Assembly: GCA_002793515.1 (NCBI GenBank)
Contig: PFEU01000008.1
Coordinates: forward strand, 6,824 to 70,823
DNA length: 64,000 nucleotides
DNA from: Candidatus Uhrbacteria bacterium CG10_big_fil_rev_8_21_14_0_10_48_16
GTDB taxonomy: Bacteria > Patescibacteriota > Patescibacteriia > UBA9934 > GWF2-40-263
Direction of reading: 5' to 3'
In this document: positions 1 to 64,000 of the stretch, piece by piece
Numbering within the stretch: position 1 is the stretch's first letter
How the letters are laid out: every line of letters begins with the position of its first letter
Notes under the pieces: model-generated
Databases searched by the model: none
Told to the model about the DNA's origin: nothing
What the model saw: only the letters and a program-made list of their open reading frames with translations
Program-made: the position numbers and the translations under genes

Positions 1-1891
<1,891 letters not shown>

Positions 1892-1932
1892 AAGAATTTG
1901 AGTGGTTAAAAATAAGATGAGAAAAAATGACG

Positions 1933-1959
1933 CTAGCAGTCTCGCTATGAGAGTGCTAA
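1933..1959 (-). promoter_or_regulatory. CIRCE-like inverted repeat (HrcA operator) upstream of groES
   Basis: On the minus strand it reads TTAGCACTC-tcatagcga-GACTGCTAG. The left half is perfect and the right half has 2 mismatches against the consensus TTAGCACTC-N9-GAGTGCTAA. It lies between a TTGACA -35 box and the groES ATG. Confidence 0.6.
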
Positions 1960-1961
1960 CG

Positions 1962-1995
1962 ACATCATTTTGATCAAAGTTGAATCGTCTGTCAA
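1962..1995 (-). promoter_or_regulatory. Putative sigma-70 promoter of the groES-groEL operon
   Basis: Minus strand shows TTGACA (revcomp at 1990-1995) followed about 17 nt later by CAAAAT / TCAAAAT -10-like hexamers, immediately upstream of the CIRCE element. Confidence 0.4.
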
Positions 1996-3260
1996 GCCTC
2001 ACTCCCCCATTTCACCATTGTGCCAAACGCAAGAGCTCCTAATGCCATTCCAGGCCAAAACGTCCAAAGATAATGATCGAACAAACCAATCACAAGAAAA
2101 CTTGCTCCAATCGTCAAGGCAAAGAGGCCATTTGCTGACCGTCGTCTCGCATGGACGACCATATCCATTTGGTACAACCAATAAAAAAGCATAACGAATC
2201 CCACAATTCCAAGCTCTGCAAGAATGAGAAGGAACGTGTTATGAATAGGTTGATACGACCAAACAGGATGATCTGGATCAAGAGATGCCAGCGTAAACGT
2301 ATAGGCATTTGGTCCCACCCCTAAAAGTGGCGCCTCCCAAAAAATATCTCCAAAGGTTTGATATTGACTCGCCCGCTCTTCAATCGAAATCGCCTCAATG
2401 CGGATCGTAGGATTAAACCGAGAAATTACTTGCGAATGAAAAACACCAAGGGTTACAAGAATCGAGGCAAGACCCAAGATCATCATCGGAAACGCTCGTC
2501 GTGGCGGGATTTTTTTCTGCCAAAACATCATTCCCATAAGCAAGAAGAATGCCGTGAACAGTCCAAGCCAGGCAGAACGTGAAAACGTCACAATCAGCGT
2601 TGCTCCCAAAGCAACTGACCCAAGAATGCCAACGATACGATGAGTAAAGCGCTCAACAAATCGTGAAAGCCAGACAAGAGCGATGATCCCAAAAGCCACA
2701 TACCCTCCAAAAATATTTGGATGGGGAAATGTTCCGTACGCTCTGAGCATTCTGCCGGATACCGTCTCTACAACCGCCACACCAGGAGTTACAGCATCTT
2801 TTGAGGCCACACCCAATGCCGTGGATGCTTGGCTTGACCCATAAAGAACTTGAACCCATCCAAGGAGGATAGGAACCATGAGACCAAGGAGAAAGATAGA
2901 CAACACCTGCTTGATATTCGTTCGCTCATCGGTAATGAGAAAGAAGAACATTCCTGCGGAAACCATATGAATCATATGGAACCACCCGACTCCTACGATC
3001 CCGCTAAAACTCAGAGAAAAAAAGGCGACTGCCAAAAAGAAATAGAGTGCTTGCCATGTACGACGAACCAGTCCATGTGTTTGTTGACGACCACGCAGAA
3101 GAAACGCAAACGCAATCAGAATCTCAACCACGTAGAGAGAAAACACCCCAAACTGAGAAGGCTCTCCTGAAACAAGAAGTGTTGAAATGATCCACTGTGT
3201 TTGCCAAGGTAAAAAAAAGACGGAAAGCAAGAAAAGGATGTTCGCAAATTTTGGAATCAT
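1992..3260 (-). CDS. O-antigen ligase (Wzy_C) family polytopic membrane protein
   Basis: 422 aa, about 10-12 predicted TM helices. Central motif TFSRSAWLGLFTAFFLLMG and periplasmic-loop region typical of WaaL / O-antigen polymerase / PglL-type Wzy_C proteins. Confidence 0.7.
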   Translation of the reverse strand: MIPKFANILFLLSVFFLPWQTQWIISTLLVSGEPSQFGVFSLYVVEILIAFAFLLRGRQQTHGLVRRTWQALYFFLAVAFFSLSFSGIVGVGWFHMIHMVSAGMFFFLITDERTNIKQVLSIFLLGLMVPILLGWVQVLYGSSQASTALGVASKDAVTPGVAVVETVSGRMLRAYGTFPHPNIFGGYVAFGIIALVWLSRFVERFTHRIVGILGSVALGATLIVTFSRSAWLGLFTAFFLLMGMMFWQKKIPPRRAFPMMILGLASILVTLGVFHSQVISRFNPTIRIEAISIEERASQYQTFGDIFWEAPLLGVGPNAYTFTLASLDPDHPVWSYQPIHNTFLLILAELGIVGFVMLFYWLYQMDMVVHARRRSANGLFALTIGASFLVIGLFDHYLWTFWPGMALGALAFGTMVKWGSEA

Positions 3261-4183
3261 ACGTGTCGATCAAGGAGCGATTCAAATGTTTCACGGAACT
3301 CTGCCCGACGATCATTCTCATGAAATTTCAACATCTCATCGGTCACCACCACGCGAGAATCAAGATTGGCAATCTCGCGTAAATGCGACGGAAGACGATT
3401 TCTTTGAATAAGCCGGTACAACGATTCCCCCACCCTCCACTGGATAGGCAAGCTTGGGAAGCGGAGAGGTTGATGCATAGGATGAAGGGTGCGAGGATGC
3501 GCATTTGGAAGGGTGTGCGTCACCCATCGATTCTCCTTACGAAACTGATCAAAATTCTCATCACGATCAAAGACAGGAACAAGAGATCTCACCCAAAACG
3601 CCATGTAGTAATCTCGAGGAAGACATAATTCCTCCATGCCCAGCTTCTCTCGCGTCGCAAAAAAACTAAAACAAAATGGATCCTGTGCTTCTTGAGAATT
3701 CGTCCCGTGATTTGGTCTATGCCCTGTGAGGAGAAATGGAAGCACAAGCCAAAAACGCGAAGACCAAATAGCTCCCGTTTTGGTTACGACATACAAATCA
3801 ATATCACTCTGTGGAGTTGTCCCCCACCACGCCATCGTGTTCACCGCCCCCACCGCTCGAACAGCCGGAAGAAGGTAGAAATACTTTGCCACACGACGAA
3901 GGAGGACATACTTACGTTCCGCATCTAAAAATCGGATCTGTCGTTCCTGGATAAGAGACCCTATATCCTGTCCTCTGAGCGCATAAAACCCTTCATGAGA
4001 CTCGAGCTTCATTTTGAGCCATTCACTTTTGTCTAGAACGGTATAGATTTCTGAAAGATCGTACGCCCGTTCCGGAGTCAGGAGCCACTTCCAAATCTCA
4101 AACACCGTTAGAGGAGAAGAAAACATCGAAAACCAAAGAATTGTTCGCATGACGGATTGTTCAAGATCAGTCTGTTGCCCCAT
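3257..4183 (-). CDS. Hypothetical protein with a possible minimal nucleotidyltransferase-fold motif
   Basis: 308 aa, ATG start, 4-nt overlap with the downstream ligase gene. Segment GAVNTMAWWGTTPQSDIDLYVV resembles the G[ST]-x(9-13)-DxD signature of Pol-beta-type NTases. No other recognisable motif. Confidence 0.45.
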   Translation of the reverse strand: MGQQTDLEQSVMRTILWFSMFSSPLTVFEIWKWLLTPERAYDLSEIYTVLDKSEWLKMKLESHEGFYALRGQDIGSLIQERQIRFLDAERKYVLLRRVAKYFYLLPAVRAVGAVNTMAWWGTTPQSDIDLYVVTKTGAIWSSRFWLVLPFLLTGHRPNHGTNSQEAQDPFCFSFFATREKLGMEELCLPRDYYMAFWVRSLVPVFDRDENFDQFRKENRWVTHTLPNAHPRTLHPMHQPLRFPSLPIQWRVGESLYRLIQRNRLPSHLREIANLDSRVVVTDEMLKFHENDRRAEFRETFESLLDRHV

Positions 4184-4226
4184 ATGAACGCATCTTACCA
4201 GTGCACCCCGCTTTAGGCTTGTGGAT

Positions 4227-4257
4227 GAAAAAAACGGCCCCGAGTGGAGCCGTTTTT
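4227..4257 (-). terminator. Rho-independent terminator downstream of yidC
   Basis: Minus strand reads a GC hairpin (acggcTCCACTCGGGgccgt) followed by a run of 7 T, immediately after the yidC stop. Confidence 0.5.
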
Positions 4258-4989
4258 CTATTCATTTGAACCTCGGATCTTTGAAAAAACAAACTGTTGC
4301 TGAAGGATCGAGACAATATTCACGGTCACCCAATACAAGGTCAATCCCGCTGGCAGAGTGGAACCGATCACAACCGTAATCGCAGGCATAAACATGAGCA
4401 TAGACTTATTCATGCTCGCCAGCATATTTTCATCCATGGCCCCTTTCTTTCCCTTTACCTGCGTCGGCGGACGACGGTGCATAAGCATCCGTGTCTGCAT
4501 AAACTGGAAGTATCCTGCAAGAATCGCTAAATAGATACTCGCAACGGAAAGATCAATCACTCCAAAAAATACATGATTAATCTCTCCAGGATTTACCACG
4601 AAGCTATACAACTGCTCCAACGTCTCGGCTCCAAACCCGGCAAGCAAGACCTGGTACAACGCAATCAAGATAGGAAGCTGTACAAGCAACGGGAGACAAG
4701 ACGCCAAGGGGTTCACCTTCTCTGTTTGATACAACTCCATCATGGCCTTCGCCAGTGCTTCTTTATTGTCTGCGTGCGCACTCTTCAATTCCTCGATTTT
4801 TGGCTGAAGTTCTTGAAGCGCTTTTTGAGATTTGAGCGACTTACTCATGAACGGCCACAAAACCAATTTAATCAAAATGGTTAGAGCAATAATCGCGAAT
4901 CCAATATCGACGCCCCCAAAGATGTTATAGAAAAACACCAAGAGGTTAAAAATTGGAACGTATAGAACGTTATGAAATAGCTCCCCCAT
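4258..4989 (-). CDS. yidC: Membrane protein insertase YidC (short YidC/Oxa1 type)
   Basis: 243 aa with a 5-TM core. Conserved YidC segments include LWPFMSKSLKSQKALQELQPKIEELK and MFMPAITVVIGSTLPAGLTLYWVTVNIVSILQQ. Confidence 0.85.
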   Translation of the reverse strand: MGELFHNVLYVPIFNLLVFFYNIFGGVDIGFAIIALTILIKLVLWPFMSKSLKSQKALQELQPKIEELKSAHADNKEALAKAMMELYQTEKVNPLASCLPLLVQLPILIALYQVLLAGFGAETLEQLYSFVVNPGEINHVFFGVIDLSVASIYLAILAGYFQFMQTRMLMHRRPPTQVKGKKGAMDENMLASMNKSMLMFMPAITVVIGSTLPAGLTLYWVTVNIVSILQQQFVFSKIRGSNE

Positions 4990-4994
4990 ATCGA

Positions 4995-6284
4995 TTAGTT
5001 TTCAGTTTCTTGAATCGCTTCTTCTGTCTGTGGCTCAGCAACGGTCTCCGCCCCTCCCTCTTCTGTTGGTGCGACGGCAGGTTCTTCGGAAGAAATTGTT
5101 TCTGTCTCTTCTTTTGCTTCTTCGTCTCCTGAGATATTAATCTTCCAACCCGTAATCTTTGCTGCGAGACGCACGTTCTGCCCACCCTTTCCAATCGCCA
5201 AAGAAAGCTGATCTTCTTTTACTTTTACGAAGGCAGACTTCTCTTCTTCCTGAAGGACGAGGGAAGTAATTTTTGCCGGAGAAAGCGCATTACTGATGAA
5301 AACAGATGGATCTTCGCTCCACTCAATAATATCAATCTTCTCTCCACCAAGTTCCGCAATAATTGTCTGAATACGTGTCCCACGCTGGCCAATACAAGCT
5401 CCAATAGGATCGATATTTTGATCTGAAGTCGAGACCGCAACCTTTGAACGTGAGCCTGCTTCTCGAGCAATCCCCTTGATCTGAACAAGGCCTTCCCCAA
5501 TTTCTGGAATCTCGAACTCAAACAATGTTTGAACCATTTCCTCCGCCGTGCGAGACACGAGAATCTCTGGGCCTTTTGTCGTGAGTCCCACCTGACGAAC
5601 AAACACTTTGATCCGATCCCCTGGATTATATCGCTCAGTTGGAATCTGATCCTCTGAACGCATGACTGCGGTTGTGCGACCAAGATCGACAAGAACAATA
5701 CGACCTTCACGTCGTTGTACGGTCCCGTTCATGATCGTCCCCTCGTGTTCCTTAAACTCGCTGAAGATAATCTCACGTTCTGCCTCACGCAACTTTTGTG
5801 TGATCACTTGTTTCGCCGTCATAGCTGCCATACGACCAAATCCTCCTGGGGTAGGCATTTCCGTCCGGATGACATCTCCAAGTTTTGAACCCATTTTCAG
5901 AACCTGCGCTTCAGACACCATAATGTCTGTCTTTGGGTTATAGCGCTGACCCATCTCATCCTCAACAGAAATCGCAGGAATACGTTCTCCGTTCTTTCGA
6001 GCTTCTTCAATCTGTCGCGCAAACGCTTCTGCACGCTCACGACGTTCTCCTTCAAGTTTCTCAAGTTCTTCAAGATCAATGTCTTCAACGACCGTCTTCA
6101 CATCAAAAATACGTGACTCAGCCGTTGCTGGATCGAATTCAACCTCGATATTACTATTCTTATCACCAAAGTCTTTTCGATAGGCAGCCGCAAGCGCAGA
6201 CTGAATGGCATCGATAACGGACTCATAGGCGAGACCTTTTTCCTCACAGATTTGGCGAATGGCTTGTTCAATGGGTGATGACAT
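4995..6284 (-). CDS. nusA: Transcription termination/antitermination factor NusA
   Basis: 429 aa. S1 region TAKQVITQKLREAEREIIFSEFKEHEGTIMNGTVQRR and KH domains FEFEIPEIGEGLVQIKGIAREAGSRSKVAVSTSDQNIDPIGACIGQRGTRIQTIIAELGGEKIDII align closely to NusA. Acidic C-terminal tail. Confidence 0.9.
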   Translation of the reverse strand: MSSPIEQAIRQICEEKGLAYESVIDAIQSALAAAYRKDFGDKNSNIEVEFDPATAESRIFDVKTVVEDIDLEELEKLEGERRERAEAFARQIEEARKNGERIPAISVEDEMGQRYNPKTDIMVSEAQVLKMGSKLGDVIRTEMPTPGGFGRMAAMTAKQVITQKLREAEREIIFSEFKEHEGTIMNGTVQRREGRIVLVDLGRTTAVMRSEDQIPTERYNPGDRIKVFVRQVGLTTKGPEILVSRTAEEMVQTLFEFEIPEIGEGLVQIKGIAREAGSRSKVAVSTSDQNIDPIGACIGQRGTRIQTIIAELGGEKIDIIEWSEDPSVFISNALSPAKITSLVLQEEEKSAFVKVKEDQLSLAIGKGGQNVRLAAKITGWKINISGDEEAKEETETISSEEPAVAPTEEGGAETVAEPQTEEAIQETEN

Positions 6285-6339
6285 AGATATTCAATTAACA
6301 AATGAACCCGTCATATCGACAGGTTCAGGCTCCCCAAGA

Positions 6340-6711
6340 CTACCAAAGAGTCTCCGGAATGTCAATGTTTTTAAGGTGTGTAATCTTCGGAAGTTCTTTC
6401 TGATATTCAATCGCGATCACATCAATCCGCCACGAAGACGCACAAAGATGTTTTTCTTGCAGATACACTTCTGCCACATGAAGAATGTGACGAATTTTTT
6501 CCTCTGTCACGGAGTCCTCTGGATATCCAAATACGGGAGTTCTGCGCGTTTTTACTTCAACAAAAACGACCTCTTCACCATCCTGGCAAATAAGGTCGAT
6601 CTCTCCAAATGATTTTTTATACTGTTTTTCGAGAATCAACAAGCCTTGTGAGGTCAAAAAATCTCCGGCGATCTGTTCTCCAACATCTCCAATCCTCCTC
6701 CGATCATGCAT
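6340..6711 (-). CDS. YraN/UPF0102 family endonuclease-like protein
   Basis: 123 aa with GEQIAGDFLTSQGLLILEKQYKKSFGEIDLICQDGEEVVFVEVKTRR, a restriction-endonuclease-like fold typical of the YraN family. Confidence 0.75.
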   Translation of the reverse strand: MHDRRRIGDVGEQIAGDFLTSQGLLILEKQYKKSFGEIDLICQDGEEVVFVEVKTRRTPVFGYPEDSVTEEKIRHILHVAEVYLQEKHLCASSWRIDVIAIEYQKELPKITHLKNIDIPETLW

Positions 6712-6712
6712 A

Positions 6713-7138
6713 CTATCGTCGACGTTTCTTTTTGGGTTTTGGTTTTGGAAGATACTTTGCTCGAGCTCGAAGGGATTCTGAACGAGCCTTCATGTCTGGA
6801 ATATCTCGCTTCACATAACGAACGATACGCACACTCCAAACAACGACAGCGATCACCCAAATAACATACCAGAAACGAGCTCCGAACAATTCAATCTGTT
6901 CAAAACTGAAAAAGAATAAAATCAATCCAAGTACTCCCATGGTCACTAATAGCGTGGAAATTCGATTTCCAATTTCACGCACATAGCGATCATCCCCTTT
7001 TCGATCAGCGACAATGCGACCAACGATTCCAAAGACAAGAACCCCAATAAAAAGGACAAAAATCAGATTTCCGATAAGTCCTCCAACCTCTGGAGGAGCC
7101 ATGGTGAACCAATAAGACGGTTGAAACAATGATGACAT
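6713..7138 (-). CDS. Hypothetical small membrane protein with a poly-basic C-terminal tail
   Basis: 3-4 predicted TM helices and a C-terminus KYLPKPKPKKKRRR. The ORF-track start at 7147 is TTG and has been trimmed to the ATG at 7138. Confidence 0.4.
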   Translation of the reverse strand: MSSLFQPSYWFTMAPPEVGGLIGNLIFVLFIGVLVFGIVGRIVADRKGDDRYVREIGNRISTLLVTMGVLGLILFFFSFEQIELFGARFWYVIWVIAVVVWSVRIVRYVKRDIPDMKARSESLRARAKYLPKPKPKKKRRR

Positions 7139-7190
7139 ACGATACAAGATAATTGATGTGCCGAAAGGTTAGCAAAGACAACCGGGCAAA

Positions 7191-7745
7191 TCAAGCGCCT
7201 CTTTGAAGAACGCGTCCCCAGTGATGCTCGCCTGCATCAAATCGATCGATCGTCTTGAACCCCACTTTTGTGGCCTCTGCCTCAAACCAGAGCGGATCCA
7301 CGATGTCTTCTTTCGCGACAAACATTTTTTGAGCGCTCGGTTTCCAGTCAACAACCAGCAACGTTCCTCCTGAAACAAGAAGTCGTCTTGCCTCACGCAA
7401 AGGCTCAGATCCTTTTTTTAGCTGATGCCCCATATTCACAAGAGACACCACCTGAAGAGAGCCTGGAGTGATCTTCACTCCGCCTGGACGCTCAATATCT
7501 CCCCACACCATATTCAGATGCGTGATCCCCGCCTCTCGCGCGCGCGAACGAATGGCCTCTAGGGCACTCTTCATGATATCGACGGCAAAGACCGTTCCAT
7601 TCTCCCCCACCAATTTTACGGCGGGAAAAATAAAATGTCCTAACGCTCCAGCCCCAAGGTCTGCATAGCTCATTCCGTCCTTAAGTCCAGCATGGGTAAG
7701 ACTCACGTACGGATCAAGCAACGCTCGTCCTGTTGCAATCACCAT
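7191..7745 (-). CDS. Class I SAM-dependent methyltransferase
   Basis: 184 aa with a glycine-rich SAM motif YADLGAGALGHF and the downstream acidic motif VFAVDI. Confidence 0.65.
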   Translation of the reverse strand: MVIATGRALLDPYVSLTHAGLKDGMSYADLGAGALGHFIFPAVKLVGENGTVFAVDIMKSALEAIRSRAREAGITHLNMVWGDIERPGGVKITPGSLQVVSLVNMGHQLKKGSEPLREARRLLVSGGTLLVVDWKPSAQKMFVAKEDIVDPLWFEAEATKVGFKTIDRFDAGEHHWGRVLQRGA

Positions 7746-7753
7746 AAAAAAGA

Positions 7754-8011
7754 TTAATCGCTTGTATGAGTTAAAATTCCAGCGAGATCTTCAAGGATCC
7801 CAGAAATAATATTTGTCGAGATAAAGATCCCAAGGAATACCACCGCCACTCCAAGAAGTTTATAAAAAAATCTTGATCCCCCCGCACCAAATTTCTCTTC
7901 AGCAAATGGCACGCTTCCAAACCAGGACAGGACGACGTCAGTTTTTTTCACCATAAAGAAACCCACAACCATGATGGCAAGCCCTAAAGGAATTCGTATA
8001 AATGGAGACAT
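7754..8011 (-). CDS. Small hypothetical membrane protein (85 aa, 2 TM)
   Basis: ATG-initiated ORF with two hydrophobic helices, 8 nt upstream of the methyltransferase gene. Confidence 0.4.
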   Translation of the reverse strand: MSPFIRIPLGLAIMVVGFFMVKKTDVVLSWFGSVPFAEEKFGAGGSRFFYKLLGVAVVFLGIFISTNIISGILEDLAGILTHTSD

Positions 8012-8094
8012 AACCCTTCTATGTTATCACAGAAGACTTGCCAAGACATCAGAAATTCGATAGCATTTCGAAAGTCCGCACCTCATAGATGTAC

Positions 8095-8171
8095 GGGCGT
8101 TTAGCTCAGTTGGTTAGAGCGTCTCGTTTACACCGAGAAGGCCGGGGGTTCGAGCCCCTCAACGCCCACCA
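8095..8171 (+). tRNA. tRNA-Val (anticodon TAC)
   Basis: GGGCGTTtaGCTCagttggttaGAGCgTCTCGtttacacCGAGAaggccGGGGGttcgagcCCCTCAACGCCCacca folds as a cloverleaf. The anticodon loop TTTACAC gives TAC. CCA is encoded. Confidence 0.9.
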
Positions 8172-8201
8172 AAAAACACCAGGAATTCCTGGTGTTTTTT
8201 G
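8172..8201. terminator. Bidirectional rho-independent terminator
   Basis: aaaaaACACCAGGAATTCCTGGTGTtttttt is a perfect palindromic hairpin flanked by an A-run and a T-run. It sits between the tRNA-Val (+) and the converging membrane-protein gene (-). Confidence 0.6.
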
Positions 8202-8212
8202 TATCATCAGAC

Positions 8213-9979
8213 CTACTTTATCGTTAGAAAGACTATCCCGGTTGTCGTATTTAGGTTGATCGAGTCATTATGTTCGCGAGCATAAAATGACTTCACTATG
8301 TACATCACCTTGACCTGCTCTGTCTCCAGGTACAAAACAACTTCATCATCCAATCCTTTGTCCGCCTCATCTTGAAGAATCTCTTTCAATGAAATGCTTC
8401 CAACCCATGTTTCGTCTAGATACATCTCGATCTCTTGCTGTTCTGCATTCAGATCAAACATGAATATCTTGTCATCAATTTGATATGTTTCGTTTCCAGA
8501 TCTTCCAATCTCAAAAAAGTATTCGTATCCAGAGGTCTTCCCAGCCAGAGAATCATTCGTATGACCATAATCGATTCGTGTCGATGCAGACGGTCTTACA
8601 GGATAGGTTGGATACGTGAGTCCAAATCCATGCTCCAACATGTACTCCCCTTGTTCCCATGTCTCTAGTCCTGACAAATCTACTTCTTCGTCTAGCCAAC
8701 CTTGCACAGAAGCCATAGCGTTTCTATCTTCAAGAAAATTCAGGACCGCACGGACTTGAGAAAAATCTTCCTCTGACATTTTAATCTCTGAGACAACATA
8801 TTTTCCCTCTTGAAAACGCCCGTTCTGTTCCAAGATCGACTCAAGTCGATCTACTTGTGAACGAATCGCTGTTGAGAATGCCCCCCATGGACCGACAGAC
8901 GTCACAAAGATCATCACAACCAGACTCACCGGAATGACCCGGAGATCTTTTACGTTGCGTATCAGGAGATAGAGGCTTACGCCAATCAGCCACAGCCCAA
9001 AGATAAACACGAAGTAGCGATTCTCTGTCACTCCATACTCAGAAACACGAAACCAAAGTGACCAAAAGAGCATAAACGCTTGAGGAATCATCGCAACGCA
9101 GAGTGCTATGCCTGCATACCTAATCCAACGCACCTGCTCACGGAGCGGAAACAACGTAATATACGTCAATAACCCTACCGCAGAAAAACCAAGAATAATG
9201 TATGCGAGTTGCCCTTGTGGCCATTCTCCCGTGAGAAGAATCTTGGCCGTATACACATACAAAATCACGAAATAGACCAACACTAACGGAACAAGGACAA
9301 ATTGAGAAAACAACCGAACTTCTTTTGGATACGACGCCTTCTCCAGGGCATCTATTGCCTTTGGCAGGCGACTCAAAAAGAAGGTTGTACAAAAGAGACC
9401 AACAATCACCACCCAAATTTCTGAATATCTCTCAGGGGGAATTTCTAGATCAAACAAGGTATCCGTCGCAAATAGCGCGGCAAAAATTCCAAACTGAATC
9501 GCAAGTGCCCAGACCCATGTGAGAAATGTCGAAAACACGAGTCGTCGACAAAATTCCCAAAACCGCAATACGGCTTGTGCCCCAGACTCACGGACAAATA
9601 GGATGAACGTCACCGTCAAAACCGAGGCGACCACCCACATGCCATGACGGATATAAAAGATCATCGCGTCTGGAGCGTCTATCTCTGGGAGAAATGTGTA
9701 GTACCCGGACATAAGGGCAATCAATACGATCGCTCCAAACCAAGACCACTCCTTTCTCCATCCCATCGCCTCGACAAATAACGTCACGATCACGGATACT
9801 GGCACCGTAAGCGCTAATGTGAAAAGCAGACGCATGGAGATTGGATCATCCTCAACATGAACGAGTCTCACACCAATAGCCGTTCCTATACCACAAAGCG
9901 TAATCGTGAATGGAAAGCGCACCATTACACGCTTTAACCCTTCAAAAATTGAAGAAAACGAAAGAATACTCAGTTTCAT
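8213..9979 (-). CDS. Large hypothetical integral membrane protein (about 10 TM) with a C-terminal soluble domain of about 200 aa
   Basis: 588 aa, ATG start. The N-terminal 380 aa are very hydrophobic. The C-terminal domain (…RSQVDRLESILEQNGRFQEGKYVVSEIK…) has no motif I can name. Confidence 0.55.
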   Translation of the reverse strand: MKLSILSFSSIFEGLKRVMVRFPFTITLCGIGTAIGVRLVHVEDDPISMRLLFTLALTVPVSVIVTLFVEAMGWRKEWSWFGAIVLIALMSGYYTFLPEIDAPDAMIFYIRHGMWVVASVLTVTFILFVRESGAQAVLRFWEFCRRLVFSTFLTWVWALAIQFGIFAALFATDTLFDLEIPPERYSEIWVVIVGLFCTTFFLSRLPKAIDALEKASYPKEVRLFSQFVLVPLVLVYFVILYVYTAKILLTGEWPQGQLAYIILGFSAVGLLTYITLFPLREQVRWIRYAGIALCVAMIPQAFMLFWSLWFRVSEYGVTENRYFVFIFGLWLIGVSLYLLIRNVKDLRVIPVSLVVMIFVTSVGPWGAFSTAIRSQVDRLESILEQNGRFQEGKYVVSEIKMSEEDFSQVRAVLNFLEDRNAMASVQGWLDEEVDLSGLETWEQGEYMLEHGFGLTYPTYPVRPSASTRIDYGHTNDSLAGKTSGYEYFFEIGRSGNETYQIDDKIFMFDLNAEQQEIEMYLDETWVGSISLKEILQDEADKGLDDEVVLYLETEQVKVMYIVKSFYAREHNDSINLNTTTGIVFLTIK

Positions 9980-10058
9980 ATGCCATTATCTTACAGAGTA
10001 CAGGTCCCTTTGTCACATCACACAAAACAAAAGACACGCTCATTGAGCCTGTCTTTTG

Positions 10059-10144
10059 TGGTGCGCGAGAGAGGACTTGAACCTCCACGGCCTTACGGCC
10101 ACCAGCCCCTCAAGCTGGCGTGTCTACCATTTCACCACCCGCGC
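10059..10144 (-). tRNA. tRNA-Leu (anticodon GAG), class II with a long variable arm
   Basis: Revcomp reads GCGCGGGtgGTGaaatggtagACACgCCAGCttgagggGCTGGtggccgtaaggccgtGGAGGttcaagtCCTCTCTCGCGCacca. Anticodon loop TTGAGGG gives GAG. Confidence 0.85.
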
Positions 10145-10201
10145 GTATCCTTTTTTCCGAGAGGATCATACAAGATCCTCCCGAAAAGATCAATCCTCCC
10201 A

Positions 10202-10939
10202 TCAAAACAGTCGATCTTTCCCTGCAATCACTTTAAGAAGCAATGGCTCAATCCCAATATCAAACCGCGTCGATTTCATCTCTTCTCCATCTACAAATAA
10301 TGAAATTGGCTTATCACTTCGAATTGCCATCGAAGAAAGCGGAAGAATACTTTCCTGTAATTGTGTCTGACCAAAAATCCCCCAACCTTTTTTCACTGCT
10401 GCCCGAATGACCGCTTCAAACCGTCCATCCCGCGGATCCGTCACGTCCGTCAAATTTCGAATCTCCAATGTCGCTTGGCGCACGACAGATGTCACACGAA
10501 ACTTATCTTCGCAGGTAATCTCTGCATGAAAATTTGGCATGGATAAGCCGGTGACAAATCGACGTCCATTCACCGTACCCACATCAATCTTCTCCACACG
10601 TCGAGCAGAAAGGATATCGCATGCCGCAACCCCTTCAGGAATTCCCATCATGCGTGCCAATTCATTTCCAGGCCCAATAGGAATAATTCCAAGAACCACG
10701 TCGCTATCGGCAACAACATCAATAACCTTCCGGATGGTCTCATCATTTCCAACCACCACAATCGTTGAAACCCCGTGATCGATTTCATCTCGAATCATCT
10801 CTTCCGCATTTCGAAACAAAGCCAGACGAGAAACCTTTCCCGCTATCCCAAGGTCTGTTAAACGATTCTCGATCTTTAAAAGTTCTCGTTCAAACCGCTT
10901 GTTCTCTTGGATGTACTCATCGTAGAGATAACAATACAT
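10202..10939 (-). CDS. Diacylglycerol kinase catalytic-domain family lipid kinase (YegS/DagK-like)
   Basis: 245 aa. IVVVGNDETIRKVIDV and IIPIGPGNELARMMGI match the DAGK_cat ATP-binding signature. Confidence 0.75.
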   Translation of the reverse strand: MYCYLYDEYIQENKRFERELLKIENRLTDLGIAGKVSRLALFRNAEEMIRDEIDHGVSTIVVVGNDETIRKVIDVVADSDVVLGIIPIGPGNELARMMGIPEGVAACDILSARRVEKIDVGTVNGRRFVTGLSMPNFHAEITCEDKFRVTSVVRQATLEIRNLTDVTDPRDGRFEAVIRAAVKKGWGIFGQTQLQESILPLSSMAIRSDKPISLFVDGEEMKSTRFDIGIEPLLLKVIAGKDRLF

Positions 10940-10945
10940 ACACGC

Positions 10946-11365
10946 TTATTCTCCTGCATCCTCCTGGGGAGTTACTTCAGTTCCTTTACGTCCTCGAGAG
11001 ACAGGTGTTCCATCCTCCATGCTAATACGTCCATTCATACGTGCTCCAGAAGCAATCGAAATTCGACCTGTCACAATATCTCCCGTGACATGTGAGGTCG
11101 AAAGAAGCTCAAGCATTTCTCCAACCATCACGTTGCCGACGACCTCTCCTGCAATCACCGCACTTTCCGCTTTCACATCTGCATGAATTTTTGCCGCTTC
11201 TCCCACATGCAGAACACTTTGTGTCTCCACAGAACCAACGACTTCTCCATCAATCACAACATCTCCTTGTGATCGAAAATCTCCCTCAACACGAACTCCT
11301 TGGGCAATGATTGTCTCATTCCCTGTTGAACTTGGCATAACAGTCTTACTTTTATCCTTAAACAT
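10946..11365 (-). CDS. Bactofilin (polymer-forming cytoskeletal protein)
   Basis: 139 aa of degenerate beta-helical repeats (VRVEGDFRSQGDVVIDGEVVGSVETQSVLHVGEAAKIHADVKAESAVIAGEVVGNV…), characteristic of the bactofilin/DUF583 domain. Confidence 0.7.
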   Translation of the reverse strand: MFKDKSKTVMPSSTGNETIIAQGVRVEGDFRSQGDVVIDGEVVGSVETQSVLHVGEAAKIHADVKAESAVIAGEVVGNVMVGEMLELLSTSHVTGDIVTGRISIASGARMNGRISMEDGTPVSRGRKGTEVTPQEDAGE

Positions 11366-11415
11366 AGATGGTTATTGGATCTTATCAGTTAGAACGCTCT
11401 GGTCAAATCGTTTAT

Positions 11416-13122
11416 CTACATTTCATCAACCGTTTCAATTCCGAGTATTCCCAACCCATGTTGCAACAAATCTCCCACAGAACGAATTAACGCAAGTCGC
11501 TCAGACAAGTCACGCCCTTCCTGTTGAAGAATGGGCTCTCCTGCGTAGAATTCAGAGAATGCTTTTGCAAGCTGGAAAAGAAACTGAGAGAGAATGGCTG
11601 GTTGAAGTTTTTGGATGGTATCAAAGAGCACCTCTGGATACGTTGCGAGCATCATAATAAGTTGATGCTCAGAAGCAGATGTAAGCGTTTCTGCAGACCA
11701 GGAAGGTTTTTTTCTTCCTGCTTTCTTCAACAGACTCTGGATACGCGCATACATATAGAGCAAGTACGGACCTGTATACCCCTCAAACGAAAGGGCGTCC
11801 TTAAGGTTAAAGACGATCTTCTTTCCATTGTCTTGTTTAAGCATGCCAAAACGCATCGCAGAAAACGCAACCGCTCGTACCACCTTGTCGATTTTTTTCT
11901 CAGACCAATCCTCATGTCGTGCGTGTGTCTCTCGACGGGCTTCTTCAAACAGTTCATCTCGCAAATCTTCATAGCGGATAACATTCCCAGTGCGTGCAGC
12001 CATGGCTCCCCCTTCGAGTGTCACAAACTCATACGAGAGATGTTGAAGTTCACGCTCGAAGCCCATGAGTTCCAGTGTCGCGAACAATTGTTGCAACGCA
12101 TGGGACTGTCGTTCATCAACCACATAAATAGATCGTGTGGGGTGATAATCTTCTTCCTTCTTCAGCGCAAGTCCAAGATCCTTTGCATTGTACAAGAGGC
12201 GTCCATCAGACTTGATCAGGAGATTGACTCCTAAATTCTGATCTTCAAGATCCACAATCCATGCTCCTTCTGATTGCTTTACAATCTCTTTCTTAATGAG
12301 ATCGTCAATGATCTTTTTTGTTTTGCCAATCACTTCACTTTCGAAATACCAGTGATCAAGGGTGAGTCCAAGTTCTTCATACACCTGCTTGAGATACTCA
12401 ATAGACCAGCCCCGTGTCTCCTTCCATAGCGCAATCTCGTCTCCGCGTTGATCCTCAAGATGCTGAAAGACTTCTGAAACCTGCACCGAAAATGAAGGTT
12501 GTTCTTTGATCTTCGTCGTCGCTTCGACATACACGTCACGCAAAAAACCAATCCGATCAGCTTCTGAAACTTCTTCTCCTTCATGATAGGTTTTCATGCA
12601 CCAAACAGATTTCGCCACATGCAACCCAAGATCATTGATATACGCCACGGGGACGACATCATATCCACCTGCTTTCAAAAGATTGACGGCTGTTTGACCA
12701 ACAAACAGATTGCGGAGGTGACCAATATGAACATCCTTATGCGAATTCAAGTTCGCAAACTCCACCATGATTCGCTTGTCTTCACCCACATCCGACGTTC
12801 CATATTCATCGCCTAATTCGTGCATCTCCTTCATCACCGCCTCCCCCAACGCACGTGTATCGTAGGTAAAATTCACATACGGACCAACCGCTTTTACCTT
12901 AGCAATATATCCTTTTGGACCAATGGAAGCCGAAAGCTCCACAGCAATCTCATTTGGGTTTCTCTTTAATTTTGATGCGAGCGTAAAGCACGGAAATGCT
13001 AAATCCCCCATCTGGGCATCCGGAGGTATTTCGAAATCTTCCAGAACCGGCACAAAGCCGTGTGGGGCTGCTTGCTTAATCGCTTGAAGCACTTGAGTTT
13101 TTGCGTCTTGTATAACGTACAT
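11416..13122 (-). CDS. argS: Arginine--tRNA ligase
   Basis: 568 aa. HIGH motif NSHKDVHIGHLRN, a class I catalytic core, and a C-terminal DALR anticodon-binding region (DALSFEGYTGPYLLYMYARIQSLL). Confidence 0.95.
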   Translation of the reverse strand: MYVIQDAKTQVLQAIKQAAPHGFVPVLEDFEIPPDAQMGDLAFPCFTLASKLKRNPNEIAVELSASIGPKGYIAKVKAVGPYVNFTYDTRALGEAVMKEMHELGDEYGTSDVGEDKRIMVEFANLNSHKDVHIGHLRNLFVGQTAVNLLKAGGYDVVPVAYINDLGLHVAKSVWCMKTYHEGEEVSEADRIGFLRDVYVEATTKIKEQPSFSVQVSEVFQHLEDQRGDEIALWKETRGWSIEYLKQVYEELGLTLDHWYFESEVIGKTKKIIDDLIKKEIVKQSEGAWIVDLEDQNLGVNLLIKSDGRLLYNAKDLGLALKKEEDYHPTRSIYVVDERQSHALQQLFATLELMGFERELQHLSYEFVTLEGGAMAARTGNVIRYEDLRDELFEEARRETHARHEDWSEKKIDKVVRAVAFSAMRFGMLKQDNGKKIVFNLKDALSFEGYTGPYLLYMYARIQSLLKKAGRKKPSWSAETLTSASEHQLIMMLATYPEVLFDTIQKLQPAILSQFLFQLAKAFSEFYAGEPILQQEGRDLSERLALIRSVGDLLQHGLGILGIETVDEM

Positions 13123-13128
13123 ACCTAT

Positions 13129-15756
13129 CTATCCAGAAGTTAACTGCTGTGTAAGAGTTTGCGCCTTTTTCTGAGCCTCTTCAAGATTTTGTCTCATATC
13201 AGCCACCACCTGCTCAGGCGCTTTTGACGTAAACGCTTCATTTGCAAGCTTTCCTTCAAGACGTTTGATGTACGCAACCGTCTCTTCGTATTGCACTGAA
13301 AGTTTTGCCCGCTCAGCTTCTTGGTCGATGATCCCTTCGAGTGAGACAAGAACTTCGATATCTCGAACAATAACAGACGCAAACTCTCCGACAGGTTTTT
13401 TATTCGCTTTTGTGAGTTTTCTAACACCAGCAAAAAGCTCAACTAGCTTAGATAGATCATCGGGAATGGCTCCAACGAGTACTACATCAACCTTTTGTTT
13501 TAAGGTGAGACCATACTCAGAACGAATATTCCGGATTGCAACTATGACACCCTGAACTTTCTCAAACCAACGTTCTGACTCTGAATGGTAGAAACTTTGT
13601 GATACTACTGGCCACTCGTGGACGATCAACATTGTCTCTGGATCAATCTGCTTCCATAATTCTTCGGTCACAAACGGCATGAACGGATGCCAATAAGCTA
13701 GCAGTCGCTCAAGAATAAAAAGGAGAATTGAATCTGTTGATTCATCTTTTTGTACCTTAGCCACTTCCAAATACCAATCAGCAAATTTACCCCAAGTGAA
13801 ATCACGCAACTTCTCTCCTGCTTGAGAGAACTCATAAGCTTCGAGATGATTCGTAACATCCACCTGAAGCCTACAAAAATGGGAAAGAATCCAATGATCC
13901 GCAAGCGTCTTTGGTACAATTTCTGATTCAGCGACGTGATGAATCTCCTCCACCTGCATGAACACGAAGCGAGAAATATTCCAGAGCTTGTTGGTGAAGT
14001 TTCGATAACCCGCGACCTTCGCCTCGGAAAGTTTCGAGTCGTTCCCTGGTGTGGAACCAATCGTGAGTGAGAGTCGCGTCGCATCCGCACCGTACTCGGC
14101 AATCATGTCGAGTGGGTCGATGATGTTGCCAAGCGACTTGCTCATCTTTCGCCCTTGCTCGTCACGCACCAATCCATGCAGATACACCTTCTCAAATGGA
14201 ATTTGTCCGAGAGTATACGTCGTCATGAGAATCATGCGAGCAACCCAAAAAAACAAAATGTCATAGCCCGTCTCAAGCACCGTCGTTGGATGGAAGGTTT
14301 TGAGATCATCGATCTGGTCAGGCCACCCAAGCGTCGAGAATGTCCAAAGCCCAGAAGAAAACCAGGTATCGAGCGTATCGGGGTCTTGTTCCCATCCATC
14401 CCCTTCTGGCAAGGTGCCCACAGTAATCTCTTCGCCTCGGTACCACACCGGCACACGATGACCGAACCAAATCTGGCGACTGATATTCCAGTCGCGCAAG
14501 TTGTCGATCCAGTGGAAGTAGGTTTTGTTGAAACGATCAGGGATGATTTCGATCTGTCCCTCGCGGACAACCGTCTGCATGAGTTGCTTAAGCGTCACCA
14601 TGTCTCCCTTCTTCATGTTCGCAAGCTCAGCACCCTTAAACGCAAACGCCTTATTCACATCAATAAACCACTGACGCTTTGGAAGCGGTTCAACCGCTTC
14701 GCCACAGCGGTAGCAAACGGATAGGTTGTGCACGTACTCCTCATCAATGTGATCAACCAATCCTTTGGTGGTGAGCTTCTCAACGATTTCCTCTCGAGCT
14801 TCGTGCGCATTCTTCCCAGCAAACGATCCAGCTGCGGCTGTGAACTTCCCGTCCTCGCCGATAATCTGCACGACGTCGAATCCGTACTTCTTAGCCAAAT
14901 CAAAATCGACAAAACTGTGCGCGGGTGTGATGGTCATGGCTCCGGATCCCATTTCCCTATCGGCCGCCTCATCGGCAACCATCTTGGCCATCACGGGTCC
15001 TTCAATCCATTCAACCTCAAACTCCTTCCCTACCAGATCCTTGTATCGATCATCTTGAGGATGGACGATAATGATTTTATCGAGGAATTTTGTTTCCGGT
15101 CGCGCTGTACCGATGACCACCGGCCCGTATTTGAAGTAATAAAACTTCGACTTATGTTCGCGATATTCCACCTCATCATCGGCGAGCGTCGACTTACAAC
15201 GCGGACACCAGTTCACCAGACGGTCACCACGATAAATGAGTCCATCGTCGTACATCATCTTGAAAACCGTATTCACGGCACGGTTGCGTGCCTCGTCGAG
15301 CGTGTATGCTTCTCGCGACCAATCGAGACTGGCCCCCATCTTCTTTGCTTGATTGACGATGGTGTCATGGGATTCAGACGCAAACGCTTCTACACGCTTC
15401 AAAAATTCTTCTCGCCCAAGTTCCTGACGGGGATCTTTCATTCCTTGTGCCATCAGCAACTTCTCAACCTTTGTTTGCGTGGCGATCGCTGCGTGATCCG
15501 TTCCCGGAACCCACAATGCTTTGCGCCAACGCATCCGATTGAAGCGGGTCATAATATCCTCAATGGCAAGCATCACCGCATGACCCATGTGAAGAGTTCC
15601 TGTGACGTTTGGGGGTGGAAGAACAATCGAAAAGCTTTCTGTTCGCTCACCAGGAAGATTATCGGGATTAAAAAAACCACTCTTTTCCCAAGCGGTATAG
15701 ATAGCGTCTTCGTATTCTTTGGCTTCGTAGGCCTTAGGGATATCTTGTTTTGCCAT
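13129..15756 (-). CDS. valS: Valine--tRNA ligase
   Basis: PPPNVTGTLHMGHA (HIGH), KMSKSLGN (KMSKS), an editing domain, and a C-terminal coiled coil. The likely start is MAKQDIP at 15756; the ORF-track start at 15795 adds 13 residues. Confidence 0.95.
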   Translation of the reverse strand: MAKQDIPKAYEAKEYEDAIYTAWEKSGFFNPDNLPGERTESFSIVLPPPNVTGTLHMGHAVMLAIEDIMTRFNRMRWRKALWVPGTDHAAIATQTKVEKLLMAQGMKDPRQELGREEFLKRVEAFASESHDTIVNQAKKMGASLDWSREAYTLDEARNRAVNTVFKMMYDDGLIYRGDRLVNWCPRCKSTLADDEVEYREHKSKFYYFKYGPVVIGTARPETKFLDKIIIVHPQDDRYKDLVGKEFEVEWIEGPVMAKMVADEAADREMGSGAMTITPAHSFVDFDLAKKYGFDVVQIIGEDGKFTAAAGSFAGKNAHEAREEIVEKLTTKGLVDHIDEEYVHNLSVCYRCGEAVEPLPKRQWFIDVNKAFAFKGAELANMKKGDMVTLKQLMQTVVREGQIEIIPDRFNKTYFHWIDNLRDWNISRQIWFGHRVPVWYRGEEITVGTLPEGDGWEQDPDTLDTWFSSGLWTFSTLGWPDQIDDLKTFHPTTVLETGYDILFFWVARMILMTTYTLGQIPFEKVYLHGLVRDEQGRKMSKSLGNIIDPLDMIAEYGADATRLSLTIGSTPGNDSKLSEAKVAGYRNFTNKLWNISRFVFMQVEEIHHVAESEIVPKTLADHWILSHFCRLQVDVTNHLEAYEFSQAGEKLRDFTWGKFADWYLEVAKVQKDESTDSILLFILERLLAYWHPFMPFVTEELWKQIDPETMLIVHEWPVVSQSFYHSESERWFEKVQGVIVAIRNIRSEYGLTLKQKVDVVLVGAIPDDLSKLVELFAGVRKLTKANKKPVGEFASVIVRDIEVLVSLEGIIDQEAERAKLSVQYEETVAYIKRLEGKLANEAFTSKAPEQVVADMRQNLEEAQKKAQTLTQQLTSG

Positions 15757-15961
15757 ATCGCAACGTAGTTTAGGGAAAAACGGGCTATTTTGCAACTATT
15801 TTGTGAAAATAGCTCATGACTCAGATAAATTGACAAAATGTCGATTTTGGAACACAATTCGTCCTCGTTCATTTCATCATTCCTGTTCGGAACAAAGGAC
15901 CTTTCACGGGTTCTGTGTCCCGAGCAGGAACTGTTCGGCCCCATAAACCGGAGGACCAGAC

Positions 15962-18262
15962 ATGGAAAAGAACCTGATGTGTGTGATGTGGATGTTGCTG
16001 GTCTTCCTGACCGGTTGCGACATCGCGCCGTTCATCGGCGACCTGAAGACTTCGGTCTGTGACTTTGATAAGGACGGACTCGCGCGCAGTAGCGACTACT
16101 GTGGCGGTCCGGACTGCGACGACGGCGACCAGGACGTGGGAGAGCCCACCATCTGGTACAACGACGTCGACCAGGACGGCTTCGGCGGTGAGACACAGGA
16201 AACTGCGTGCTCGGCCCCCCCGAACTTCGTCGACCACAATGGCGACTGCGACGACACCAGTGAACTCGTCCACCCAGACGCCATCGAAGTCTGCAACGGG
16301 TACGACGACAACTGCGACGGCGGGATCGATGACGAGAACATCCCCACCTGGTACGCAGACGTCGACACCGATGGCTACGGCGACCTCGCAAACTCTCAGG
16401 AGTCCTGCGACGAGCCCACGGGCTACGTCGACAACAGCGATGACTGCGACGACGGCGATGCGACGGTCAACCCTGAAGGGGTGGAGATCTGTGACGACGG
16501 CATCGACCAGGACTGCAACGGCATCATCGACGACGCCGACGGATCTGTCACCTGGTACGCAGACGCGGACGGTGACAGCTACGGCGACCCGGAAAATCTC
16601 CTCGCTACGTGCGTGGAGAACCCCGAAGGGTACGTCAGCAACGCCAACGACTGCGACGACAGCGAAGCAGACGTGAACCCCAGCGCCGTCGAGATCTGTG
16701 ACGATCTCATCGACAACAACTGCAACGGTGAAACCGACACGGACACCGAAGACGTCAACTGGTACGCCGACGTGGACGGTGACGGCTACGGCGACGAGTC
16801 GGACAGCCTCGTCGACTGTGCTCCGCCCGAGAGATACGTCGAAGACTTGACCGATTGCGACGATGCCGACGCAGACATCAACCCCGGTGTCGACGAAGTC
16901 TGCAACAACGACATCGACGACAACTGCGACGGGTCCCCCAACGCCTGTGACCACGCTGGAACCATCAGCTTCAGTACGGCAGATGGAACCATCGATGGCA
17001 TGGAGGTGGGTGGATACGCCGGATTTGCGCTCGCAAGCGCCGGTGACTTCAACCTCGATGGCTTCGACGATGTGGTGATGAGTGCCTCACAAGCACACAC
17101 CGTCTACATCTTCTTCGGCCCCATCACCGGAGCGCTCGACACGGACTCGGCCGACATCACCCTCGAAGGACCTTCGGGTTCCTACGCGGGAATGGCGGTC
17201 GCTGGTGCGTGCGATCTCGACGGAGACGGCAACAACACCGACATCCTCGTCGGTGGCCCCTACGACACCGACAACGGAAGCGAAGCCGGTGCCGTCTGGG
17301 TCATCTCTGGCCCCATCTCGTCCGGCACCTACTCGCTGGACGCCATCGCAGACGCCAAGTTGACGGGCAGTGCGGGAAGCCGGTTCGGCTCCTCCGTGGA
17401 CTGCTCCGGTGATAACGATGGGGACGGCAAGGATGACATCCTCGTCGGCGCTCCCAACGATGACGCAACGGCAGAAGATGCCGGCGCGGTCTATCTCGGG
17501 ATCAGCCCGGTCGCCAGCGGAAGCTCCACGAGCCTCATCTCGCTCCTGGGCGTGACCACTGATGATGCGACAGGCTCCATGGTCACCTTCGCGGACGTGG
17601 ACGGTGACGGCTATGCCGACGTCGTCATCGGCACCCATCAGGATGACGATGTCGATACCAATGCGGGTGCCATCGCCATCTTCCTGGGACCCCTCACCTC
17701 CTCGGCTTCGGTGTCCACCGCGGACATCAAGCTGACTGGCGAAAACACCTCGGACTTCGCGGGACGCACCCTCAAGGCGGGAGACATCGACGGGGACGGC
17801 AACGACGACCTGCTCGTTGGCGCCTACCAGTACGACTCCAGCACAGGAGCCTTCTACATCGTCTATGGCGGGGCGACACTCGCGTCCGGATCGCTGAGCA
17901 CGCACATCAAAGTCACGGGAGAAGCCTCAGGCGACAGCGCAAGCTACGGCCTGGGGGGAATCTGTGACTTCGATAGGGACGGAAGCAACGATCTGTTCAT
18001 CGGAGCTCGCACCGAGAGCTCATCGGCTTCGCAAGCCGGCGCGCTCTATATCTTCCACGGAGCTCCCACCAGCGGAAGCACGCTCGGCTCAGCATACGCC
18101 AAGTTCACCGGCGAAACCGCTGGAGACTACGCTGGAGGTGCTCTCGCCACGATGGACCTCGATGGCGACGGGTTCTGTGACGTCGTCACCAGTGCCTACC
18201 TGGGTGACTACACCGGATCGAACACCGGGCGAGTCTACGCCATCTACGGCCTGGGCTACTAG
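15962..18262 (+). CDS. GC-rich secreted lipoprotein with four Cys-rich 'putative metal-binding motif' (MopE-like) repeats followed by FG-GAP/integrin-alpha-type beta-propeller repeats; probable horizontally acquired gene
   Basis: 766 aa. Signal peptide with lipobox MLLVFLTGC, and GGAGGA 8 nt before the ATG. Four repeats of WY.DVDxDGYG…DCDDxDxxVxPxAxExCxxxDxxCdG, then at least 7 repeats of DxDGDGxxDxxVGA (FG-GAP). GC content and codon use (GAC, GGC, third-position G/C) are far above all neighbours. The antisense frames carry Arg-rich spurious ORFs typical of high-GC DNA. Confidence 0.8.
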   Translation: MEKNLMCVMWMLLVFLTGCDIAPFIGDLKTSVCDFDKDGLARSSDYCGGPDCDDGDQDVGEPTIWYNDVDQDGFGGETQETACSAPPNFVDHNGDCDDTSELVHPDAIEVCNGYDDNCDGGIDDENIPTWYADVDTDGYGDLANSQESCDEPTGYVDNSDDCDDGDATVNPEGVEICDDGIDQDCNGIIDDADGSVTWYADADGDSYGDPENLLATCVENPEGYVSNANDCDDSEADVNPSAVEICDDLIDNNCNGETDTDTEDVNWYADVDGDGYGDESDSLVDCAPPERYVEDLTDCDDADADINPGVDEVCNNDIDDNCDGSPNACDHAGTISFSTADGTIDGMEVGGYAGFALASAGDFNLDGFDDVVMSASQAHTVYIFFGPITGALDTDSADITLEGPSGSYAGMAVAGACDLDGDGNNTDILVGGPYDTDNGSEAGAVWVISGPISSGTYSLDAIADAKLTGSAGSRFGSSVDCSGDNDGDGKDDILVGAPNDDATAEDAGAVYLGISPVASGSSTSLISLLGVTTDDATGSMVTFADVDGDGYADVVIGTHQDDDVDTNAGAIAIFLGPLTSSASVSTADIKLTGENTSDFAGRTLKAGDIDGDGNDDLLVGAYQYDSSTGAFYIVYGGATLASGSLSTHIKVTGEASGDSASYGLGGICDFDRDGSNDLFIGARTESSSASQAGALYIFHGAPTSGSTLGSAYAKFTGETAGDYAGGALATMDLDGDGFCDVVTSAYLGDYTGSNTGRVYAIYGLGY

Positions 18263-18286
18263 CCTCAGGCTCACGCGCCCCCACGG

Positions 18287-18330
18287 GCACCCCCCACCCT
18301 TTGACAAGCTCAGGGTGGGGATTTTCTTTT
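18287..18330 (+). terminator. Rho-independent terminator of the GC-rich gene
   Basis: CCCACCCtttgacaagctcAGGGTGGGGattttctttt is an 8-bp GC stem followed by a T-rich tract, 25 nt after the stop codon. Confidence 0.55.
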
Positions 18331-18428
18331 CCTTAATTCCCTTGACGCACCTGAAAAAAGCCTGTAAGTTAGCTCCTTACCCGTGCTTGTTGAAGGTAAG
18401 TAACATATAATTGAACTTACAAATTGGC

Positions 18429-19568
18429 ATGGCCCTGAAGCAGTCACAACAAGTCCTAGAAGCTATCAAGCGAAGCACTCGCCCACTTATTTGTATTCCC
18501 TCTGGTGGTGGTCCTGATGCGTATGCAACGGCTCTGGGTCTTTCGAGTGTTCTCAAGAAACTCGAAAAGGAACCTGTCATTGTCGCTGCGGACGGAAAAG
18601 TTCCAAGCAATCTCCAGTTCTTATCCGGACATGGGGACGTTCACACAAAGCTTGAGAATCTCCGACAGTTCGTGATTGAACTCGACGCATCAAAAACAAA
18701 AGTCGATAGTCTCACCTATGAACACAAGGGAGAAAAACTCTTTGTCTACCTTTCTCCGAAAAAGGGATTCTGGGATCAAAAAGATGTGCGCACCAGTTCT
18801 AGTGGGTATCGATTTGATCTGATTATCTGCATCGGTTCTCCAGACTATGAGTCTTGCGCTCATCTCTATGCGGAAAATCCAGACTTCTTTTTTCGAACAC
18901 CCGTTATCAATATTGATCACACTCCTGAAAATGAACACTACGGGCAAATCAATGCCGTCGATCTCACAGCAAGTGCGTGTGGTGAAGTCTGTCACGATCT
19001 CATTGAAGCTATCGAACCCGGCCTTATTGACGAAGAAGTCGCAACCGCATTCCTCACAGGAATGATTGCAAAAACAAAAAGCTTTCGCACAAGCAACGTC
19101 ACGCCCAAAACGCTTCAGACGGCTAGCAAGCTTATGGCCAAAGGAGCCAGACGAGATGATATTGTTCAGCGCCTCTATCGAACCCGTTCCGTTCCTACCT
19201 TGCGACTTTGGGGTCGCACCCTCGCTCGCTTAAAAGCGGACGAGGAAGCGAAAATGGTTTGGACACTTCTTTCAAAACAAGACTTCTTACATGCAGGAGC
19301 CCAAGAAGAAGATCTTCCTGATGTGATCGATGAGCTCATCGCGTCTTCCCCGAATGCCCGGGTGGTTGTCCTTCTCTATGAAAACTCAGAAAACAATATT
19401 TGCGTCATTGTCAGAGGAGAACGCCCGATCGATGTCATCGAGCTCTGTAAAGGATTTAATGCTTCGGGAACCCGAGAAGAAGTTCGACTCTGCATCATGA
19501 AAAAGAATATCGTCCAAGTCGAAAAAGAACTGATTCCTGCTATACGAAAACAACTTCTAAAAAAATAA
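18429..19568 (+). CDS. DHH-family phosphoesterase (NrnA-like oligoribonuclease/pAp phosphatase family)
   Basis: N-terminal DHH-domain layout (PDAYATALGL…IICIGSPDYESC…NIDHTPENEHYG) and a C-terminal DHHA1-like region. The ORF-track start at 18411 is TTG; the first ATG is 18429. A possible -35/-10 pair (TTGACG-17-TAAGTT) lies at about 18343-18371. Confidence 0.6.
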   Translation: MALKQSQQVLEAIKRSTRPLICIPSGGGPDAYATALGLSSVLKKLEKEPVIVAADGKVPSNLQFLSGHGDVHTKLENLRQFVIELDASKTKVDSLTYEHKGEKLFVYLSPKKGFWDQKDVRTSSSGYRFDLIICIGSPDYESCAHLYAENPDFFFRTPVINIDHTPENEHYGQINAVDLTASACGEVCHDLIEAIEPGLIDEEVATAFLTGMIAKTKSFRTSNVTPKTLQTASKLMAKGARRDDIVQRLYRTRSVPTLRLWGRTLARLKADEEAKMVWTLLSKQDFLHAGAQEEDLPDVIDELIASSPNARVVVLLYENSENNICVIVRGERPIDVIELCKGFNASGTREEVRLCIMKKNIVQVEKELIPAIRKQLLKK

Positions 19569-19599
19569 CAGACTCAAACGAGCCTGTTATTTTTTTAGA
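19566..19599. terminator. Bidirectional terminator between convergent genes
   Basis: taACAGACTCaaacGAGCCTGTtattttttt is a 9-bp stem with 1 mismatch and a run of 7 T. It has an A-run on the other side, so it can serve the minus-strand gene ending at 19603 as well. Confidence 0.55.
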
Positions 19600-19602
19600 T
19601 CA

Positions 19603-22110
19603 CTATTCAACAACCTCGACCGGAGCATCAGCTTCTGGATCTGATTCCCCTGTTTCATCCGTTACTTCTTCAACGACTTCTCCTGGATCAACATCTACCA
19701 CTCCGCCCTGACCTCCTTGAATCGGTTCTGGAATACTTGTTGTTGTCTCACCTGCACGCAATCGTGCAAGACGCACGGATGCCACCTCATTCTCTGGATT
19801 AATCTTCACAACTTGCTCGATCGCCGAAATCGCTCCTTCGATATTTCCTGAAATTTCATACATTGAGGCGAGATACCAAAGCGCATTTGAATAATTCGGG
19901 CTTATTTCCACAATCCGCTCAAGTTCTTGTTGAGCAATAGCATACTCTTCTAATCGAATAAGCATTTGTGTGAGTTGAAAAGAGAGCCCGATATCCGCTG
20001 GATTATTATTTCGCAGAGCCACAAGTCTTTCTGTCGCCTGTTCAAGCTTTCCTTGTCGTTCATAGGTCGCTGCCAAGTAGTAATGCGCTGGTAAGTAATC
20101 AGACTTCAATTCTGTTGCCTCAAGAAACACTTGTTCTGCTGTCGAAAGAAGGTTTGTTTCTTGCTCAACGGCTTGCTCCGCAAGTTCTGCATCATCCGCT
20201 GTTGTGAGGTTTCGCGCTCGATCGGCAACCGTAAGATACACACGACCTAAATCTGTTCGATGGATAGGATTGTTCGGTTCAAGTTGAATCGCGTTGATAA
20301 AAGATTGGGCTGCAAGCTCCTCAGCGCCTTGCGCAAAACTCATGAGGTCTCGATAGATGGCCCCACGCACGGCCCAGTTTGAAACATAATTCGGTTCAAT
20401 AGATGTCGCGCGAGCGGCCGCTTCAACAGAAGCCGTTACGGTATCAACAATCTGCTGTGTTTCCTCAGCTGTTCGTTCTTCTTCTCCCGCTGTGAGGACA
20501 ATCAGTTCACGCGCTTTCATCAGATAGGCAGAACTAAGATTCCGTTGATACACATCGCTAAATCCATTGAAGGTGACAGCTCGATTCAACTGAGCAATAA
20601 CCTCATCAACCGTTCCTTCCTCTGACGTATCGATTTCTACCGCTTTAGCAAACGCCACCTCTGCCACATAGCGAGAACCTGTCACAAAGAGAGACACCAC
20701 GACAACAACGGCCACCATCGCAAACGCAAAGGACGTTGCCAAACCGAGTCGTGGAGATCGAGAAAAATCACTCGTCCACGTTTTTAACGAAACCTGGGAT
20801 GCGAGCAATCCCGTAAATCCCCAAAGCAAGAACGTCATCGTAAAGTTTGAAGAGTAGAGGATATGTGTCAGGAGAAGAATAGACCATCCTGTAAATATGA
20901 CGTACGTCATCTTCCACTCCTCGTGGTCACGTTCAAACACCAACCGCCCAATAGCCTTTACCGCAACCCATACCATCAACACGAGCCAGAAAAACGTTCC
21001 AACAACACCGAGCGTTCCCAGCGTCGTTATGAGATCACTCTTCGCTCGATCAAAACGCAAAGACCAAAATGGCGAAGTGTTCACTCCTACAGGCTTGAAT
21101 GCCAAATAATCATACAGATAGGTTCCTGGTCCTGATCCAAACAATAAGTTACTCGTATTTGAGGAAAGAACCTGCTTCGTAATATCCCAACTTGTTCCAT
21201 AACTTGGAGAAACAACAATGGGGAGATTCAACTTAAGAGGGCTTGGGAAAAAGAGAAAGAGGATACTGAGCCCCAGCACGACAATCGGAAGGGCAAATCT
21301 TCGTGGATTAGGAAATTCTTGCGCCTGAATAAAGACGAACGTTCCTAACAAAAGAACGCCAACGATATTAATCACCCAAAAAACCCAAAAGTCTAAAGCC
21401 ATCAGTCCAACAATATTCACACCTGTCACGAAAACGATCAGCATGCGAAGGAACATTCCGCTTCCTCCCTCTGGAATCACACGATCACGACCCTGATGGG
21501 AAACGAGCCACATGGCAAGTCCCACAAACATGATCGTCGTCATAAATGAAACAAATCCATTGATTGTTCCGATCGTATTGAATCCTATGGATTGGGCAAA
21601 CTCAAATGGAAGATGAAGAATATCAAATATCCCAAGCAGTGCTATGAGACCAGAAAGTGCAGAGGAAAGAAAAAGCGCAAAGAGTACATGACGTTGTACA
21701 AGCGTATCTCCAGCCGTATTCATGAGCATGTAAAACAGCACAACGAACAACATCACAGAAAGAAAGCTTGTGTACTCTTGTGACGACTGCCCTACCCAGG
21801 TCTGATATCCGGCCAAAGACGTGAGAGAAGCAATAAGAACGGAAACGAAATATAATCCTGGAATGACATTTAACCATCCAGACCTGAAGGTAAATTTCTT
21901 GCTTGAAACCATTTGTCCAAGCCAAGCAACCAAACCGACAACCGTGAGCACTACAAAAAGAAGCTGTTTATTGTGTTCAAGAACACTGGTTGTCCAAGGA
22001 AGGAAAAAGATTGGGACGAGAAAAAAGAGGAGATATGTCGCCCAACGTGTGATCACCCCAAAGAGAGGCATCTCCTGACCACGACGTGATGATGTTGCAA
22101 CAGTGGACAT
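19603..22110 (-). CDS. Wzy_C (O-antigen ligase/polymerase-like) membrane protein fused to C-terminal TPR repeats
   Basis: 835 aa. About 12 TM helices in the N-terminal 460 aa with a Wzy_C-like core. The C-terminal 350 aa are TPR-like helical repeats (…AYLMKARELIVLTAGEE…YYLAATYERQGKLEQA…WYLASMYEISGNIEGA…) and end in an acidic/Pro tail. Confidence 0.7.
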   Translation of the reverse strand: MSTVATSSRRGQEMPLFGVITRWATYLLFFLVPIFFLPWTTSVLEHNKQLLFVVLTVVGLVAWLGQMVSSKKFTFRSGWLNVIPGLYFVSVLIASLTSLAGYQTWVGQSSQEYTSFLSVMLFVVLFYMLMNTAGDTLVQRHVLFALFLSSALSGLIALLGIFDILHLPFEFAQSIGFNTIGTINGFVSFMTTIMFVGLAMWLVSHQGRDRVIPEGGSGMFLRMLIVFVTGVNIVGLMALDFWVFWVINIVGVLLLGTFVFIQAQEFPNPRRFALPIVVLGLSILFLFFPSPLKLNLPIVVSPSYGTSWDITKQVLSSNTSNLLFGSGPGTYLYDYLAFKPVGVNTSPFWSLRFDRAKSDLITTLGTLGVVGTFFWLVLMVWVAVKAIGRLVFERDHEEWKMTYVIFTGWSILLLTHILYSSNFTMTFLLWGFTGLLASQVSLKTWTSDFSRSPRLGLATSFAFAMVAVVVVVSLFVTGSRYVAEVAFAKAVEIDTSEEGTVDEVIAQLNRAVTFNGFSDVYQRNLSSAYLMKARELIVLTAGEEERTAEETQQIVDTVTASVEAAARATSIEPNYVSNWAVRGAIYRDLMSFAQGAEELAAQSFINAIQLEPNNPIHRTDLGRVYLTVADRARNLTTADDAELAEQAVEQETNLLSTAEQVFLEATELKSDYLPAHYYLAATYERQGKLEQATERLVALRNNNPADIGLSFQLTQMLIRLEEYAIAQQELERIVEISPNYSNALWYLASMYEISGNIEGAISAIEQVVKINPENEVASVRLARLRAGETTTSIPEPIQGGQGGVVDVDPGEVVEEVTDETGESDPEADAPVEVVE

Positions 22111-22121
22111 AGTAAAAACAA

Positions 22122-22604
22122 TTACTGATTAGATTTGTACTGCTGAATAGCTTGAAGAACTTTTGAATTCTCGGTCATGTTCTCGAAAAAAAGAATATGA
22201 CTGACATTAATTTCCATTTGGTCCTCTGGACCATGCGCTTCGCTTCCAAGTTTTGTCAGAGAAAGATTTGTTTCTTGATCAACCGCAACTCCTGATTGAA
22301 GATAAAAAACATCTCGCAAAATATAAAAATCTTTCCTTGTTTTTTCAAGTTTCCCAAAATACACCTGACCATTATCAAGAAACACGGCTTGATAGTCATC
22401 CGAATTTGAACTCACGGAAACATCAGAGACTCCTGCGGAACCATCCATTGATCCCTTATTTTCTTGTGTGTAGTACCAAGCCCCACCTAACAATGCGATA
22501 AAAAGAAGAATCGTGATCCACGTCCAAGCCCCAAACCTTCTTTTTCCATTTTCTTGTTGAGGACGACCGATAGGACCGCGACTCATTTTTGATTCAATAG
22601 CCAT
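22122..22604 (-). CDS. Hypothetical membrane-anchored protein (single N-terminal TM, extracytoplasmic domain)
   Basis: 160 aa: basic N-terminus, one TM helix (WTWITILLFIALLGGAWYY), then a soluble domain. 11 nt downstream of the Wzy_C-TPR gene start. Confidence 0.45.
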   Translation of the reverse strand: MAIESKMSRGPIGRPQQENGKRRFGAWTWITILLFIALLGGAWYYTQENKGSMDGSAGVSDVSVSSNSDDYQAVFLDNGQVYFGKLEKTRKDFYILRDVFYLQSGVAVDQETNLSLTKLGSEAHGPEDQMEINVSHILFFENMTENSKVLQAIQQYKSNQ

Positions 22605-22682
22605 AAAAAATGTAGTAAATACGCTGGTTATCTTACCGGATCAACAAGGGAGTCACAAGTTTAGATGTGGGTAACAAAGAAT

Positions 22683-22719
22683 AAATTAAAAGACGAGACC
22701 CCATAGATCTCGTCTTTTC
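22683..22719 (-). terminator. Rho-independent terminator after the giant protein gene
   Basis: On the minus strand a hairpin AAGACGAGAtctatggggTCTCGTCTT is followed by tttaatttatt, 11 nt past the stop codon. Confidence 0.45.
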
Positions 22720-22729
22720 TTGTCCCTAT

Positions 22730-25700
22730 TTAAAGGCTCTCATCAACAATTGGATCCGTGGTCACAGAAGTCTCCTCGACAACAGGCGCTTCGTCAACAA
22801 CGGGAACTTCCTCTTCAACGACTGTCTCTTCAACAGACTCATCAATAACGACCGGAGGTTCTTCTACGATTCCCTCCTCTTCCACAGGAGGTTCTTCAAC
22901 ACGAGAAGTTTCCTCGACAACAGGCATCTCTTCTACAACAGGAGCAGGAGCAGATGGACCATTTTCACTCGTTACAGAAATTGATACCCATCCATCATTC
23001 AAATCTGAAACCGTGACTTGCGCATCCTCAACACCCACCGCAATCCAGTTGAACTCAACCTGTGCGCCAGAAGTTGATGATGGACGGTTGAGGGTAAATC
23101 CGGTCTCATCCTCATTGCTGATCCATGCTTCGCGTGCGTCAGCGGAGTTTGATCGTGAGCTAAACGTTACAATTGGCTGGAATTGATAAGGAGTTTCAAA
23201 GGTCACACGGACTTGAGTCTCCTCAGAAGCCATGCGGATTCGGCCTGCCATATCATGCGATCCATAAAGATGTTCTGCAATCGTGACGGAACCCTCAAAT
23301 TGTGCATCGGAAGCCGTAATAGAATCAGCAGAAACCACTTGAACAACCGTATTCGTTCCGCCTTGGAGCGTTGTGCTCTCAGAAATTGGAGAGTACCACA
23401 TGTTATCGACTTTCACCGTAATCTGACCGGTCCCAGCAGAAAAACTCTCCATCGCCATTCCAATAACAGGTCCCGCCGTCGTTGCCTTCATAGCGTACCC
23501 TGGAAGGGTGGCAGAACTAGTCAGGTAATCTCCAATCTGGATGGCTCCATTCTCATCTGAAACATTCACTGGAACTCGTCCGGCAAGAGCGACAAGGGCT
23601 GAGAACGTAGATTCCCCTTCTTCTCCAAGAATCAATCCTGGTTGCGTTGTCACAACTCCCATCAACCCTTTTTGATACGCGGAAGTACTTGATTCCACGT
23701 GCACAGGTGTTCCACTAGCAACGAGAACGTCACCAGACTCTACGTCCTGTGTCGCAGGGAACCACTCAGCAAGGTCGACTCCTGTTTGTACCCCGCTCTC
23801 ATCCATCCAACTCAGAAGTCGAGCTTTATCCGTTGCATTTTTTCCTTCACTCATCCACATGGTCGTATCCCCAATCGCCGTTGTAATATCCGCAGCCCCA
23901 CAATCCAGTTCATCATTTCCCCCATCGGTGTTATCACAATCAAAAACGGTTGCTCCGATATGTTCAATCACCCAAATCTGCCCCATATTATCCCCATCAA
24001 AGGCTGTAACCGTTGCGGCGTCCTGTGTGAAAAATGATCCTGTTGCCACACTTGGCGTTGTATCGGTCCCGAGTGCTTCCTGTGTTCCAATATCGAGAAT
24101 TCCGTCAATTTGTGTATGCCCTGCCGTTGAAACGGAAAAGGCCTGATTGTTTACATTTACGGCAAAATCCCAACCGGTTCCGATACTTACTGCCGTTGCC
24201 ATAATCTGCTCATCTCCTCCGATATTTTTTGTAAGATTTCCAATGTTCAGCCCAAACAAATTGTTCGTGAAGGTTCCGGCCCCATCAGCCGACAACGTCG
24301 CGGTGAACGGATCGATGGCCATCACATTCCAGACATCATTTGCATTTCCATCCGCATTATTATCCGTAAACTGTGGTGAAATACGGAAGATATTTGTCGT
24401 CACGTTGTCCCCCACATCAATATCAAGAACCAATCCCTCAACGTTATCCATAGCAATTTCCTGTGTCTGGTTTGTGATAGACAAAAGGTCTGTGTTAGGA
24501 GCTTGAATTCCATGATTAATGCTCATTGTATCTTCTAGATAGATTCCTTGATCCCAACCGGTTCCCTGAATATATAATCCGTATTCATTTCCATCACGAG
24601 GAACTCCTATTAATGGATCAACTGAGATCGCATAGAGATTGTCATCATTTGCTTCATTGGCTGAATTCTGAAACACAGCAACTTGTAATGCTTTATGCGT
24701 TTCCGTCACGTTTCCTGCTCCCCCTGCGGTGAGTTCAAAATTAATGGATGCTCCAACGACGTTTCCACCTGGGGCGTTATTCACATCCACGTCCATATCC
24801 AAGCTTCCCGTTGTCTTTGTTGAATCTGTTGTGGCCGCATCTATCGTAAGAGCGTCCGTTGCTCCTAACGTTGTTGTTAAACCACCGCCAGCAAGTGTTA
24901 CAAGATTTGAAGAATGCGTCAGGGTAATATCACCATTATTAAAATTGATGACGCCACCGTTTGCGAGGAATAGATCTGACCATTGGTTTGATGTCCCTCC
25001 AAGGGCACTTCCATCGTTTGCGGCTGGTTGTAATGCCGTCCCTGTAAGGAGAATTTCCATTCCACCTGCAATGGCAATCTCAAGAGTTCCATCAACATTG
25101 ATGTCGTAATCCCAACCATTCCCGATATACAATGCGGATGTTGTTGCTGTTCCTGCACCAGCCTCAGTCATGGACCCAACATGAACTCCCGTATAGGTAC
25201 TTGATCCAGCAGAGACATCATATGTCATGTCTGAAAGAGAGATCATACGATTTACATCACTCCCATCTGAATTCCACGTTCCATCCCCTCCATCGATTTC
25301 AAGGGAAACTCCGCTTGCATTATTGTGATCAAGCGAAATCGCCATACCACCAGCACCCGGAGTTGCAGACACATCTCCTGATCCTAAGCTGAAAAGTGTT
25401 GCCGTAGGCGATCCATCACCATCAACATTCATCGTGGCGCCATCAACAACCCCAACGTTAAAGTCTCCTGCGGTATTTGTTGTTGATGTAGCATTTCCAA
25501 CCGTAATTGTCCGTCCTCCACCCGTACCAATATTAATCGCTTGAGGATCGTTATCATTCCCAATATTGATGACGTTTGTTGAGTTAATAGATAGAGCCTG
25601 ACCTGAGTCAATATCCAACGTATTTCCCGAATTTAATGTCATGGCTGAATCTGCCGTAGACAAGGTAAGCGTTCCGCTGGTTCCAGAGGTTGAAAGTGCG

Positions 25701-28700
25701 TTAATCGCAATCGCTCCTCCTGTTCCGCCAGCGTTTGAAGTGTCTGTCGAGAGCGTAATGCCACCAGACGTATCAGCTCCTGAAGAAGTTGTATTGATCG
25801 TAACGTTTCCTGCAGCTCCTGCCGTGTCAATATCAATTCCGCCTGTTCCTGCATCTACATCGATTCCCCCAGCCGCATTTGTAGCATTCATTCGAATAGC
25901 GTCAGCTGTGGCCTCCCCTGAACTAAGGACTAACGAATTAGCCGTTGCAGAAAGTGTAAGATCTCCCGTTGCTGCCGTCACGTTTGAAGCACCGGTTCCA
26001 TCAATGGAGAAGGCTCCCGCTGAAAGGACGTCAAAAGTTGTTCCTGCATCAAAATCAATCCCCGCAACAGAGCTTCCAATAAGGTCACCGGAAGTCAGTG
26101 TTGAAAGTGTGAGGTTTCCTGAAGTTGTGGTGACGTTTGAAGCACCGGTTCCGTCAATAGAGAAGGTGCTTGTCGCTAGCATGTCGTATGTTCCCGTCAC
26201 GTCAATGTCAAGGTTGGCACCAGCGTTTATATCAACAAGCGCGATACCATCAAGAATAAGGCTTCCTGACGTTGCTGTTGAAAGTGTGAGGTTTCCTGAA
26301 GTTGCACTCACATTTGAAGCACCAGTTCCATCAATGGAGAAAGCTCCCGTAGTCAAGATATCGACTCCGCCTGTTCCTGCATCCACATCGATTCCCCCAG
26401 CCGCATCTGAAGCATTCATTCGAATGGCGTCAGCCGTGGCCTCTGTGCTTGTAAGATTAATACTTGAACCAGTCGCTGTAATATCAATATCTTCTCCAGC
26501 TGACGCGCCACTCGCAGAAATATCAATTCCTCCAGCCGTTGAAGTTACGGTAAAGGCATCTGCTCCATCAGCGGTTGATTCAAGATCTAAATCGCTTGCT
26601 GTTTCGAGACGAATGGTTGAAGCATCTTGTCCATAATCAAACGTCAATGAAAGTGCATTCTCTGTAAGCGTCAATTCATTATTTGTGGCGTTCGACATGG
26701 TCAAATCATTTTGAAAATCGATGTCATAATCCCATGAAGCTGTATTCTCGATATCGATCGCTGTATCTGTTCCCCCTGCCGTTGAAGCAAGATCGAGCAA
26801 CAGACCAATTCCAATATCTGTCCCCGCCGTTCCCCCTGAAGTTAACACTCCATGAATAATGGCATTTGTTGGATTCGTTCCGTCTCCGGTAGAAAATGCC
26901 AGTGACAATGCATCCACTCCATCTGTTATCGTAGCTCCCGCTGAACTAATCGATACGAGATCCCCTGTGAGAATCCCTGTCCCTGCAATATCAATTGCCT
27001 GACCAGATGTTGAGGCTGTTGCAATGTTAATAGCATCCCCCGCAACGTTCGTTCCCATGTTGAGATCAATCGCATTGCCTGTGTGAGCGGCTGTCGCATA
27101 GGTGATATCCAAGAAATTTCCTGTTGAAATTCCTGCACCAAAATCAGCATCAATCGCTGGAGCCGTCCATGCTCCAGAAGTATCAATATCCATGAGCCAC
27201 CCAGATGTATCAGATTCATCTGCGTTCGCAATAACGAATACCTGACCATCATTATTCGTCGTGGCCTCCAGATTCACGTTAAAAATGTCTCCTGCATGAT
27301 TCCCCGTTCCCGTATCTATATCAAAAATGTTTCCTGTCCAAGCGGAATCCGTTGACGAATCAAACTGAACCATGGATGACGTAAACGCTCCAGAAGCATC
27401 TGTATTGATCAACCAACCTGGTTGATCAGACTCATCATTGTTATTAACAACGAGAACCTGTCCATCGTTATTTGTTGTTCCTTCAAGTTGAATGTTAAAG
27501 ATGTCTCCCGAGTGATTTCCTGTTCCTGTCTCCACATGGAAAATATCACCTGTCCAAGCAGCATTCCCCGTATCATCATATCTCCAAATATTTCCCGTCC
27601 AAGCTCCAGACGTGCTGGTCTCCCAAAGATCCCCACTAAAGGTTGAGCTATTTGAAAGAAGGAATGCATTTCCTGTCGTTAACCCATCAATAGAATAATC
27701 AATCCCATTCGCCGTTGTCAGAGAATCAAACGTGATATCCATGACATCGTTTGTGGTTTCTGTTGAAACAAAATTGAACAGATCCGCTCCCGTTCCAAAA
27801 TTCATGATATCCGCCCCTGTTCCCTCTCCAACATTGATGGTTCGATCAAAATCAGAGTCCCCAATCGTAATGGAACGACTTGAAGTCGTTGTATCCAAAC
27901 TCACGTCTCCACTGGCAGCGCTCAACGTTGCTGCTCCTGATCCACCCGCGTTCAGTGAGATGGCTCCATCAACGGTTGAAATCGCAACGGTTCCTGTTGA
28001 ACCAACGTTTACATCAAGACCGGCAGACCCAGGACCAGCGGCTCCATACGTATTAATCTGCATATAGGAACCTGCATCCATGATGATGGTTCCTGCGGTA
28101 TTTGTTGTGACATCATAAGCATCTAAATAGATCCCCGAAGCCGTGGCTCCGTCTGCATCCAAGTAAATCGCATCATTTGACGTATCAAGTGATTGAAGAA
28201 TCACACTTGAAGCCGTACCGCCAGCCGACGTTGAAAGCGTAAGAGCTCCCACGGACGTACTGAAATTTGAAGCGGCATCCGCGTCCAATGAAATGGCTCC
28301 TGTTCCGTCCACGTCAAACGCTTGTGCGTCTGTAAACTGAGCCCATGTTGAACCTGCATCCTGAATCACGAAGTCTCCTGTACTTTGCAAGTCAATAATT
28401 ACGTTGTCTGCAACCGATGATTCAATTTCAAAACCTCCTGTTTGGCTTTCCGCAGCATCTACCGTGATTTTAGCAGCCGTTGCTCCAAAGTTATTGTAAG
28501 CATTATCAAGATTCGAAGAGAGCCCCAACCAACTTGTTCCGTTGTACCACTTCAAATCATTGCTATCCGTGTCGTAATACATACGACCGGTAAAAGCCAC
28601 ACTTGGATCCGCCGAAGAATTTTCAATCGCCTGGGTAAAAATAGAGTACGGAGTCTTTGTCACACGAACGCGTGGCGCAAGTGTTTCAGCTCCCCCCACA

Positions 28701-29104
28701 CTGTTTGCTGTATGAACCTTCATCTCGAACCACACATTGTTCGCAAAATCAGCAACATCTGAGCCAACAGGAATTTCAAGGGTGAAGAATCCATTCGTGA
28801 CAGTTACCGCCTCCTCTCCAGAGTCCACAACCCCATCCCCATCCGCATCTGCAAACCCCTGAATGTTTGATGCAAGATTCGTTCCACCGGTTAATGCTGA
28901 TTCGATATCAAACCAGAAGTAGTACGTCCCCGAAAGGGCTGTACCTGATGCATCAAAAAGTCTTCCGTTGTAACCAATGGTCGCTGGCGCTCCAACCGTT
29001 TGGGCATTGGCTGAGAGTGGCACAGCGAGAATTCCGATGGAAAGAGTGTAAAAGACCATCGAGATCCCCACAAACGTGTGCAGGAATAATTTGGCGGTTC
29101 GCAT
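22730..29104 (-). CDS. Giant secreted repetitive surface protein (2124 aa), Thr/Ala/Gly/Ser/Asp-rich with nested tandem repeats and an acidic Pro/Val/Glu-rich C-terminal tail
   Basis: Single uninterrupted minus-strand ORF. Signal peptide MRTAKLFLHTFVGISMVFYTLSIGILAVPLSANAQ. Repeats such as SAWTGNIFDIDTGTGNHAGDIFN…NNDGQV (x2) and AFSIDGTGASNV…GNLTLST (x3). C-terminal (V/P/E)-rich low-complexity region VEEMPVVEETSRVEEPPVEEEGIVEEPP…. No enzymatic motif. Confidence 0.8.
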   Translation of the reverse strand: MRTAKLFLHTFVGISMVFYTLSIGILAVPLSANAQTVGAPATIGYNGRLFDASGTALSGTYYFWFDIESALTGGTNLASNIQGFADADGDGVVDSGEEAVTVTNGFFTLEIPVGSDVADFANNVWFEMKVHTANSVGGAETLAPRVRVTKTPYSIFTQAIENSSADPSVAFTGRMYYDTDSNDLKWYNGTSWLGLSSNLDNAYNNFGATAAKITVDAAESQTGGFEIESSVADNVIIDLQSTGDFVIQDAGSTWAQFTDAQAFDVDGTGAISLDADAASNFSTSVGALTLSTSAGGTASSVILQSLDTSNDAIYLDADGATASGIYLDAYDVTTNTAGTIIMDAGSYMQINTYGAAGPGSAGLDVNVGSTGTVAISTVDGAISLNAGGSGAATLSAASGDVSLDTTTSSRSITIGDSDFDRTINVGEGTGADIMNFGTGADLFNFVSTETTNDVMDITFDSLTTANGIDYSIDGLTTGNAFLLSNSSTFSGDLWETSTSGAWTGNIWRYDDTGNAAWTGDIFHVETGTGNHSGDIFNIQLEGTTNNDGQVLVVNNNDESDQPGWLINTDASGAFTSSMVQFDSSTDSAWTGNIFDIDTGTGNHAGDIFNVNLEATTNNDGQVFVIANADESDTSGWLMDIDTSGAWTAPAIDADFGAGISTGNFLDITYATAAHTGNAIDLNMGTNVAGDAINIATASTSGQAIDIAGTGILTGDLVSISSAGATITDGVDALSLAFSTGDGTNPTNAIIHGVLTSGGTAGTDIGIGLLLDLASTAGGTDTAIDIENTASWDYDIDFQNDLTMSNATNNELTLTENALSLTFDYGQDASTIRLETASDLDLESTADGADAFTVTSTAGGIDISASGASAGEDIDITATGSSINLTSTEATADAIRMNASDAAGGIDVDAGTGGVDILTTGAFSIDGTGASNVSATSGNLTLSTATSGSLILDGIALVDINAGANLDIDVTGTYDMLATSTFSIDGTGASNVTTTSGNLTLSTLTSGDLIGSSVAGIDFDAGTTFDVLSAGAFSIDGTGASNVTAATGDLTLSATANSLVLSSGEATADAIRMNATNAAGGIDVDAGTGGIDIDTAGAAGNVTINTTSSGADTSGGITLSTDTSNAGGTGGAIAINALSTSGTSGTLTLSTADSAMTLNSGNTLDIDSGQALSINSTNVINIGNDNDPQAINIGTGGGRTITVGNATSTTNTAGDFNVGVVDGATMNVDGDGSPTATLFSLGSGDVSATPGAGGMAISLDHNNASGVSLEIDGGDGTWNSDGSDVNRMISLSDMTYDVSAGSSTYTGVHVGSMTEAGAGTATTSALYIGNGWDYDINVDGTLEIAIAGGMEILLTGTALQPAANDGSALGGTSNQWSDLFLANGGVINFNNGDITLTHSSNLVTLAGGGLTTTLGATDALTIDAATTDSTKTTGSLDMDVDVNNAPGGNVVGASINFELTAGGAGNVTETHKALQVAVFQNSANEANDDNLYAISVDPLIGVPRDGNEYGLYIQGTGWDQGIYLEDTMSINHGIQAPNTDLLSITNQTQEIAMDNVEGLVLDIDVGDNVTTNIFRISPQFTDNNADGNANDVWNVMAIDPFTATLSADGAGTFTNNLFGLNIGNLTKNIGGDEQIMATAVSIGTGWDFAVNVNNQAFSVSTAGHTQIDGILDIGTQEALGTDTTPSVATGSFFTQDAATVTAFDGDNMGQIWVIEHIGATVFDCDNTDGGNDELDCGAADITTAIGDTTMWMSEGKNATDKARLLSWMDESGVQTGVDLAEWFPATQDVESGDVLVASGTPVHVESSTSAYQKGLMGVVTTQPGLILGEEGESTFSALVALAGRVPVNVSDENGAIQIGDYLTSSATLPGYAMKATTAGPVIGMAMESFSAGTGQITVKVDNMWYSPISESTTLQGGTNTVVQVVSADSITASDAQFEGSVTIAEHLYGSHDMAGRIRMASEETQVRVTFETPYQFQPIVTFSSRSNSADAREAWISNEDETGFTLNRPSSTSGAQVEFNWIAVGVEDAQVTVSDLNDGWVSISVTSENGPSAPAPVVEEMPVVEETSRVEEPPVEEEGIVEEPPVVIDESVEETVVEEEVPVVDEAPVVEETSVTTDPIVDESL
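25840..26450. repeat. Nested in-frame tandem DNA repeats inside the giant gene (units of about 150 nt and about 530 nt)
   Basis: The antisense frame (ORF 25641..26636) repeats TFEAPVPSMEKAP three times about 50 codons apart, and PPVPASTSIPPAA(F/S)…FIR(I/M)ASAVAS twice about 176 codons apart. The sense protein repeats AFSIDGTGASNV and ATADAIRMNA…AAGGIDVDAGTGG with the same spacing. Confidence 0.55.
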
Positions 29105-29266
29105 ACGTTAACGAGCTTATGAAAAATCTTGTTAAAAGATTGAAGGAAAGGTCAAGTGATCACGGCGAAGAAATCACATTCTGAAAATGGGAAACGCAAG
29201 GCCTGGGTTATGCCTAGTCATTTCATCGCCAAATCACTCTATCTCTTATGAACTTCAAAAATGATT

Positions 29267-30508
29267 TTATTTTTTACGTGCTTGTACGTAGTAGATTATA
29301 GCAAATAAAACAACGAGTCCCAAGAGAACCGGGATAACTGGAATTGATTCCCACAAAAAATTTCCATCCATGTCGATTTCCTCTTGTGCTCTTTCACGAA
29401 TAGCACCCACTTCACCATCCTCTTCTAAGCCTTCTGGTCGGTTCAAGTCCGTGCCTTCAGGATACACACGCACAGAAGTACTTCCATACACCGTATTTCC
29501 AGCTCGATCTAATGCAGCCACACGAAAAAAGTACGTCCCAACAGGAAGATCCTCTATCTCGAGCGGACTTATTTGTGTTTGAAACTCACTGTCATTAATA
29601 GCGACCTGATATTCAGCAACCCCTGACAACTCATCTGTCGTTCCAAACACAAACCACGCAGATTCTCCCTCGAGAAGTTTTGTTTGTTGTGCTGTCAGCG
29701 TAATAGGATTTGGAGAAGTTCGGTCAATCTGCACAACATAATTCACCTGCTCCGTTTCACGACCGTCTTCTTGAAGCCCTTTAAGATGAAAGTAATAAAT
29801 ACCATCTTGTTCCGCAATCACTGATAGATCCGTCGTTTCTGCTGGGAGTGAAATATCTGCTTCTGCCGTTGGATTATTATCAAAACGATAAAAATACTCA
29901 CGAATAGGACTCTCTCCTTCAAGATCCTTCCAAGAAAAAAGAGCAACATCTAACGAAGACCATGCTTGCTGATCTGGATGTGTACTACTTTCAACAACTA
30001 ATACAGCCGTTCCTAGATCTGCTTCCTCGGACACGGAAACAAAAACAGAAGCTTCTGCGAGAACACTCACGTCTATCCGCTCTTCTCCCGCAGAGATCGC
30101 ATGCGAATCGCCAGAAATCGCGACACGCCCCTCCCCTGCTTCAAGAGCAAGAAACGTAATAACCATCACAGATTCTTCTGTTGAAACAGCCTCTCCTAGC
30201 GTAAATGCTCCCCAAGAAATCTTTCCGTTAACATTATCGCGGTAATTTCCTGGAGCTGTCCTATCAAACGAACCACTCAGCCTCACGTTTTGTGCTTGCA
30301 TGACGGTTGGATCGAAGGTAACGACCGCACGAACGGTATCAAGAAGCTCTCCTTGCGGATCCACATGCACCGTAACCTCAAAAAACTCACCGCTCACAAC
30401 ATTGTAGGCAGACTGATCAAATTGGAATACCGCACTTCCCGAAGCTCGCATAACACTCGGAACCATCAGAGCCACGAAAACGAGCATTCCGAGAAAAAAA
30501 TATCTCAT
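29267..30508 (-). CDS. Secreted surface protein: N-terminal cohesin-like domain, Ig/FN3-like middle domains, C-terminal TM anchor
   Basis: Signal peptide MRYFFLGMLVFVALMVPSVMRASG. Cohesin-like beta-sandwich pattern FQFDQSAYNVVSGEFFEVTVHVDPQGELLDTVRAVVTFDPTVMQAQNV…PGNYRDNVNGKISWGAFTLGEAVSTEESVMVITFLALEAGEGRVAISG. C-terminal hydrophobic anchor IPVIPVLLGLVVLFAIIYYV followed by QARKK. Confidence 0.6.
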   Translation of the reverse strand: MRYFFLGMLVFVALMVPSVMRASGSAVFQFDQSAYNVVSGEFFEVTVHVDPQGELLDTVRAVVTFDPTVMQAQNVRLSGSFDRTAPGNYRDNVNGKISWGAFTLGEAVSTEESVMVITFLALEAGEGRVAISGDSHAISAGEERIDVSVLAEASVFVSVSEEADLGTAVLVVESSTHPDQQAWSSLDVALFSWKDLEGESPIREYFYRFDNNPTAEADISLPAETTDLSVIAEQDGIYYFHLKGLQEDGRETEQVNYVVQIDRTSPNPITLTAQQTKLLEGESAWFVFGTTDELSGVAEYQVAINDSEFQTQISPLEIEDLPVGTYFFRVAALDRAGNTVYGSTSVRVYPEGTDLNRPEGLEEDGEVGAIRERAQEEIDMDGNFLWESIPVIPVLLGLVVLFAIIYYVQARKK

Positions 30509-30526
30509 AGAGTTTCTAAGTCCCTT

Positions 30527-31426
30527 CTAGACTTCAACACCCCAACGCGCAATCATCATTGAAAAATCATAATCATCCACCGTCGAGTCTTCATTAAAAT
30601 CTCCTTCTCGATCATTCTCTCCCCACATCCCAATAAAACGACTGAGATCATAATCGTTTACTGTTTCATCATTATTCACGTCTCCGATCAATCGGCGATA
30701 AATCTCATACACGATTGAGGCGGAGCTTGCTGATCCATCTAACCCAACGACCGTAAAACTATTCTCTCCATACGACAGGGACACATAATCTTGCCAAGAC
30801 GTAGTGGTTGGATACGTAACTGATTCTGAACTTCCATCCACCGTCACAAGGTCGACATCTTCATCCTTGGTTCCATACAAGAGAAACGTTTGCGTATAGG
30901 TAAACACAAGATCTTCAATTGCACTTGAAACAGACGGTGACTCAGGTGCAACGGTTCCTCCACCACCGCCACCCCCGCCTCCACCGCCTCCTCCACCACC
31001 ACCAGAAGGAGCTGTTCCAGAACAAGAGCTTGTGACAAGGGCACAAGCAGAACTACAGGTAAGTGTCCCTGTTTCAAATCCCTGGGTCACGCAGGTCTTA
31101 CTATCAAGGTTTAAGCCATCACATGTTTCTCCGGGATCCACGAATCCATCACCACAATAATACTGAAATCCACTTCCTATTTCTTCTTCGTAACTTGTAC
31201 TTGTGATACTTCCTGCATAAGGATCAATCGCTCCTTGCAACTGATAACTTGTTGATTCAAGCATGTCAGAAGCATTTGTATACCCATCCGTTGCTGGAGC
31301 AAGAAAACCGGCTTCAGGAGTAATCTGATAACTTGATGAAGAAACGGCCCCCACCCCTAACGGAAAAACAGCCAAGGCAAGGGCAAAAAATAGAATAGGT
31401 GCGTTCGTATGTTTCATATCACTCAT
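30527..31426 (-). CDS. Secreted protein with a Cys-rich module, a 16-residue poly-Gly linker and a C-terminal type-I dockerin module
   Basis: Signal peptide. CGDGFVDPGETCDGLNLDSKTCVTQGFETGTLTCSSACALVTSSC; a 16-residue poly-Gly run. C-terminal duplicated Ca-binding dockerin segments DVNNDETVNDYDLSRFI and GDFNEDSTVDDYDFSMMI, both matching D-x-N-x-D-x-x-x-[ND]-x-x-D followed by a helix. Confidence 0.7.
   Translation of the reverse strand: MSDMKHTNAPILFFALALAVFPLGVGAVSSSSYQITPEAGFLAPATDGYTNASDMLESTSYQLQGAIDPYAGSITSTSYEEEIGSGFQYYCGDGFVDPGETCDGLNLDSKTCVTQGFETGTLTCSSACALVTSSCSGTAPSGGGGGGGGGGGGGGGGTVAPESPSVSSAIEDLVFTYTQTFLLYGTKDEDVDLVTVDGSSESVTYPTTTSWQDYVSLSYGENSFTVVGLDGSASSASIVYEIYRRLIGDVNNDETVNDYDLSRFIGMWGENDREGDFNEDSTVDDYDFSMMIARWGVEV
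30958..31008 (-). repeat. (GGN)n simple repeat encoding the poly-Gly linker
   Basis: Plus strand reads ccaccaccgccacccccgcctccaccgcctcctccaccaccacc, which encodes G16 on the minus strand. Confidence 0.7.
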
Positions 31427-31464
31427 GGACCAAATTCAAACGGAAACAATGATTTAGCCAAAAC

Positions 31465-32472
31465 TTATACCGAAAGCGGATCGTGTCCCGTTGAGACCTC
31501 TTCTCCATCAAGATATCCATCTCCATCGGTATCCGCATTCTCAGGATCTGTTCCATAGGTTTCTTCTTCTGTGTCTGTAAGACCGTCCGCATCTGTATCA
31601 ACCTCTTCCTCTGTTTCTACAACCTCTTCATCACCAAGATCATCCTCTCCATACGCCTGCTCATCCCACGTTAAAAGATCCGTATACGCAATCGTATGAA
31701 GCACATTCCATTCCATATCAGTGTCTGGCATCTTTGCGTATTTCTGACCGAACAGAATTAACGCATGTTCTTCTGCAGAAAGATCCCGTGGGGATCCTTG
31801 GCAACCACCGTAGGCAATACAATGAAGCGCCTCCCAGTCATTTGCGCTTGATGGCATGCGTGCATAAAACGCCCCAAAATAGACCAATGCTTGTGCTTCG
31901 AGTTCTGCATCCTTTTCATAATCAGAAGTCTCTTCCTCAACCACCTCTTCGCTTGCCTCCTCTGCATCTATATCAAAAGACGTACTATCAATTTTTTCCT
32001 CTCCATCGGAGATGAGTTTTGAATTGCTTGAAATCGCAAGATCAATCTCTTGGTCCGTAAGAGCTTCGAATGTAACCGTTGCGATGACACTTGTCTGCGT
32101 AACAGGATCGCCGTACTTGTAGGCTCCAAACGTCAACACACCTGTCGTGTTATCGATCTCGTACTCTGGAGAAAGACTTGGAAAAGATGAATCTAGATCA
32201 AACCATGTCGCTTCTAGTAAGGAAGCGTCATAGACGATTTCTACTCGCACGGTATCAATCGATTCTCCGTTGGGAGCCACGATCACATCAGCCGTCACCA
32301 TCTCCCCTGCTAAAACAGTCATCTCTGACACAGAAAGGGAAAGCATCGCAGAACCTTCTGCAGACGCAACATGCACACCAACTTGCGAAAGCAAGAAGGC
32401 GAAAATGAATAGAGGGAAAACAACCTTTCTCATAGAGTGTATGGGGAAACGCATGTTTAAAAATCGGACCAT
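31465..32472 (-). CDS. Secreted protein: N-terminal cohesin-like domain, duplicated W/Y-rich repeat, C-terminal thrombospondin-type-3-like Ca-binding Asp repeats
   Basis: Signal peptide (…VFPLFIFAFLLSQVGVHVASA). Cohesin-like LSLSVSEMTVLAGEMVTADVIVAPNGESIDTVRVEIVYDASLLEATWFDL…VIATVTFEALTDQEIDLAISS. Repeats ALVYFGAFYARMPSSANDWEALHCIAYGG / ALILFGQKYAKMPDTDMEWNVLHTIAYTD. C-terminus DTDADGLTDTEEETYGTDPENADTDGDGYLDGEEVSTGHDPL. Confidence 0.6.
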   Translation of the reverse strand: MVRFLNMRFPIHSMRKVVFPLFIFAFLLSQVGVHVASAEGSAMLSLSVSEMTVLAGEMVTADVIVAPNGESIDTVRVEIVYDASLLEATWFDLDSSFPSLSPEYEIDNTTGVLTFGAYKYGDPVTQTSVIATVTFEALTDQEIDLAISSNSKLISDGEEKIDSTSFDIDAEEASEEVVEEETSDYEKDAELEAQALVYFGAFYARMPSSANDWEALHCIAYGGCQGSPRDLSAEEHALILFGQKYAKMPDTDMEWNVLHTIAYTDLLTWDEQAYGEDDLGDEEVVETEEEVDTDADGLTDTEEETYGTDPENADTDGDGYLDGEEVSTGHDPLSV

Positions 32473-32566
32473 GCCTCATTTATTAAAAGTATAACATACG
32501 AAAACATATTTCAAAACAAAAAAGTCACGATTCAAGCGACTTTTATACACACGTCTTTTCCCTTCG

Positions 32567-33874
32567 TTAAGACTCTCCCCGAAGAAAGAAGTGTGTCGTT
32601 TTTAACAGAATCAAAATATCAAAAAGAAAAGATCTATTCTTAATATAGTACAAATCATATTCAAACTTCATTTGAGAATCGACAACCGATCGTGCATACC
32701 GAAACTTAATCTGCGCCCACCCGGTAATTCCCGGCTTAATAAAATGGCGCACATGGTAGTACGGAATCTCCGCCTCTAATAAATCAACAAATACCGGACG
32801 TTCTGGTCGAGGGCCTACCAGACTGAGATCTCCTCGAAGGACATTTAACAACTGTGGAAGCTCGTCAAGATGCGTCTTGCGCAATATCCGCCCAACCGCT
32901 GTCACACGCGCATCTTGCTTCGTCGCCCAGGCAGGTCCGTTTGACTCTGCATCAACCCACATGGTTCGAAACTTGATAATCGAAAACAGTTTTCCATTCT
33001 TTCCCATGCGTTCTTGCGTATAAAAAACGGAGCCTCCATCGGAAAACTTAATGGCCGTCACAAGAACGAGCCATAGAGGAGCTGTTAACCCAAGGAGGAA
33101 TAACGAAACACTCACATCAAAAAACCGCTTCACGTGTTGATATAAACTCGCATCCTTCTCTTGAATATTTCGTAAAAACCATCGATGATCGACGGTCGAG
33201 AGCGGAATACGTTTTGCAAAGAGTTCATACGCTTGTGCGGTATCAAGAAAGATCACCCCTTTTCCAAGACAGGCATAAACCTGCTGAGCTCCAACGGGAT
33301 CGGATAAATTCACAGAAGGGAGAACAACCATGTTTAGCTTCTGTTCTTGAATATGAAAGGAAAGATGCTCGGCAGATCGCAACGGCACACACACATGTCC
33401 CAAATGCGTGCGATCACGAATCATCGACTGAAGTTCGTCTACCTCTTTATGACTCCCCACAACACCTATGACCAACGGAGCGATACGAGCCATGTTCGAA
33501 AAAAACACCCGTCTCCAAATCAAACTCAATATCCCAAACACAAGGACATGAAACAACAGAATCACTTTCGGAGAAATGCTTGAAAAAGAAATCGTATAAA
33601 AATAAAGGACCCCTACTAAAAAAGCTACGACAAGGGCAACGGAAAATTGACTCACTCGCTTGAGAGAAACGCGAGAAGATAATTCGTAGGCATCAAACAC
33701 ATAAAAAATCACAAACCAAATCAGGTACAAAAACGTGAATGCGGGAAGGTGTTGATAGACCACTCCCTCATCAAAATTCTCCCCAAAACGAACCATCAAG
33801 ACAAGGAACAATGAAACGTACATCAAAATCACGTCTCCGCTTAAAAGGATCAGTTTTTGCCCTCTAAAATCCAT
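32567..33874 (-). CDS. Polyprenyl-phosphate hexose-1-phosphate transferase (bacterial sugar transferase, WbaP/WcaJ-like initiating PGT)
   Basis: 435 aa, 4-5 N-terminal TM helices. C-terminal catalytic domain PLWLVLVTAIKFSDGGSVFYTQERMGKNGKLFSIIKFRTM…DELPQLLNVLRGDLSLVGPRPERP is the Bac_transf signature. Confidence 0.85.
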   Translation of the reverse strand: MDFRGQKLILLSGDVILMYVSLFLVLMVRFGENFDEGVVYQHLPAFTFLYLIWFVIFYVFDAYELSSRVSLKRVSQFSVALVVAFLVGVLYFYTISFSSISPKVILLFHVLVFGILSLIWRRVFFSNMARIAPLVIGVVGSHKEVDELQSMIRDRTHLGHVCVPLRSAEHLSFHIQEQKLNMVVLPSVNLSDPVGAQQVYACLGKGVIFLDTAQAYELFAKRIPLSTVDHRWFLRNIQEKDASLYQHVKRFFDVSVSLFLLGLTAPLWLVLVTAIKFSDGGSVFYTQERMGKNGKLFSIIKFRTMWVDAESNGPAWATKQDARVTAVGRILRKTHLDELPQLLNVLRGDLSLVGPRPERPVFVDLLEAEIPYYHVRHFIKPGITGWAQIKFRYARSVVDSQMKFEYDLYYIKNRSFLFDILILLKTTHFFLRGES

Positions 33875-33923
33875 ATGGGCTTATTGTGTGCTATTTTCAG
33901 ATACGTGTAAAATACACCCATCT

Positions 33924-34886
33924 ATGACCTCACAAACCATTCTCATCACGGGAGGTGCCGGTTTTATTGGCTCACACCTCGCCAAACGGCTTATTGAAGA
34001 GGGTCATGAGGTTATTATTATTGATAACTTCAATCCCTATTACGATCCTTCTTTAAAGGAGGCTCGTATCTCTCACCTCCTGAAAGATCTTCCTTACACC
34101 TTGTATCGGATCGACCTCGAGGACTTTGAGGCGGTTCAAAAGGTATTTGAAACACACGCCATTGATTTGATTGCCCACCAAGCCGCACAAGCAGGTGTTC
34201 GATATTCGATCGAAAATCCGCTTGTCTATGGACAAAGTAATCTCATAGGAACACTCAACCTCCTGGAGCTTGCAAAGCAATACCATATAAAAGGATTCAT
34301 CCTTGCGTCGAGCTCGTCTGTATACGGAGACGCAACCTCCTTTCCCATCAAAGAAACTGACGAAACAGACAAGCCGATTTCGTTATACGCAGCGACAAAA
34401 AAATCCTGCGAACTTCTTGCCTACTCCTATCACCATCTCTTTGAACTCCCTGTGACATGTCTACGGTACTTCACGGTCTACGGACCTTGGGGACGGCCAG
34501 ACATGGCGATCTTTTCTTTTACCAAATCCGCTTTTGAAGGAACACCGATCGATGTGTATGGCCAAGGAGACATGGCGAGAGACTTCACCTTCATCGACGA
34601 TCTCGTCGATGGCATCGTAAAAGCTCTTGAAAAACAACTCCCATGGGCCGTCCTAAATCTTGGCCGTGGCCAAGCCCAACCACTCATGGACTTTATTACA
34701 TCCATCGAAACGCATTCTGGAAAATCCCTTCAAAAAAACTTTTTAGACATGCAACCTGGTGATGTCCAAAAAACCTGGGCGGATATCACTCAAGCGAAAA
34801 CCCTTCTTTCATTTGAACCCAAGACTTCCATCGATGAGGGAGTTCAATCCTTTGTGACGTGGTACAAAAATTTCTATGACGTCTAA
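33924..34886 (+). CDS. NAD-dependent nucleotide-sugar epimerase (UDP-glucuronate 4-epimerase / CapI-like SDR)
   Basis: ILITGGAGFIGSHLAKRLIEEGHEVIIIDNFNPYYDPSLKEARI, a YxxxK catalytic region (YAATKKSCE), and the overall extended-SDR layout. The ORF-track start at 33888 is GTG and has been trimmed to the ATG at 33924. Confidence 0.8.
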   Translation: MTSQTILITGGAGFIGSHLAKRLIEEGHEVIIIDNFNPYYDPSLKEARISHLLKDLPYTLYRIDLEDFEAVQKVFETHAIDLIAHQAAQAGVRYSIENPLVYGQSNLIGTLNLLELAKQYHIKGFILASSSSVYGDATSFPIKETDETDKPISLYAATKKSCELLAYSYHHLFELPVTCLRYFTVYGPWGRPDMAIFSFTKSAFEGTPIDVYGQGDMARDFTFIDDLVDGIVKALEKQLPWAVLNLGRGQAQPLMDFITSIETHSGKSLQKNFLDMQPGDVQKTWADITQAKTLLSFEPKTSIDEGVQSFVTWYKNFYDV

Positions 34887-36000
34887 AAAGACAACGCGCA
34901 TCGCGGTCTTTTTTACCCATGGAGTCTCCTTAGAATTATGGGAACAGCGTGGAATGTTCTCACGAGAAGTGACCTTCTATGAAGAGCTCGCACGTGAGCT
35001 GGGAGAAGTGTGTTTCTTTACCTATGGTCGTAACGACGCACGGTTTGCTTCCAAACTTGGAACTCAAATTCGCCTCTTTCCAAAACGTCTCCCGGTCCCA
35101 AATCTCCTCTACGCCGTTCTTCTCCCCTTTCTCTACTGGAGGGAACTCTCACAGGTTCAAGCGCTTCGCATACACCAACTCGCCGGAGCGATCCCGGCAG
35201 TCATCACCCATTGGCTCATGTGCAAACCCCTGATTGTACGAGGAGGTTTTCAATGGCTCACCTTTGCTCGCAAACAAGGAGCCTCAAAACTCAAACAACG
35301 ATGTATTTCAATCATCGAACGTCTATCCTATCGGTCTGCAAACGTGATTATTCACACGACACAAGCGGATGCAACATTCGTTCAGAACCGATATGGCATT
35401 CACCCAGAAAAGATCCAGGTGATCCCAAACTATGTCGACACAGAGCTATTCAAACCAATGAACACACAAAAACACCCACAGAGTCTCTGTTATGTAGGAA
35501 GATTCGAAGAACAAAAAAATCTATTCAATCTCTTGGGCGCGATGGAAGGAAGCCAGATTCATCTTGTGCTCTACGGGGACGGATCTCTCAAATCTGAACT
35601 TGAGCATCGGGCAAAACAGTTAAACATCCATGCAAGTTTCATGGGGAGGATCGCAAATGAGGAACTTCCTTATGCCCTCAATACCTGTGAGGCATTTATC
35701 CTTCCTTCGTGGTACGAAGGAAATCCAAAAGTTCTTCTCGAAGCGATGTCCTGCGGGCTTCCCTGTATCGGCACCAACGTGGAAGGTATTGCGAGTTTGA
35801 TCAAAGATGGAGAAACCGGTCTCTTGTGCGACCCATCAAGTCCATCCATCGCACAGGCCATCCATACCCTCTTTGCCGATCAAGACTTCCGAAACCGACT
35901 GGGGTATACCGCACGTACACACATCCTTAAGAGTGTCTCTCTCACACAAGTCATTCAACGTGAATGCCCTTTCTACGATTCTCAACATGAACGCGTATGA
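34876..36000 (+). CDS. Glycosyltransferase family 4 (GT-B, retaining)
   Basis: C-terminal E-x7-E region PSWYEGNPKVLLEAMSCGLPCIGTNVEGIASLIKDGETGLL. ATG overlaps the upstream stop by 11 nt. Confidence 0.8.
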   Translation: MTSKKTTRIAVFFTHGVSLELWEQRGMFSREVTFYEELARELGEVCFFTYGRNDARFASKLGTQIRLFPKRLPVPNLLYAVLLPFLYWRELSQVQALRIHQLAGAIPAVITHWLMCKPLIVRGGFQWLTFARKQGASKLKQRCISIIERLSYRSANVIIHTTQADATFVQNRYGIHPEKIQVIPNYVDTELFKPMNTQKHPQSLCYVGRFEEQKNLFNLLGAMEGSQIHLVLYGDGSLKSELEHRAKQLNIHASFMGRIANEELPYALNTCEAFILPSWYEGNPKVLLEAMSCGLPCIGTNVEGIASLIKDGETGLLCDPSSPSIAQAIHTLFADQDFRNRLGYTARTHILKSVSLTQVIQRECPFYDSQHERV

Positions 36001-36629
36001 GCAAGCTTCTCCTCACCTTCGCCCTAACCCTCCACAGCTTTTCGTATAAACTCGCAAGTCGTCTTGCGATCTTTGCGGAAAACGGCTTGCATCCCAAACA
36101 TCGACTGATGAACTACCACCAGTTTTTTCTCGATCATATTCAGCCAGAAGATCGTGTCCTTGATATTGGATGTGGAAACGGCGCCCTAGCGTTTGATCTT
36201 GCGAAAAAAGCCACGCATGTGACCGGAATCGATCATAACGAAAAAAATCGTTCCACGTGGGAAGAGCGATTCGCTCGCAACAATCTCACCTATCTCGTTG
36301 CAGACGCAACAACATTCTCTCCAATAGAACCCTTCACCGTCATCGTGCTTTCCAATGTCCTTGAGCACATCGAACACCGATCCTCTTTTTTGAAATCCAT
36401 TACCCACCTTGCTCCCCTCTTTCTGATTCGTCTTCCTATGCTCAACCGTGACTGGATGACTCTCTACAAAAAAGAATTAGGACTCGAATACAGACTCGAC
36501 ACGACGCACTTTACCGAGTACACCCTAGAGACGTTTTCACAGGAAATGGCTGAAGCAGGACTCTCTATTCAATCTCTCTCCATTCAATTCGGTGAAATCT
36601 GGGCGGTCATACAATCCCCTCACACGTAG
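35997..36629 (+). CDS. Class I SAM-dependent methyltransferase
   Basis: VLDIGCGNGALAFDLAKKATHVTGIDHNE (motif I) and VIVLSNVLEHIE (motif II/III). The ATGA start overlaps the upstream stop. Confidence 0.7.
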   Translation: MSKLLLTFALTLHSFSYKLASRLAIFAENGLHPKHRLMNYHQFFLDHIQPEDRVLDIGCGNGALAFDLAKKATHVTGIDHNEKNRSTWEERFARNNLTYLVADATTFSPIEPFTVIVLSNVLEHIEHRSSFLKSITHLAPLFLIRLPMLNRDWMTLYKKELGLEYRLDTTHFTEYTLETFSQEMAEAGLSIQSLSIQFGEIWAVIQSPHT

Positions 36630-36632
36630 ATT

Positions 36633-37712
36633 ATGTTTGACTCCGTCAAAACAATGGTTCGAACCCTCGTAAAACGTTTCTTTAGTATTCCTAATCTTTG
36701 GAATAAGAACCACATCCATATTGTGACGGATGGCCATGATTGGGTCATTGGCGAAGTCTCAAAATTTCTTTCAACCGCCCTCTCTCAAAGAACCCTTGCA
36801 CAAGCCTCCATCAGTCCATTCTTCTACTTTCTCTCTGGAAAGGTCATCCATTTCAATTCCATCCCCGTCCCCCAACGTTTTCCAAAAAATAAGGTCATCA
36901 TGACGTGGTACCACATTCCAGAACACGACCCTCGGCTCTCAACACTAAGGGAACTTGAAGCACGTGTGGATCTCATTCATACATCAACACACTCCACAAA
37001 ACAGACCCTCGTTCAGCATGGATTCCCTCCAGAAAAAATTCTTGTGATCCCACAAGGAATTAACCTCACGCTATTCACTCCTGTATCGAAGGACCAGAAG
37101 AAAGAGATTCGAACGGCCCTAGGCATTCCTGAAAAGGCCTTCGTGATTGGTTCGTTTCAAAAAGATGGAGATGGTTGGGGGGAAGGGATGAACCCAAAGC
37201 TCATTAAAGGACCTGACGTGTTTTGTGATGTTGTTGAACAGCTCGCAAAAAAAATAGCGGTTCATGTGCTCTTAAGTGGCCCTTCTCGAGGATACGTCAA
37301 GGATCGACTGACGCGCGCCAACATTCCATTCACACACCAGTATCCAAAAGCATACAAAGACGTAAATCAGCTCTATCACGCCCTTGATGTCTATCTCATC
37401 TCTTCTCGCATAGAAGGAGTGCCGATGGCCCTGCTTGAATCGTGGGCAACAGGCATTCCGCTTGTCAGTACGCGTGTAGGAATGGTTCAAGACGTTGCCA
37501 AGCACGAATCAAACGCTCTTCTTGCGGATGTGGAGGATCGCGATAGGCTTGTTGGGCACATAGAAACCCTCTTTCACGATCATCATGTGAGAGACCATCT
37601 TGCACGCAATGGTCTTGAGTCCGTAAAAGCGTATGATTGGAGTGTCTTAATTGATAGATATTGGAAAGAACTCTACCAACCACTTCTTCGCAAGCCTTCC
37701 GTAAAGCACTAA
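36633..37712 (+). CDS. Glycosyltransferase family 4
   Basis: SSRIEGVPMALLESWATGIPLVSTRVGMVQDVAKHESNALLADVEDRDRL is the GT4 E-x7-E motif region. Confidence 0.75.
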   Translation: MFDSVKTMVRTLVKRFFSIPNLWNKNHIHIVTDGHDWVIGEVSKFLSTALSQRTLAQASISPFFYFLSGKVIHFNSIPVPQRFPKNKVIMTWYHIPEHDPRLSTLRELEARVDLIHTSTHSTKQTLVQHGFPPEKILVIPQGINLTLFTPVSKDQKKEIRTALGIPEKAFVIGSFQKDGDGWGEGMNPKLIKGPDVFCDVVEQLAKKIAVHVLLSGPSRGYVKDRLTRANIPFTHQYPKAYKDVNQLYHALDVYLISSRIEGVPMALLESWATGIPLVSTRVGMVQDVAKHESNALLADVEDRDRLVGHIETLFHDHHVRDHLARNGLESVKAYDWSVLIDRYWKELYQPLLRKPSVKH

Positions 37713-37732
37713 CGTTTCCGCATGTTGCGCAT

Positions 37733-38782
37733 ATGAAAATAGCGATTGGAATGCACCTTCAAACAGGGTCGTTCGGAGGAGGAAATCAGTTTGCAACTCT
37801 TCTCACAGACCATCTTCGAAAACTCGGGCATGAGGTCTATTTCGATCTGACCCCATCTGATCTGGATCTTATTCTTATGACCGACCCTCGCACCACGTTG
37901 AAGTCGGTTGCCTTTGGTCCTGTTGAAATCATGCGGTACATTCGGGACGTGCATCCTTCTACTCTACTTGTGCATCGCATAAACGAATGTGATGAACGCA
38001 AAGGAACCCGTGCTCTTAATCGCATCCTTGCTGTCAGCAATGAGATCATGGATCACACGGTTTTTATTTCTTCGTGGCTTGAAAAGCTCCACTGCCAACA
38101 ACATCCGTTTACAACATCCCGCTCTGTTATTTACAACGGAGCAGATCCTTCCGTTTTTACCTATCAAAAAAAGGAACTTCCAACCACAAGAAAAATAAAG
38201 CTTGTCACGCACCACTGGAGTGCAAACTGGAATAAAGGATGGGATGTTTACATGCATCTTGATCATCTCCTTTCAGAAACATCTCTCGGAGATCAGATAG
38301 AATTTACCTACATTGGAAACGCTCCAAAACTCCCTTTCAAAAAGATTCGTGTGGTTCCTCCACGCGCTGGAAAAGAACTCGCCCAAGCCCTACAAGAACA
38401 CGATCTCTATATCACCGCATCGTTGAATGAGCCCGCAGGTATGCATCACATTGAAGCTGCATCTTGCGGACTTCCACTTCTGTATCGCACCAGCGGTGCC
38501 CTTCCGGAATATGGCGCATCATTTGGTGTGGCCTTTCACGGACCAGACGATGTTGAGGCGCGACTGCATGAACTCCTTCACACGTACGACCGATTCACAC
38601 ACGCCCTTGAATCTTACCCCTACACAAGTGAATTGATGTGTCGCTCGTATACAGAATTGTTTCACTCACTCATCTCACGCAAAGAATCGATCCTTGCAGA
38701 ACGCAAGACAAACCACTTTTCTCTCGCTCGACAAATCAAGAAACACCTCCATCTCATCTGGCTTTCTTTATTGAATCGATAA
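37733..38782 (+). CDS. Glycosyltransferase (GT-B fold, GT4-like)
   Basis: MKIAIGMHLQTGSFGGGNQFATLLTDHL and …ASLNEPAGMHHIEAASCGLPLLYRTSGALPEYG. The ORF-track start at 37661 is TTG; the ATG is at 37733. Confidence 0.6.
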   Translation: MKIAIGMHLQTGSFGGGNQFATLLTDHLRKLGHEVYFDLTPSDLDLILMTDPRTTLKSVAFGPVEIMRYIRDVHPSTLLVHRINECDERKGTRALNRILAVSNEIMDHTVFISSWLEKLHCQQHPFTTSRSVIYNGADPSVFTYQKKELPTTRKIKLVTHHWSANWNKGWDVYMHLDHLLSETSLGDQIEFTYIGNAPKLPFKKIRVVPPRAGKELAQALQEHDLYITASLNEPAGMHHIEAASCGLPLLYRTSGALPEYGASFGVAFHGPDDVEARLHELLHTYDRFTHALESYPYTSELMCRSYTELFHSLISRKESILAERKTNHFSLARQIKKHLHLIWLSLLNR

Positions 38783-38794
38783 GCTCCTCCCCTT

Positions 38795-39439
38795 ATGGAT
38801 CACATGCAACCGTCACAATATTTTTCCATGAAATATCTCTCGCTTCAGCGATGGAACTCTTATTGGTATCAATTATTTGAGACAACCCAGTGTCCGAATG
38901 TCAAAACCATTCTTGAGGTAGGGATTGGGAATACCATCTGCACGTCCGTTCTTCGAAATATGGGCTACACCGTCAAGACCCTAGATGCAGACCCAACAAC
39001 TCAGGCGGATTACGTAGCAGACATCCGAACAATTCAACAGACCGTTCATGAAACATTCGATCTCACCCTCTGTTGTCAAACACTCGAACATATTCCGTAC
39101 GAAGACGTCCCGGGTGTTCTCCGATCTTTTCACAAGATCACAAATACCTGGCTCATTGTCACCCTTCCCTACACTTCACTCGGCACATTTGCTCCACGCC
39201 TATTTCTCAAGCTCCTCCCGTTCATGAAACCCTTCAAATGGGTCCGCGTCTTTCCTTTTTTTCCAAAAGAACATCCATCGAAACTCCCTGGAGGGCATTA
39301 CTGGGAAATCGGAAAAAAAGGATATGCTCTCAAGACGATTCTTCAGCTATTCGACACGTGCGGATGGGATATCGTGAAGCACTACTCGCTCTTTGAGAAT
39401 CCTTACCACTACATGCTCGTGTGTAAAAAACGAACATAG
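38795..39439 (+). CDS. Class I SAM-dependent methyltransferase
   Basis: ILEVGIGNTICTSVLRNMGYTVKTLDADP is a glycine-rich SAM loop. 214 aa. Confidence 0.6.
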   Translation: MDHMQPSQYFSMKYLSLQRWNSYWYQLFETTQCPNVKTILEVGIGNTICTSVLRNMGYTVKTLDADPTTQADYVADIRTIQQTVHETFDLTLCCQTLEHIPYEDVPGVLRSFHKITNTWLIVTLPYTSLGTFAPRLFLKLLPFMKPFKWVRVFPFFPKEHPSKLPGGHYWEIGKKGYALKTILQLFDTCGWDIVKHYSLFENPYHYMLVCKKRT

Positions 39440-39467
39440 ACAAACAGACTCACAAAAGTTCTTGTAT

Positions 39468-39494
39468 GACCCGATTCTCTTTACGAATCGGGTC
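39468..39494 (+). terminator. Intra-locus hairpin (possible attenuator/terminator or RNA processing site) between the methyltransferase and wzm
   Basis: GACCCGATTCtctttacGAATCGGGTC is a perfect 10-bp stem. Only a weak T tract follows (attt), so termination is likely partial at most. Confidence 0.35.
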
Positions 39495-39519
39495 ATTTAA
39501 ACTAATATAATAGGGTTTT

Positions 39520-40335
39520 ATGGCTGAATACGTGATCAAACCCAAACGCCCCATCGGTCTTCATCTCAAAGAAATATGGCGATTTCGTGAGTTATTCTTA
39601 GCACTCACCGTCCGAGACATGAAGGTTCGTTATAAGCAAACGGCCATTGGCGTCCTCTGGGCTGTATTTCAACCGTTCATTCTCATGGTTGTCTTTACGA
39701 TTTTCTTTGGTCGCATCGCACAAATAAGCACCAATGGTGTTCCCTACCCGATCTTTGTCTATAGTGGCTTGTTGTTCTGGAACTATTTTTCAAATGCCTT
39801 AAGCGCCGCAAGTGGAAGCATGGTCGCCAACCAAGCGATCATTCAGAAAATCTATTTTCCTCGTATCATTTTGCCCACAGCTTCTGTTGTGGTGTTTTTG
39901 TTAGATTTTATTTTTTCATCCATCATCTTTGCTGGCCTCCTGATTTACTATCACGTCACACCAAACATCACCGGCCTCTTATTATTAGTTCCCATGCTAC
40001 TCATTACCACCCTCACGCTTCTTGGCATCGGATTATTTTTTTCTGCTGTGAACGTCAAGTACCGTGATGTCCGCTATGTCCTTCCATTCTTTATTCAACT
40101 CCTTCTTTTTGTGACTCCGGTCATCTACCCAGCTACGATTTTAGGAGAATATAAATGGTTGCTCTACCTCAATCCCATGTCTGGAGTCATTGATGTCTTC
40201 CGAAGTACGTTTTTGTCACTTGGTTCTATTTCATGGCCCCTATTTGGAAGTTCGATTCTTGTAAGCATCATCTTTTTTCTTGTTGGTCTTGCCTACTTCC
40301 AAAAAACAGAACGCTATTTCGCTGATCTTATTTAG
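39520..40335 (+). CDS. wzm: ABC-2 type polysaccharide/O-antigen exporter permease (Wzm/TagG family)
   Basis: 271 aa, 6 TM. N-terminal cytoplasmic helix plus ABC2_membrane features (RDMKVRYKQTAIGVLWAVFQP…). Confidence 0.85.
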   Translation: MAEYVIKPKRPIGLHLKEIWRFRELFLALTVRDMKVRYKQTAIGVLWAVFQPFILMVVFTIFFGRIAQISTNGVPYPIFVYSGLLFWNYFSNALSAASGSMVANQAIIQKIYFPRIILPTASVVVFLLDFIFSSIIFAGLLIYYHVTPNITGLLLLVPMLLITTLTLLGIGLFFSAVNVKYRDVRYVLPFFIQLLLFVTPVIYPATILGEYKWLLYLNPMSGVIDVFRSTFLSLGSISWPLFGSSILVSIIFFLVGLAYFQKTERYFADLI

Positions 40336-40336
40336 T

Positions 40337-41596
40337 ATGGATCCTATCATTCGCGTCGAACATCTCGGAAAAAAATATCGGATCAAACATACGCAAAAAG
40401 GCTATGTTGCTCTGCGTGACGTGGTAGCAAACCTCTTTTCTTGGCGTTACTGGTTTCGTTCATCAAAAAAAGAACAGGAAGATTTTTGGGCTCTCCAAGA
40501 CGTGAACTTTGAAGTCCAAAAGGGCGAAGTCCTTGGAATTATTGGAGCAAACGGTGCTGGAAAATCGACCCTCCTAAAAATCTTGTCGAGCATCACCCCA
40601 CCTACGAACGGGGAAGTTCACATGAATGGACGAGTCATCAGTCTTTTGGAAGTAGGCACAGGGTTCCATCCAGAGTTAACGGGGCGTGAAAATATTTATC
40701 TCAACGGAGCCATCCTCGGAATGACACGCAAAGAAATTGAACAGAAATTCGATGCCATTGTTGCTTTCTCAGGAGTTGAAACGTTTTTAGATACTCCGGT
40801 AAAACGATTTAGTAGCGGAATGCAGGTTCGATTAGCATTTGCGGTTGCGGCACATTTAGAACCAGATATTTTGATCATCGACGAAGTTCTTGCCGTCGGT
40901 GATGCATCGTTTCAAAAAAAGTGTTTAGGAAAAATGGAGGAGGTCACAAAACAAGATGGCCGAACGATTTTATTTGTGAGCCACAACATGGATGCCATTG
41001 CGAAACTCTGCCAACGTTCGTTACTGCTTGATCATGGAAAGGTGATCGCAGACGGGCCAACAGATGACGTCATTGCGCGCTACCTAAACAACCACGAACA
41101 AACGCGAGCAGAGGTCACACTCACCCCTCCAGAGACTCTCGATATTGCCATCCGTTCTATCGCGATTAAGAATGACCGTGGAGCACTCTCAAATCGACTC
41201 GAGACAGGAAAACCCTTTACGATCGAAATTGAATACGAACTCAAAAAAGACGCGCATGAGGTCTATGCAGGGGTTGCGTTTATTGATCTAAAGACACAAA
41301 TTTCTGTCTTGGACACACTTGATATCGATCAAAATAAGGACCACTATCCCTTGCGAAAAAAGGGAATGTATCGTTCACTATTCACGTTTCAAGAAAATCC
41401 GTTTAATCACGGAAGATATAAGCTCTTTGTGCATATCGGATCTTTCCCTGCCACACAAACCACTCTTCATCTATCTGACGGCGATCTCACCATAACCTTC
41501 GTTTCAGGAGAAACCTTTGCGACAGATGTTCTCGATGGCACACGAAACTCAACCATGCTCCTCAACATTCCCAGTGAGATTATAAAAATTGGTTAA
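40337..41596 (+). CDS. wzt: Polysaccharide ABC exporter ATP-binding protein (Wzt/TagH) with a C-terminal carbohydrate-binding (Wzt_C-like) extension
   Basis: Walker A GANGAGKST, ABC signature FSSGMQVRLAFAVA, Walker B ILIIDEVLAVGD. Then a C-terminal extension of about 170 aa (…TLTPPETLDIAIRSIAIKNDRGA…YKLFVHIGSF…TITFVSGETFATDV) predicted to be a beta-sandwich. The ORF-track start at 40280 is TTG; the ATG is at 40337. Confidence 0.85.
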   Translation: MDPIIRVEHLGKKYRIKHTQKGYVALRDVVANLFSWRYWFRSSKKEQEDFWALQDVNFEVQKGEVLGIIGANGAGKSTLLKILSSITPPTNGEVHMNGRVISLLEVGTGFHPELTGRENIYLNGAILGMTRKEIEQKFDAIVAFSGVETFLDTPVKRFSSGMQVRLAFAVAAHLEPDILIIDEVLAVGDASFQKKCLGKMEEVTKQDGRTILFVSHNMDAIAKLCQRSLLLDHGKVIADGPTDDVIARYLNNHEQTRAEVTLTPPETLDIAIRSIAIKNDRGALSNRLETGKPFTIEIEYELKKDAHEVYAGVAFIDLKTQISVLDTLDIDQNKDHYPLRKKGMYRSLFTFQENPFNHGRYKLFVHIGSFPATQTTLHLSDGDLTITFVSGETFATDVLDGTRNSTMLLNIPSEIIKIG

Positions 41597-41601
41597 CGAC
41601 T

Positions 41602-42651
41602 ATGTTTGAATTCGGAACATCAGAACACCTTGGAGATATTTCCTATTTTTATGGAAAGCCAATCGATATCACAAAACTAAAAGTAGATGTTCTTTCCGAC
41701 GTTCGTAAAAAACTACAAAATGTTGGAGACCAAATCAAAACGCTACAAACCACCTATCCAGCTGTCCAACAAACTAGCTGTTACATTTGCAAAGACTCTG
41801 CTTCTGTTCCCTGTGCGGAAGTTTATGGATTTACCTATGTACGCTGTGCAACTTGTGGACACACGTATACAACGGAACGTTATTCGGAACAGGACCTCTT
41901 AGATTTCTATAAAAACAGCACGTTCTATTCAACACAAACGTACGGAAACCCAGCGAGTCATCAGTACCGGATCGATCATGTGGCACGTCCAAAAATGGAG
42001 TTCCTGGAGTATTTTACAAAAGGAAAAGGTCGATTGCTGGATGGAGGTTCAGGAATTGGGGATATTCCTCTCGTGGCAAAACAATCCGGTTGGGATGCGA
42101 CCGGGATTGAAGTGAGCAAAGATTCTGTCCAGTTTGGAACAGAGCAATTAGGGGCACCTCTCCTCCAAGGATCTTTCATGGAACATCTTGACCTCATAGA
42201 AGAACGTGCACTAGACGCCGTTACGCTAATCGGGTTTCTAGAACACACCATTGATCCAATCCATTTCCTCCAGCAAGTTTATACAAAGATAAAACCTGGT
42301 GGACACATCATGATTCAAGTTCCAAGTGCAGATAGTTTTGCTTCAATGATTCAAGCATCCTTTCCGCAAAACGTTTTTCGACACATGGTTCCCATGGATC
42401 ACTACCAACTCTTTTCAAAGGATTCTTTAGATCGAGCCCTAGAACAAACAGGATATACGATTCGTGGATATTGGTTTCATGGATTGGATCTCTATGAACT
42501 CATGAATCACCTATCCATCATGCATCCGGAAAGTGCCGGAACCGATTCACCACTTTTTCAAACATTCTTAGAGCACATGGACAAGCTTCAACTCGTTATG
42601 GATCAAGCACAGAAGTCAGATCGCATTATCGTCGTTGCACAAAAAATATAA
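41602..42651 (+). CDS. SAM-dependent methyltransferase with N-terminal CxxC…CxxC zinc-ribbon (Methyltransf_13-like)
   Basis: SCYICKDSASVPCAEVYGFTYVRCATCGHTY, then LLDGGSGIGDIPLVAKQSGWDATGIEVS and IKPGGHIMIQVP methyltransferase motifs. Directly follows wzt. Confidence 0.75.
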   Translation: MFEFGTSEHLGDISYFYGKPIDITKLKVDVLSDVRKKLQNVGDQIKTLQTTYPAVQQTSCYICKDSASVPCAEVYGFTYVRCATCGHTYTTERYSEQDLLDFYKNSTFYSTQTYGNPASHQYRIDHVARPKMEFLEYFTKGKGRLLDGGSGIGDIPLVAKQSGWDATGIEVSKDSVQFGTEQLGAPLLQGSFMEHLDLIEERALDAVTLIGFLEHTIDPIHFLQQVYTKIKPGGHIMIQVPSADSFASMIQASFPQNVFRHMVPMDHYQLFSKDSLDRALEQTGYTIRGYWFHGLDLYELMNHLSIMHPESAGTDSPLFQTFLEHMDKLQLVMDQAQKSDRIIVVAQKI

Positions 42652-42666
42652 CATCACCCTATACGT

Positions 42667-43725
42667 ATGCCTCACACACCCATTAAAATATTTGGAAAAA
42701 CGATTGGAGAAGGATATCCAACCTTTTTTATTGCAGAAATAGGATTGAACCACAATGGTTCCATGGACATCGCAAAACAGCTCATAGACGTAGCGGTCAA
42801 CGCCGGATGTGACGCCGTGAAGTTTCAAAAACGAGACATTGAGAGCTTGTCTGTTCGTTCTTTTCTTGATGCTCCTGACACGCGATTCCCTGAGTTTGGC
42901 TCCACCTATCGAGAGGTTCGTGAATTTGTTGAGTTCTCAGAAGAAGAGTTCACCGAACTAAAAAGGTATGCCCAAGAAAAAGAGATTCCATTTTTCGTCA
43001 CCCCTTTTGACATTCCCTCCGCGCAAATGCTCGCACGCATCGGGGTCGACGCCTATAAAAGTGCAAGTCATAATCTGACGCACATTCCTTTGTTGAAGCA
43101 TCTCATCGCCCAACAAAAGCCCATGATTGTTTCCACAGGAATGGCCATGCTTGAAGAGCTAGATCTTGCCGTGAATCTCCTTAAAGAATCCAACATCCCA
43201 TTTGTTTTACTCCATTGCGTCTCTTCCTACCCTACCGCACCTGAACTCATCAATCTCAAAACCATCGACTTTTTGCGAGAGCGCTACCAGGTTCCTGTTG
43301 GCTACTCGGGTCATGAAATGTTGGAAACCGAAAGCCTCCCAACCCTTTCAGCTGTCGCACGAGGTGCCTGTGTCGTAGAGCGTCACATCACTCTTGATCA
43401 CCACATGGTTGGGTTCGATCACAAAATTTCATTAACCCCCAATGAACTCCAGAAACTCATGGGGCAAATTCGTTCGATCGACAAAATGATGGGAACAGGC
43501 TTAAAAACGTTGTTACCGGAAGAACGAATCAAACGCGATCAACAACGTGTTTCCCTTGTTTCCTCTCGCAAAATCTCCGCAGGAGAAATCATCCAACCTG
43601 ATATGGTCTGTTTCAAAGGTCCTGGAACCGGTTTTGCCTGTTATGACCTGGATCAGATTGTGGGGAAATCAGCTATCACAGATATCGACGAAGACACCCT
43701 ATTCCAGGCTGAAATGTTTAACTGA
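42667..43725 (+). CDS. neuB: Nonulosonic acid (sialic-acid-like) synthase, NeuB/PseI/LegI family
   Basis: IGEGYPTFFIAEIGLNHNGSMDIAKQLIDVAVNAGCDAVKFQKR, a TIM-barrel NeuB signature, plus a C-terminal SAF domain (…GPGTGFACYDLDQIVGKSAITDIDEDTLFQAEMF). Confidence 0.9.
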   Translation: MPHTPIKIFGKTIGEGYPTFFIAEIGLNHNGSMDIAKQLIDVAVNAGCDAVKFQKRDIESLSVRSFLDAPDTRFPEFGSTYREVREFVEFSEEEFTELKRYAQEKEIPFFVTPFDIPSAQMLARIGVDAYKSASHNLTHIPLLKHLIAQQKPMIVSTGMAMLEELDLAVNLLKESNIPFVLLHCVSSYPTAPELINLKTIDFLRERYQVPVGYSGHEMLETESLPTLSAVARGACVVERHITLDHHMVGFDHKISLTPNELQKLMGQIRSIDKMMGTGLKTLLPEERIKRDQQRVSLVSSRKISAGEIIQPDMVCFKGPGTGFACYDLDQIVGKSAITDIDEDTLFQAEMFN

Positions 43726-43734
43726 ATTACAGGT

Positions 43735-44487
43735 ATGAATGTCACAAAAAGGCAATTTAGCCCGGGAGTCGTTGAAAAGGTAGATGCAATCCGCCAAGAG
43801 ATGGTATCGCGATATGAAATGCCCCTTGAGCGCACTACACACGTACACCTGCAGTGCGAGAAAATTTTATCAACACAACAGAAACCAGGTGTCGTCGTGC
43901 AATGCGGAGTATGGAAAGGAGCGAGCCTTTTTGCTGCCGCCCTCTTCTGTCAGAATGAAAAAATTCAAAAGCAGATATTCGGATTTGATACATTCACAGG
44001 ATTTCCCAATAAACAGATTGACCCGCACGACCACCCCAGCTATTTCAAGACTCTTTTGGACAGCAACCTTATAACCAAAGAACACTATGAAAAAGCTGCA
44101 ATCCGGACCAAGAACTTCACTGACCTTGCGCATCTTACCAATGAGCATTTTTTAGATATCGGAGAAGTTTTTGATCGAGTCGCAGAATTTGAAAACATCA
44201 AACTTATTAAGGGTACGTTTGCAGAAACCCTGCCACATTTCCAGGAACCAATCGCTGTTCTCTATATTGACTGCGATATCTACCAAGGATATAAGGAAAT
44301 TTTGAATAATCTCTATGACCTGGTGGTCGATGAAGGAGCGATAGTTTTTGATGAATATTACTCACTGAAATATCCGGGCGCCCGTGCAGCGGTGAATGAT
44401 TTTTTTCAAGACAAAAAAGGTCATTTTGAGGTATACACCACCGACGATCGTTTTGAGCGCTGGTGCTTTATAAAGAGCAGTAAATAA
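43735..44487 (+). CDS. TylF/MycF-family sugar O-methyltransferase
   Basis: GVVVQCGVWKGASLFAAALF…LYIDCDIYQGYKEILNNLYDLVVDEGAIVFDEY is the macrocin-O-methyltransferase family pattern. Confidence 0.7.
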   Translation: MNVTKRQFSPGVVEKVDAIRQEMVSRYEMPLERTTHVHLQCEKILSTQQKPGVVVQCGVWKGASLFAAALFCQNEKIQKQIFGFDTFTGFPNKQIDPHDHPSYFKTLLDSNLITKEHYEKAAIRTKNFTDLAHLTNEHFLDIGEVFDRVAEFENIKLIKGTFAETLPHFQEPIAVLYIDCDIYQGYKEILNNLYDLVVDEGAIVFDEYYSLKYPGARAAVNDFFQDKKGHFEVYTTDDRFERWCFIKSSK

Positions 44488-44529
44488 AACGTAATGGAAA
44501 CCCAGCTTGTCATTAACATCGGATAATAT

Positions 44530-45252
44530 ATGAACACGTCAGATTCGGGTCCCCGCATTTTAGCGATTACGCTCGCACGTGGTGGAAGTAAAAGTGTGCC
44601 AAGAAAAAATATTCGCCCGCTTCTTGGGAAACCGATGATTGCGTATACCATCGAAGAAGCGCTGAAGTCGAAATTCATCACACACTACGTCGTCTCAACA
44701 GAAGATAAAGAGATTGCAGACGTAGCAAAAACATACGGAGCGGATGTTCCTTTTTTGCGTCCAGAGGAACTCGCCACAGACACAAGTGCGTCAAAACCCT
44801 GCTTGCAACATGCAACAGCCTATATGGAAGATCAATTGGGTCGCCCCTTTGATTACGTTGTGGAACTCATGGCAACGAACCCACTAAAAACCGTAGAAGA
44901 TATTGACACCGCATTAGAAAAGTTAATCTCAACAGGAGCTGACTCTGTCATTGGTGTCATTCAAATTCACGATCAGCATCCATTACGTGTGAAAAAGATC
45001 GTCGATGACAAACTTGTCGACTTTTGTTTACCAGAACCCAATGAGGCGCGACGGCAAGATCTACAACCTGATGCATTTTTGCGAAATGGTTCTATCTACG
45101 CGATGAAACGTGATGTGCTCATGATTCAAGATCGACGATATGGAACAGAAAACTCGCGCCCGTATATTTTCAGTCCTGAACGCTCGGTCAATGTGGATTC
45201 ATTAGAAGACTGGTATCTTGCAGAGATGCGCCTAAAAAATCGGCAATCGTAA
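44530..45252 (+). CDS. neuA: CMP-nonulosonic acid synthetase (acylneuraminate cytidylyltransferase family, NeuA/PseF/LegF-like)
   Basis: ILAITLARGGSKSVPRKNIRPLLGKPMIAYTIEEALKS is the CTP_transf_3 N-terminal signature. Confidence 0.85.
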   Translation: MNTSDSGPRILAITLARGGSKSVPRKNIRPLLGKPMIAYTIEEALKSKFITHYVVSTEDKEIADVAKTYGADVPFLRPEELATDTSASKPCLQHATAYMEDQLGRPFDYVVELMATNPLKTVEDIDTALEKLISTGADSVIGVIQIHDQHPLRVKKIVDDKLVDFCLPEPNEARRQDLQPDAFLRNGSIYAMKRDVLMIQDRRYGTENSRPYIFSPERSVNVDSLEDWYLAEMRLKNRQS

Positions 45253-45257
45253 CCTCT

Positions 45258-46199
45258 ATGAACATCCTTTGTCTCACACCCATTAAGCACCTTTCGGGGG
45301 TGTTTGAACTCCTTTCTTCATACGGATCTGTTGACTACCAACCGGAATTCACGAAGGAACAGCTGATGGACTACCTGAAAGCGCATCAGGATGTTGATGC
45401 GCTCTTTGTAAATCCAAATAAGCAAAACTATAAACTTGACGCAGAAATTCTTGCTGGAAGTTCCGTCACATTGATCAATACCGCGTCAACTGGACTCAAC
45501 CATATTGATGTTGCTTGGTGTAAAAGACAAAACATTAACATCCTTTCGTTAACCGAAGACCACGAGCTCATCAAACGTCTTCCTTCTACATCAGAACTTG
45601 CCTTCGGTTTAATGCTTTCACTCCTTCGTCATATTCCCTCTTCCTTTGACGCGGTGAAGCGTGGCGCATGGGACTACGAACCCTTTATCGGTCATCAAAT
45701 TGAAGGTCTTACCGCCGGAATCGTTGGTTATGGACGCCTCGGAACATTCATGGCAAAGTACTGTCACGCGTTTGGGATGCGGGTCCTCGTCACAGATCCG
45801 TACAATCCTGTGTACGGATTCGATCGAGTCTCCCTAGAGGAACTCGCGCAAGAATCTGATGTCATCTCCTTACATGTTCACGTCACAGATGAAACCAGAC
45901 ACATGATCAACGCCTCCTTTATTTCAGCCACACAGAAAAGTCCGTATCTGATTAATACGTCACGAGGAGAAATTGTCGATGAACAAGCCGTGCTTGAGGG
46001 GTTGCAATCAGGAAAACTCCGAGGCTACGGAACGGATGTGATCGAAGACGAATTTGGAAATCGTGCGGAAAGTCCTATTATCCAAGCGGCACATTCTGAT
46101 CTGAATGTGCTCATCACCCCCCATACCGGTGGAATGACCTGGGAAGGTCAACAACGCGCCTACACATGGGCCGTCGAAAAGTTTAATCCTCTTTCTTGA
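45258..46199 (+). CDS. D-isomer-specific 2-hydroxyacid dehydrogenase family NAD-binding oxidoreductase
   Basis: GIVGYGRLGTFMAKYCHAFGMRVLVTDPY Rossmann motif, and the catalytic region …NTSRGEIVDEQAVLEGLQSGKLRGYGTDV…HTGG. Confidence 0.8.
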   Translation: MNILCLTPIKHLSGVFELLSSYGSVDYQPEFTKEQLMDYLKAHQDVDALFVNPNKQNYKLDAEILAGSSVTLINTASTGLNHIDVAWCKRQNINILSLTEDHELIKRLPSTSELAFGLMLSLLRHIPSSFDAVKRGAWDYEPFIGHQIEGLTAGIVGYGRLGTFMAKYCHAFGMRVLVTDPYNPVYGFDRVSLEELAQESDVISLHVHVTDETRHMINASFISATQKSPYLINTSRGEIVDEQAVLEGLQSGKLRGYGTDVIEDEFGNRAESPIIQAAHSDLNVLITPHTGGMTWEGQQRAYTWAVEKFNPLS

Positions 46200-46208
46200 G
46201 TCATTCGT

Positions 46209-46853
46209 ATGAGTAAGCTTTCCGTGATTATTCGATGTCGAGATGAAGAACGCTGGATTGGGCACGCCATCCAATCGGTATTAGATTTTGTTGACGATCC
46301 AGAAATTTTAGTCATCAACAACAAGTCAAAAGATGATTCGCTGTTGATCGTTCGACAATTCGCAGGATTCGATACGGTCCGCGTCTTAGACATTGATGAT
46401 TATTCCCCTGGAAAGGCTCTTAACTTGGGCGTCCAAGAAGCAACGAGTGACCTCATTCTCGTTCTCTCAGCACATTGTGTCTTGAAAAAATTCGATCTCC
46501 CAAACATCGCGAAAGCCCTCTCTACACACAAAGCAGTTTTTGGAAAACAACATCCAATCTACCAAGGACGAAAGATCACTCCACGATATCTCTGGGCAAA
46601 CTTTCATGACAGAGAAGAAGAGAATGCGTATTCAAAACTCGAGGACCGACTCTTCTTACATAATGGGATGTGTGTGTACCGGCGCGACATCCTTCTCGAA
46701 CATCCTTTTGACGAACAGCTTGCCGGAAAAGAAGATCGCTACTGGGCGCGCGATATCGTAAAAGCGGGATATACCTATCTCTACAGCCCATCCCTCATGG
46801 AATGTGATCACCATTGGACCACAGACGGAAATACGTGGAAAGGAATAGGGTAA
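46209..46853 (+). CDS. Glycosyltransferase family 2-like (short, 214 aa)
   Basis: LSVIIRCRDEERWIGHAIQSVLDFV…ILVINNKSKDDSLLIVRQF matches the GT-A N-terminal nucleotide-binding pattern. The DxD equivalent is LDIDDYSPG. Confidence 0.6.
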   Translation: MSKLSVIIRCRDEERWIGHAIQSVLDFVDDPEILVINNKSKDDSLLIVRQFAGFDTVRVLDIDDYSPGKALNLGVQEATSDLILVLSAHCVLKKFDLPNIAKALSTHKAVFGKQHPIYQGRKITPRYLWANFHDREEENAYSKLEDRLFLHNGMCVYRRDILLEHPFDEQLAGKEDRYWARDIVKAGYTYLYSPSLMECDHHWTTDGNTWKGIG

Positions 46854-46858
46854 TTTCT

Positions 46859-47698
46859 ATGCGCGACGATATTTGTGTATTGCTGACTTCAGCAATCGAA
46901 GTCAAAAATAAACATCTCGTGAAGCGCCATGACACCGCGACACGTCTTGAGGATTACAAACGCGCCCTACGTAGCTGGCTCACAAAACAAACGCACGTTC
47001 AACACATCGTCTTTGTCGATAACTCTGGATATCCTCTGGATACACTCAAGCACATCGCTGAGACAGAAAACGTTCATGGAAAACACGTAGAATTCCTTTC
47101 CTTCCACTATGACACCACCGGTGATAGCGATATTAGCTTAGGCGAAATCGCTATTTTGGATTATGCCCTCAATCACTCACAAACTCTGAAGAACACATCC
47201 TATTTTATCAAGTGTACGGGAAGAGTATTTGTTGAGAATATCGATCATATTGTCCAAGATCTCCCTGAAACATTTCATGCCGTCGCTCGGTTTTCTGAAA
47301 ACCTAAGTTACATTGATAGCGTGATCATGATTTTCGAGACGCACATGTACCGCGAAGACATGCACCCTCTGATTGCACAAACCATGAAACAGCCAAATGG
47401 AAAAACAGATTTTGAACGCGCCTACGCCAAAGTCCTTCATGAACTCTTAGCGAAAGACTACCAATGGTTTCCGTTCAGTCACGAACCTATTTTCTCAGGA
47501 ATGTCTGGAACAAAAAATCAGTCGTATAGAAAAAAATACGGTCGATTCCAATCTCTCTGGTACTCCGTCATCTCACATATGTTTTACAAACGTTATAGAA
47601 CAAGCTGGGGAAAAAGCTCAGGTCGCGAACATTTGCTCGTCCGTTGGAACATTCAGCCTGAACGAGGAACTTGCTCATCGAATAAAGATTCTCTCTAA
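46859..47698 (+). CDS. Hypothetical protein (possible uncharacterised glycosyltransferase-like)
   Basis: 279 aa from the ATG at 46859; the ORF-track start at 46814 is TTG. Has …HIVFVDNSGYPLD… but no motif I can assign confidently. Confidence 0.45.
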   Translation: MRDDICVLLTSAIEVKNKHLVKRHDTATRLEDYKRALRSWLTKQTHVQHIVFVDNSGYPLDTLKHIAETENVHGKHVEFLSFHYDTTGDSDISLGEIAILDYALNHSQTLKNTSYFIKCTGRVFVENIDHIVQDLPETFHAVARFSENLSYIDSVIMIFETHMYREDMHPLIAQTMKQPNGKTDFERAYAKVLHELLAKDYQWFPFSHEPIFSGMSGTKNQSYRKKYGRFQSLWYSVISHMFYKRYRTSWGKSSGREHLLVRWNIQPERGTCSSNKDSL

Positions 47699-47706
47699 CC
47701 ACCCCT

Positions 47707-48708
47707 ATGTCAGAACACTCAAAAAAACGTGCACTCATTACCGGAATTACCGGACAAGATGGAAGCTATCTTGCTGAATTTTTATTGGAACAGGGATATG
47801 AAGTGCATGGCATCATGCGCCGTTCCTCCACCTTTAACACCTGGCGCATCGAACATCTCTACGGGAGTGAGGACTTCTCTCATCCAAAAAATGACTTCCA
47901 TCTCCATTACGGAGATCTGACCGATGCCATGAGCATTGCTGCCATCATCAAGCAGGTTCAGCCAGATGAAATCTATAATCTTGCTGCCATGAGCCATGTG
48001 CGTGTGTCATTCGATGTTCCAAAATTTACCCTTGAAACAAATACGCTTGGAGCCCTAAACATTTTGGAATACATCCGTCACCACGCACCACACATCAAGT
48101 ATTATCAAGCTTCAAGTTCCGAAATGTTTGGAGCGACAACGGATGCTCCTCCCTTTAATGAGCATACGCGATTCATGCCACAGAGCCCGTACGGCATTTC
48201 AAAACTAGCCTCGTTTCATCTCACAAGACATTACCGAAACAGCTATGGTCTCTTTGCAGTAAATGGAATTCTCTTCAATCACGAAAGTCCTCGCCGTGGA
48301 GAAACGTTTGTGACTCGCAAAATTACTCGTGCCGTTGCCTCCATTCTTGCAGGAGAAATGGATACCCTCTACATGGGGAATCTTGATGCCGTCCGAGACT
48401 GGGGACATTCAAAAGATTATGTCCGAGCGATTCACCTGATGCTCCAACAAGAGGCTCCTGATGAATATGTCGTCGCAACCGGAGAAGCTCACTCCATCAA
48501 AGAAGCTCTGCAATATTGTTTTGAGGAGGCGGGTCTTGATTGGACACAGTATGTAAAGATTGATCCAAAGTACTTCCGCCCAAGCGAAGTCCCCTATCTC
48601 CAAGGAGACTCACGCAAGATTCGAGCGATTGGGTGGGAACCGGAATACAACTGGAAAACACTTCTTAAAGAAATGCTCGAGGAAGATATTAGACGTTCAC
48701 AAAAATAG
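47707..48708 (+). CDS. gmd: GDP-mannose 4,6-dehydratase
   Basis: KRALITGITGQDGSYLAEFLLEQGYEVHGIMRRSSTFNTWRIEHLY…, YxxxK (YGISKLAS), and the full Gmd architecture. Confidence 0.95.
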   Translation: MSEHSKKRALITGITGQDGSYLAEFLLEQGYEVHGIMRRSSTFNTWRIEHLYGSEDFSHPKNDFHLHYGDLTDAMSIAAIIKQVQPDEIYNLAAMSHVRVSFDVPKFTLETNTLGALNILEYIRHHAPHIKYYQASSSEMFGATTDAPPFNEHTRFMPQSPYGISKLASFHLTRHYRNSYGLFAVNGILFNHESPRRGETFVTRKITRAVASILAGEMDTLYMGNLDAVRDWGHSKDYVRAIHLMLQQEAPDEYVVATGEAHSIKEALQYCFEEAGLDWTQYVKIDPKYFRPSEVPYLQGDSRKIRAIGWEPEYNWKTLLKEMLEEDIRRSQK

Positions 48709-48711
48709 TGT

Positions 48712-49098
48712 ATGAAATCTATTGAAAAAGACGGAGTCCTCATCGCGATTCACTTTGACGGAACATTTACCGAAGGTACCCAACCGCAAACAGACGAAGG
48801 ATTTCCCCTCCAGGTTCTTTCCTTGAAGCACCCAAAGGGAAAAATTCTTTTGGCGCATGCTCACACCCCACGTGATCGAACCACACACGAACTCATGGAA
48901 TGTCTCGTCGTGTTATCTGGGCGCATCCTTGCCAACATTTTTCATGAAAACGAACTCTTTGAATCAATCGAGATGGGACCTAAGGAAGCACTGATGCTTG
49001 TCCGCGGTGGAGTCGGGTATGAAATACTAGAAGACGCGGAAATGATGGAGTTTAAAAATGGCCCCTACCTGGAAGACAAATCGCTCATCAACGCATAA
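48712..49098 (+). CDS. WxcM/FdtA-like cupin (putative NDP-4-keto-6-deoxyhexose 3,4-ketoisomerase or epimerase)
   Basis: 128 aa. LAHAHTPRDRTTHELMECLVVLSGRI fits the FdtA-type cupin HxH…E…CL.G pattern. Gene position is immediately 3' of gmd. Confidence 0.5.
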   Translation: MKSIEKDGVLIAIHFDGTFTEGTQPQTDEGFPLQVLSLKHPKGKILLAHAHTPRDRTTHELMECLVVLSGRILANIFHENELFESIEMGPKEALMLVRGGVGYEILEDAEMMEFKNGPYLEDKSLINA

Positions 49099-49099
49099 T

Positions 49100-49675
49100 A
49101 TGACCGATGAATCTTCTCCCTCAACGCAACCGGTTCAACTGCATCTAGGATGTGGAAAACGTTTCATTCCAGGCTTCGTACATATCGATCTTGCCGTTTT
49201 TGAACACATTGATTACACCCACCGGATCGATCAACTCCCCATGATCGAAACCCAGTCTGTGGACCTGATCTATGCCTGTCACGCATTCGAATATTTCGAC
49301 CGAGTGGAAGCTGTCACCGTTCTTCAAGAATGGGGACGTGTCCTTAAGCCAGGAGGGATCCTGCGATTAGCTGTTCCAGACTTTGCCTCGCTCATAGAGG
49401 TCTATCAGACCTACGGAGAACTTGGGCGAGTTATCGGTCCCCTCTTTGGAAGATGGCCCATTCCAGGAACAACAGAGACGGTCTACCACAAAACGGTTTA
49501 TGATTTTCATGACCTTCAAACCCTTCTCACCACAAATGGATTCGAACAGGTTCAACGCTATGACGCCCGCAAGACCTCGCATGCGCAGTATGATGACTAT
49601 GCGCAAGCCTATGTTCCCCACATGGATCAAAACGGCATATTAGTCAGCTTGAATGTGGAAGCACAGAAAATATAA
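49100..49675 (+). CDS. Class I SAM-dependent methyltransferase
   Basis: LHLGCGKRFIPGFVHIDL…LKPGGILRLAVPDF. Start chosen at the ATG at 49100, 1 nt after the upstream stop; the ORF-track start at 49058 overlaps the upstream gene. Confidence 0.65.
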   Translation: MTDESSPSTQPVQLHLGCGKRFIPGFVHIDLAVFEHIDYTHRIDQLPMIETQSVDLIYACHAFEYFDRVEAVTVLQEWGRVLKPGGILRLAVPDFASLIEVYQTYGELGRVIGPLFGRWPIPGTTETVYHKTVYDFHDLQTLLTTNGFEQVQRYDARKTSHAQYDDYAQAYVPHMDQNGILVSLNVEAQKI

Positions 49676-49688
49676 GATCGACATCTCT

Positions 49689-50453
49689 ATGGAACGAACA
49701 GAAAAAAAGACCGTTGAAGAGGTTGTGTCTCATGGAAACATCGACGCACAATACGTCCTAGATCATCCCGAGATGTTCCATGAGAAATCCATCCGCACAG
49801 CAAAGCAACACGCACAGCGCTATCAATTTGCAAAACGCTTTGTCAAAGACAAACACGTGTTAGACATCGCTTGTGGAACAGGTTATGGATCTCGGATTCT
49901 TGATGTGCACTCCTACGCAAGCTATATCGGAGTTGATATCGATCCAGATTCGATCGAACTCGCAAAAGAACGTTACGCGCCAAACAATCCGCGCGCCGTT
50001 TTTTTTACGGATGATGCAACCTCTTTACGGCACACGCCCATTCCTTCTGAATCCATAGACGTGGCTATTTCTTTTGAAACCATTGAGCACACTCCCTTCT
50101 ACAGAGATTTTTTAAAACACATGCATGATAAACTGAAGAAGGATGGACTGTTTATCGTCTCTACCCCGAATCGAGATGTTACCCATCCTGGAACAGATTT
50201 TTCTCACAAACCCACCTGGGACTTTCATACCCAAGAATGGGTCCTTGAAGAATTTTTAGCGTTGTTGGATGAAGAAAAATTCTCTCCCGTGCAGATCTAT
50301 GCGCAATCGTTCCGTGCCCACAAACTGTTCGGCTTCAACATTCCAGGTCTTGGAAGAATCCTCAGACATCTTTCTCTAACCGTTGTCCCATGGAACCTCT
50401 TTCGGTTTTTCGGGAAAGCAAATTTTTATATTCTGGTATGCAAAAAGAAGTAA
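49689..50453 (+). CDS. Class I SAM-dependent methyltransferase
   Basis: VLDIACGTGYGSRILD…AISFETIEHT…DGLFIVSTPN. An alternative in-frame ATG lies at 49653. Confidence 0.65.
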   Translation: MERTEKKTVEEVVSHGNIDAQYVLDHPEMFHEKSIRTAKQHAQRYQFAKRFVKDKHVLDIACGTGYGSRILDVHSYASYIGVDIDPDSIELAKERYAPNNPRAVFFTDDATSLRHTPIPSESIDVAISFETIEHTPFYRDFLKHMHDKLKKDGLFIVSTPNRDVTHPGTDFSHKPTWDFHTQEWVLEEFLALLDEEKFSPVQIYAQSFRAHKLFGFNIPGLGRILRHLSLTVVPWNLFRFFGKANFYILVCKKK

Positions 50454-51541
50454 CGCCATTCATTCCACAAACAGCTCCTTCCTACGGACACAAAGAGCGA
50501 GAAGCCATCGATCTGTATTTACAGTCCAATGCCTGGCTCACAGAATTTGAAAAAACCATTGCTTTTGAACAAGAGATCGCGAAACGCGCAACGACGACCT
50601 ACGCCAGCGTCGTCCCCAATGGAACAATTGCCCTTTTTCTGGCATTCACCGCACTCGGAATCAAAAAAGGAGACGAGGTCATCGTTCCAAATCTCACCAT
50701 GATCGCGACCCCAAATGCCGTACAGCTGGCCGGTGGAACACCTGTTTTCGCGGACGTGGATTCAGAGAGTCTTTGTCTCAATCCCGATGAAGTAGCCCGT
50801 CTCATCACTCCACGCACAAAAGCGGTTTGTCACGTATCTCTCGGAGGTCGCGTAGGACGCATGGAATCTCTTATGGAGTTGTGCCGTGAAAAAGGCATTC
50901 CCCTGGTCGAAGATGCCGCTCAAGCATTTGGATCATCCCATCGGGGGAAACCGGTTGGGTCCTTTGGGGACATCGGGATTTATTCTTTCACCCCACACAA
51001 AATCATCACGACCGGCCAAGGTGGAGCCCTTGTCACCAACCGAGAAGATCTCTATCAAGCGATCGAGCGGTTAAAGGACTTTGGGCGATTACAAGGAGGA
51101 GGTGATCACCACGATCATCTTGGTTGGAATTTTAAGTTCACAGATCTTCAGGCGGTCCTGGGTCTGGTACAGCTCGAAAATTTGGATGAACGCATCGACA
51201 AAAAACGAGAAATTTTTGCTCACTATCAATCGCAACTCACAGACGTTCCGGGAGTGACAATGCTTCACACGAATCTCGAGGAAACAACACCCTGGTTTAT
51301 CGAAGTCTTTGTTGAAAAGCCTCTTGCACTTGCATCGTTTTTGAAAGAGCAAGGGATTGGTACTCGTCCCATGTATCCAGCAATCCATACCCAACCTATC
51401 TACGCGCACATCCAAGGCGAATTTCCTGTAAGCACACACGCAGGAGCTCATGGACTCTGGCTTCCCTCCTCTTTGTCCCTGACCCCATCTGAGATCACGC
51501 GCATCTGTAATGCGGTAAAAGAGTTCCTTCGTTTTGTATGA
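50438..51541 (+). CDS. DegT/DnrJ/EryC1/StrS-family PLP-dependent nucleotide-sugar aminotransferase
   Basis: Conserved TPFIPQ…; the internal-aldimine Lys lies in SFTPHKIITTGQGGALV; overall fold-type I layout. Confidence 0.9.
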   Translation: MQKEVTPFIPQTAPSYGHKEREAIDLYLQSNAWLTEFEKTIAFEQEIAKRATTTYASVVPNGTIALFLAFTALGIKKGDEVIVPNLTMIATPNAVQLAGGTPVFADVDSESLCLNPDEVARLITPRTKAVCHVSLGGRVGRMESLMELCREKGIPLVEDAAQAFGSSHRGKPVGSFGDIGIYSFTPHKIITTGQGGALVTNREDLYQAIERLKDFGRLQGGGDHHDHLGWNFKFTDLQAVLGLVQLENLDERIDKKREIFAHYQSQLTDVPGVTMLHTNLEETTPWFIEVFVEKPLALASFLKEQGIGTRPMYPAIHTQPIYAHIQGEFPVSTHAGAHGLWLPSSLSLTPSEITRICNAVKEFLRFV

Positions 51542-53454
51542 CAACCTACTGTGCGATCGCCGAAACCCTTGAGGATCTTCGACAGATTCGAGCATGGGAG
51601 AAAAAGCACCATGCATCCGTTCATGTGATCGCCCTTTCTCTTGAAGTGCTCGCCGAAGACCCAACCGCAGAACACATTTGGAATCTCCTTCCCATGGACG
51701 ACATCCTCTTTGAATCCTACGAGACAACTCAGCGACTCGGAGGTCTTTGGAGCGAATCTGAAAATGATGAAGAGTCCCGCATGTACAAAGAGTCTCTTCG
51801 GTATCATTTAGTAGAAGAATGCTGGTTTCATGCGCACGTAAGTTTTTCCGTCGCATCGGCCCTTATTCCCCTCTTTCACGCCCGTCAGTGGACGCTTCTG
51901 ATTCCTCAGACAGACTCCTATTTCATTGGTCCCTACGCACCAAACTTTGCAACTGCAGGAAAACGAAATGCCATGTTCACATCGACCTGCATTTCTCTCT
52001 TTACCCAAGAGCATATTCCGATTCGTTATCTTGATATCAAAACGTCATGGATACACCTGTCTGCGAAGATCTCCCTCATGATTCAAGGCATCTCAAAAGT
52101 TCTTTTCGATGGGATTGATATTCTTCATGCTCGATGGGTTCGCAGACCAACTCTCCGCCAACAGCTCACACAGGTAAGCGCTTCTCAAACAATACAAATC
52201 CTCTTCTCGGGATGGGGGAAAGATTTCTCCCGCTTTTTTCGATACGATGTGTTTCGAAAACACGCGAAAGACGCATCTATACACATCACAAATCTTATCT
52301 GGAGAGCACAAAAAAATCCCCAGACCCATGAAGATGCATCAACCGGAGATTTTCAAGAAGTGATTTTAAAAGAAGATATTCGACAACATGTCACGTATGG
52401 CTTGCGCTTGTCGTTGTTTCCCCTCTCCGTCTTCTGGAAGCGCTTCTTGTTTCTCAAAAAAACAATTCCTTCTCTCAAAAAATCTATTCAAGTCCTCTCA
52501 CACGATTATCCGGTTCTTCAGAACCCAATCGTGCAAGCAAACTCCCTCCAAATCTGTCTGTTTGGGATGCATTCAATATTTCTAGGCGCATGGACTCTCG
52601 AACACACACGTAAAAAATATCCAACTCTGACAACCTATGTGGGTTCTGACAGTGGCGGAGTTGAGGAACGTTTTGAACTGTTATGGGCAAAACAACAAGG
52701 ATTAACAGCCTTCAGTATTCCTCATGGATTTTTCGCATTTGCTGAACAGCCTTATTGGTATCTCGCGGATCATCTTCTCACGCAGACATCAGCAACCGCA
52801 CAACTTCTTCAAGCCCTTGGACGACCTCGCTCGGAAATCTCAGTGGTAGGTGCATTTCTTCCACAACAAAAACCACACCTCCTCGACAACCGAAAAATTC
52901 GAATCGTCATCGGAACACGTTCTCGTCGAGGACTTTGGTCAAACATGAGCTCTAAACATCATCTCTATCACGAAACCATCCATACCCTCATAGACACATT
53001 ACTGAACGATGAACGATTTGAAATCATCATCAAGTCACATCCAAATGGAGATCTGAGTGAGTACTACGACACGCTTGTTGCACAGAAAAAACATGCACGA
53101 CTCTCGCATGTTTCCAAAGGATGGAAGTCTGATGTTTTTGTGAGTCAAACAGATGTTCTTGTCTGCCTGGGAGAGGCTCCAAGTCTTCTCCTAGATGCCC
53201 TGTATGCACGTGTTCCCATTGTCTTTATTGAAGGAACGATGACTCGCGTGCTACAAAACATGCACTATGATTACCAGCAGGTTGCCCGAGTGGTCTCGAA
53301 TGGAACGGAAGCAGTGAATGCCATTCTTGAGATGACAAAAGACCAGACCTCGTATGAAGAATCTCTTCTTCCTCAAAACACCATGCTCGAGCGGTATGCC
53401 TTAGGAACCCACCCTGAAAAACAACTCATTGAATCCCTCAAACGCTATGTCTAA
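51538..53454 (+). CDS. Hypothetical 638-aa protein; C-terminal domain resembles HP-motif GT-B-like capsule/nonulosonate/Kdo transferases (KpsC/KpsS or sialyltransferase-like). Assignment is tentative.
   Basis: C-terminal region IRIVIGTRSRR…ERFEIIIKSHPNGDLSEYYD…VLVCLGEAPSLLLDALYARVPIVFIEGTM contains a K-x-HP motif in a Rossmann-like context. No TM segments. Sits between the aminotransferase and a GT gene. Confidence 0.45.
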   Translation: MTTYCAIAETLEDLRQIRAWEKKHHASVHVIALSLEVLAEDPTAEHIWNLLPMDDILFESYETTQRLGGLWSESENDEESRMYKESLRYHLVEECWFHAHVSFSVASALIPLFHARQWTLLIPQTDSYFIGPYAPNFATAGKRNAMFTSTCISLFTQEHIPIRYLDIKTSWIHLSAKISLMIQGISKVLFDGIDILHARWVRRPTLRQQLTQVSASQTIQILFSGWGKDFSRFFRYDVFRKHAKDASIHITNLIWRAQKNPQTHEDASTGDFQEVILKEDIRQHVTYGLRLSLFPLSVFWKRFLFLKKTIPSLKKSIQVLSHDYPVLQNPIVQANSLQICLFGMHSIFLGAWTLEHTRKKYPTLTTYVGSDSGGVEERFELLWAKQQGLTAFSIPHGFFAFAEQPYWYLADHLLTQTSATAQLLQALGRPRSEISVVGAFLPQQKPHLLDNRKIRIVIGTRSRRGLWSNMSSKHHLYHETIHTLIDTLLNDERFEIIIKSHPNGDLSEYYDTLVAQKKHARLSHVSKGWKSDVFVSQTDVLVCLGEAPSLLLDALYARVPIVFIEGTMTRVLQNMHYDYQQVARVVSNGTEAVNAILEMTKDQTSYEESLLPQNTMLERYALGTHPEKQLIESLKRYV

Positions 53455-54559
53455 ACGTATTGCCTTCATTTTTACGGGCGGACGAAAAATCAAGCTCCCA
53501 GACATTCGCTCTGGTTCATCTCCAGAAGATTTTTTTTATGGAGCCCTCGAACTCCAGCGAAGAGGCTATGACATTGATTTTCTCGAGGATGCCGATTTCA
53601 ATTCGGTGAAACTTTCTCTTTGGAAGAGGATAAAAAATCGTATTCCCGTGAACTATCGGTTATTCGATGAAACGGCGATTGAACGCTTCCATTCGAAAAA
53701 AGCTCTGCAACGACTCAACCAGTATGACATCCTCATCACCACAAACAACTCAGACGGTCTTGCGTTAGCCTATCTCAAAAAACAAAAGAACCTACGCTCG
53801 TCCATTATTTTTCTTTCGATGTGTCCCATCAAACCCCCAGACTCTTGGGTGAAGAAAAGACGTATGGAGATCTACCTCAACGAAATGATCTGGGGAGTGG
53901 AGAATACCCATGAGATCGACTTCCTCAAACATCTCTACCCTTCAAAAAAGATGCAGATACACTACATTCCTTTTGGGGTGGATGAGACATTCTGGAAGCC
54001 AGGAAGGAACGTCGCAAATCCCCCCTATGTTCTGAGTATGGGAAATGATAGTGGACGCGATTTCAACACGCTCATCAACGCATGGAAACCAGAATACCCA
54101 ACACTCAAACTCATTACACGGAGACCCCTTCCCCCGCTTCCCCAGAACATCGAGCATATTCAAGGAGACTGGGCCAAACAATATCTGACAGATGAGGCCA
54201 TTCGTACCGCTATTCAAGAAAGTTTGTTTGTTATTATCCCGGTCAAAGAAACGCTTCTTGCATCAGGACCAAGTGTTGCCATGCAGACTATGGCGTGCCA
54301 AAAAGCCCTTATTATTAACAAAACGAAAGGCTTATGGGCTCCTCACCTTCTACAAGATGGGGTCAACTGCTTACTGCCTGACCTACGTGAGCCAAACGCA
54401 TTCGCGCAATCCATTGAATCTCTTCTGAATGATGAGTCATTCCGTGATACGATTGCTCAAGGTGGAAGAACACTCTTTTTAGAACACTTTACAGTCAGTT
54501 CGATTGCGGACAGACTCGAAAAACTCCTCCCTCTTGTAGACACAAAAACAGCATCTTGA
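53447..54559 (+). CDS. Glycosyltransferase (GT-B fold, group-1-like)
   Basis: C-terminal LFVIIPVKETLLASGPSVAMQTMACQKALIINKTKGLWAPHLLQDGVNCLLPDLREP resembles the GT4 donor-binding half. The ORF-track start at 53429 is TTG; the ATG is at 53447. Confidence 0.55.
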   Translation: MSKRIAFIFTGGRKIKLPDIRSGSSPEDFFYGALELQRRGYDIDFLEDADFNSVKLSLWKRIKNRIPVNYRLFDETAIERFHSKKALQRLNQYDILITTNNSDGLALAYLKKQKNLRSSIIFLSMCPIKPPDSWVKKRRMEIYLNEMIWGVENTHEIDFLKHLYPSKKMQIHYIPFGVDETFWKPGRNVANPPYVLSMGNDSGRDFNTLINAWKPEYPTLKLITRRPLPPLPQNIEHIQGDWAKQYLTDEAIRTAIQESLFVIIPVKETLLASGPSVAMQTMACQKALIINKTKGLWAPHLLQDGVNCLLPDLREPNAFAQSIESLLNDESFRDTIAQGGRTLFLEHFTVSSIADRLEKLLPLVDTKTAS

Positions 54560-54580
54560 TCCCGCCAGACAAAATCTCCT

Positions 54581-55684
54581 ATGGTTCCTACCGATCCAGC
54601 TCACATTCTCAAGTCTCAAGACGTCGTAACTGGAGTCGCACGATTCCTTTCAAACCAACAGGATCCGCATGTTCCTGGATATGTTCGTTATTCTGCTTCG
54701 GGAGATCTCTTTTCTGATCATCAAAAAACAAACCTTGCGGGAAGTATCTTCGCCCTGAAACTCTACGCCATGCTTGGAGAGACAGACCAAAAACGCATCC
54801 AACCGATTGTCGATCGAGTCCTTTCCTTTCAGCGTCCTGACGGATCTTTCGCGGATCCATATGTCTGTAAAAAACGCTTCATTCGCAACACCCTCTCAAG
54901 CCTCAAACATAGAGACCTCTCAAATCTTGGAAACCAAAGTTATATCCGTGCAGAAACCAGGCAAGCCTATTCTGCCCTGCTCCTACACCACGTCCTCCCT
55001 CACAAGGTCGACGCAAACATTCCGACCACCCCACAAGCCATTCACACATTCTTATCCCGTCTGGACTGGACGCGACCCTGGGGCGCAGGAAGTCATTTTA
55101 GTCATCTTCTCTTTTTTCTTTCCCTCTTCAAGAAAACAAAAAAACTGACACAGGAGCAATACCTGGAAGCACGCTCAAGTGCCTGTACGTTTATCGCTTC
55201 CCTTCAACACGAAGACGGTGCCTGGTACACAGGAAATCCTTCTCATCGTCAAAAAGTAAATGGGGCAATGAAAGTCATCTCCGGACTGATTGTCGATGAT
55301 CTTCCCTTTGAACATCCTAAAGAGCTCATTAATCTTTGCTTAACCCAAGAAGCAACCCAGACCCATGATGCCTGCGACCAGATCAATCAAATTCTCGTTC
55401 TTCGTTATAGCACCCGATTACTCAATCACCCCTATCACCAAGAAGACATCAACACCTTTTGTCAGAACGCCCTCATACAGTGGGGGGCGTACTACTTTCC
55501 AGAGCATGGAGGATTTTCGTTTCATAAACACCGGGCAAACGATCGCTATTACTCAGCAAAGGTGAGCCAAGGCCTCAACGAACCAGACATCCATGGAACC
55601 ATTCTGTTTGTCTGGGGTTTAAGCATGATGAAACAACTCCTGCAGACAGAAAACCTTCCAAATTTCCATGAAATCAAGAGTTAA
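54581..55684 (+). CDS. Hypothetical protein with prenyltransferase/terpene-cyclase-like (alpha/alpha toroid) repeat motifs
   Basis: Recurrent Q/R-x-x-DG-[SA]-[FW] motifs (SFQRPDGSFADP, LQHEDGAWYTG, PEHGGFSFHK) spaced about 50-100 aa apart, as in squalene-cyclase/prenyltransferase repeats. Confidence 0.45.
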   Translation: MVPTDPAHILKSQDVVTGVARFLSNQQDPHVPGYVRYSASGDLFSDHQKTNLAGSIFALKLYAMLGETDQKRIQPIVDRVLSFQRPDGSFADPYVCKKRFIRNTLSSLKHRDLSNLGNQSYIRAETRQAYSALLLHHVLPHKVDANIPTTPQAIHTFLSRLDWTRPWGAGSHFSHLLFFLSLFKKTKKLTQEQYLEARSSACTFIASLQHEDGAWYTGNPSHRQKVNGAMKVISGLIVDDLPFEHPKELINLCLTQEATQTHDACDQINQILVLRYSTRLLNHPYHQEDINTFCQNALIQWGAYYFPEHGGFSFHKHRANDRYYSAKVSQGLNEPDIHGTILFVWGLSMMKQLLQTENLPNFHEIKS

Positions 55685-55703
55685 TCGTGTGCATCCACGC
55701 ACT

Positions 55704-56528
55704 ATGTCTATCAGCGTAATCATGTCCGTCTATAATGGCGAACGGTTTCTCCGTGACGCTGTGTTAAGTGTGCTCGATCAAACCTTTCACGATATTGAAT
55801 TGCTTGTCATCGATGATGCTTCAACGGATGGAACACTCCACCTCCTCGAGGAACTCGCCTCACGTGACTCCCGCATCCGCATCCTCACCAACTCGACGAA
55901 CCTGGGACTTACTAAGTCACTCAACCGTGCCCTTATGCACGCTCAAGGAGAGTTTATCGCCCGGCTGGACGCTGACGACATCGCCTTCCCTTCCCGACTC
56001 GAGAAACAACTCGCCTTCCTTGCCTCACATCCTGACATCGACATCGTGGGTACCGCCTACGAGTGGATCGACGAGCACGGCAACGTCATCGGTCGCCCAA
56101 ACGTCATCACCGACCCAGACGACATCCACCGGACGTTCCCACGCACCAACCCGCTCCTTCACAGCTCAGTCCTGATGCGCAGACACCTCCTTGATTCCAC
56201 AGGAGGATACGATGCGTCCTACAAAAAAGCCCAGGACTACGCGCTGTGGTTAAGACTTGCCCCCACCCACCGATTTGCAAATCTCCCTGAGATTCTCACA
56301 CAAAAACGTCTCAGCAAAGACATGCTCTCCTATGCGAGTGAGCGAAGTCAGCTTCGGTTCGCCGTCCGAGCACGCTATGAGGCACTTAGGCGCGGAGACT
56401 ACCCAATGTGGTATTTTATCTACATCTTGAAGCCGTTCATCGCCTCCATCCTTCCACGTGCTGTTGTTCGATGGATTCGGATTCACCTCTTTCATCAACG
56501 TCAGTATGAGCATCCAACCCTTCGATAA
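55704..56528 (+). CDS. Glycosyltransferase family 2
   Basis: MSISVIMSVYNGERFLRDAVLSVLDQTFHDIELLVIDDASTDGT…ARLDADDIAFPSRL is a classic GT-A/DxD signature. Confidence 0.85.
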   Translation: MSISVIMSVYNGERFLRDAVLSVLDQTFHDIELLVIDDASTDGTLHLLEELASRDSRIRILTNSTNLGLTKSLNRALMHAQGEFIARLDADDIAFPSRLEKQLAFLASHPDIDIVGTAYEWIDEHGNVIGRPNVITDPDDIHRTFPRTNPLLHSSVLMRRHLLDSTGGYDASYKKAQDYALWLRLAPTHRFANLPEILTQKRLSKDMLSYASERSQLRFAVRARYEALRRGDYPMWYFIYILKPFIASILPRAVVRWIRIHLFHQRQYEHPTLR

Positions 56529-58428
56529 GTATCTCACACGTGCATTGGGTCTCTTTGTGTTTCTTGCATTTCTCAGTCCCGTTTTTTTCTGGCCAACATT
56601 CTATGCTCCCTTCTCAAGTCTGACGCTGATCAGCTTTTTCTTTTGTGTAGAGATTGCTCTCCCATGCTATCTCCTTCTTTTGTCCCAGAAAAAACATCCC
56701 TTCGATGCATTTCATCACCCCGTCATTCGTGCAATCGCCCTTCTCATGCTTGTCATGATCCTTTCTTCCTTTGTTGGAGTAGACCCATTGAATAGTTTTC
56801 TTGGGACCATTGATCGTCCCGTGAGTGTTCTTGTCTACATCCACGGATTCCTTCTTCTTCTCTATACGCTTGAACTGTTCTCACGCGATGGGCGATGGAA
56901 AACACGGATCTCTCTTCTTATCATAAGCATAGCATCCGTCATCGCCTTGTACACCTTCGGAGAAGGGTGGCTATGGCCCACGTTTGTAACGTTTGAAGGG
57001 CGTACCGCAAGTCTCCTTGGAAGCCCGAATTATCTTGCGAGCTTCCTGATTCTCCCCACATTTTTGTCTATCGCCTATGCGTCAAACGTACACAAAAAAA
57101 TGCGACCCATTTTTTGGATGCTTGCCTTGAGCATGGTGATCGCCATCGTCTTATCAGGGACGCGTGGTGCCCTGCTTGGACTCATCGTAGGAGCTCTTAT
57201 CTTGGTAACCCCCTCTAGCTCCCCCTTAAAAAGGGGGAGGACCGGAGGTCTTGGCACCCGTGTCTCTAAAAGAATGCTCCTGGCGGGTCTGCTGACATTC
57301 CTCGGAGTGTTTCTGGTGTTCAGTGTGACGAATGTAAACTCGCTCATGGAACGCTTCACACAAACAACAGATGCAAATAGTTCTATGCGTCTCGTCTACT
57401 GGAACATGGCCGTTGAAGGCTGGAAGGAACACTCATTTCTTGGAGTCGGACCAGGAAATTTCTATACCATCGCAGACCCAGCGTTTACTCCCGATCTCTA
57501 TCAGCACACACACGCCTGGCCAGATAGCCCTCACAGCACCTTGTTCGAACGCCTCTCAACAACAGGACTTTTTGGACTATTTGCATGGTTCCTATTCCTC
57601 TTTTTCCTCATGCGCGCCCTGTGGCAACATCGTACACAGCCTGCCAACATCGCTCTTCTTGCGGGTATCATCGCGTACCTCGTTCAGGGATTATTCTTCT
57701 TCGACGGGATAAGTGATTTCATTCTGTTTCTCTTCGTCATTGCATGGACCTGTACATCCACCCCCTCAACCACCCATCAGGAACACCGATCTCCCTCTTT
57801 CCTCCTGGGAGGCGCTGGAGGGGTTCTTGCTCTCACAGGAATCTTCTTTCTCATCCTCCCCTTGCGCACAGAAGTTGCTCTGGCAGGAAAACAGCTTCTC
57901 CCTCAACAACAGATCATCATCGACGACCTGCTCATTTCTCAAACCGCTTTTGAACGTGCCACAACCTTGAACACGACACAGGACCCCGCTCACGTTCAGG
58001 AAGCCATAGACCTCTATGTCGAGAGTCTCGATCGTCACCCTCTCCGACAACAAGCCTGGAATGACCTCGCTTGGCTTTACTACATTCAAGCGTTCCTCCA
58101 ACAGACCATCGTGAGTGAAGAAGGAATCCTTTCGGCACAAAGAGCGATCCAACTTGCTCCCGGACGAATAGAAGCCACATCAACCCTTACGCAAATGCTC
58201 TTGCACACAGCTACCATTGCCTCAGAACAACAGCAGTACCCTCTCCTCATTGAGACTTACCTCTCGCTCATTGAACTTCAGCCGACGACGTATTCCTACC
58301 TTGCAAATCTTGCGACAAGTTACGCTCTTAATGGACAGATCGAAGAAGCGATCACAACAGCCAATACCCTAAAGCACCTTGACCCCCAGAGCACAGAATC
58401 CGTAAATGCCTTTTTAGAGAGCTTGTAA
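56506..58428 (+). CDS. Wzy_C (O-antigen ligase/polymerase-like) membrane protein fused to C-terminal TPR repeats
   Basis: About 11 TM helices; Wzy_C core LSGTRGALLGLIVGALILV. The C-terminal 200 aa are helical TPR-like (…WNDLAWLYYIQAF…LANLATSYALNGQIEEAI…). The ORF-track start at 56458 is GTG; the ATG is at 56506. Confidence 0.7.
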   Translation: MSIQPFDKYLTRALGLFVFLAFLSPVFFWPTFYAPFSSLTLISFFFCVEIALPCYLLLLSQKKHPFDAFHHPVIRAIALLMLVMILSSFVGVDPLNSFLGTIDRPVSVLVYIHGFLLLLYTLELFSRDGRWKTRISLLIISIASVIALYTFGEGWLWPTFVTFEGRTASLLGSPNYLASFLILPTFLSIAYASNVHKKMRPIFWMLALSMVIAIVLSGTRGALLGLIVGALILVTPSSSPLKRGRTGGLGTRVSKRMLLAGLLTFLGVFLVFSVTNVNSLMERFTQTTDANSSMRLVYWNMAVEGWKEHSFLGVGPGNFYTIADPAFTPDLYQHTHAWPDSPHSTLFERLSTTGLFGLFAWFLFLFFLMRALWQHRTQPANIALLAGIIAYLVQGLFFFDGISDFILFLFVIAWTCTSTPSTTHQEHRSPSFLLGGAGGVLALTGIFFLILPLRTEVALAGKQLLPQQQIIIDDLLISQTAFERATTLNTTQDPAHVQEAIDLYVESLDRHPLRQQAWNDLAWLYYIQAFLQQTIVSEEGILSAQRAIQLAPGRIEATSTLTQMLLHTATIASEQQQYPLLIETYLSLIELQPTTYSYLANLATSYALNGQIEEAITTANTLKHLDPQSTESVNAFLESL

Positions 58429-58429
58429 T

Positions 58430-59533
58430 ATGCGCATCTTTTTCTTCATCACAAAATCTGAACAAGGCGGAGCGCAAACACATGTCGCTCAACTCGCACG
58501 ATTTTTTATCTCACGTAACGATGACGTGATGATCATGAGCGCTCCAGGAGGATGGCTTGAAAAAGAAGCTCAAAAGATGGGAGCTTCTTTTGCGCCAAAT
58601 GCGTTTCTTGGAAATTCCGCAAATCCCCTACGGCTTGTTCGAGCCACACAACGCCTCTCTCAGGCCCTGAAAAGCTTTCGCCCTGATCTTGTCACGTGTC
58701 ACAGCACCGTCGCCGGACTCATCGGAAGGTTCTTCATCCGCAACCGCATCCCAACGATTTTTACCGCTCATGGGTGGGGCTTCACACAAGGAGCTCCGTG
58801 GCTCAGACGACGTCTCCTTCCTTTTCTCGAACGTCTCGCCGGTCGTTTTTCCTCCCAGATTATTTGTGTTTCGCACAATGACCTAGATCTTGCTCAACGT
58901 CAGCACATCGCCCCAAACAACACCCTCACTCTCATTCACAATGGGGTTGAGCTCCAAGCAGAGTCTCTCAAAAAACCTTCAGACGTCGTACACATCTTTT
59001 TCGTCGGACGATTAGCTCCTCCCAAAATTCCATCTCTCCTTCTAACCGCATTCTCACAGCTTGACCCTGAACTTCAACACCGCACACACATCACCATCAT
59101 CGGAAATGGACCTGACACACATCAACTTGCGTTAGACATTCAGTCGCACAACTTGAGCGGTTTCGTTGAACTGGCTGGAGCTCTGCCTCACGACCAAGTC
59201 CTCGAACGCCTCAAAGCGGAAGCGGATCTCTTTGTCTTGTTATCAAATTGGGAAGGGTTCCCCTATTCGATCTTAGAAGCGATGAGCGCAGGTGTTCCGG
59301 TGATTGCTTCTCGTGTTGGTGGCATTCCAGAAGCCCTCGCCTACGGAGGAGGAATCCTTATCGATAATCATGATCCCGATCAGATCACACGTGCGCTTGC
59401 ACAACTCATTCACGATCCATCCCTGCGGAGCTCGATGGGGATCACCGCACAACAATCGGTGCACGATCACTTTTCTCTTGAACAGATGTGTCAGCAAACA
59501 CTCGCGGTGTATCACAAGACTCTGTTACAATAG
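58430..59533 (+). CDS. Glycosyltransferase family 4
   Basis: LSNWEGFPYSILEAMSAGVPVIASRVGGIPEAL…GGILIDNHDP is the GT4 E-x7-E region. N-terminal MRIFFFITKSEQGGAQTHV. Confidence 0.85.
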   Translation: MRIFFFITKSEQGGAQTHVAQLARFFISRNDDVMIMSAPGGWLEKEAQKMGASFAPNAFLGNSANPLRLVRATQRLSQALKSFRPDLVTCHSTVAGLIGRFFIRNRIPTIFTAHGWGFTQGAPWLRRRLLPFLERLAGRFSSQIICVSHNDLDLAQRQHIAPNNTLTLIHNGVELQAESLKKPSDVVHIFFVGRLAPPKIPSLLLTAFSQLDPELQHRTHITIIGNGPDTHQLALDIQSHNLSGFVELAGALPHDQVLERLKAEADLFVLLSNWEGFPYSILEAMSAGVPVIASRVGGIPEALAYGGGILIDNHDPDQITRALAQLIHDPSLRSSMGITAQQSVHDHFSLEQMCQQTLAVYHKTLLQ

Positions 59534-59539
59534 CTCCAT

Positions 59540-60898
59540 ATGGAATCTGAGTCCGCTCGAATCAGAGCACAACTTACTTCGCAGAACGCTCTTTCATTTA
59601 TCGATGAATTTCTCTTCGCTTTTCCAAACGCCAATCTGTATCTTGTAGGGGGAGCGATCCGTGATGCTCTTCTGTCTCGAACCATGCATGAACGGGACTA
59701 CGATTTTGTTGTCACCCATCTTTCTCCTTCCCACCTCGAAGCTTGGTTCCAAACAAAAGGAGAGCTCCATCTCGTTGGTCAACATTTTGGCGTGTATAAA
59801 TTCATGCCAACTGGATTTACGTCAAAAGACATCTCCTTTATCGACATTGCCCTCCCAAGAACTGAACGTGTCGCTGAGGGAAGTCTTGGAGGCTATCGCG
59901 ATTTTGATGTCCAATCTGATCCAACCCTCCCGATTGAAACAGATCTTGCTAGGCGAGACTTTACCATCAACGCCATGGCGCTTGATCTACGCCACAACAT
60001 GCTCATCGACCCACATAACGGACACGTAGACCTCTCCCACAAGCTCCTGAAGGCCGTTGGTCAGCCTGAAGAACGGTTCGCAGAAGATCTTACCCGCATC
60101 CTTCGTGGGATCAGATTCGCTTCGGAACTTGGGTTCGACATTGAGCCAGAAACAGCACGTGCGATGAACACACTGATTGAGGAAATACATAGAATGCGCG
60201 AAGTCGGAGAGAAGTTTGAGTACGTGGTCCCAAGAGAGGTTATTGGTGAAGAAATCGCGAAAGCCCTTTCTCGCAACCCTGTTCAAGCTGTTCAAAAGCT
60301 CATCGAGCATCGCGTCATTGAAATTCTCTTTCCAAGTGTCCACTCCATCCTCCAGAAAAACCCTACCTACCTCCAGCCCCTTTCCCAGATCGTTCCTGGA
60401 GAACTTCCTCTTGCGCTTACCCTTCTCTTCAGAGAGCTTTCTCCGGAACAGGTGCGAGAGGCTTTCGACTTTTCAGGACTCAATACTCTTCCAAGAGGAT
60501 CGTCCTATCGCACAGAGCAGGAACAGATCCTTTGGCTCATCAGCGTCCTCCAATTGTCTCTCACGCCTGAGGCTATTCAAACCATGCGCGCCTCCCTATT
60601 TGAAAAACGCTTTTTCAATGGCAAAGGGATGATGTTGATACGTTGTCTTGAAATCTTGAAAGAAAAAGAACTCGCCCAAGCCGTAAAAAATCGTCGAAGA
60701 GAAATTGAAGCGCGTTGGCTCGTCGACCATGACGAATCGATCGCTCCGCTTCTATCAGGTCAGGACATTCTTTCTCAAGGAATTCCCCCTGGACCAGAAG
60801 TGCGTCTCTTGCTTGATCACGTCCGTGATCTTCAGCTCGATGGCAAACTCATGCGACGTGAAGAAGCTCTTCGTTGGTTAAAAGAAAAACAGGTGTAA
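59540..60898 (+). CDS. cca: CCA-adding tRNA nucleotidyltransferase / poly(A) polymerase family protein
   Basis: Head domain LYLVGGAIRDALLSRTMHERDYDFVV…RDFTINAMA…, with neck and body helical domains. Confidence 0.8.
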   Translation: MESESARIRAQLTSQNALSFIDEFLFAFPNANLYLVGGAIRDALLSRTMHERDYDFVVTHLSPSHLEAWFQTKGELHLVGQHFGVYKFMPTGFTSKDISFIDIALPRTERVAEGSLGGYRDFDVQSDPTLPIETDLARRDFTINAMALDLRHNMLIDPHNGHVDLSHKLLKAVGQPEERFAEDLTRILRGIRFASELGFDIEPETARAMNTLIEEIHRMREVGEKFEYVVPREVIGEEIAKALSRNPVQAVQKLIEHRVIEILFPSVHSILQKNPTYLQPLSQIVPGELPLALTLLFRELSPEQVREAFDFSGLNTLPRGSSYRTEQEQILWLISVLQLSLTPEAIQTMRASLFEKRFFNGKGMMLIRCLEILKEKELAQAVKNRRREIEARWLVDHDESIAPLLSGQDILSQGIPPGPEVRLLLDHVRDLQLDGKLMRREEALRWLKEKQV

Positions 60899-60931
60899 TA
60901 AAAATCCCCCAATGACTTGGGGGATTTTTAT
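60899..60931. terminator. Bidirectional rho-independent terminator
   Basis: aAAAATCCCCCAAtgacTTGGGGGATTTTtat is a perfect 13-bp stem with A/T tracts on both sides, 2 nt after the cca stop. Confidence 0.65.
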
Positions 60932-60934
60932 ACA

Positions 60935-61079
60935 ACGGAACTGATCTCCTGGTTACGATGCGGGCCAGCTAAGCTGGCTCACCTTCGCTTCCATGCTTCG
61001 GTTGAATCTCGGCAAAGCTGAGCTTTGCCTTCTGCATATTCAACCCCTTGCCTGCCGGCAGGCAGGGAGCTCAGCTCGG
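60935..61079 (-). ncRNA. Unassigned GC-rich structured element (candidate small RNA, tRNA 3' trailer or structured repeat) between tRNA-Val(GAC) and the terminator
   Basis: About 145 nt with much higher GC than the surroundings and nested perfect stems: GGTTGAAT…ATTCAACC (8 bp) enclosing GGCAAAG-ctgag-CTTTGCC (7 bp); CCAGC-taa-GCTGG; and the palindrome CCTGCCGGCAGG. No ORF. The nearest plus-strand gene starts about 1 kb downstream (62046), so a cis-regulatory leader role is unlikely. Strand is assumed from the co-oriented tRNA. Confidence 0.3.
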
Positions 61080-61156
61080 TGGTGGGCGACACAAGATTCG
61101 AACTTGTGACCTCCACAATGTCAATGTGGCGCTCTAACCAACTGAGCTAGCCGCCC
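61080..61156 (-). tRNA. tRNA-Val (anticodon GAC)
   Basis: Revcomp reads GGGCGGCtaGCTCagttggttaGAGCgCCACAttgacatTGTGGaggtcACAAGttcgaatCTTGTGTCGCCCacca. Anticodon loop TTGACAT gives GAC. Confidence 0.9.
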
Positions 61157-61215
61157 AGGCTAACGCTCTCGAAAGAACAGCAGAAGTGTACGAAATTACT
61201 TGCTCTTCGTCAATA

Positions 61216-61680
61216 TTAAAAGAAACGACTATTTGATGAAGTATCTGACCCACCTTTGTATTGCGAAATACCTTCTTCTGGTTGATCCTCAGGATCGAGA
61301 ATGATCCAAGGTTTTGTTTTGCTTTTTGAGATTGCCATAATAAGAAATCCCCCGATCGTGAGAAGGACGGCTCCCAATAAAAAGGTCCCAAATATTCCAG
61401 CAAACCCACATCCAAATACGGCGGTCACCATCTCGGCATTTCCACTCGCCTGACCAAGACAATCACGCACCGCGAGCTCTGATTGACGCATGCCAACATA
61501 AGCCGTCCCAATTCCCAACACGAGAGAAAGGAGACTAAAGAGACAACTGAATCGAACTTTTCGAAGTCGCCCAAGTTTCATGACCGTCACAACCGCAAAG
61601 AAGACACCTCCTAGAATCCAATAGAGCAAGAACCAGAGAATGGAAAGCAGAATCAAAAAGGACATCATTTCAGCATCCAT
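61216..61680 (-). CDS. Hypothetical membrane protein (154 aa, 4 TM)
   Basis: ATG-initiated, strongly hydrophobic (FLILLSILWFLLYWILGGVFFAVV…), with an acidic C-terminal tail. Confidence 0.45.
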   Translation of the reverse strand: MDAEMMSFLILLSILWFLLYWILGGVFFAVVTVMKLGRLRKVRFSCLFSLLSLVLGIGTAYVGMRQSELAVRDCLGQASGNAEMVTAVFGCGFAGIFGTFLLGAVLLTIGGFLIMAISKSKTKPWIILDPEDQPEEGISQYKGGSDTSSNSRFF

Positions 61681-61682
61681 AT

Positions 61683-61853
61683 CTAGAATATTGTCAGTGT
61701 ATAAAACAGTCCAAAAAAGAAAATCATAATAACCGCCGCAATGATGAGAGCCATGACTCCGACGATCCCCTCCTTATCTTCTTCACGAATGGCTTTACGC
61801 AAAAAGAAGATTCCAATTCCGAGTAAGACAATTCCGAGAAATAAAAATGGCAT
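61683..61853 (-). CDS. Small predicted membrane protein (56 aa, 2 TM), absent from the ORF track
   Basis: The ATG at 61853 (minus) translates to MPFLFLGIVLLGIGIFFLRKAIREEDKEGIVGVMALIIAAVIMIFFFGLFYTLTIF*. It ends 2 nt before the 154-aa ORF start, an operon-like arrangement. Confidence 0.35.
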   Translation of the reverse strand: MPFLFLGIVLLGIGIFFLRKAIREEDKEGIVGVMALIIAAVIMIFFFGLFYTLTIF

Positions 61854-61860
61854 AGTGTTC

Positions 61861-61937
61861 TGGTGGGGGTGGATGGACTCGAACCATCGGCCACCAAGGT
61901 ATAAGCTTGGTGCTCTAACCAGCTGAGCTACACCCCC
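61861..61937 (-). tRNA. tRNA-Ile with anticodon TAT (UAU), the AUA-reading type
   Basis: Revcomp reads GGGGGTGtaGCTCagctggttaGAGCaCCAAGcttatacCTTGGtggccGATGGttcgagtCCATCCACCCCCacca. 7-bp acceptor stem, anticodon loop CTTATAC, CCA encoded. The overlapping plus-strand ORF 61741..61926 is spurious. Confidence 0.8.
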
Positions 61938-62045
61938 ATCTGTTTATTCATTTCAAGCTCACTCTAGTATACCACTCAGAAATTTTAAAGGGTGAGAAGT
62001 TGCTCTTAGGTGGATTTTTGTTATACTTTAGCCAAATTATTATAT

Positions 62046-62972
62046 ATGCCTACCATCGAAATCACCGAAGAAGATGCCGGAGTACGTTTAGACCTCTTTC
62101 TGTCCAAAATCATTGATATTTCAAGATCTAAGATTCAAAAGCTTATTAAAGAAGAATCAGTCACGATCAACGATAAACCAGCAAAAACAAAGACGCTCCT
62201 TGAACCAGGCGACCGTGTCACCTATTCTGAGCCTGACCGAACCCCCTTTGAAAAGACGGAAGAACCCCCCGTTCTAGATGTTATCTACGAGGATGATGAT
62301 CTTTTTGTGATTCATAAACCTGCCGGACTTCTTGTGCATGAAGCCATGAAGGATGAACATCGAACGACGGTTGTCGATGGTGTCCTTGCACGCTATCCTC
62401 AGATAAAAGAAATCGGCGATGATCCAAAGCGCCCTGGAATCGTTCATCGACTCGACAAAGATGTCTCCGGTCTGATGGTCATTGCAAAAACGCAAGAAGC
62501 ATTTGAATTCCTCAAACAACAATTCAAAGATCGCACCATCAAGAAAGAATATCTCGCTCTTGTCTATGGAATCCTTCCGAAGGAAACGGATATTATCACC
62601 TTGAACATTGAACGGTCTAAGAACAAAGGGCGAATGGTTGCCCGAACAGGAGAACAAACGGGCAAAGAAGCACGAACGGAATATGATGTTCTCAGACGCT
62701 TTGCGACCGCCACCTTTATCCAGGTGAAAATCTTTACCGGACGCACGCATCAGATTCGCGTACATTTCCAAGCGATCGGATACCCAATCGTCGGAGACAA
62801 ACTCTATAAAGTAAAAAACATGAAGTTCCGAGATATTCCAATGGACCGACTGTTTCTTCATGCCTACAAACTCGGAATCACCCTCATGGATGGAACTCAG
62901 AAAAGCTTCATGGCTCCCCTCCCAAAAAATCTTGAAGACCTTTTGGAAACACTCCCAGTAAACTCTCAGTAA
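62046..62972 (+). CDS. RluA/RluD-family 23S rRNA pseudouridine synthase
   Basis: N-terminal S4 domain (RLDLFLSKIIDISRSKIQKLIKE) and catalytic HRLDKDVSGLMVIAKT. The ORF-track start at 62010 is GTG; the ATG is at 62046. Confidence 0.9.
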   Translation: MPTIEITEEDAGVRLDLFLSKIIDISRSKIQKLIKEESVTINDKPAKTKTLLEPGDRVTYSEPDRTPFEKTEEPPVLDVIYEDDDLFVIHKPAGLLVHEAMKDEHRTTVVDGVLARYPQIKEIGDDPKRPGIVHRLDKDVSGLMVIAKTQEAFEFLKQQFKDRTIKKEYLALVYGILPKETDIITLNIERSKNKGRMVARTGEQTGKEARTEYDVLRRFATATFIQVKIFTGRTHQIRVHFQAIGYPIVGDKLYKVKNMKFRDIPMDRLFLHAYKLGITLMDGTQKSFMAPLPKNLEDLLETLPVNSQ

Positions 62973-62979
62973 AGACCGT

Positions 62980-63549
62980 ATGAACAAAACGCTCTACATC
63001 ATCACAGGGCCAAGCGGTGTTGGGAAATCAACCGTTGCACAAGAACTCCTTAAGCGTAGACCCACCCTAAAAAAGGTTGTCACCTGCACCACGCGAAAAA
63101 TGCGTGAAGGGGAAACGGACGGTGTCTCCTATCACTTTTTAGATCGAAAAACATTCCAGTCTCTGATTGCAGAAAAGGCACTTTTTGAATGGGATGAGCA
63201 TTACGACAACTTCTACGGGATTCGCAACGCAGATGTTACACAGCTCATGGAAGAAGGAAGCGATGTGCTCTTCGTGGTGGATATTGCTGGTGCCAAAACC
63301 ATTAAGGAATCTCACCCTGAAGCCGTTCTCTTTTTTATCGAACCAGAGACAACAGACCAACTGCTTCAGAGAATCGAGAAACGAGACCAAGGCACAACGA
63401 CCGGCCTGGAGGAAAGAAAAGCCTCCATACATCGGGAAATGGCCTTTGCTGAGCTTGCAGATCATCGAGTCATGAATAAGGAAGGAAAATTAGATGAAAC
63501 CGTTGAGAACATTCATAAGATCATGGGAAGTCTTGACGAAACACGATGA
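62980..63549 (+). CDS. gmk: Guanylate kinase
   Basis: LYIITGPSGVGKSTV P-loop, and a …TTRKMREGETDGVSYHFL… GMP-binding region. Confidence 0.9.
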   Translation: MNKTLYIITGPSGVGKSTVAQELLKRRPTLKKVVTCTTRKMREGETDGVSYHFLDRKTFQSLIAEKALFEWDEHYDNFYGIRNADVTQLMEEGSDVLFVVDIAGAKTIKESHPEAVLFFIEPETTDQLLQRIEKRDQGTTTGLEERKASIHREMAFAELADHRVMNKEGKLDETVENIHKIMGSLDETR

Positions 63550-63645
63550 AAAAGCTATTATCTGGCCACATTTATCAGCCGATCAATGAACACTGATTCT
63601 TATAAAAGGATGTGGTCCACTTGTCAGGCGCTGTAAGAAATACCT

Positions 63646-64000
63646 ATGTCAGACGAGACAACACAATCATCAGAGGAAAAGGACGTTGAAGAAACCATCG
63701 TTCCTGTCACAGATGAAACCCAAGAGGCCGTGACCCCAGAAGCTCCTGCTCTTGCATACAAAGAAAAGATGTTTGGAATGGACGATCTCCAAGCCGGACA
63801 AACCGTTCGTCTTCATGAGCGCATCCAGGATGTTTCTCCAAAAGGAGAGGTCCGTGAGCGTATTCAAGTCTTCGAAGGAATGATCCTCGCGTTAGGTGGA
63901 TCTGGTGTTTCGCGAACGATCACCTTGAGAAAGATCAGCAACGGAGTAGGAGTCGAGAAAATCTATCCGATCAACTCTCCTCTTGTATCCAAGATCGAAC
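63646..64000 (+). CDS. rplS: Ribosomal protein L19 (5' part; runs off the right edge) with an acidic N-terminal extension
   Basis: From the ATG at 63646: MSDETTQSSEEKDVEE…GQTVRLHERIQDVSPKGEVRERIQVFEGMILALGGSGVSRTITLRKISNGVGVEKIYPINSPLVSKIE, which aligns to the L19 core (…RIQ.FEG…TVRKIS.G.GVE…SP…I). No stop inside the window, so it is absent from the ORF track. Confidence 0.85.
   Translation, partial: MSDETTQSSEEKDVEETIVPVTDETQEAVTPEAPALAYKEKMFGMDDLQAGQTVRLHERIQDVSPKGEVRERIQVFEGMILALGGSGVSRTITLRKISNGVGVEKIYPINSPLVSKIE

What the first reader, a model, noticed from the sequence alone, without database searches (positions are those of the whole stretch)
15880..18330. Single-gene high-GC island: MopE-like Cys-rich metal-binding repeats plus FG-GAP propeller lipoprotein, probably acquired horizontally
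The 15962..18262 coding sequence and its own terminator have a base composition by eye of roughly 60-65% GC. Third codon positions are dominated by G/C (GAC, GGC, GTC, CTG). Everything else in the window sits nearer 45-50%. Spurious Arg-rich ORFs appear on the opposite strand, as expected for high-GC DNA.

The protein combines two features that are typical of Myxococcota and other high-GC lineages:
- a lipoprotein signal (…LTGC)
- four copies of the 'putative metal-binding motif' repeat (W-Y-x-D-x-D-x-D-G-[YF]-G … DCDDxxxxVxPxAxExCxxxDDNCDG) followed by seven or more FG-GAP/integrin-alpha beta-propeller blades

It sits between valS and a DHH phosphoesterase with no integrase or transposase nearby, so whatever mechanism brought it in has left no recognisable scar. 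Functionally it would add a Ca/metal-binding surface beta-propeller (adhesion or ligand capture) to a cell envelope already rich in large surface proteins.
Basis: partly seen in the sequence, partly recalled or inferred. Interest (0 to 1): 0.72.

Follow-up and report, generated by a model that had tools for sequence, protein, structure and literature searches.

The report
Ancestral GC-rich surface lipoprotein gene
The high-GC gene is real, but it is not a recent foreign insert: it is an old, fast-evolving surface lipoprotein gene (calcium-binding repeats plus an integrin-like propeller) that sits in the same slot, behind the same promoter, in most related Uhrbacteria, and it is unusually GC-rich in almost all of them.

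Summary
CDS 15962-18262 (766 aa) has GC 0.62 and GC3 0.79, against 0.46 and 0.43 for 48 other genes (z about 7; tetranucleotide z 11.9). It encodes a lipobox signal, four PF11617 Cys/Asp repeats and a 7-bladed integrin-alpha-like FG-GAP propeller.

The "horizontally acquired single-gene island" reading is not supported.
- The window is from a Candidatus Uhrbacteria MAG. About 20 related species loci carry a homologue next to the DHH-like gene: 16 have a readable full gene, and 13 of 15 share a locus-specific promoter.
- The two species that lack it are sister taxa and keep promoter remnants, so they lost it.
- GC3 of this gene exceeds its neighbours in 15 of 16 species (mean +0.14). The window is the extreme (+0.33).
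- Amino-acid composition, strand, codon context and translational selection do not explain the excess.

The gene is a mosaic. Its repeat half tracks the species tree. Propeller modules have been exchanged between lineages, and the adjacent valS has also been swapped.

Most likely function: a Ca2+-dependent, lipid-anchored adhesin whose propeller sets specificity.

Why its silent sites stay GC-rich is unresolved. Candidates are biased gene conversion, selection, lag behind genome GC decline, or old import.

The parts
15824..15876 (+). Conserved promoter block of the gene. It has -35 TTGACA (15830-15835), ATTTT in the 17-nt spacer, -10 CACAAT (15853-15858), then CGTTCATTT (15866-15874).
   Evidence: The promoter scan scores it 10/12. 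The same block lies upstream of the orthologue in 13 of 15 loci, with TTGAC invariant. TTGACAAAA-N5-ATTTT occurs only once in the 64 kb window.
15880..15930 (+). Window-specific GC-rich leader hairpin: an imperfect inverted repeat TTCCTGTTCGG...CCGAGCAGGAA. It marks the left edge of the GC-rich stretch.
   Evidence: RNA fold of 15866-15975 gives -43.7 kcal/mol, z = -4.5, and 0 of 200 shuffles fold as well. It is unique in the window. Other loci have shorter leaders without it.
15950..15954 (+). Ribosome-binding site GGAGG, 7 nt before the ATG.
   Evidence: Read from the sequence. CCGGAGG is shared with L002.
15962..18262 (+). CDS of 766 aa: a lipoprotein with MopE-motif repeats and an FG-GAP propeller. 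NCBI lists it as COV05_01665, hypothetical protein, Candidatus Uhrbacteria bacterium CG10_big_fil_rev_8_21_14_0_10.
15962..16018 (+). Signal peptide with lipobox L-T-G-C; the lipidated Cys19 codon is 16016-16018.
   Evidence: The sequence, with an AF2 helix over residues 2-18. The Cys and the following ISPF(V/I)..LK motif are kept in the 14 orthologues whose N-terminus was called correctly (L013's was not). Cys19 is at least 90% conserved in the 24-sequence alignment.
16148..16948 (+). Four repeats of about 67 aa (aa 63-329). Each has WYxDxDxDG[YF]G ... DCDDxxxx[VI]xP ... ExC ... D[DN]NC[DN]G, with 4 invariant Cys and 2 DxDxDG loops. A partial fifth copy lies at aa 33-60.
   Evidence: Pfam PF11617 x4. 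C83/96/111/118, 149/162/177/185, 217/231/246/254 and 286/299/314/322 are invariant. AF2 pLDDT is 74-91 here.
16949..18259 (+). Seven-bladed FG-GAP beta-propeller (aa 330-766). Every blade has a DxDxDG Ca2+-loop motif, at residues 362, 418, 484, 545, 608, 669 and 732.
   Evidence: Pfam FG-GAP x7. phmmer against PDB: integrin alpha5, E = 5e-16. AF2 pLDDT is mostly above 90. Foldseek PDB top hits are integrin alpha propellers, E about 1e-16, TM (target) up to 0.69.
18292..18332 (+). Intrinsic-terminator-like hairpin: a 9-bp G+C stem CCCCACCCU/AGGGUGGGG with an 11-nt loop, followed by AUUUUCUUUUCC. It marks the right edge of the GC-rich stretch.
   Evidence: RNA fold gives -26.6 kcal/mol, z = -2.25. 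The pattern scan missed it because the loop exceeds 8 nt. Analogous hairpins follow the orthologues.
18327..18410 (+). Conserved upstream region of the DHH-like gene (CCCTTGACGC...GCCTGTAAGTTAGC). It is not part of the gene and marks the right boundary of the variable cassette.
   Evidence: 78-85% nucleotide identity to the same position in L002-L004, L006, L015-L017, and also in the X-less loci L008 and L010.

Best explanation
The gene, called X here, is an ancestral and fast-evolving surface lipoprotein gene of this Uhrbacteria (Patescibacteria/CPR) family. It has a fixed position, not a recent insertion. It is transcribed divergently from valS, from its own promoter, and that promoter is conserved across the family.

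Inferred mechanism of the protein:
1. It is exported with a type II signal peptide and lipid-anchored on Cys19.
2. Four disulfide-stabilised, Ca2+-binding Cys/Asp repeats form a stalk.
3. The stalk presents a 7-bladed, Ca2+-loaded, integrin-alpha-like propeller.
4. The propeller binds a ligand on another cell or surface.

Evolution. The propeller is the specificity module. It diverges far faster than the neighbouring genes and is exchanged between lineages as a module. The repeat half and the promoter are inherited vertically.

Composition. The GC richness is a long-standing property of this gene in the whole family.
- About 3.5 of the 16.5 GC points above the mean of the other genes come from its Asp/Gly/Ala/Cys-rich composition.
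- The rest comes from synonymous codon choice, which is strand-symmetric and uniform along the gene.
- The contrast is greatest in the window because this genome is among the GC-poorer ones, with the neighbouring sister clade GC-richer, while the gene kept GC-rich silent sites.

Shown versus inferred. Shown: synteny, promoter conservation, loss scars, the family-wide GC3 excess, mosaic phylogeny, domain architecture and fold. Inferred: lipidation, Ca2+ binding, the adhesin role, and any cause of the silent-site GC bias.
For: Synteny and loss
- Orthologues of 760-825 aa, with the same 4 + 7 architecture, lie between valS and the DHH-like gene in L002, L003, L004 and L006.
- A genome scan found the DHH-like gene at 23 further species loci. 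Across all loci, about 20 carry an X homologue next to it. Sixteen are readable full genes. Four are partial or weak matches at contig edges (L018, L021, L022, L025). Three have a local inversion (L019, L022, L028).
- Only L008 and L010 lack it. They are sister taxa (76% bootstrap) nested among carriers. They retain the valS-proximal part of the X promoter, plus -10 or -35 remnants.

Promoter
- It is conserved in 13 of 15 loci and is unique within the window.

Composition
- X GC3 exceeds its neighbours in 15 of 16 species, mean +0.14, Wilcoxon p = 9e-5. The window is +0.33, which is 2.2 sd above the family regression.
- Expected GC3 from its own amino acids under host codon usage, strand and next-base context is 0.41-0.44. 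The observed value is 0.79.
- At 4-fold sites, C and G are both raised about 1.6-fold relative to same-strand genes.
- GC3 is the same at conserved and variable residues.

Vertical repeat half
- The window and L004 are sisters with 100% bootstrap.
- Their repeat halves are 68% identical, the closest pair for the window.
- Silent 4-fold identity above chance is 0.20, against 0.12-0.28 for argS, DHH and TPR.

Exchanged propeller
- Window-L004 propellers are 38% identical, with silent-site excess 0.01.
- The window propeller groups with L002 and then L003/L015 at 100% bootstrap.
- The L003-L015 propeller has silent identity 0.73 against about 0.54 for housekeeping genes (p = 5e-7).
- L024-L027 have argS 93% identical but X only 49%.

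Protein
- D+E is 159 against K+R 16, and there are 16 DxDxDG loops.
Against: - No experiment or expression data exist for any member.
- The adhesin role rests on domain analogy, plus literature suggestions that integrin-type domains in CPR surface proteins mediate host contact (PMC13059738).
- Deep nodes of the propeller tree are unresolved, so the Uhrbacteria genes were not shown to be monophyletic against long homologues from GC-rich bacteria.
- Trees are neighbour-joining on repeat-rich proteins.
- The silent-site tests use small samples. N-half against C-half, n = 73 and 97, gives p = 0.07. Window silent GC-to-AT changes are 10/101 against 43/232, p = 0.05.
- The window's excess is much larger than that of any relative and is not explained mechanistically.
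- A cluster of MopE-repeat genes in another Patescibacteria contig shows the same CDS-limited GC richness. This could instead point to a shared foreign gene pool.
Confidence: 0.75

Rival explanations
1. Recent horizontal acquisition of a single-gene island from a GC-rich donor such as Myxococcota, inserted between valS and the DHH gene.
For: Composition is extreme for this genome. The named non-CPR full-length homologues come from Myxococcota or 'Deltaproteobacteria', and one sampled homologue lies in a 71% GC contig.
Against: - The slot is filled in about 20 related species loci, behind a conserved promoter. Two losses left scars.
- The best non-self hit among 5.8 billion proteins is another Uhrbacteria orthologue at 60%. 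The non-CPR full-length homologues shown are about 33-41% identical.
- Silent sites of the repeat half match the sister species as well as housekeeping genes do.
- The 4-fold C/G ratio (2.1) equals that of host same-strand genes (1.9).
- There are no mobility genes among the scanned neighbours and no flanking repeats.
Confidence: 0.04
2. In-situ allelic replacement. All or part of the window's copy was overwritten by homologous recombination with an allele from a GC-richer Uhrbacteria relative. The large contrast would then be the donor-host GC difference added to the family-wide bias.
For: - The locus is recombination-prone. Propeller and species trees conflict at 100% bootstrap.
- The L003-L015 propeller was exchanged recently.
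- The adjacent valS exists as two types of about 50% identity, distributed patchily. The window differs from its sister in valS type.
- Relatives with GC3 backgrounds of 0.55-0.65 carry X at GC3 0.73-0.80, like the window.
Against: - The nearest known allele is only 60% identical, so no donor has been sampled.
- The repeat half is closest to the sister species, with housekeeping-like silent divergence.
- Window-L002 propeller silent-site similarity (0.09) is like that of housekeeping genes (0.06-0.14). This fits vertical descent of an ancestral allele, with replacement in L004 and L006 instead.
Confidence: 0.15
3. The silent-site GC richness is actively maintained by GC-biased gene conversion at a recombination hot spot. 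The gene is vertical, but it recombines often with population variants.
For: - The excess is strand-symmetric: G and C are both about 1.6-fold higher at 4-fold sites.
- It is uniform along the gene and independent of residue conservation, and it extends into the leader.
- The locus shows repeated recombination.
- In the window lineage, silent GC-to-AT changes in X are about half as frequent as in housekeeping genes: 10/101 against 43/232.
- An association between recombination and GC3 in bacteria is reported in PMC4450053.
Against: - The recently exchanged L003/L015 propeller is not especially GC-rich (GC3 0.49-0.52).
- The also-swapped valS shows little GC3 excess.
- In my reading, from memory, the effects reported in PMC4450053 are small compared with the +0.33 seen here.
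- Intergenic spacers between GC-rich MopE genes in L031 are host-like.
- No population data are available.
Confidence: 0.2
4. Ancient import of the gene family into an Uhrbacteria ancestor from a GC-rich lineage, with amelioration that is still incomplete and uneven.
For: - The excess varies from 0 to +0.33 among species and is smallest in the most divergent clade, L024-L027.
- Sites where the outgroups agree are overwhelmingly G/C in the repeat half, 101 of 107.
- Homologues are abundant in GC-rich bacteria.
- A MopE gene in a 36% GC Bacteroidota-like contig is fully adapted, so the repeat does not itself demand GC-rich codons.
Against: - Orthologues are 30-60% identical, and silent sites between most species pairs are near saturation. 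Neutral decay should therefore be complete.
- Since the window-L004 split, roughly half of silent sites have changed, yet the window's repeat half still has GC4 0.82. My back-of-envelope inference is that a neutral model would need an ancestral value above 1.
Confidence: 0.2
5. Selection on codon usage, for translational efficiency or accuracy, in an abundant Asp/Asn/Tyr/Gly-rich protein.
For: C-ending codons are strongly preferred: ATC 37/37, AAC 0.92, TAC 0.88, GAC 0.80. The GC enrichment in L031 is limited to the CDSs.
Against: - Conserved and variable residues do not differ (GC3 0.75 against 0.78).
- The apparent C-specific bias disappears once the host's strand asymmetry is considered.
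- The ribosomal-protein-sized genes at 6340-7745 show no such bias (NNY C fraction 0.23-0.29).
- Leader and terminator are also GC-rich.
Confidence: 0.07

Closest known systems
Integrin alpha-subunit beta-propeller (FG-GAP repeats, PF01839)
   Same: It has a seven-bladed propeller with DxDxDG Ca2+-loop motifs. Sequence similarity to integrin alpha5 is E = 5e-16. The AF2 model matches alpha5, alphaV and alphaIIb headpieces at Foldseek E about 1e-16, with TM (target) 0.65-0.69.
   Different: It is bacterial, lipid-anchored at the N-terminus, and has no thigh/calf domains and no beta subunit. All seven blades carry the Ca2+-loop motif; from memory, only the last three or four do in integrins. Identity is only 16-19%.
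Uncharacterised PF11617-repeat + FG-GAP proteins of Myxococcota and other GC-rich bacteria (about 1,000-1,340 aa)
   Same: They share the domain grammar: a conserved N-terminal Cys, tandem MopE-motif repeats, and a C-terminal 7-blade propeller. They are 33-41% identical over 85-98% of the query. Cys19 is at least 90% conserved.
   Different: The Uhrbacteria genes are a short form: 4 repeats rather than about 10, and mostly 760-825 aa. They occupy a fixed syntenic slot and are compositionally deviant in their hosts. The one homologue sampled in a 71% GC genome matches its background.
MopE/CorA secreted copper-binding proteins of methanotrophs
   Same: They share the roughly 30-residue Cys/Asp motif that defines PF11617.
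   Different: [quoted passage not shown] No similarity outside the motif was seen here: PDB sequence hits are integrins only. The MopE copper site has two His and a kynurenine (PMC3423442) and lies outside this motif. X has 7 His and is dominated by acidic Ca2+-type loops.
Hypervariable surface-antigen loci held between conserved housekeeping genes, for example O-antigen or capsule loci (analogy from general knowledge)
   Same: The position is fixed and the flanks and promoter are conserved. Allele lineages are deeply divergent and do not follow the species tree. Modules are exchanged laterally, and composition is atypical.
   Different: It is a single protein-coding gene rather than a biosynthetic cluster. 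Its composition is GC-rich rather than the usual AT-rich. It is seen at species to family depth rather than within a species.
Cys-rich motif of teneurins and algal gametolysins
   Same: The core C.DG.DN.CDG..D motif aligns with the PF11617 consensus (PMC3278476).
   Different: This is motif-level resemblance only. There are no YD/NHL repeats.

Membership tests
Genomic island / recent horizontal acquisition | Atypical base composition and codon usage relative to the host | tested here: met
   GC z = 7.3, GC3 z = 6.8, tetranucleotide z = 11.9.
Genomic island / recent horizontal acquisition | Absent from the same site in close relatives (empty site) | tested here: not met
   It is present at about 20 related species loci. 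It is absent only in sister taxa L008 and L010, which keep promoter remnants.
Genomic island / recent horizontal acquisition | Mobility genes, a tRNA target or flanking direct repeats | tested here: not met
   The scanned neighbours (8213-15795, 18411-31426, and X) have no integrase or transposase domains; genes beyond that span were not scanned. The nearest tRNA is at 10059. Repeats lie only within the gene.
Genomic island / recent horizontal acquisition | Phylogeny conflicting with the species tree and pointing to a donor | tested here: inconclusive
   The propeller half conflicts with the species tree, but only among Uhrbacteria. The repeat half agrees with it. Deep nodes against non-CPR homologues are unresolved.
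Bacterial lipoprotein (type II signal peptide) | n-region, hydrophobic h-region and lipobox [LVI][ASTVI][GAS]C | tested here: met
   MEKN-LMCVMWMLLVF-LTGC. The Cys and the downstream motif are kept in the orthologues with correctly called N-termini. AF2 models a helix over residues 2-18.
Bacterial lipoprotein (type II signal peptide) | Host encodes Lgt and LspA; the protein is lipidated | not tested
   Only 64 kb of the genome is available, and there are no experimental data.
FG-GAP / integrin-alpha-type beta-propeller | Seven FG-GAP repeats above the Pfam threshold that fold into a closed 7-blade propeller | tested here: met
   PF01839 scores 114.6 bits (cutoff 22.1) with 7 stretches. AF2 pLDDT is above 90. 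Foldseek matches integrin propellers.
FG-GAP / integrin-alpha-type beta-propeller | Ca2+ bound in DxDxDG loops | not testable with these tools
   The motif is present in all 7 blades. Metal binding itself was not measured.
PF11617 'putative metal-binding motif' repeat proteins | Motif above the Pfam gathering score, in tandem copies, with conserved Cys | tested here: met
   94.7 bits (cutoff 27) with 4 stretches. 16 Cys are invariant.
MopE/CorA copper-binding proteins proper | Homology across the MopE fold, including the His/His/kynurenine copper site | tested here: not met
   Only the short motif matches. PDB sequence hits are integrins only. The limitation of PF11617 is stated in PMC6189053.

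The most novel reading that the evidence does not exclude
The valS-X slot is a host-recognition hot spot of Uhrbacteria. Propeller modules are swapped between species there, and silent sites are actively kept GC-rich against the genome's AT pressure, by biased gene conversion or by selection on DNA or mRNA. The same force would act on other MopE-repeat surface genes in Patescibacteria, such as the L031 cluster. If so, this is a gene-specific, long-lived compositional regime in CPR bacteria that mimics horizontal transfer, and it would give a sequence marker for their attachment genes.
Probability: 0.25. Interest if true: 0.65.

Novelty: new member of a known kind. Interest (0 to 1): 0.42.

Why it matters
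First, this is a caution for composition-based detection of horizontal transfer. A z = 7 GC island, with foreign-looking codon usage and Myxococcota-like domains, turns out to be an old resident gene. Synteny, promoter conservation and silent-site comparison were needed to show that.

Second, it singles out a candidate attachment protein in Uhrbacteria, a group with no cultured members. The protein is lipid-anchored and integrin-like. Its propeller evolves and is exchanged much faster than the rest of the locus, which is the behaviour expected of a host-specificity determinant.

Third, the silent-site GC excess persists in 15 of 16 species and also appears in another Patescibacteria MopE gene cluster. 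No standard explanation (amino-acid composition, strand, context, translational selection) accounts for it. It could be tested with the existing metagenomic reads.

Tried and rejected
1. Amino-acid composition as the cause. It explains only 0.456 to 0.491 of the observed GC 0.621, and expected GC3 is 0.40.
2. Next-base context and strand. Expected GC3 is 0.41-0.44.
3. A bias specific to C-ending codons. It looked striking (C3 0.60, G3 0.18; C3 excess in 17/17 loci). It is an artefact of Asp/Asn/Tyr-rich composition plus the host's strong strand asymmetry. Same-strand genes have the same 4-fold C/G ratio, 1.9 against 2.1.
4. Translational accuracy or efficiency. Conserved and variable sites do not differ, and the ribosomal-protein-sized genes at 6340-7745 show no bias.
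5. Concerted evolution of the repeats. There are no DNA-level tandem arrays, and the repeat units are only 60-80% identical.
6. A bias intrinsic to MopE repeats. It is absent in a Bacteroidota-like genome.
7. Riboswitch or known RNA in the leader. Rfam finds only four tRNAs in the window.
8. Assembly chimera. An independent contig is identical, and the junctions are conserved in other MAGs.
9. att-like flanking repeats. None were found.
10. Organism names for the non-CPR homologues. The cluster look-up returned none.
11. Literature on Uhrbacteria with FG-GAP. There were no papers.
12. The pattern-based terminator scan found nothing because of its loop-size limit. Folding shows the hairpin.

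Full report
**1. Observation.**
The window averages 46.6% GC. The two 1-kb bins inside 16001-18000 reach 61.6% and 62.9%.
- The ORF 15962-18262 (+), 766 aa, has GC 0.621 and GC1/2/3 of 0.61/0.47/0.79.
- The 48 other CDSs have GC 0.456 ± 0.023 (max 0.519) and GC3 0.434 ± 0.052 (max 0.541), giving z = 7.3 and 6.8.
- The tetranucleotide distance to the rest of the window has z = 11.9.
- At 100-bp resolution the GC-rich stretch runs from about 15880 to about 18320. That covers part of the 5' leader (GC 0.56), the CDS and the terminator (GC 0.63).
- The valS-side spacer is 0.33 and the spacer before the next gene is 0.41.
- Long Val- and Arg-rich ORFs lie on the opposite strand.
- Pfam finds four PF11617 motifs and seven FG-GAP repeats, both far above threshold. 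The N-terminus is a lipoprotein signal, LTGC.
- An independent JGI contig (L001) is identical over 12,011 bp, including both junctions, so this is not an assembly chimera.

**2. Origin of the window.**
The protein is identical to COV05_01665 of Candidatus Uhrbacteria bacterium CG10_big_fil_rev_8_21_14_0_10. The next-best hits among 5.8 billion proteins are proteins of 760-779 aa with the same architecture, 48-60% identical. Several are named Candidatus Uhrbacteria. Full-length non-CPR homologues are 33-41% identical and about 1,000-1,340 aa long.

**3. Synteny.**
In four other Uhrbacteria contigs the orthologue has the same context: argS, valS | X | DHH-like gene | TPR membrane protein. I then searched one genome per GTDB species with an alignment of the DHH-like protein. 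This returned 23 loci with 73-89% identity.

tblastn with the window's five proteins gave the following.
- About 20 species loci carry an X homologue next to the DHH-like gene.
- Sixteen have a readable full gene.
- Four are partial or weak matches (29-39% identity) at contig edges: L018, L021, L022 and L025.
- In L019, L022 and L028 the arrangement includes a local inversion.
- Only L008 and L010 lack X, with valS and the DHH-like gene about 200 bp apart.
- Four loci have no upstream sequence.

A concatenated argS+DHH+TPR tree places L008 and L010 together (76% bootstrap), inside a clade of carriers (92%).

**4. Promoter and loss scars.**
Upstream of X, 13 of 15 loci share the block ATTGACAAAA-N5/6-ATTTT-...-(G/A)A(A/T)NAT-...-CGTTCxTTT.
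- In the window this is the predicted promoter at 15830-15858.
- The motif TTGACAAAA-N5-ATTTT occurs nowhere else in the 64 kb, so it is locus-specific rather than a generic promoter consensus.
- L008 and L010 keep the valS-proximal part of this block, GTAGGCAAAAAACCCTTCTTTTGCAAT. L008 also keeps a -10 remnant (GAAGATCGC), and L010 a truncated -35 (TGACAA).
- Downstream, the 84 bp before the DHH-like gene (from about 18327) are 78-85% identical across loci, including the two X-less ones.

X is therefore ancestral at this site. L008 and L010 lost it by deletion.

**5. The GC excess is a family trait.**
X exceeds its neighbours (argS, valS, DHH, TPR) in GC in 16 of 16 species and in GC3 in 15 of 16.
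- The mean GC3 excess is +0.14 (Wilcoxon p = 9e-5).
- The regression is X_GC3 = 0.25 + 0.77 × background.
- The window has the largest excess, +0.33, which is 2.2 sd above the regression.
- The excess is larger in the repeat half than in the propeller half in every genome.

**6. What does not explain the excess.**
- Amino-acid composition. Under the window's codon usage, X's own residues predict GC 0.49 and GC3 0.40.
- Strand and next-base context. Adding them gives GC3 0.41-0.44.
- A C-specific codon bias. One appeared at first. However, the window has strong strand asymmetry: plus-strand genes have 4-fold C 0.31 and G 0.16, and minus-strand genes the reverse. X has the same C/G ratio as other plus-strand genes (2.1 against 1.9), with both bases raised about 1.6-fold. 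The pressure is therefore strand-symmetric, superimposed on the host skew.
- Translational accuracy. GC3 is the same at conserved and variable residues (0.75 against 0.78) and flat along the gene.
- Translational efficiency. The ribosomal-protein-sized genes at 6340-7745 show no such bias.
- Concerted evolution. The repeats are not homogenised at the DNA level.
- The motif itself. A MopE/T9SS gene in a 36% GC Bacteroidota-like contig sits at background (GC3 0.25). One in a 71% GC genome also matches its background.

A Patescibacteria contig (L031, background about 45% GC) does show the pattern. It carries four adjacent genes, three of them with MopE repeats, with GC3 0.75-0.86. They are separated by host-like spacers of 0.32-0.47.

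**7. Mosaic evolution.**
The neighbours are well conserved between species: DHH 72-90% and argS 60-83% identity to the window. X is only 31-61% identical, and its divergence is not clock-like. For example, L024-L027 have argS 93% but X 49%.

Repeat half and propeller half:

| Pair | Repeat half identity | Propeller identity |
|---|---|---|
| Window vs L004 (sister species, 100% bootstrap) | 0.68 (closest pair for the window) | 0.38 |
| Window vs L002 | 0.63 | 0.59 |

- In a propeller tree, the window groups with L002 (100%), and then with L003/L015/P0005 (100%). This excludes L004 and L006.
- Silent 4-fold identity above chance between the window and L004 is 0.12-0.28 in housekeeping genes. 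It is 0.20 in the repeat half and 0.01 in the propeller.
- Between L003 and L015 the propeller is more alike at silent sites (0.73) than housekeeping genes are (about 0.54; p = 5e-7). This indicates a recent exchange of that module.
- Window-L002 propeller silent similarity (0.09) matches housekeeping genes (0.06-0.14).

The simplest reading is that the window kept an ancestral allele group, shared with L002 and L003/L015, and that L004 and L006 replaced their propellers. Nothing requires a transfer into the window lineage.

**8. Silent-site history in the window lineage.**
I used L002 and L006 as outgroups and considered sites where they agree.
- Such sites in the repeat half are almost all G/C (101 of 107).
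- Since the split from L004, the window changed 10 of 101 to A/T, and L004 changed 17 of 101.
- In argS+DHH the window changed 43 of 232 (Fisher p = 0.05).
- GC4 in the repeat half is now 0.82 in the window and 0.59 in L004, against backgrounds of 0.40-0.48.

My inference is that roughly half of neutral sites have turned over since the split. Simple neutral amelioration therefore cannot leave 0.82, so something slows GC loss in this gene in this lineage. Within its well-supported clade, the window/L004 pair has lower background GC3 (about 0.41-0.45) than the sister group of L002, L006 and L012 (0.55-0.63). This fits a genome-wide GC decline that X has not followed. The cause is unresolved. I rank the candidates as follows:
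- biased gene conversion at a recombining locus (PMC4450053 reports the association in bacteria);
- residual signal of an old import;
- partial overwriting by GC-richer alleles;
- selection on the transcript or DNA, as the least likely.

**9. The protein.**
- Residues 1-19 form a signal peptide with the lipobox Cys. The Cys and the following ISPF(V/I)..LK motif are kept in the 14 orthologues whose N-terminus was called correctly (L013's was not). Cys19 is at least 90% conserved among 24 homologues.
- Residues 63-329 are four modules of about 67 aa. Each has four invariant Cys and two DxDxDG loops. A partial module lies at residues 33-60.
- Residues 330-766 form a seven-bladed propeller, modelled at pLDDT above 90.
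- Its best structural and sequence matches are integrin alpha5, alphaV and alphaIIb headpieces. A DxDxDG loop is present in every blade.
- The protein has 159 acidic and 16 basic residues.
- PF11617 covers only a small motif of true MopE (PMC6189053). The MopE copper site uses His and kynurenine (PMC3423442). Copper binding should therefore not be assumed; Ca2+ is more likely (inference).

My model is a lipid-anchored, Ca2+-rigidified stalk that carries a ligand-binding propeller. Integrin-type domains in large CPR surface proteins have been proposed as host-contact candidates (PMC13059738). The rapid, modular turnover of the propeller fits a specificity determinant. All of this is inferred.

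**10. Transcript features.**
- The window's leader contains a 51-nt hairpin at 15880-15930. Over 15866-15975 the fold is -43.7 kcal/mol, z = -4.5. Other loci lack it, and it is unique in the window.
- The RBS GGAGG is at 15950-15954.
- A 9-bp G+C stem followed by a U-tract at 18292-18332 resembles an intrinsic terminator.
- No Rfam family matches the leader.

**11. Verdict.**
The anomaly is real and strong. It marks an old resident gene, not a recent insertion. The protein is a new, short, syntenic subfamily of a known but uncharacterised domain architecture. The interesting residue is evolutionary: a recombining, probably host-facing gene whose silent sites stay GC-rich across a whole CPR family. 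Interest is moderate (0.42).

Noticed in passing
window 13129-15795 (-), valS; compare L004, L012, L017: Two deeply different valS types, about 50% identical, are distributed patchily among closely related Uhrbacteria. The window carries the type shared with L012 and L017 (75% identity). Its sister species L004 (argS 83%, DHH 90% identical) carries the other type (56%), plus an extra MscS gene between argS and valS. valS itself therefore seems to have been replaced laterally within this family, independently of X.
   Followed up: partly
window 22730-31426 (-): A cohesin-domain protein (29267-30508) lies next to a dockerin-domain protein (30527-31426). Both lie next to a 2124-aa ORF (22730-29104) with no Pfam match. 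This may be a cohesin-dockerin surface assembly in a CPR bacterium.
   Followed up: no
window 18411-19568 (+): The 'DHH phosphoesterase' label is weak. There is no Pfam hit at E <= 1e-3, and the NrnA NCBIfam match scores only 32.8 bits against a cutoff of 350. Yet the protein is one of the best-conserved in the locus, 72-90% identical across species.
   Followed up: partly
whole window: Silent 4-fold sites show strong strand asymmetry. Plus-strand genes have C 0.31 and G 0.16. Minus-strand genes have C 0.16 and G 0.25. GC skew is negative along the entire plus strand, so the long plus-strand gene block at 33.9-61 kb lies on the C-rich strand.
   Followed up: partly
window 15880-15930 (+): A stable 51-nt imperfect palindrome lies in the X leader. 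It is absent from the orthologous leaders and occurs only once in the window. It could be an mRNA-stabilising or regulatory stem-loop, or a small inserted element.
   Followed up: partly
L031:713-9758: In another Patescibacteria contig with about 45% GC background, four adjacent genes have GC3 0.75-0.86. Three carry MopE repeats. AT-rich, host-like spacers separate them, and an IS110 transposase lies about 5 kb away. This is the same CDS-limited GC richness as in X.
   Followed up: partly
L012:8105-9760; L008:6495-6715; L010:9812-10001: The slot is decaying in one clade. L012 has a truncated 551-aa X. L008 and L010 have lost X and keep only promoter fragments.
   Followed up: yes
window 1992-3260 (-), 19603-22110 (-), 56458-58428 (+): There are three multi-pass membrane proteins. 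The latter two have C-terminal TPR-like regions. Pfam TPR hits are confirmed only for 19603-22110; the others were judged by eye. This is an O-antigen-ligase-like/TPR architecture that recurs in this genome.
   Followed up: no

Follow-up and report, generated by a model that had tools for sequence, protein, structure and literature searches.

A possible six-gene surface attachment module of Candidatus Uhrbacteria encoding cohesin, dockerin and fiber-like proteins

Phage fibers that carry a C-terminal module of the phi29 gp12 type are attached to the particle by the N-terminus, with the C-terminus being distal. In Gram-positive bacteria, the S-layer glycosylation (slg) clusters comprise a WbaP-type polyprenyl-phosphate sugar transferase (PGT), Wzm/Wzt and a Wzy_C oligosaccharyltransferase (OTase) beside the structural gene, and WsfB, the S-layer O-oligosaccharyltransferase of these clusters, carries TPR (PMC2943079). 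Moreover, the genes of PglL-type O-OTases often adjoin the genes of their substrates (PMC3643930). Here we compare with these systems a locus of Candidatus Uhrbacteria, within a window of 64,000 nucleotides from a tiny, uncultivated bacterium of groundwater. This lineage of the CPR/Patescibacteria presumably has a single membrane and lacks LPS. The original prediction described a surface or attachment apparatus beside glycan machinery, a general idea that is reasonable given the slg parallel (PMC2943079), but the glycan genes turned out to be variable neighbors. We propose, at a probability of about 50%, that the conserved unit is a six-gene surface module of Candidatus Uhrbacteria, consisting of Coh335, Doc299, CohTM413, a giant protein, sm160 and TPR835. 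The block appears to be a surface attachment device, and the functions of its products are all predicted.

Gene organization and conservation of the locus

All seven predicted ORFs were found on the minus strand, their coordinates agree fully with the predicted ones, and independent gene calling on the source metagenome contig gave identical genes. The features are as follows (window positions):

32567..33874, minus strand: initiating polyprenyl-phosphate hexose-1-phosphate transferase, WbaP/WsaP-type PGT, 435 aa (Pfam, NCBIfam)
32520..32544, minus strand: terminator-like hairpin between the PGT and first cohesin genes, a 9-bp stem then a T-run within the 94-nt gap (a consensus match only)
31465..32472, minus strand: Coh335, secreted cohesin protein (Pfam Cohesin, TSP3_bac)
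30527..31426, minus strand: Doc299, secreted dockerin protein (Pfam Dockerin_1)
29267..30508, minus strand: CohTM413, membrane-anchored cohesin protein (Pfam Cohesin, TM helix)
22730..29104, minus strand: giant secreted fiber protein, 2124 aa
22688..22718, minus strand: terminator-like hairpin directly after the stop codon of the giant, a 14-bp stem then a T-rich tail (a consensus match only)
22122..22604, minus strand: sm160, small type-II membrane protein, 160 aa (TM helix)
19603..22110, minus strand: TPR835, WaaL-fold/TPR membrane protein, 835 aa
19556..19599, minus strand: strong 20-bp hairpin where the TPR835 and NrnA-like genes converge
56458..58428, plus strand: canonical Wzy_C plus TPR protein, 656 aa, at the end of the glycan cluster (Pfam Wzy_C, TPR)

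The six genes from coh335 to TPR835 follow one another in this order on one strand in about 29 Uhrbacteria loci, wherever the contig is long enough; the loci that cover the full order are L004, L009, L011, L013-L016, L018, L019, L021, L022 and L025. The order persists down to 33% identity of CohTM413, while the upstream genes change. Six of the seven genes thus showed conserved synteny in every sufficiently long Uhrbacteria locus, the exception being the PGT, which lies directly upstream of the block in nine related loci and is absent in about 10. Bracketing by glycan-assembly genes is found in this genome, where a terminator-like hairpin lies between the PGT and the block, but it is not conserved, as about half of the related loci have no PGT upstream. 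The PGT and glycan genes are therefore variable neighbors outside the conserved core.

Signal peptides and TM helices show that each of the six products is exported or embedded in the membrane, and the base composition is uniform throughout the block. Within the cohesin/dockerin trio, the genes lie 38 and 18 nt apart, as originally described; together with an 11-nt gap, these short distances suggest co-transcribed sub-units. Judging from the terminator-like hairpins, there may be as many as three transcription units, and the hairpin at 19556..19599 is likely a bidirectional terminator at the end of the block. The NrnA-like housekeeping gene, convergent with TPR835, is also a conserved neighbor, so that kept order in small genomes does not by itself imply shared function.

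Cohesin and dockerin proteins

Pfam domain search supports the predicted domains of both cohesin proteins and the dockerin protein, in addition to those of the PGT and the TPR. Coh335 (Cohesin, 32.0 bits against a gathering cutoff of 24.1) is composed of a signal peptide, a cohesin domain (residues 46-161, nt 31990-32337), an acidic linker, a duplicated ~35-residue motif and C-terminal Ca-binding TSP3 repeats (TSP3_bac, E 1.4e-10). It is the second, unanchored cohesin of the locus, and its position is held by orthologs of 266-637 aa in 28 loci. CohTM413 (25.7 bits against 24.1) has a signal peptide, a cohesin domain (residues 39-142, nt 30083-30394) and two Ig-like/OmpL47-type domains (NCBIfam OmpL47-type barrel, E 1.2e-7), followed by the expected TM anchor, a C-terminal helix at residues 388-406, and a basic tail. 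Most of its 92 homologs are ~410 aa long and come from Uhrbacteria.

Doc299 (Dockerin_1, 27.8 bits against 22.9) starts with a signal peptide, SxSY repeats and a 6-Cys repeat module, which are connected by a 16-Gly linker to an Ig-like domain and the dockerin (residues 248-293, nt 30548-30685). The dockerin possesses two canonical Ca2+ loops, DVNNDETVNDYD and DFNEDSTVDDYD, a two-loop pattern found in Doc299 only among the scanned proteins. The second loop is retained in 29/29 orthologs, nearly all of which also keep the length of ~290 aa, the six cysteines and the poly-Gly run. By analogy with cellulosome-type assembly, we propose that the dockerin of Doc299 would dock into one of the two cohesins to form a membrane-tethered scaffold.

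The giant fiber protein

The giant is, as predicted, a secreted repeat protein, with a Sec signal peptide and divergent internal protein repeats, including 72-aa units of 54-55% identity and units at residues 846-1125 of 52-61% identity; no tandem repeats were found in the DNA of its gene. It is very acidic and rich in Thr, Gly, Ala, Ser and Asp, and Ser plus Thr account for 22% of its residues, making it a plausible glycan acceptor. A conserved N-terminal module (residues ~35-230, nt 28415-29002) precedes a variable, repeat-rich middle part. The C-terminal domain (residues 1775-1905, nt 23390-23782) has the fold of the trimerizing auto-chaperone of phage phi29 gp12, which also occurs in phage cement proteins, and resembles phage preneck appendage and tail-fiber proteins in both fold and sequence, in addition to weak Gp53-like_C and gp12 hints. 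Next come a probable H-type lectin domain, with moderate support (residues 1950-2035, nt 23000-23257), and an acidic Pro/Val/Glu tail (residues 2054-2124). Short proteins of 350-490 aa in other phyla carry both end modules of the giant, without the lectin and the tail.

The giant is thus probably a trimeric, lectin-bearing adhesin fiber. We propose that it would form a homotrimer resembling a phage tail fiber, with the conserved N-terminus held at the cell; by analogy with phage fibers, we infer that the C-terminal end is distal, so that the lectin-like head would reach outward and bind glycans on a partner cell, a host cell or a substrate. No recognizable dockerin or cohesin was found in the giant, and thus it is synteny that links it to the cohesin/dockerin trio. 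A surface-layer role, one of the options in the original prediction, is disfavored, for the giant looks like a trimeric fiber rather than an S-layer lattice protein, and neither an S-layer anchoring domain (Pfam, NCBIfam) nor a lattice domain was found.

sm160 and TPR835

Consistent with its description as a small anchored protein, sm160 has a single N-terminal TM helix (residues 24-42) and an external domain of ~115 residues, with no family match in Pfam or NCBIfam. Its gene always lies between those of the giant and TPR835 in Uhrbacteria, and in one further locus (L031) an sm160-like gene follows a giant-like gene, with TPR835 absent. It may be an accessory or anchoring factor of the module.

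TPR835 consists of a membrane domain of 13 helices, folded like the O-antigen ligase WaaL (residues 1-495, nt 20626-22110), and a TPR domain (residues 500-785, nt 19756-20613), which is probably extracytoplasmic, judging from the 13 TM helices. Of the proposed Wzy_C-TPR assignment, the TPR part was confirmed by Pfam, whereas neither TPR835 nor its family showed a Wzy_C signature in HMM tests. In the sole alignment available, a low-probability (6.5%) profile alignment, WaaL R215/R288/H338 align to Ile/Tyr/Lys; TPR835 thus appears, at low confidence, to lack the Arg/Arg/His residues, which are essential for WaaL function and also conserved in PglL. The family has conserved motifs of its own (FFLP...NKQ, GSGPGT and FW...RF....S), and is large, Patescibacteria-wide and found in unrelated housekeeping contexts, which argues that it is not specific to the six-gene block. 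Most likely, TPR835 would transfer or attach a lipid-linked glycan, or handle an envelope polymer or protein.

The glycan cluster and the canonical Wzy_C-TPR protein

The PGT is well supported (Bac_transf, E 1.3e-66 in Pfam; NCBIfam TIGR03025, 326.9 bits against a cutoff of 295.55). The divergent plus-strand cluster at 33888-59533 encodes a WbaP-type PGT, Wzm/Wzt with Wzt_C, methyltransferases and a Wzy_C-TPR protein, and closely parallels the slg clusters (PMC2943079); together with the PGT, this Wzm/Wzt-dependent cluster would make up a separable slg-like pathway. The 656-aa Wzy_C-TPR protein (Pfam Wzy_C, E 3.4e-20) matches WaaL (7tpg_B) in sequence at E 8e-5, with the motifs GTRGA, GVGPGNF and PHS (catalytic His) aligned, and in related loci the genes for its homologs often precede the block by no more than a few kb, mostly close to the PGT gene. 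It is a likelier ligase or O-oligosaccharyltransferase than TPR835, for which the proposed O-OTase or ligase role is weakened. Glycosylation would be optional and, if it occurs, more likely performed by this canonical enzyme.

Alternative explanations for the locus

The block might instead be an S-layer-type glycoprotein locus, in which the giant and/or the cohesins are O-glycosylated, the adjacent PGT initiates the glycan and TPR835 is a dedicated O-OTase reading its substrate via the TPR. The WaaL fold of TPR835 and its TPR arm, inferred to lie outside the membrane, would suit this role, as would the Ser/Thr content of the giant, the presence of PGT and glycan genes next to the block in 10 related loci, the frequent placement of PglL-type genes beside their substrates (PMC3643930), and the TPR of WsfB and similarly composed slg clusters beside a structural gene (PMC2943079). 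However, we consider this doubtful, given the absence of Wzy_C from TPR835 and its family, the Ile/Tyr/Lys replacement in the only available alignment, the glycan cluster's own canonical enzyme, the unrelated context of the family in 5/6 distant genomes, the lack of a neighboring PGT in about half of the loci, and a giant with a fiber-like C-terminus and no S-layer anchoring or lattice domain found. It is quite unlikely that the fiber points the other way, with its lectin-like domain and acidic tail binding the cell's own surface polysaccharide, much as SLH or CWB2 domains bind secondary cell-wall polymers, and its N-terminal module distal and partner-binding. The Wzm/Wzt cluster would then make the polysaccharide, which a WaaL-type ligase would join to the envelope and which would hold the fiber non-covalently by its C-terminus. 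The Pro/Glu-rich tail after the lectin-like domain indeed resembles the parts of Gram-positive surface proteins that span the wall, the glycan cluster adjoins the block, and the window has three WaaL-type genes, which would imply, if LPS is lacking as presumed, that glycans are ligated to other acceptors; nevertheless, phage fibers with the same C-terminal module have a distal C-terminus, the short homologs keep both end modules without the lectin and tail, and the glycan cluster is a variable neighbor.

The phage-like fold and sequence of the giant's C-terminal module, along with the weak Gp53-like_C and gp12 hints, could also point to a prophage or tailocin tail fiber on mobile DNA. This origin is highly improbable and largely refuted by the Sec signal peptide, a place in the chromosome, flanked by housekeeping genes, that stays the same in about 29 genomes, the uniform base composition of the block, and the absence from the window of genes for phage structural proteins, integrase or lysis. 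It is also unlikely that the six genes form no functional unit, being independent surface or envelope genes whose order is kept by descent in a slowly rearranging small-genome lineage. The unrelated NrnA-like gene as another conserved neighbor, the terminator-like hairpins that divide the block and the housekeeping contexts of the TPR835 family elsewhere are in line with such inertia. On the other hand, the core order is still kept where the proteins share as little as 33-35% identity and other genes have taken over the upstream flank, the short gaps suggest co-transcribed sub-units, and the adjacent cohesin and dockerin genes encode cognate binding partners. The six-gene module is further favored by a Nomurabacteria locus (L038), where an sm160-like gene (50% identity) re-associates with genes for a dockerin-like protein (dockerin match under the Pfam cutoff), two cohesin proteins and a large Pfam-less protein with no detectable homology to the giant; TPR835 is absent and the order is different, which argues for more than inherited gene order. 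Moreover, a fiber with the giant's N-terminal module is encoded near a 26%-identical TPR835 homolog in another locus (L042).

Gene content and organization of the block

Seven minus-strand ORFs were found precisely at the coordinates proposed in the original prediction, including the narrow gaps of 18-38 nt between the cohesin and dockerin genes. In transcription order they are as follows, the last six forming the block analyzed here.

32567-33874 (-): PGT, polyprenyl-phosphate hexose-1-phosphate transferase, the 5' neighbour of the block
31465-32472 (-): Coh335, cohesin protein
30527-31426 (-): Doc299, dockerin protein
29267-30508 (-): CohTM413, cohesin protein with a transmembrane (TM) helix
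22730-29104 (-): giant protein of 2124 aa
22122-22604 (-): sm160, protein of 160 aa
19603-22110 (-): TPR835, TPR protein of 835 aa

The PGT gene is separated from that of Coh335 by 94 nt, followed by gaps of 38 nt (Coh335-Doc299), 18 nt (Doc299-CohTM413), 162 nt (CohTM413-giant), 125 nt (giant-sm160) and 11 nt (sm160-TPR835). Terminator-like hairpins, detected as consensus matches only, lie 3' of the PGT gene, the giant gene (14-bp stem) and the TPR835 gene (20-bp stem), which suggests up to three putative transcription units. Hydropathy analysis revealed signal-peptide-like N-termini on all four secreted proteins (Coh335, Doc299, CohTM413 and the giant protein), in addition to a C-terminal TM helix in CohTM413, a single N-terminal TM helix in sm160 and a polytopic domain in TPR835. 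Neither Pfam nor NCBIfam gave anything useful for sm160 or for a neighbouring 385-aa protein. An identical stretch is carried by a 55.8-kb JGI metagenome contig, on which the same genes were called independently. Nearly all homologues of TPR835 and CohTM413 belong to MAGs of Candidatus Uhrbacteria or other Parcubacteria, and the window therefore represents a CPR/Patescibacteria genome.

Conservation of gene order in related genomes

A scan with a CohTM413 profile, using one genome per species, yielded 38 loci, against which the window proteins were compared by tblastn. The order coh335, doc299, cohTM413, giant, sm160 and TPR835 on the same strand was found in all Uhrbacteria loci of sufficient length (L004, L009, L011, L013-L016, L018, L019, L021, L022 and L025), and partial versions of it in all of the shorter ones. 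This order persists down to 33-35% identity of CohTM413. By contrast, the PGT gene lies directly upstream of the block in 9 loci and an epimerase/glycosyltransferase pair takes this position in one more, whereas in about 10 loci tblastn found none of the glycan genes of the window in the several kb around the first cohesin gene. The conserved synteny on which the original prediction depended thus holds for a six-gene core, of which the PGT and glycan genes are variable neighbours that come and go. We agree with its picture of a surface or attachment apparatus lying beside glycan machinery, but an obligatory link between the two is unsupported, the presence of glycan genes beside the block being variable. 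Gene order alone is no proof of shared function, because a convergent and unrelated NrnA-like gene is likewise kept downstream in several loci.

A further locus from Candidatus Nomurabacteria (L038, 2-12728) clusters an sm160-like gene with genes for a dockerin-like protein, two cohesin proteins and a large Pfam-less protein of >1588 aa; the gene order differs, and a TPR835 homologue is missing. Its sm160-like protein shares 50% identity over the ectodomain, and its dockerin-like protein scores below the Pfam cutoff. As a similar set has been re-associated in a different order, and partly independently, this locus speaks for a functional connection of sm160 with the cohesins and the dockerin. 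The large protein of L038 was also considered as an orthologue of the giant protein, and rejected for want of detectable homology (E 0.72).

The cohesin/dockerin trio

The family assignments of PGT, the two cohesins and the dockerin were borne out by Pfam scores above the gathering cutoffs. Coh335 and CohTM413 match Cohesin (PF00963) with 32.0 and 25.7 bits, respectively (cutoff 24.1), and this domain is present in many of their orthologues. Doc299 matches Dockerin_1 (PF00404) with 27.8 bits (cutoff 22.9) and has two textbook Ca2+ loops, DVNNDETVNDYD and DFNEDSTVDDYD, at aa 249 and 276. It thus combines the attributes of a type I dockerin, namely a score above the gathering cutoff and two duplicated Ca2+ loops (DxNxDxxxxxxD) with a helix after each; no such loop pair was found in the other window proteins scanned. 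The second loop is kept in 29 of 29 Doc299 orthologues, and the strict first-loop pattern in at least 13. Nearly all orthologues are of ~290 aa, contain six cysteines and have a linker of 5-25 consecutive Gly residues; because this run is so widely kept, the flexible linker is under selection. In Doc299 itself the linker is encoded by 16 consecutive glycine codons (aa 146-161, window ~30940-30990). No enzyme or carbohydrate-binding module was found in Doc299 by Pfam or NCBIfam, only a weak Glucodextran_B-like Ig match.

In CohTM413, an N-terminal cohesin precedes two Ig-like/OmpL47-type domains, and the C-terminal TM helix is followed by a basic tail, a layout that, judged by its domains, would be that of a membrane-anchored display stalk. 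Coh335 has no membrane anchor and ends in Ca-binding TSP3 repeats. Given the established biology of cohesin-dockerin pairs, the dockerin of Doc299 would be expected to bind one of the two cohesins.

In cellulosomes, dockerins are carried by carbohydrate-active enzymes, and a scaffoldin combines multiple cohesins with a carbohydrate-binding module (CBM). The trio resembles this system in its adjacent genes, in having two cohesin proteins, of which CohTM413 is fixed to the membrane in the way of an anchoring scaffoldin, and in the C-terminal dockerin of Doc299 with its duplicated Ca2+-loop/helix segments. However, the block encodes no glycoside hydrolase or CBM, each cohesin protein has a single cohesin, the only dockerin protein lacks an enzyme domain, and anchoring is mediated by a TM helix instead of SLH domains or a sortase. 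In addition, the trio is tied to a giant fibre gene in a small-genome CPR host, and its cohesin-dockerin binding is predicted. A cellulosome was therefore rejected, because the defining carbohydrate-active enzymes, the CBM and the multi-cohesin scaffoldin are all absent. Cohesin and dockerin modules outside cellulosomes occur in many bacteria and archaea.

The giant protein resembles a trimeric fibre

Pfam and NCBIfam searches with the whole giant protein gave nothing useful, and no PDB sequence was matched. Its composition is extremely acidic, with a K+R content of only 1.7%, and Thr, Gly, Ala, Ser, Asp and Asn are abundant (S+T 22%). Divergent internal repeats were found at the protein level, in keeping with its earlier designation as a repeat protein, and Tandem Repeats Finder detected no DNA tandem repeats in the gene. 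Its orthologues range from 1890 to 2644 aa, with conserved N- and C-terminal regions and a variable middle. A loop in the N-terminus, 'DADGDGVVD', was considered as a conserved dockerin-like half-site and rejected, since only a subset of orthologues has it.

Homology search with residues 1771-2053 retrieved the Uhrbacteria orthologues together with many proteins of 350-490 aa from other taxa, including Saccharibacteria, Zixibacteria, Dokdonella, Terriglobus and one Methanosarcinales archaeon. In the alignment, several of these short relatives have in common with the giant protein a C-terminal module, 'DxAE...GDVxV...GRVPVKV...GDxLxxS..PGxAMKA', and the same relatives also carry its N-terminal module, 'xYQGRL...PRxxxxxxPYA'. 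Because short proteins of other taxa share both end modules, the giant protein belongs, as far as these alignments indicate, to a widespread family of fibre-like surface proteins, of which it is a vastly enlarged representative.

The AlphaFold2 (AF2) model of residues 1771-2053 comprises two domains (pLDDT 82.7) and displays the fold of the trimerising C-terminal fragment, the auto-chaperone, of phi29 gp12. As this fragment and the phage cement proteins are trimerisation modules, the giant protein would assemble into a homotrimeric fibre, in which an acidic Pro/Val/Glu tail follows a lectin-like domain close to the C-terminus. Compared to H-type lectins (Helix pomatia agglutinin, discoidin, SLL-2) and gp53-like tips, the window protein itself has weak scores, with E 0.2 against Pfam H_lectin (PF09458) and E 0.021 against Gp53-like_C. 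Unlike phi29 gp12, phage fibres and cement proteins, it is of cellular nature, its 2124 aa being exported by Sec and encoded at a conserved chromosomal locus, and its trimer is predicted. Moreover, the gp12-like module of the giant protein precedes the lectin-like domain and the acidic tail, so that autocleavage in the manner of gp12 would strip off the lectin. The giant protein gave no match to Pfam Peptidase_G2, which a single relative matched (E 0.017). A prophage origin of the gene was rejected in view of its signal peptide, its fixed chromosomal context and the lack of phage genes.

The proposal that these proteins build an S-layer found no support: Pfam and NCBIfam detected no S-layer anchoring or lattice domain (SLH, CWB2, etc.) in the giant protein, Coh335, Doc299 or CohTM413, and the C-terminus of the giant protein is fibre-like. 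A modelled fibre that carries a lectin-like domain speaks for a putative adhesin and against a lattice protein of an S-layer.

TPR835 has the membrane fold of WaaL but no Wzy_C signature

TPR835 matches several TPR families in Pfam. Its AF2 model is confident (pLDDT 81, pTM 0.76) and shows 13 TM helices, a long loop (residues 288-358) after the ninth helix and TPR repeats at residues 500-785. It has the WaaL membrane fold, which is characterized by 12 TM helices and a large external loop that separates TM9 from TM10. From the 13 TM helices and the basic N-terminus, the TPR domain is predicted to lie outside the cytoplasm, where the large loop is also located.

Of the earlier label of TPR835 as a Wzy_C-TPR protein, the TPR part stands, but the Wzy_C part does not. 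Pfam Wzy_C (PF04932) is not matched even at E<=5, is missing from the precomputed Pfam domains of 120 TPR835 homologues, and does not figure in the 25 families found most often when 38 members were scanned at E<=1; 37 of these members are only 25-31% identical to TPR835. PDB sequence search with the family profile found TPR proteins only, and a profile of the membrane domain alone found nothing at E<=10, not even the solved WaaL. The true Wzy_C-TPR protein of the window is a 656-aa protein (56458-58428, +; Wzy_C E 3.4e-20). Compared with WaaL (7tpg_B; E 8e-5), its motifs GTRGA/GVGPGNF/PHS align to GTRGA/GVGVGQF/AHN, so that it has both the Wzy_C match and the aligned Arg/His motifs of the WaaL family. 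The BLASTP match between TPR835 and this protein is confined to the TPR region. Profile alignment of the TPR835 membrane domain with it by hhalign is collinear over 343 columns and places GSGPGT of TPR835 on GVGPGN, though it is weak (E 0.0057, probability 6.5%).

Residues R215, R288 and H338 have been reported to be functionally important in E. coli WaaL, with R224, R298 and H349 as their PglL equivalents (PMC3643930). Aligned via the 656-aa protein and WaaL 7tpg (hhalign probability 6.5%), the three WaaL residues correspond to I233, Y304 and K357 of TPR835 and thus appear replaced; the canonical catalytic set is likely absent. The proposed role of TPR835 as a Wzy_C-type O-oligosaccharyltransferase was accordingly not upheld, as the protein lacks the Wzy_C signature and the canonical enzyme lies in the glycan cluster. 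The 656-aa protein is the more credible candidate for the ligase or O-oligosaccharyltransferase.

The TPR835 family comprises 4,735 clusters at 50% identity (E<=1e-3), mostly of 770-850 aa, with P33, K48, G107, G181, G325, G327, W349 and G368 invariant. TPR835 shares with WaaL, PglL, PilO and WsfB the overall membrane fold and the large external loop after TM9 with a GxGPGxF-type motif, and with WsfB and PglL a C-terminal TPR extension (PMC2943079). In addition, many pglL genes adjoin a substrate gene (PMC3643930), as the TPR835 gene adjoins a candidate one. By contrast to WaaL and PglL, this large Patescibacteria family lacks a Wzy_C match and has invariant residues of its own.

Six distant family members lie in unrelated, mostly housekeeping contexts. 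A general linkage of the distant family to fibre, cohesin and sm160 genes was rejected, since it was seen in one of the six (L042), and there with a fibre-type gene only: a large protein (1-3565) with the N-terminal module of the giant protein (25% identity, E 1e-4) is encoded ~2.4 kb upstream of the TPR835 homologue (6001-8580, 26% identical) on the same strand. On another Patescibacteria contig (L047, 3731-8297), two WaaL-fold/TPR paralogues of 815 and 700 aa lie in tandem.

The neighbouring glycan cluster

PGT consists of an N-terminal TM bundle and a C-terminal Bac_transf domain (Pfam E 1.3e-66, 224 bits), and its score against TIGR03025 (326.9 bits, cutoff 295.55) likewise exceeds the curated cutoff. 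To the right of the block, and divergent from it, a glycan cluster spans ~25 kb (33888-59533). Its products include an epimerase, glycosyltransferases of GT4 and GT2 type, seven or more methyltransferases, a GDP-mannose dehydratase, a DegT aminotransferase, NeuB and a CMP-sugar transferase, as well as the ABC exporter Wzm/Wzt, in which a Wzt_C domain is present, and the canonical Wzy_C-TPR protein. The exporter, whose Wzt_C domain binds the glycan cap, is encoded together with NeuB and the CMP-sugar cytidylyltransferase of nonulosonic-acid synthesis at 39520-45252 (+). Taken with the methyltransferases, these genes suggest that the product would be a capped, heavily methylated polymer with a sialic-acid-like sugar.

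The cluster is a close parallel to the S-layer glycosylation (slg) clusters of Gram-positive bacteria, which combine Wzm/Wzt and a WbaP-type PGT with enzymes for methyl capping and with an O-oligosaccharyltransferase of the Wzy_C type that carries TPR in WsfB (PMC2943079); a WbaP-type PGT, Wzm/Wzt and a Wzy_C oligosaccharyltransferase are found in one cluster here as well. As in Geobacillus stearothermophilus and Paenibacillus alvei, the WbaP-type transferase, glycosyl- and methyltransferases, Wzm/Wzt and Wzy_C(+TPR) protein lie beside the gene of a large secreted surface protein (PMC2943079). However, the surface protein here is fibre-like without an S-layer anchoring domain, the cluster is not a conserved neighbour and also encodes NeuB and the CMP-transferase, and glycosylation is hypothetical. 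The Ser/Thr-rich giant protein is a plausible candidate for the glycan acceptor, though the cluster is not conserved beside it.

Two ORFs of the cluster, of 638 aa (51538-53454, +; no Pfam or NCBIfam match) and 294 aa (46814-47698, +; no Pfam match), are possibly novel glycan-modifying enzymes. A third WaaL-type gene (1992-3260, -; 422 aa, Pfam Wzy_C E 2.3e-19, no TPR) adjoins YidC and NusA, which brings the proteins with an O-antigen-ligase fold in the window to three, although the lineage is presumed to be without LPS.

A candidate attachment apparatus

The best-supported reading of the block has two parts. One would be a conserved Uhrbacteria surface module, in which a cohesin-dockerin scaffold tethered to the membrane is combined with sm160 and with a trimeric fibre that probably bears a lectin domain; the other, encoded by the last gene, would be a WaaL-fold/TPR protein of a general Patescibacteria family. 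The physical link from the giant protein to the cohesins and dockerin is drawn solely from synteny, which is the main weakness of the surface-module model. A far bolder version would make the block the principal host- or partner-attachment organelle of Uhrbacteria, whose cohesin-dockerin scaffold holds a giant phage-tail-fibre-like trimeric lectin fibre, and would make TPR835 the founder of a previously unrecognised Patescibacteria-wide WaaL-fold/TPR enzyme class (~4,700 sequence clusters) with a non-canonical active site, attaching or glycosylating surface proteins or envelope polymers in presumed LPS-less organisms. We give this combined claim about one chance in five.

Taken singly, the parts are all of familiar types, namely cohesin-dockerin pairs, trimeric fibres like those of phages, H-type lectins, TPR-bearing transferases of the WaaL fold, and slg-like clusters. 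Full-text searches on cohesins and dockerins in CPR/Patescibacteria and on Uhrbacteria surface proteins yielded no account of their combination in CPR bacteria, the nearest item being a preprint on giant dockerin-bearing proteins of Omnitrophota. Apart from a few cultivated Saccharibacteria, little is known about the ways in which CPR/Patescibacteria cells attach to their partners or hosts. In the case of one large lineage without cultivated members, the block offers a concrete, conserved and testable candidate attachment apparatus, accessible through the cohesin-dockerin pair in vitro, the lectin-like domain on glycan arrays and the fibre by cryo-ET. Cohesin-dockerin pairs have so far been understood mainly in cellulosomes, and the block would extend their biology beyond polysaccharide degradation. 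Moreover, the analysis exposes a very large WaaL-fold/TPR family outside Pfam, in which the textbook catalytic residues are likely absent, and which bears on the use of O-antigen-ligase-like enzymes by presumed single-membrane, LPS-less bacteria.

Flanking genes

The left flank of the block contains the NrnA-like gene, an FG-GAP lipoprotein gene and tRNA synthetase genes. The FG-GAP/MopE-repeat lipoprotein (15962-18262, +) has the lipobox LTGC, and its gene has a GC content of 62% against a background of ~46%. A foreign-DNA origin of this GC island (16-18 kb) was rejected, the composition being an effect of the Asp/Gly-rich FG-GAP lipoprotein repeats. Unrelated to the block, a bactofilin gene (10946-11365, -) lies between a diacylglycerol-kinase-like gene and the ArgRS gene, encoding a cytoskeletal element in a very small cell.

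Follow-up and report, generated by a model that had tools for sequence, protein, structure and literature searches.

Three adjacent genes of an uncultivated groundwater Candidatus Uhrbacteria (CPR/Patescibacteria) encode two cohesin proteins and, between them, a secreted dockerin protein, and this trio is probably an envelope-located cohesin-dockerin docking set of the non-cellulosomal kind. The genes, here called A, B and C, lie within an analysed DNA stretch of 64 kb (the window) and make up the 5′ part of a six-gene block with the order A-B-C-D-E-F (Table 1). The three ORFs, coding for 335, 299 and 413 aa and all located on the minus strand, were found where a sequence-only reading of the same DNA had placed them, except that the upstream limit it gave for A is the start of the longest ORF only. 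The orthologue consensus indicated M14 (322 aa) as the likely start, and in public gene calls the protein has 322 or 329 aa.

Table 1. Features of the A-F locus, with positions counted from the first nucleotide of the window
Feature	Coordinates	Strand	Residues	Remarks
Terminator-like hairpin	32520..32544	-		Between upstream sugar-transferase gene and A; consensus scan
Gene A	31465..32472	-		Longest ORF 335 aa; likely start M14 at 32433
A, cohesin module	31990..32337	-	46-161	
A, two ~38-aa repeats	31672..31902	-	191-267	FGxxYxxMPxxxxxWxxLHxIAY
A, Asp-rich TSP3-type repeats	31468..31602	-	291-335	Ca-binding type
Gene B	30527..31426	-		299 aa
B, N-terminal region	31163..31345	-	28-88	Three S-[ST]-S-Y-[QE] motifs
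B, single Cys-rich repeat	31022..31156	-	91-135	CGDG..E.CD
B, run of 16 Gly	30956..31003	-	142-157	After Cys-rich repeat
B, Ig-like beta-sandwich	30692..30934	-	165-245	Immediately N-terminal to dockerin
B, dockerin module	30536..30688	-	247-297	Two Ca-binding loops with helices
Gene C	29267..30508	-		413 aa; AF2 mean pLDDT 88.6
C, cohesin module	30029..30439	-	24-160	
C, stalk	29462..30004	-	169-349	Two Ig/FN3-like domains
C, C-terminal transmembrane helix and basic tail	29270..29347	-		..YYVQARKK
Gene D	22730..29104	-		Giant secreted protein of 2124 aa, rich in Thr/Gly/Ala/Ser/Asp and tail-fibre-like
Gene E	22122..22604	-		160 aa, one N-terminal transmembrane helix; conserved
Gene F	19603..22110	-		Polytopic membrane protein, C-terminal TPR repeats

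Dockerin and cohesin modules of the trio

B is a secreted, non-enzymatic protein whose C-terminus consists of an Ig-like module followed by a canonical duplicated dockerin. Dockerins of type I are defined by two tandem 12-residue EF-hand-like Ca loops with Asp or Asn at positions 1, 3, 5, 9 and 12, and this is the arrangement found in B, whose loops DVNNDETVNDYD and DFNEDSTVDDYD (residues 249-260 and 276-287) read D-V-N-N-D-E-T-V-N-D-Y-D and D-F-N-E-D-S-T-V-D-D-Y-D. The two repeats are identical at 12 of 21 positions, positions 10-11 being Asp-Tyr in either loop, and the B family keeps this pair and the Ca-loop residues invariant or almost so. The Pfam family Dockerin_1 (PF00404) matched residues 248-293 with 27.8 bits against a cut-off of 22.9, the inter-repeat linker lacking about 7 residues relative to the profile (46 residues on 53 profile positions), and it also matched 26 of 30 B orthologues. 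Moreover, the B family profile matched about 20 solved dockerins, including 2jnk, 4fl4, 1daq, 2mte and 2y3n, the best of them being that of Clostridium perfringens NagJ (2jnk/2ozn, E 8e-5). The dockerin signature announced by the sequence-only reading, with both of its quoted loops, was thus recovered, as was the helix expected after each loop (AF2 helices 258-267 and 285-293, pLDDT ~92-96). As the dockerin of B is a genuine duplicated one, with both Ca loops leading into a helix, none of the outcomes that the reading had named as fatal to it (non-significant profile scores with unrelated folds, or generic Ca-binding repeats lacking a helix pair) was observed.

The rest of B, a full-length family of ~290 aa in Uhrbacteria, is modular as well. 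Its N-terminus presents one hydrophobic segment resembling a signal peptide (hydropathy), and the N-terminal third, modelled with AF2 pLDDT below 50, showed no confident structure. The S-[ST]-S-Y-[QE] motifs of this region were conserved in the family alignment and occurred in no other window ORF of >100 aa. The Cys-rich repeat, with six Cys invariant in the family alignment (C91, C102, C112, C124, C128 and C135), gave weak matches to DUF4215 and myxo_disulf_rpt and is the only part of B common to Myxococcota proteins. The Ig-like module, with AF2 strands in residues 180-244 at pLDDT ~95, was related by Foldseek to the CbhA Fn3-like modules 3pdd/3pe9 and to glucodextranase domain B, in addition to a weak Pfam Glucodextran_B match.

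Cohesins are nine-stranded beta-sandwiches (jelly-roll) that bind their cognate dockerin through the 8-3-6-5 sheet. In A, the Pfam Cohesin family (PF00963) scored 32.0 bits against a cut-off of 24.1 over the whole module, and it was matched by 30 of 34 A orthologues at E<=0.01 (best E 2.8e-11), together with weak profile matches of the A module to the scaffoldin cohesins 3l8q, 5g5d and 1g1k. In C the match was marginal (25.7 bits against the same cut-off, residues 39-142) and was found in 25 of 39 orthologues, the remaining 14 missing it at E 0.01. Residues 26-158 of C were modelled by AF2 as all-beta with pLDDT >90, and the best PDB match of the C model by Foldseek was 2w1n, the C. perfringens GH84C cohesin and FN3 pair (E 4e-11), while the cohesin CaCohA2 was matched with TM 0.70-0.71 (6kgc_A/6kgd_A; 6kgc_A over 152 columns). 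As modelled, therefore, the C module has the nine-stranded cohesin fold. The A and C modules are paralogous (E 5e-22), sharing conserved residues near strand 3 (D-T-x-R), strands 5-6 and strands 8-9, and their 34% identity makes it likely that A adopts the cohesin fold too. The profile-HMM search that the sequence-only reading had recommended hence returned Cohesin in A and C and Dockerin_1 in B, all above curated cut-offs and, judging by their recurrence in orthologues, not by chance, and the cohesins it had assigned to both flanking proteins are borne out by these scores, by their mutual paralogy and by the match of the C model to solved cohesins.

The two cohesin proteins differ in what follows the module, as had been anticipated. 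C is a type-I membrane protein composed of a signal peptide (one hydrophobic signal-peptide-like N-terminal segment by hydropathy), the cohesin, a two-domain stalk, a helical linker, a transmembrane helix (hydropathy segment 382-412; AF2 helix 391-412) and the basic tail ARKK. The stalk was modelled by AF2 as beta-sandwiches in residues 169-261 and 270-349, with profile matches to the chitinase FN3-like domain 6bt9 and to ChiA1 1k85, and fn3, Big_13 and K319L-like_PKD matches were found in C orthologues. Sortase anchoring (LPXTG), as one source named the orthologue P0172, was rejected for C: the window protein has no LPXTG-like motif, and a loose version of the pattern was found in only 3 of 78 orthologue tails. 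A also begins with a hydrophobic signal-peptide-like segment (hydropathy) and ends in TSP3-type repeats, where TSP3_bac (PF18884) scored 41.2 bits against a cut-off of 25 in two stretches. This tail is lineage-specific, being present in just 4 of 34 A orthologues. The helical ~38-aa repeats in the middle of A matched no Pfam family, were kept across orthologues, and had extra copies in the longer ones.

A conserved six-gene envelope locus

The trio does not stand alone, its genes being the first three of six that together form a conserved envelope locus. The A-B-C-D-E-F block was observed in about 40 Uhrbacteria species, with flanking genes that vary from locus to locus, and no paper describing it was found among searchable papers. 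C lies directly downstream of B, with short gaps, in 39 of 41 loci. The gene preceding B is A in 33-35 of 42 loci and the one after C is D in 33 of 36, and F is conserved 3′ of E wherever the contig extends far enough. A is absent from about one sixth of the loci; B was kept without it in L009, L038, L039, L044, L053 and L054, and in all of these except L038 C comes next after B. Since some relatives can dispense with the whole of A, the core pair is formed by the dockerin protein B and the membrane-anchored cohesin protein C. In two far more distant loci with a different gene arrangement, where the C-like proteins are 22-27% identical, a dockerin protein likewise adjoins N-terminal-cohesin proteins that carry a C-terminal transmembrane helix and a basic tail. 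Exactly one dockerin and two cohesins of the Pfam families were found in the window, and a scan of +-10 kb around orthologous loci revealed one dockerin flanked by two paralogous cohesins in most of them.

All six products are envelope proteins, with an N-terminal hydrophobic segment in each of A-D and transmembrane anchors in C and E (hydropathy). The protein D has a repetitive Thr/Gly/Asp-rich composition and gave weak matches to PHROG tail-fibre families and to H_lectin/WIAG-tail. Profile searches found neither dockerin nor cohesin in D, so that its link with the trio is one of conserved gene order only. Its residues 1770-1905 are 46% identical to the Uhrbacteria protein P0224, and the aligned P0224 stretch matched Peptidase_G2 IMC (PF11962) with 37.1 bits against 25, spanning only profile positions 46-100, about 55 of 228. 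D itself had no PF11962 match, reached no Pfam threshold and had no PDB sequence match. E matched no known family. F has at least 10 hydrophobic segments (hydropathy) and TPR family matches at its C-terminus, and its N-terminal half matched nothing in Pfam, NCBIfam or PDB.

Upstream of A, the terminator-like hairpin hints, with low weight, that A may begin a separate transcription unit. A TTGAAA..TATACT promoter-like stretch lies just 3′ of this hairpin, and it is likewise given low weight.

Comparison with known docking systems

The closest solved relatives, by dockerin profile and C model, were the modules of the C. perfringens family-84 glycoside hydrolases (NagH/NagJ/GH84C; 2ozn, 2jnk, 2w1n), the Foldseek alignments giving a low identity of 12-13%. 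This bacterium lacks a cellulosome and joins two proteins by means of its cohesin-dockerin interaction (PMC3821032). Both systems lack a scaffoldin and combine one cohesin, which precedes an FN3/Ig module, with one dockerin that comes after a small module. However, the C. perfringens modules are carried by secreted enzymes and join two catalytic toxins, whereas the partners in the trio are non-enzymatic and include a membrane-anchored cohesin protein within a conserved locus that also encodes a giant fibre-like protein.

A similar logic is found in cellulosome anchoring by a type II cohesin and an X-module-dockerin (C. thermocellum CipA X-Doc, 2b59), in which a cell-bound cohesin holds a secreted protein with a C-terminal dockerin. 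The B family profile weakly matched 2b59_B, and both CipA X-Doc and B place an Ig-like module directly N-terminal to the dockerin. Anchoring scaffoldins attach via SLH domains or sortase, while C uses a transmembrane helix and has no LPXTG motif, and, unlike cellulosome anchoring, the trio is devoid of multi-cohesin scaffoldins, enzymes and CBM.

Outside cellulosomes, cohesin-like and dockerin-like modules of bacteria, archaea and eukaryotes were reportedly catalogued by Peer et al. in 2009 (FEMS Microbiol Lett 291:1; reference 38 of PMC3821032), before CPR genomes became available. Like the trio, these modules are said to be present in non-cellulolytic organisms and on non-enzymatic proteins, mostly of unknown function. 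D, in turn, can be likened to phage tail-spike and neck-appendage proteins with the Peptidase_G2 intramolecular-chaperone domain (PF11962) through P0224, the PHROG matches and its composition. In contrast to these phage proteins, D is a chromosomal gene in a conserved cellular locus, and no sign of a prophage was found near it. Finally, the TMEM132 animal adhesion family resembles C in joining an extracellular cohesin homologue and Ig-type domains in a single-pass membrane protein for which an adhesion role was proposed (PMC6030884). These proteins are eukaryotic and are not known to have a dockerin partner, and their likeness to C is an analogy of architecture only.

Proposed docking and its alternatives

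The strongest competing explanation, which is nonetheless unlikely, is that the modules, though genuine homologues of cohesins and dockerins, do not bind each other and belong to neighbouring envelope proteins co-regulated with the giant D. The dockerin would then be a Ca-stabilised fold or a binder of another ligand, for instance a wall polymer or a host surface, and the cohesins would have different partners. Many of the non-cellulosomal modules catalogued by Peer et al. reportedly have no shown partner, and for a simple pair a 2:1 ratio of cohesins to dockerins is unusual, which speaks for this explanation. Against it, the dockerin gene adjoins a gene for a membrane-anchored cohesin protein in about 40 Uhrbacteria species and, in differing arrangements, in the two distant loci; the canonical residues of both modules are strongly conserved; and the 64 kb contain no further dockerin or cohesin.

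Less probable still is that B uses the two near-symmetric halves of its dockerin to bind A and C, simultaneously or in sequence, joining membrane-anchored C to a wall-associated or Ca-bound A in a three-protein, envelope-spanning tether. The internal similarity of the dockerin repeats, the position of one dockerin between two paralogous cohesins in most loci and the same conserved cohesin residues in A and C are all consistent with such a cross-link, but B persists in the loci listed above that have lost A. In addition, the dockerin holds one cohesin at a time in the solved type I complexes, since the dual binding mode consists of alternative orientations and not of two partners at once.

That the trio is a minimal cellulosome-like complex of polysaccharide-degrading enzymes is close to refuted, even though cohesin and dockerin modules are present and the Ig-like module of B weakly resembles modules of glycoside hydrolases. 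Cellulosomes have a multi-cohesin scaffoldin, usually with a CBM, and dockerins placed on carbohydrate-active enzymes; here A and C carry a single cohesin each, and thus there is no scaffoldin, and the sole dockerin of the window is on the non-catalytic B. No glycoside hydrolase or other catalytic family matched A, B or C in Pfam and further profile searches, in agreement with the earlier statement that no glycoside hydrolase is attached, and no glycoside hydrolase, lyase, esterase or CBM family matched any of A-D. As for the notion that the Asp-rich segments of B, whose loop sequences alone look like EF-hand loops, are generic EF-hand or TSP3-type Ca-binding repeats, it is refuted by the above-cut-off score of Dockerin_1, the only Ca-binding family matching B, by the profile matches to solved dockerins and by the confident helix after each loop, TSP3_bac matching A and not B.

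In the favoured cohesin-dockerin docking set, the proteins would first be exported by Sec, and the dockerin of B would then bind the cohesin of C in a Ca2+-dependent manner, tethering B to the cytoplasmic membrane with its Cys-rich N-terminal part displayed beyond the wall. A would act as a second receptor for the B dockerin, either soluble or wall-associated; as there are two cohesins and one dockerin, the partner of B could be A, C or both in turn, and the near-symmetric repeats, sharing the Asp-Tyr pair, would suit a dual binding mode or alternative partners. C is most likely a membrane-anchored receptor that holds secreted B by Ca-dependent cohesin-dockerin binding in a surface-fibre or adhesion apparatus, and the role of the trio would be adhesive or structural. 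Rather than serving as an organiser of enzymes, the docking pair would help to assemble or anchor, on the envelope of these Uhrbacteria, a surface fibre or adhesion apparatus with D at its centre.

Docking modules of the three secreted proteins

The sequence-only reading had proposed three consecutive secreted proteins, a cohesin protein (A), a dockerin protein (B) and a membrane-anchored cohesin protein (C), and the corresponding open reading frames were recovered on the minus strand, each opening with a single signal-peptide-like hydrophobic segment, which agrees with their secretion. For A, 32472 marks the start of the longest possible open reading frame, and a small correction applies: in orthologues and in public annotation the protein starts at M14 (32433) or has a 329-aa form. 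The upstream sequence does not decide between these candidates.

Features of the cohesin-dockerin locus and of other parts of the window
Feature	Coordinates	Strand	Length	Remarks
A, cohesin protein	31465..32472	-	335 aa	Longest possible ORF
B, dockerin protein	30527..31426	-	299 aa	
C, membrane-anchored cohesin protein	29267..30508	-	413 aa	
D, giant protein	22730..29104	-	2124 aa	Thr/Gly/Ala/Ser/Asp-rich; N-terminal hydrophobic segment
Polyprenyl glycosylphosphotransferase gene	32567..33874	-		Points away from the glycan-synthesis cluster
Glycan-synthesis cluster	~33888..41600	+		Epimerase, GT1/GT4 glycosyltransferases, methyltransferases, ABC transporter with Wzt_C
FG-GAP and Cu-binding_MopE repeat protein	15962..18262	+	766 aa	In a GC-rich island
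tRNA-Ile	61861..61937	-		Anticodon TAT

The docking modules assigned to the trio were recognized by Pfam above the curated cut-offs. Cohesin was matched in A with 32.0 bits (residues 46-161) and in C with 25.7 bits (residues 39-142), against a cut-off of 24.1, and Dockerin_1 was matched at the end of B with 27.8 bits against 22.9 (residues 248-293). These scores of the window proteins were modest and the orthologue families were therefore tested, which, when their members were scanned singly, returned the cohesin in 30 of the 34 A orthologues and 25 of the 39 C orthologues, and the dockerin in 26 of 30 in the case of B. The two cohesin modules share 34% identity over 149 residues (E 5e-22), an alignment indicating that they are paralogous. 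No catalytic family of Pfam or NCBIfam was matched by the trio, in line with the proposal that no glycoside hydrolase is attached.

The B family, of ~290 aa and more than 100 members with identity down to ~33%, comes almost entirely from Candidatus Uhrbacteria or Patescibacteria where the source is named. Its profile matched about 20 solved dockerins in the PDB, the best of them being that of Clostridium perfringens NagJ, which is non-cellulosomal (2jnk/2ozn, E 8e-5). The AlphaFold2 model of B, built on a 30-sequence alignment, reached a pLDDT of ~95 for residues 160-299, comprising an Ig-like sandwich followed by helices 258-267 and 285-293, one directly after each Ca loop, as had been anticipated. 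The loops read D-V-N-N-D-E-T-V-N-D-Y-D and D-F-N-E-D-S-T-V-D-D-Y-D, and across the family there is little or no variation at the Ca-ligand positions or in the Asp-Tyr at positions 10-11 of the two repeats. N-terminal to these modules, B begins with its signal peptide; the ~60 residues that follow bear three S-[ST]-S-Y-[QE] motifs and received no confident structure in the model, and after them come a Cys-rich repeat consisting of a single CGDG..E.CD unit with six invariant cysteines, and a run of 16 Gly. Matches of B in Myxococcota and archaea were rejected as relatives of the system, as their similarity to B is confined to the signal peptide and the Cys-rich CGDG repeat; with the Myxococcota proteins this repeat is the only part of B in common. 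In distant Uhrbacteria, a DsbA-like thioredoxin gene was observed directly upstream of the cohesin-dockerin block (locus L007, 7592..8383) or a few genes upstream of it (locus L008, 5126..5911), which is noteworthy because of the six invariant cysteines of B; none was seen among the scanned ORFs of the window.

In A, the signal peptide and the cohesin are followed by two conserved repeats of ~38 aa with the pattern FGxxYxxMPxxxxxWxxLHxIAY, which matched no known family and occur in extra copies in longer orthologues. Its family profile gave weak matches to scaffoldin cohesins in the PDB. The TSP3 repeats proposed for its C-terminus were found (TSP3_bac, 41.2 bits against a cut-off of 25), and this tail, carried by A in this organism, is present in only 4 of the 34 orthologues.

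The profile of the C family retrieved no cohesin from the PDB sequences, only an FN3-like chitinase domain (residues 262-356), and a fold search was therefore needed for its cohesin assignment. In the AlphaFold2 model (mean pLDDT 88.6, 38 sequences), a signal helix precedes an all-beta module (residues 26-158), after which come two more beta-sandwiches (169-261 and 270-349), a linker helix and, at the end, a TM helix (391-412). Searched against the PDB with Foldseek, this model gave its best match to the paired cohesin and FN3 modules of C. perfringens GH84C (2w1n, E 4e-11), and the isolated cohesin CaCohA2 was aligned at a TM score of 0.70-0.71. By hydropathy, a second hydrophobic segment lies at 382-412 and is followed by ARKK, which bears out the predicted TM anchor, so that in C a two-domain stalk joins the cohesin to the TM anchor. 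Sortase anchoring, suggested by the name that one source gives to an orthologue, was rejected, given that an LPXTG-like motif was not conserved (three loose matches among 78 orthologue tails); this, together with the TM anchor, identifies C as a type-I membrane protein instead of a sortase substrate. Taken together, the domain identities of the trio are almost certainly correct.

A conserved six-gene locus

Orthologues of all neighbouring genes were taken from 79 species-level genome loci, and gene order was counted in those whose contigs extend far enough. C lies directly after B in 39 of 41 loci, D, the giant protein, after C in 33 of 36, and A before B in 33 of 42, or 35 of 42 once two ORF-start artefacts are corrected. 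Independent metagenome contigs with identical proteins present the order sugar transferase, A, B, C, the 2124-aa protein D, a 160-aa protein (E) and a TPR membrane protein (F), and the A-B-C-D-E-F block is retained in distant Uhrbacteria with different flanks (DsbA-like, FtsEX or polysaccharide-export genes). Judging from this order, the trio is half of a conserved locus and not a stand-alone unit. A is missing and B kept in loci L009, L038, L039, L044, L053 and L054, in all of which except L038 C still follows B; therefore, B-C can be regarded as the core pair. Family HMMs found one dockerin and two cohesins, and no more, in the 64-kb window; orthologous loci gave the same tally within ±10 kb.

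B and C share a reading frame, and the gap between them (30509..30529, minus strand) consists of the B stop codon plus 18 nt; A and B are separated by 38 nt, and such tight spacing is typical across orthologous loci. A terminator-like hairpin was located between the upstream sugar-transferase gene and A, and others after D and after F, all of them consensus matches that carry little weight. The full Uhrbacteria-type A-B-C-D block, at 47-59% identity, was also observed in several public MAG records titled 'uncultured Gammaproteobacteria bacterium' (L015, L017, L018, L020, L024, L027, L028 and other loci), a label that is probably wrong.

Two far-off loci, of GC 0.36 and 0.44, were reached through weak relatives of C (22-27% identity). 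In both (L089, 6628..11947; L090, 6565..10007), a dockerin protein directly precedes between one and three proteins that carry a cohesin at the N-terminus, and several of these end in a TM helix with a basic tail or in a coiled coil. Of the evidence at hand, this independent recurrence points most strongly to a joint function of dockerin and cohesins. In L089, a protein of more than 3000 aa is encoded upstream of the dockerin-cohesin genes.

All six products of the block are envelope proteins. D reached no Pfam threshold with its own sequence, its N-terminal, middle and C-terminal thirds had no significant match in Pfam, NCBIfam or the PDB, and family HMMs found neither dockerin nor cohesin in it. 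Residues 1770-1905 share 46% identity (E 2e-27) with the Uhrbacteria protein P0224, whose aligned stretch scores 37 bits with the Peptidase_G2 intramolecular-chaperone domain. A resemblance of the 'DLAEWF...' region of D to Peptidase_G2 may follow, transitively, through P0224. Weak matches to PHROG tail fibres and, at 1958-2024, to an H-type-lectin/WIAG-tail were also found. On the strength of these three weaker leads, D is best described as a putative tail-fibre-like surface protein. Its last residues (2050-2124) form a Pro/Glu/Val-rich tail. E carries a single TM helix; it could be placed in no known family, and Pfam, NCBIfam and the PDB gave no significant match for it. F combines C-terminal TPR repeats with 10 or more hydrophobic segments, and its membrane half likewise gave no significant match in the three databases.

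Elsewhere in the window, the glycan-synthesis cluster adjoins the cohesin-dockerin locus in this lineage only, outside the conserved block. The gene of the 766-aa repeat protein, where GC reaches 0.62 (16001-18000) against ~0.46 elsewhere, may have been horizontally acquired. A tRNA-Ile with anticodon TAT is an uncommon way of decoding AUA in bacteria.

Proposed docking and its alternatives

The domain identities, topology signals and conserved gene order are what the data show, and the mechanism that follows is inferred. The cohesin of C would be held out from the membrane on its Ig/FN3 stalk, and secreted B would dock on it through its dockerin, with Ca2+, thereby displaying its Cys-rich N-terminal part, while A would offer a second, non-membrane cohesin to the same dockerin. 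The docking pair would then help to assemble or anchor a surface apparatus with D at its centre. As a whole, this mechanism seems to us reasonably probable. That B binds C and/or A is the likelier part, and a direct structural role of the pair with D is put forward tentatively. A bolder reading, in which the six genes build a host-attachment organelle of Uhrbacteria, with the base or the assembly of the tail-fibre-like giant held on the membrane by a Ca2+-dependent C-B tether and A as a second tier, is speculative and would probably not hold.

The leading alternative, that these are true cohesin and dockerin modules that do not bind each other, is unlikely in view of the recurrent gene pairing, and has precedent in that, to our knowledge, most non-cellulosomal modules of this type have no demonstrated partner. 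Cohesin-like and dockerin-like modules outside cellulosomes, from all domains of life, were reportedly catalogued by Peer et al. in 2009 (reference 38 in PMC3821032). Covariation of the dockerin Asp-Tyr pair with cohesin motifs was sought; conservation of the key residues is too high for it to show, and the few variants seen (L009, L035, L044) are anecdotal. A bridging tether, in which both halves of the dockerin join A and C through B, would suit the conservation of both repeats and sits poorly with the loci that keep B in the absence of A; it is considered improbable. Two further readings are close to refuted by the data: a cellulosome-like enzyme complex, to which the trio is akin in its modules and which lacks here any multi-cohesin scaffoldin, CBM or dockerin-bearing enzyme, and generic EF-hand/TSP3 repeats in place of the Asp-rich segments of B, for which the sequence-only reading had looked to a missing helix pair and the model instead predicts two helices after the Ca loops.

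Relation to known systems and significance

In its proposed working, the trio would be closest to the surface anchoring of cellulosomes, where a cell-bound cohesin holds an X-module-dockerin, and to the GH84 complexes of C. perfringens, with a single cohesin-FN3, a single dockerin and no scaffoldin. The modules of C. perfringens are also the closest solved relatives, both in the profile search with B and in the fold search with C. This species has no cellulosome, and its cohesin-dockerin interaction joins two enzymes (PMC3821032). In contrast, the trio includes no enzyme, its anchor is a TM helix, and its genes are linked by conserved order with that of a giant fibre-like protein.

Some orthologues are already named 'cohesin domain-containing protein' or 'dockerin type I domain-containing protein' by automated annotation; therefore, the domains themselves are not new and would not surprise a specialist. 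No paper linking cohesin or dockerin with Uhrbacteria or Parcubacteria was found in the searchable literature, and the works retrieved on these modules and Patescibacteria/CPR concern rumen or Omnitrophota systems, none of them this locus. The conserved six-gene context is likewise not described in that literature and could matter for the attachment biology of CPR bacteria.

A large part of bacterial diversity belongs to the CPR/Patescibacteria, which are mostly uncultivated and are believed to live on other cells, to which they attach by machinery that is poorly known. The locus, with two small cohesins and one dockerin beside a giant fibre-like protein, is a conserved, compact and experimentally tractable candidate, and its lineage-wide distribution offers a concrete and testable approach to the cell surface in a phylum that is still uncultivated. 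If the modules do not bind, it would be another well-documented case of orphan non-cellulosomal modules. If they do, a new orthogonal cohesin-dockerin pair would become available for protein engineering, and the interaction, known from enzyme complexes, would also have a use in how a deep-branching lineage builds its envelope; were the attachment organelle also real, this would be the first cohesin-dockerin docking that mounts an adhesion fibre in ultra-small episymbiotic CPR bacteria rather than organising enzymes.
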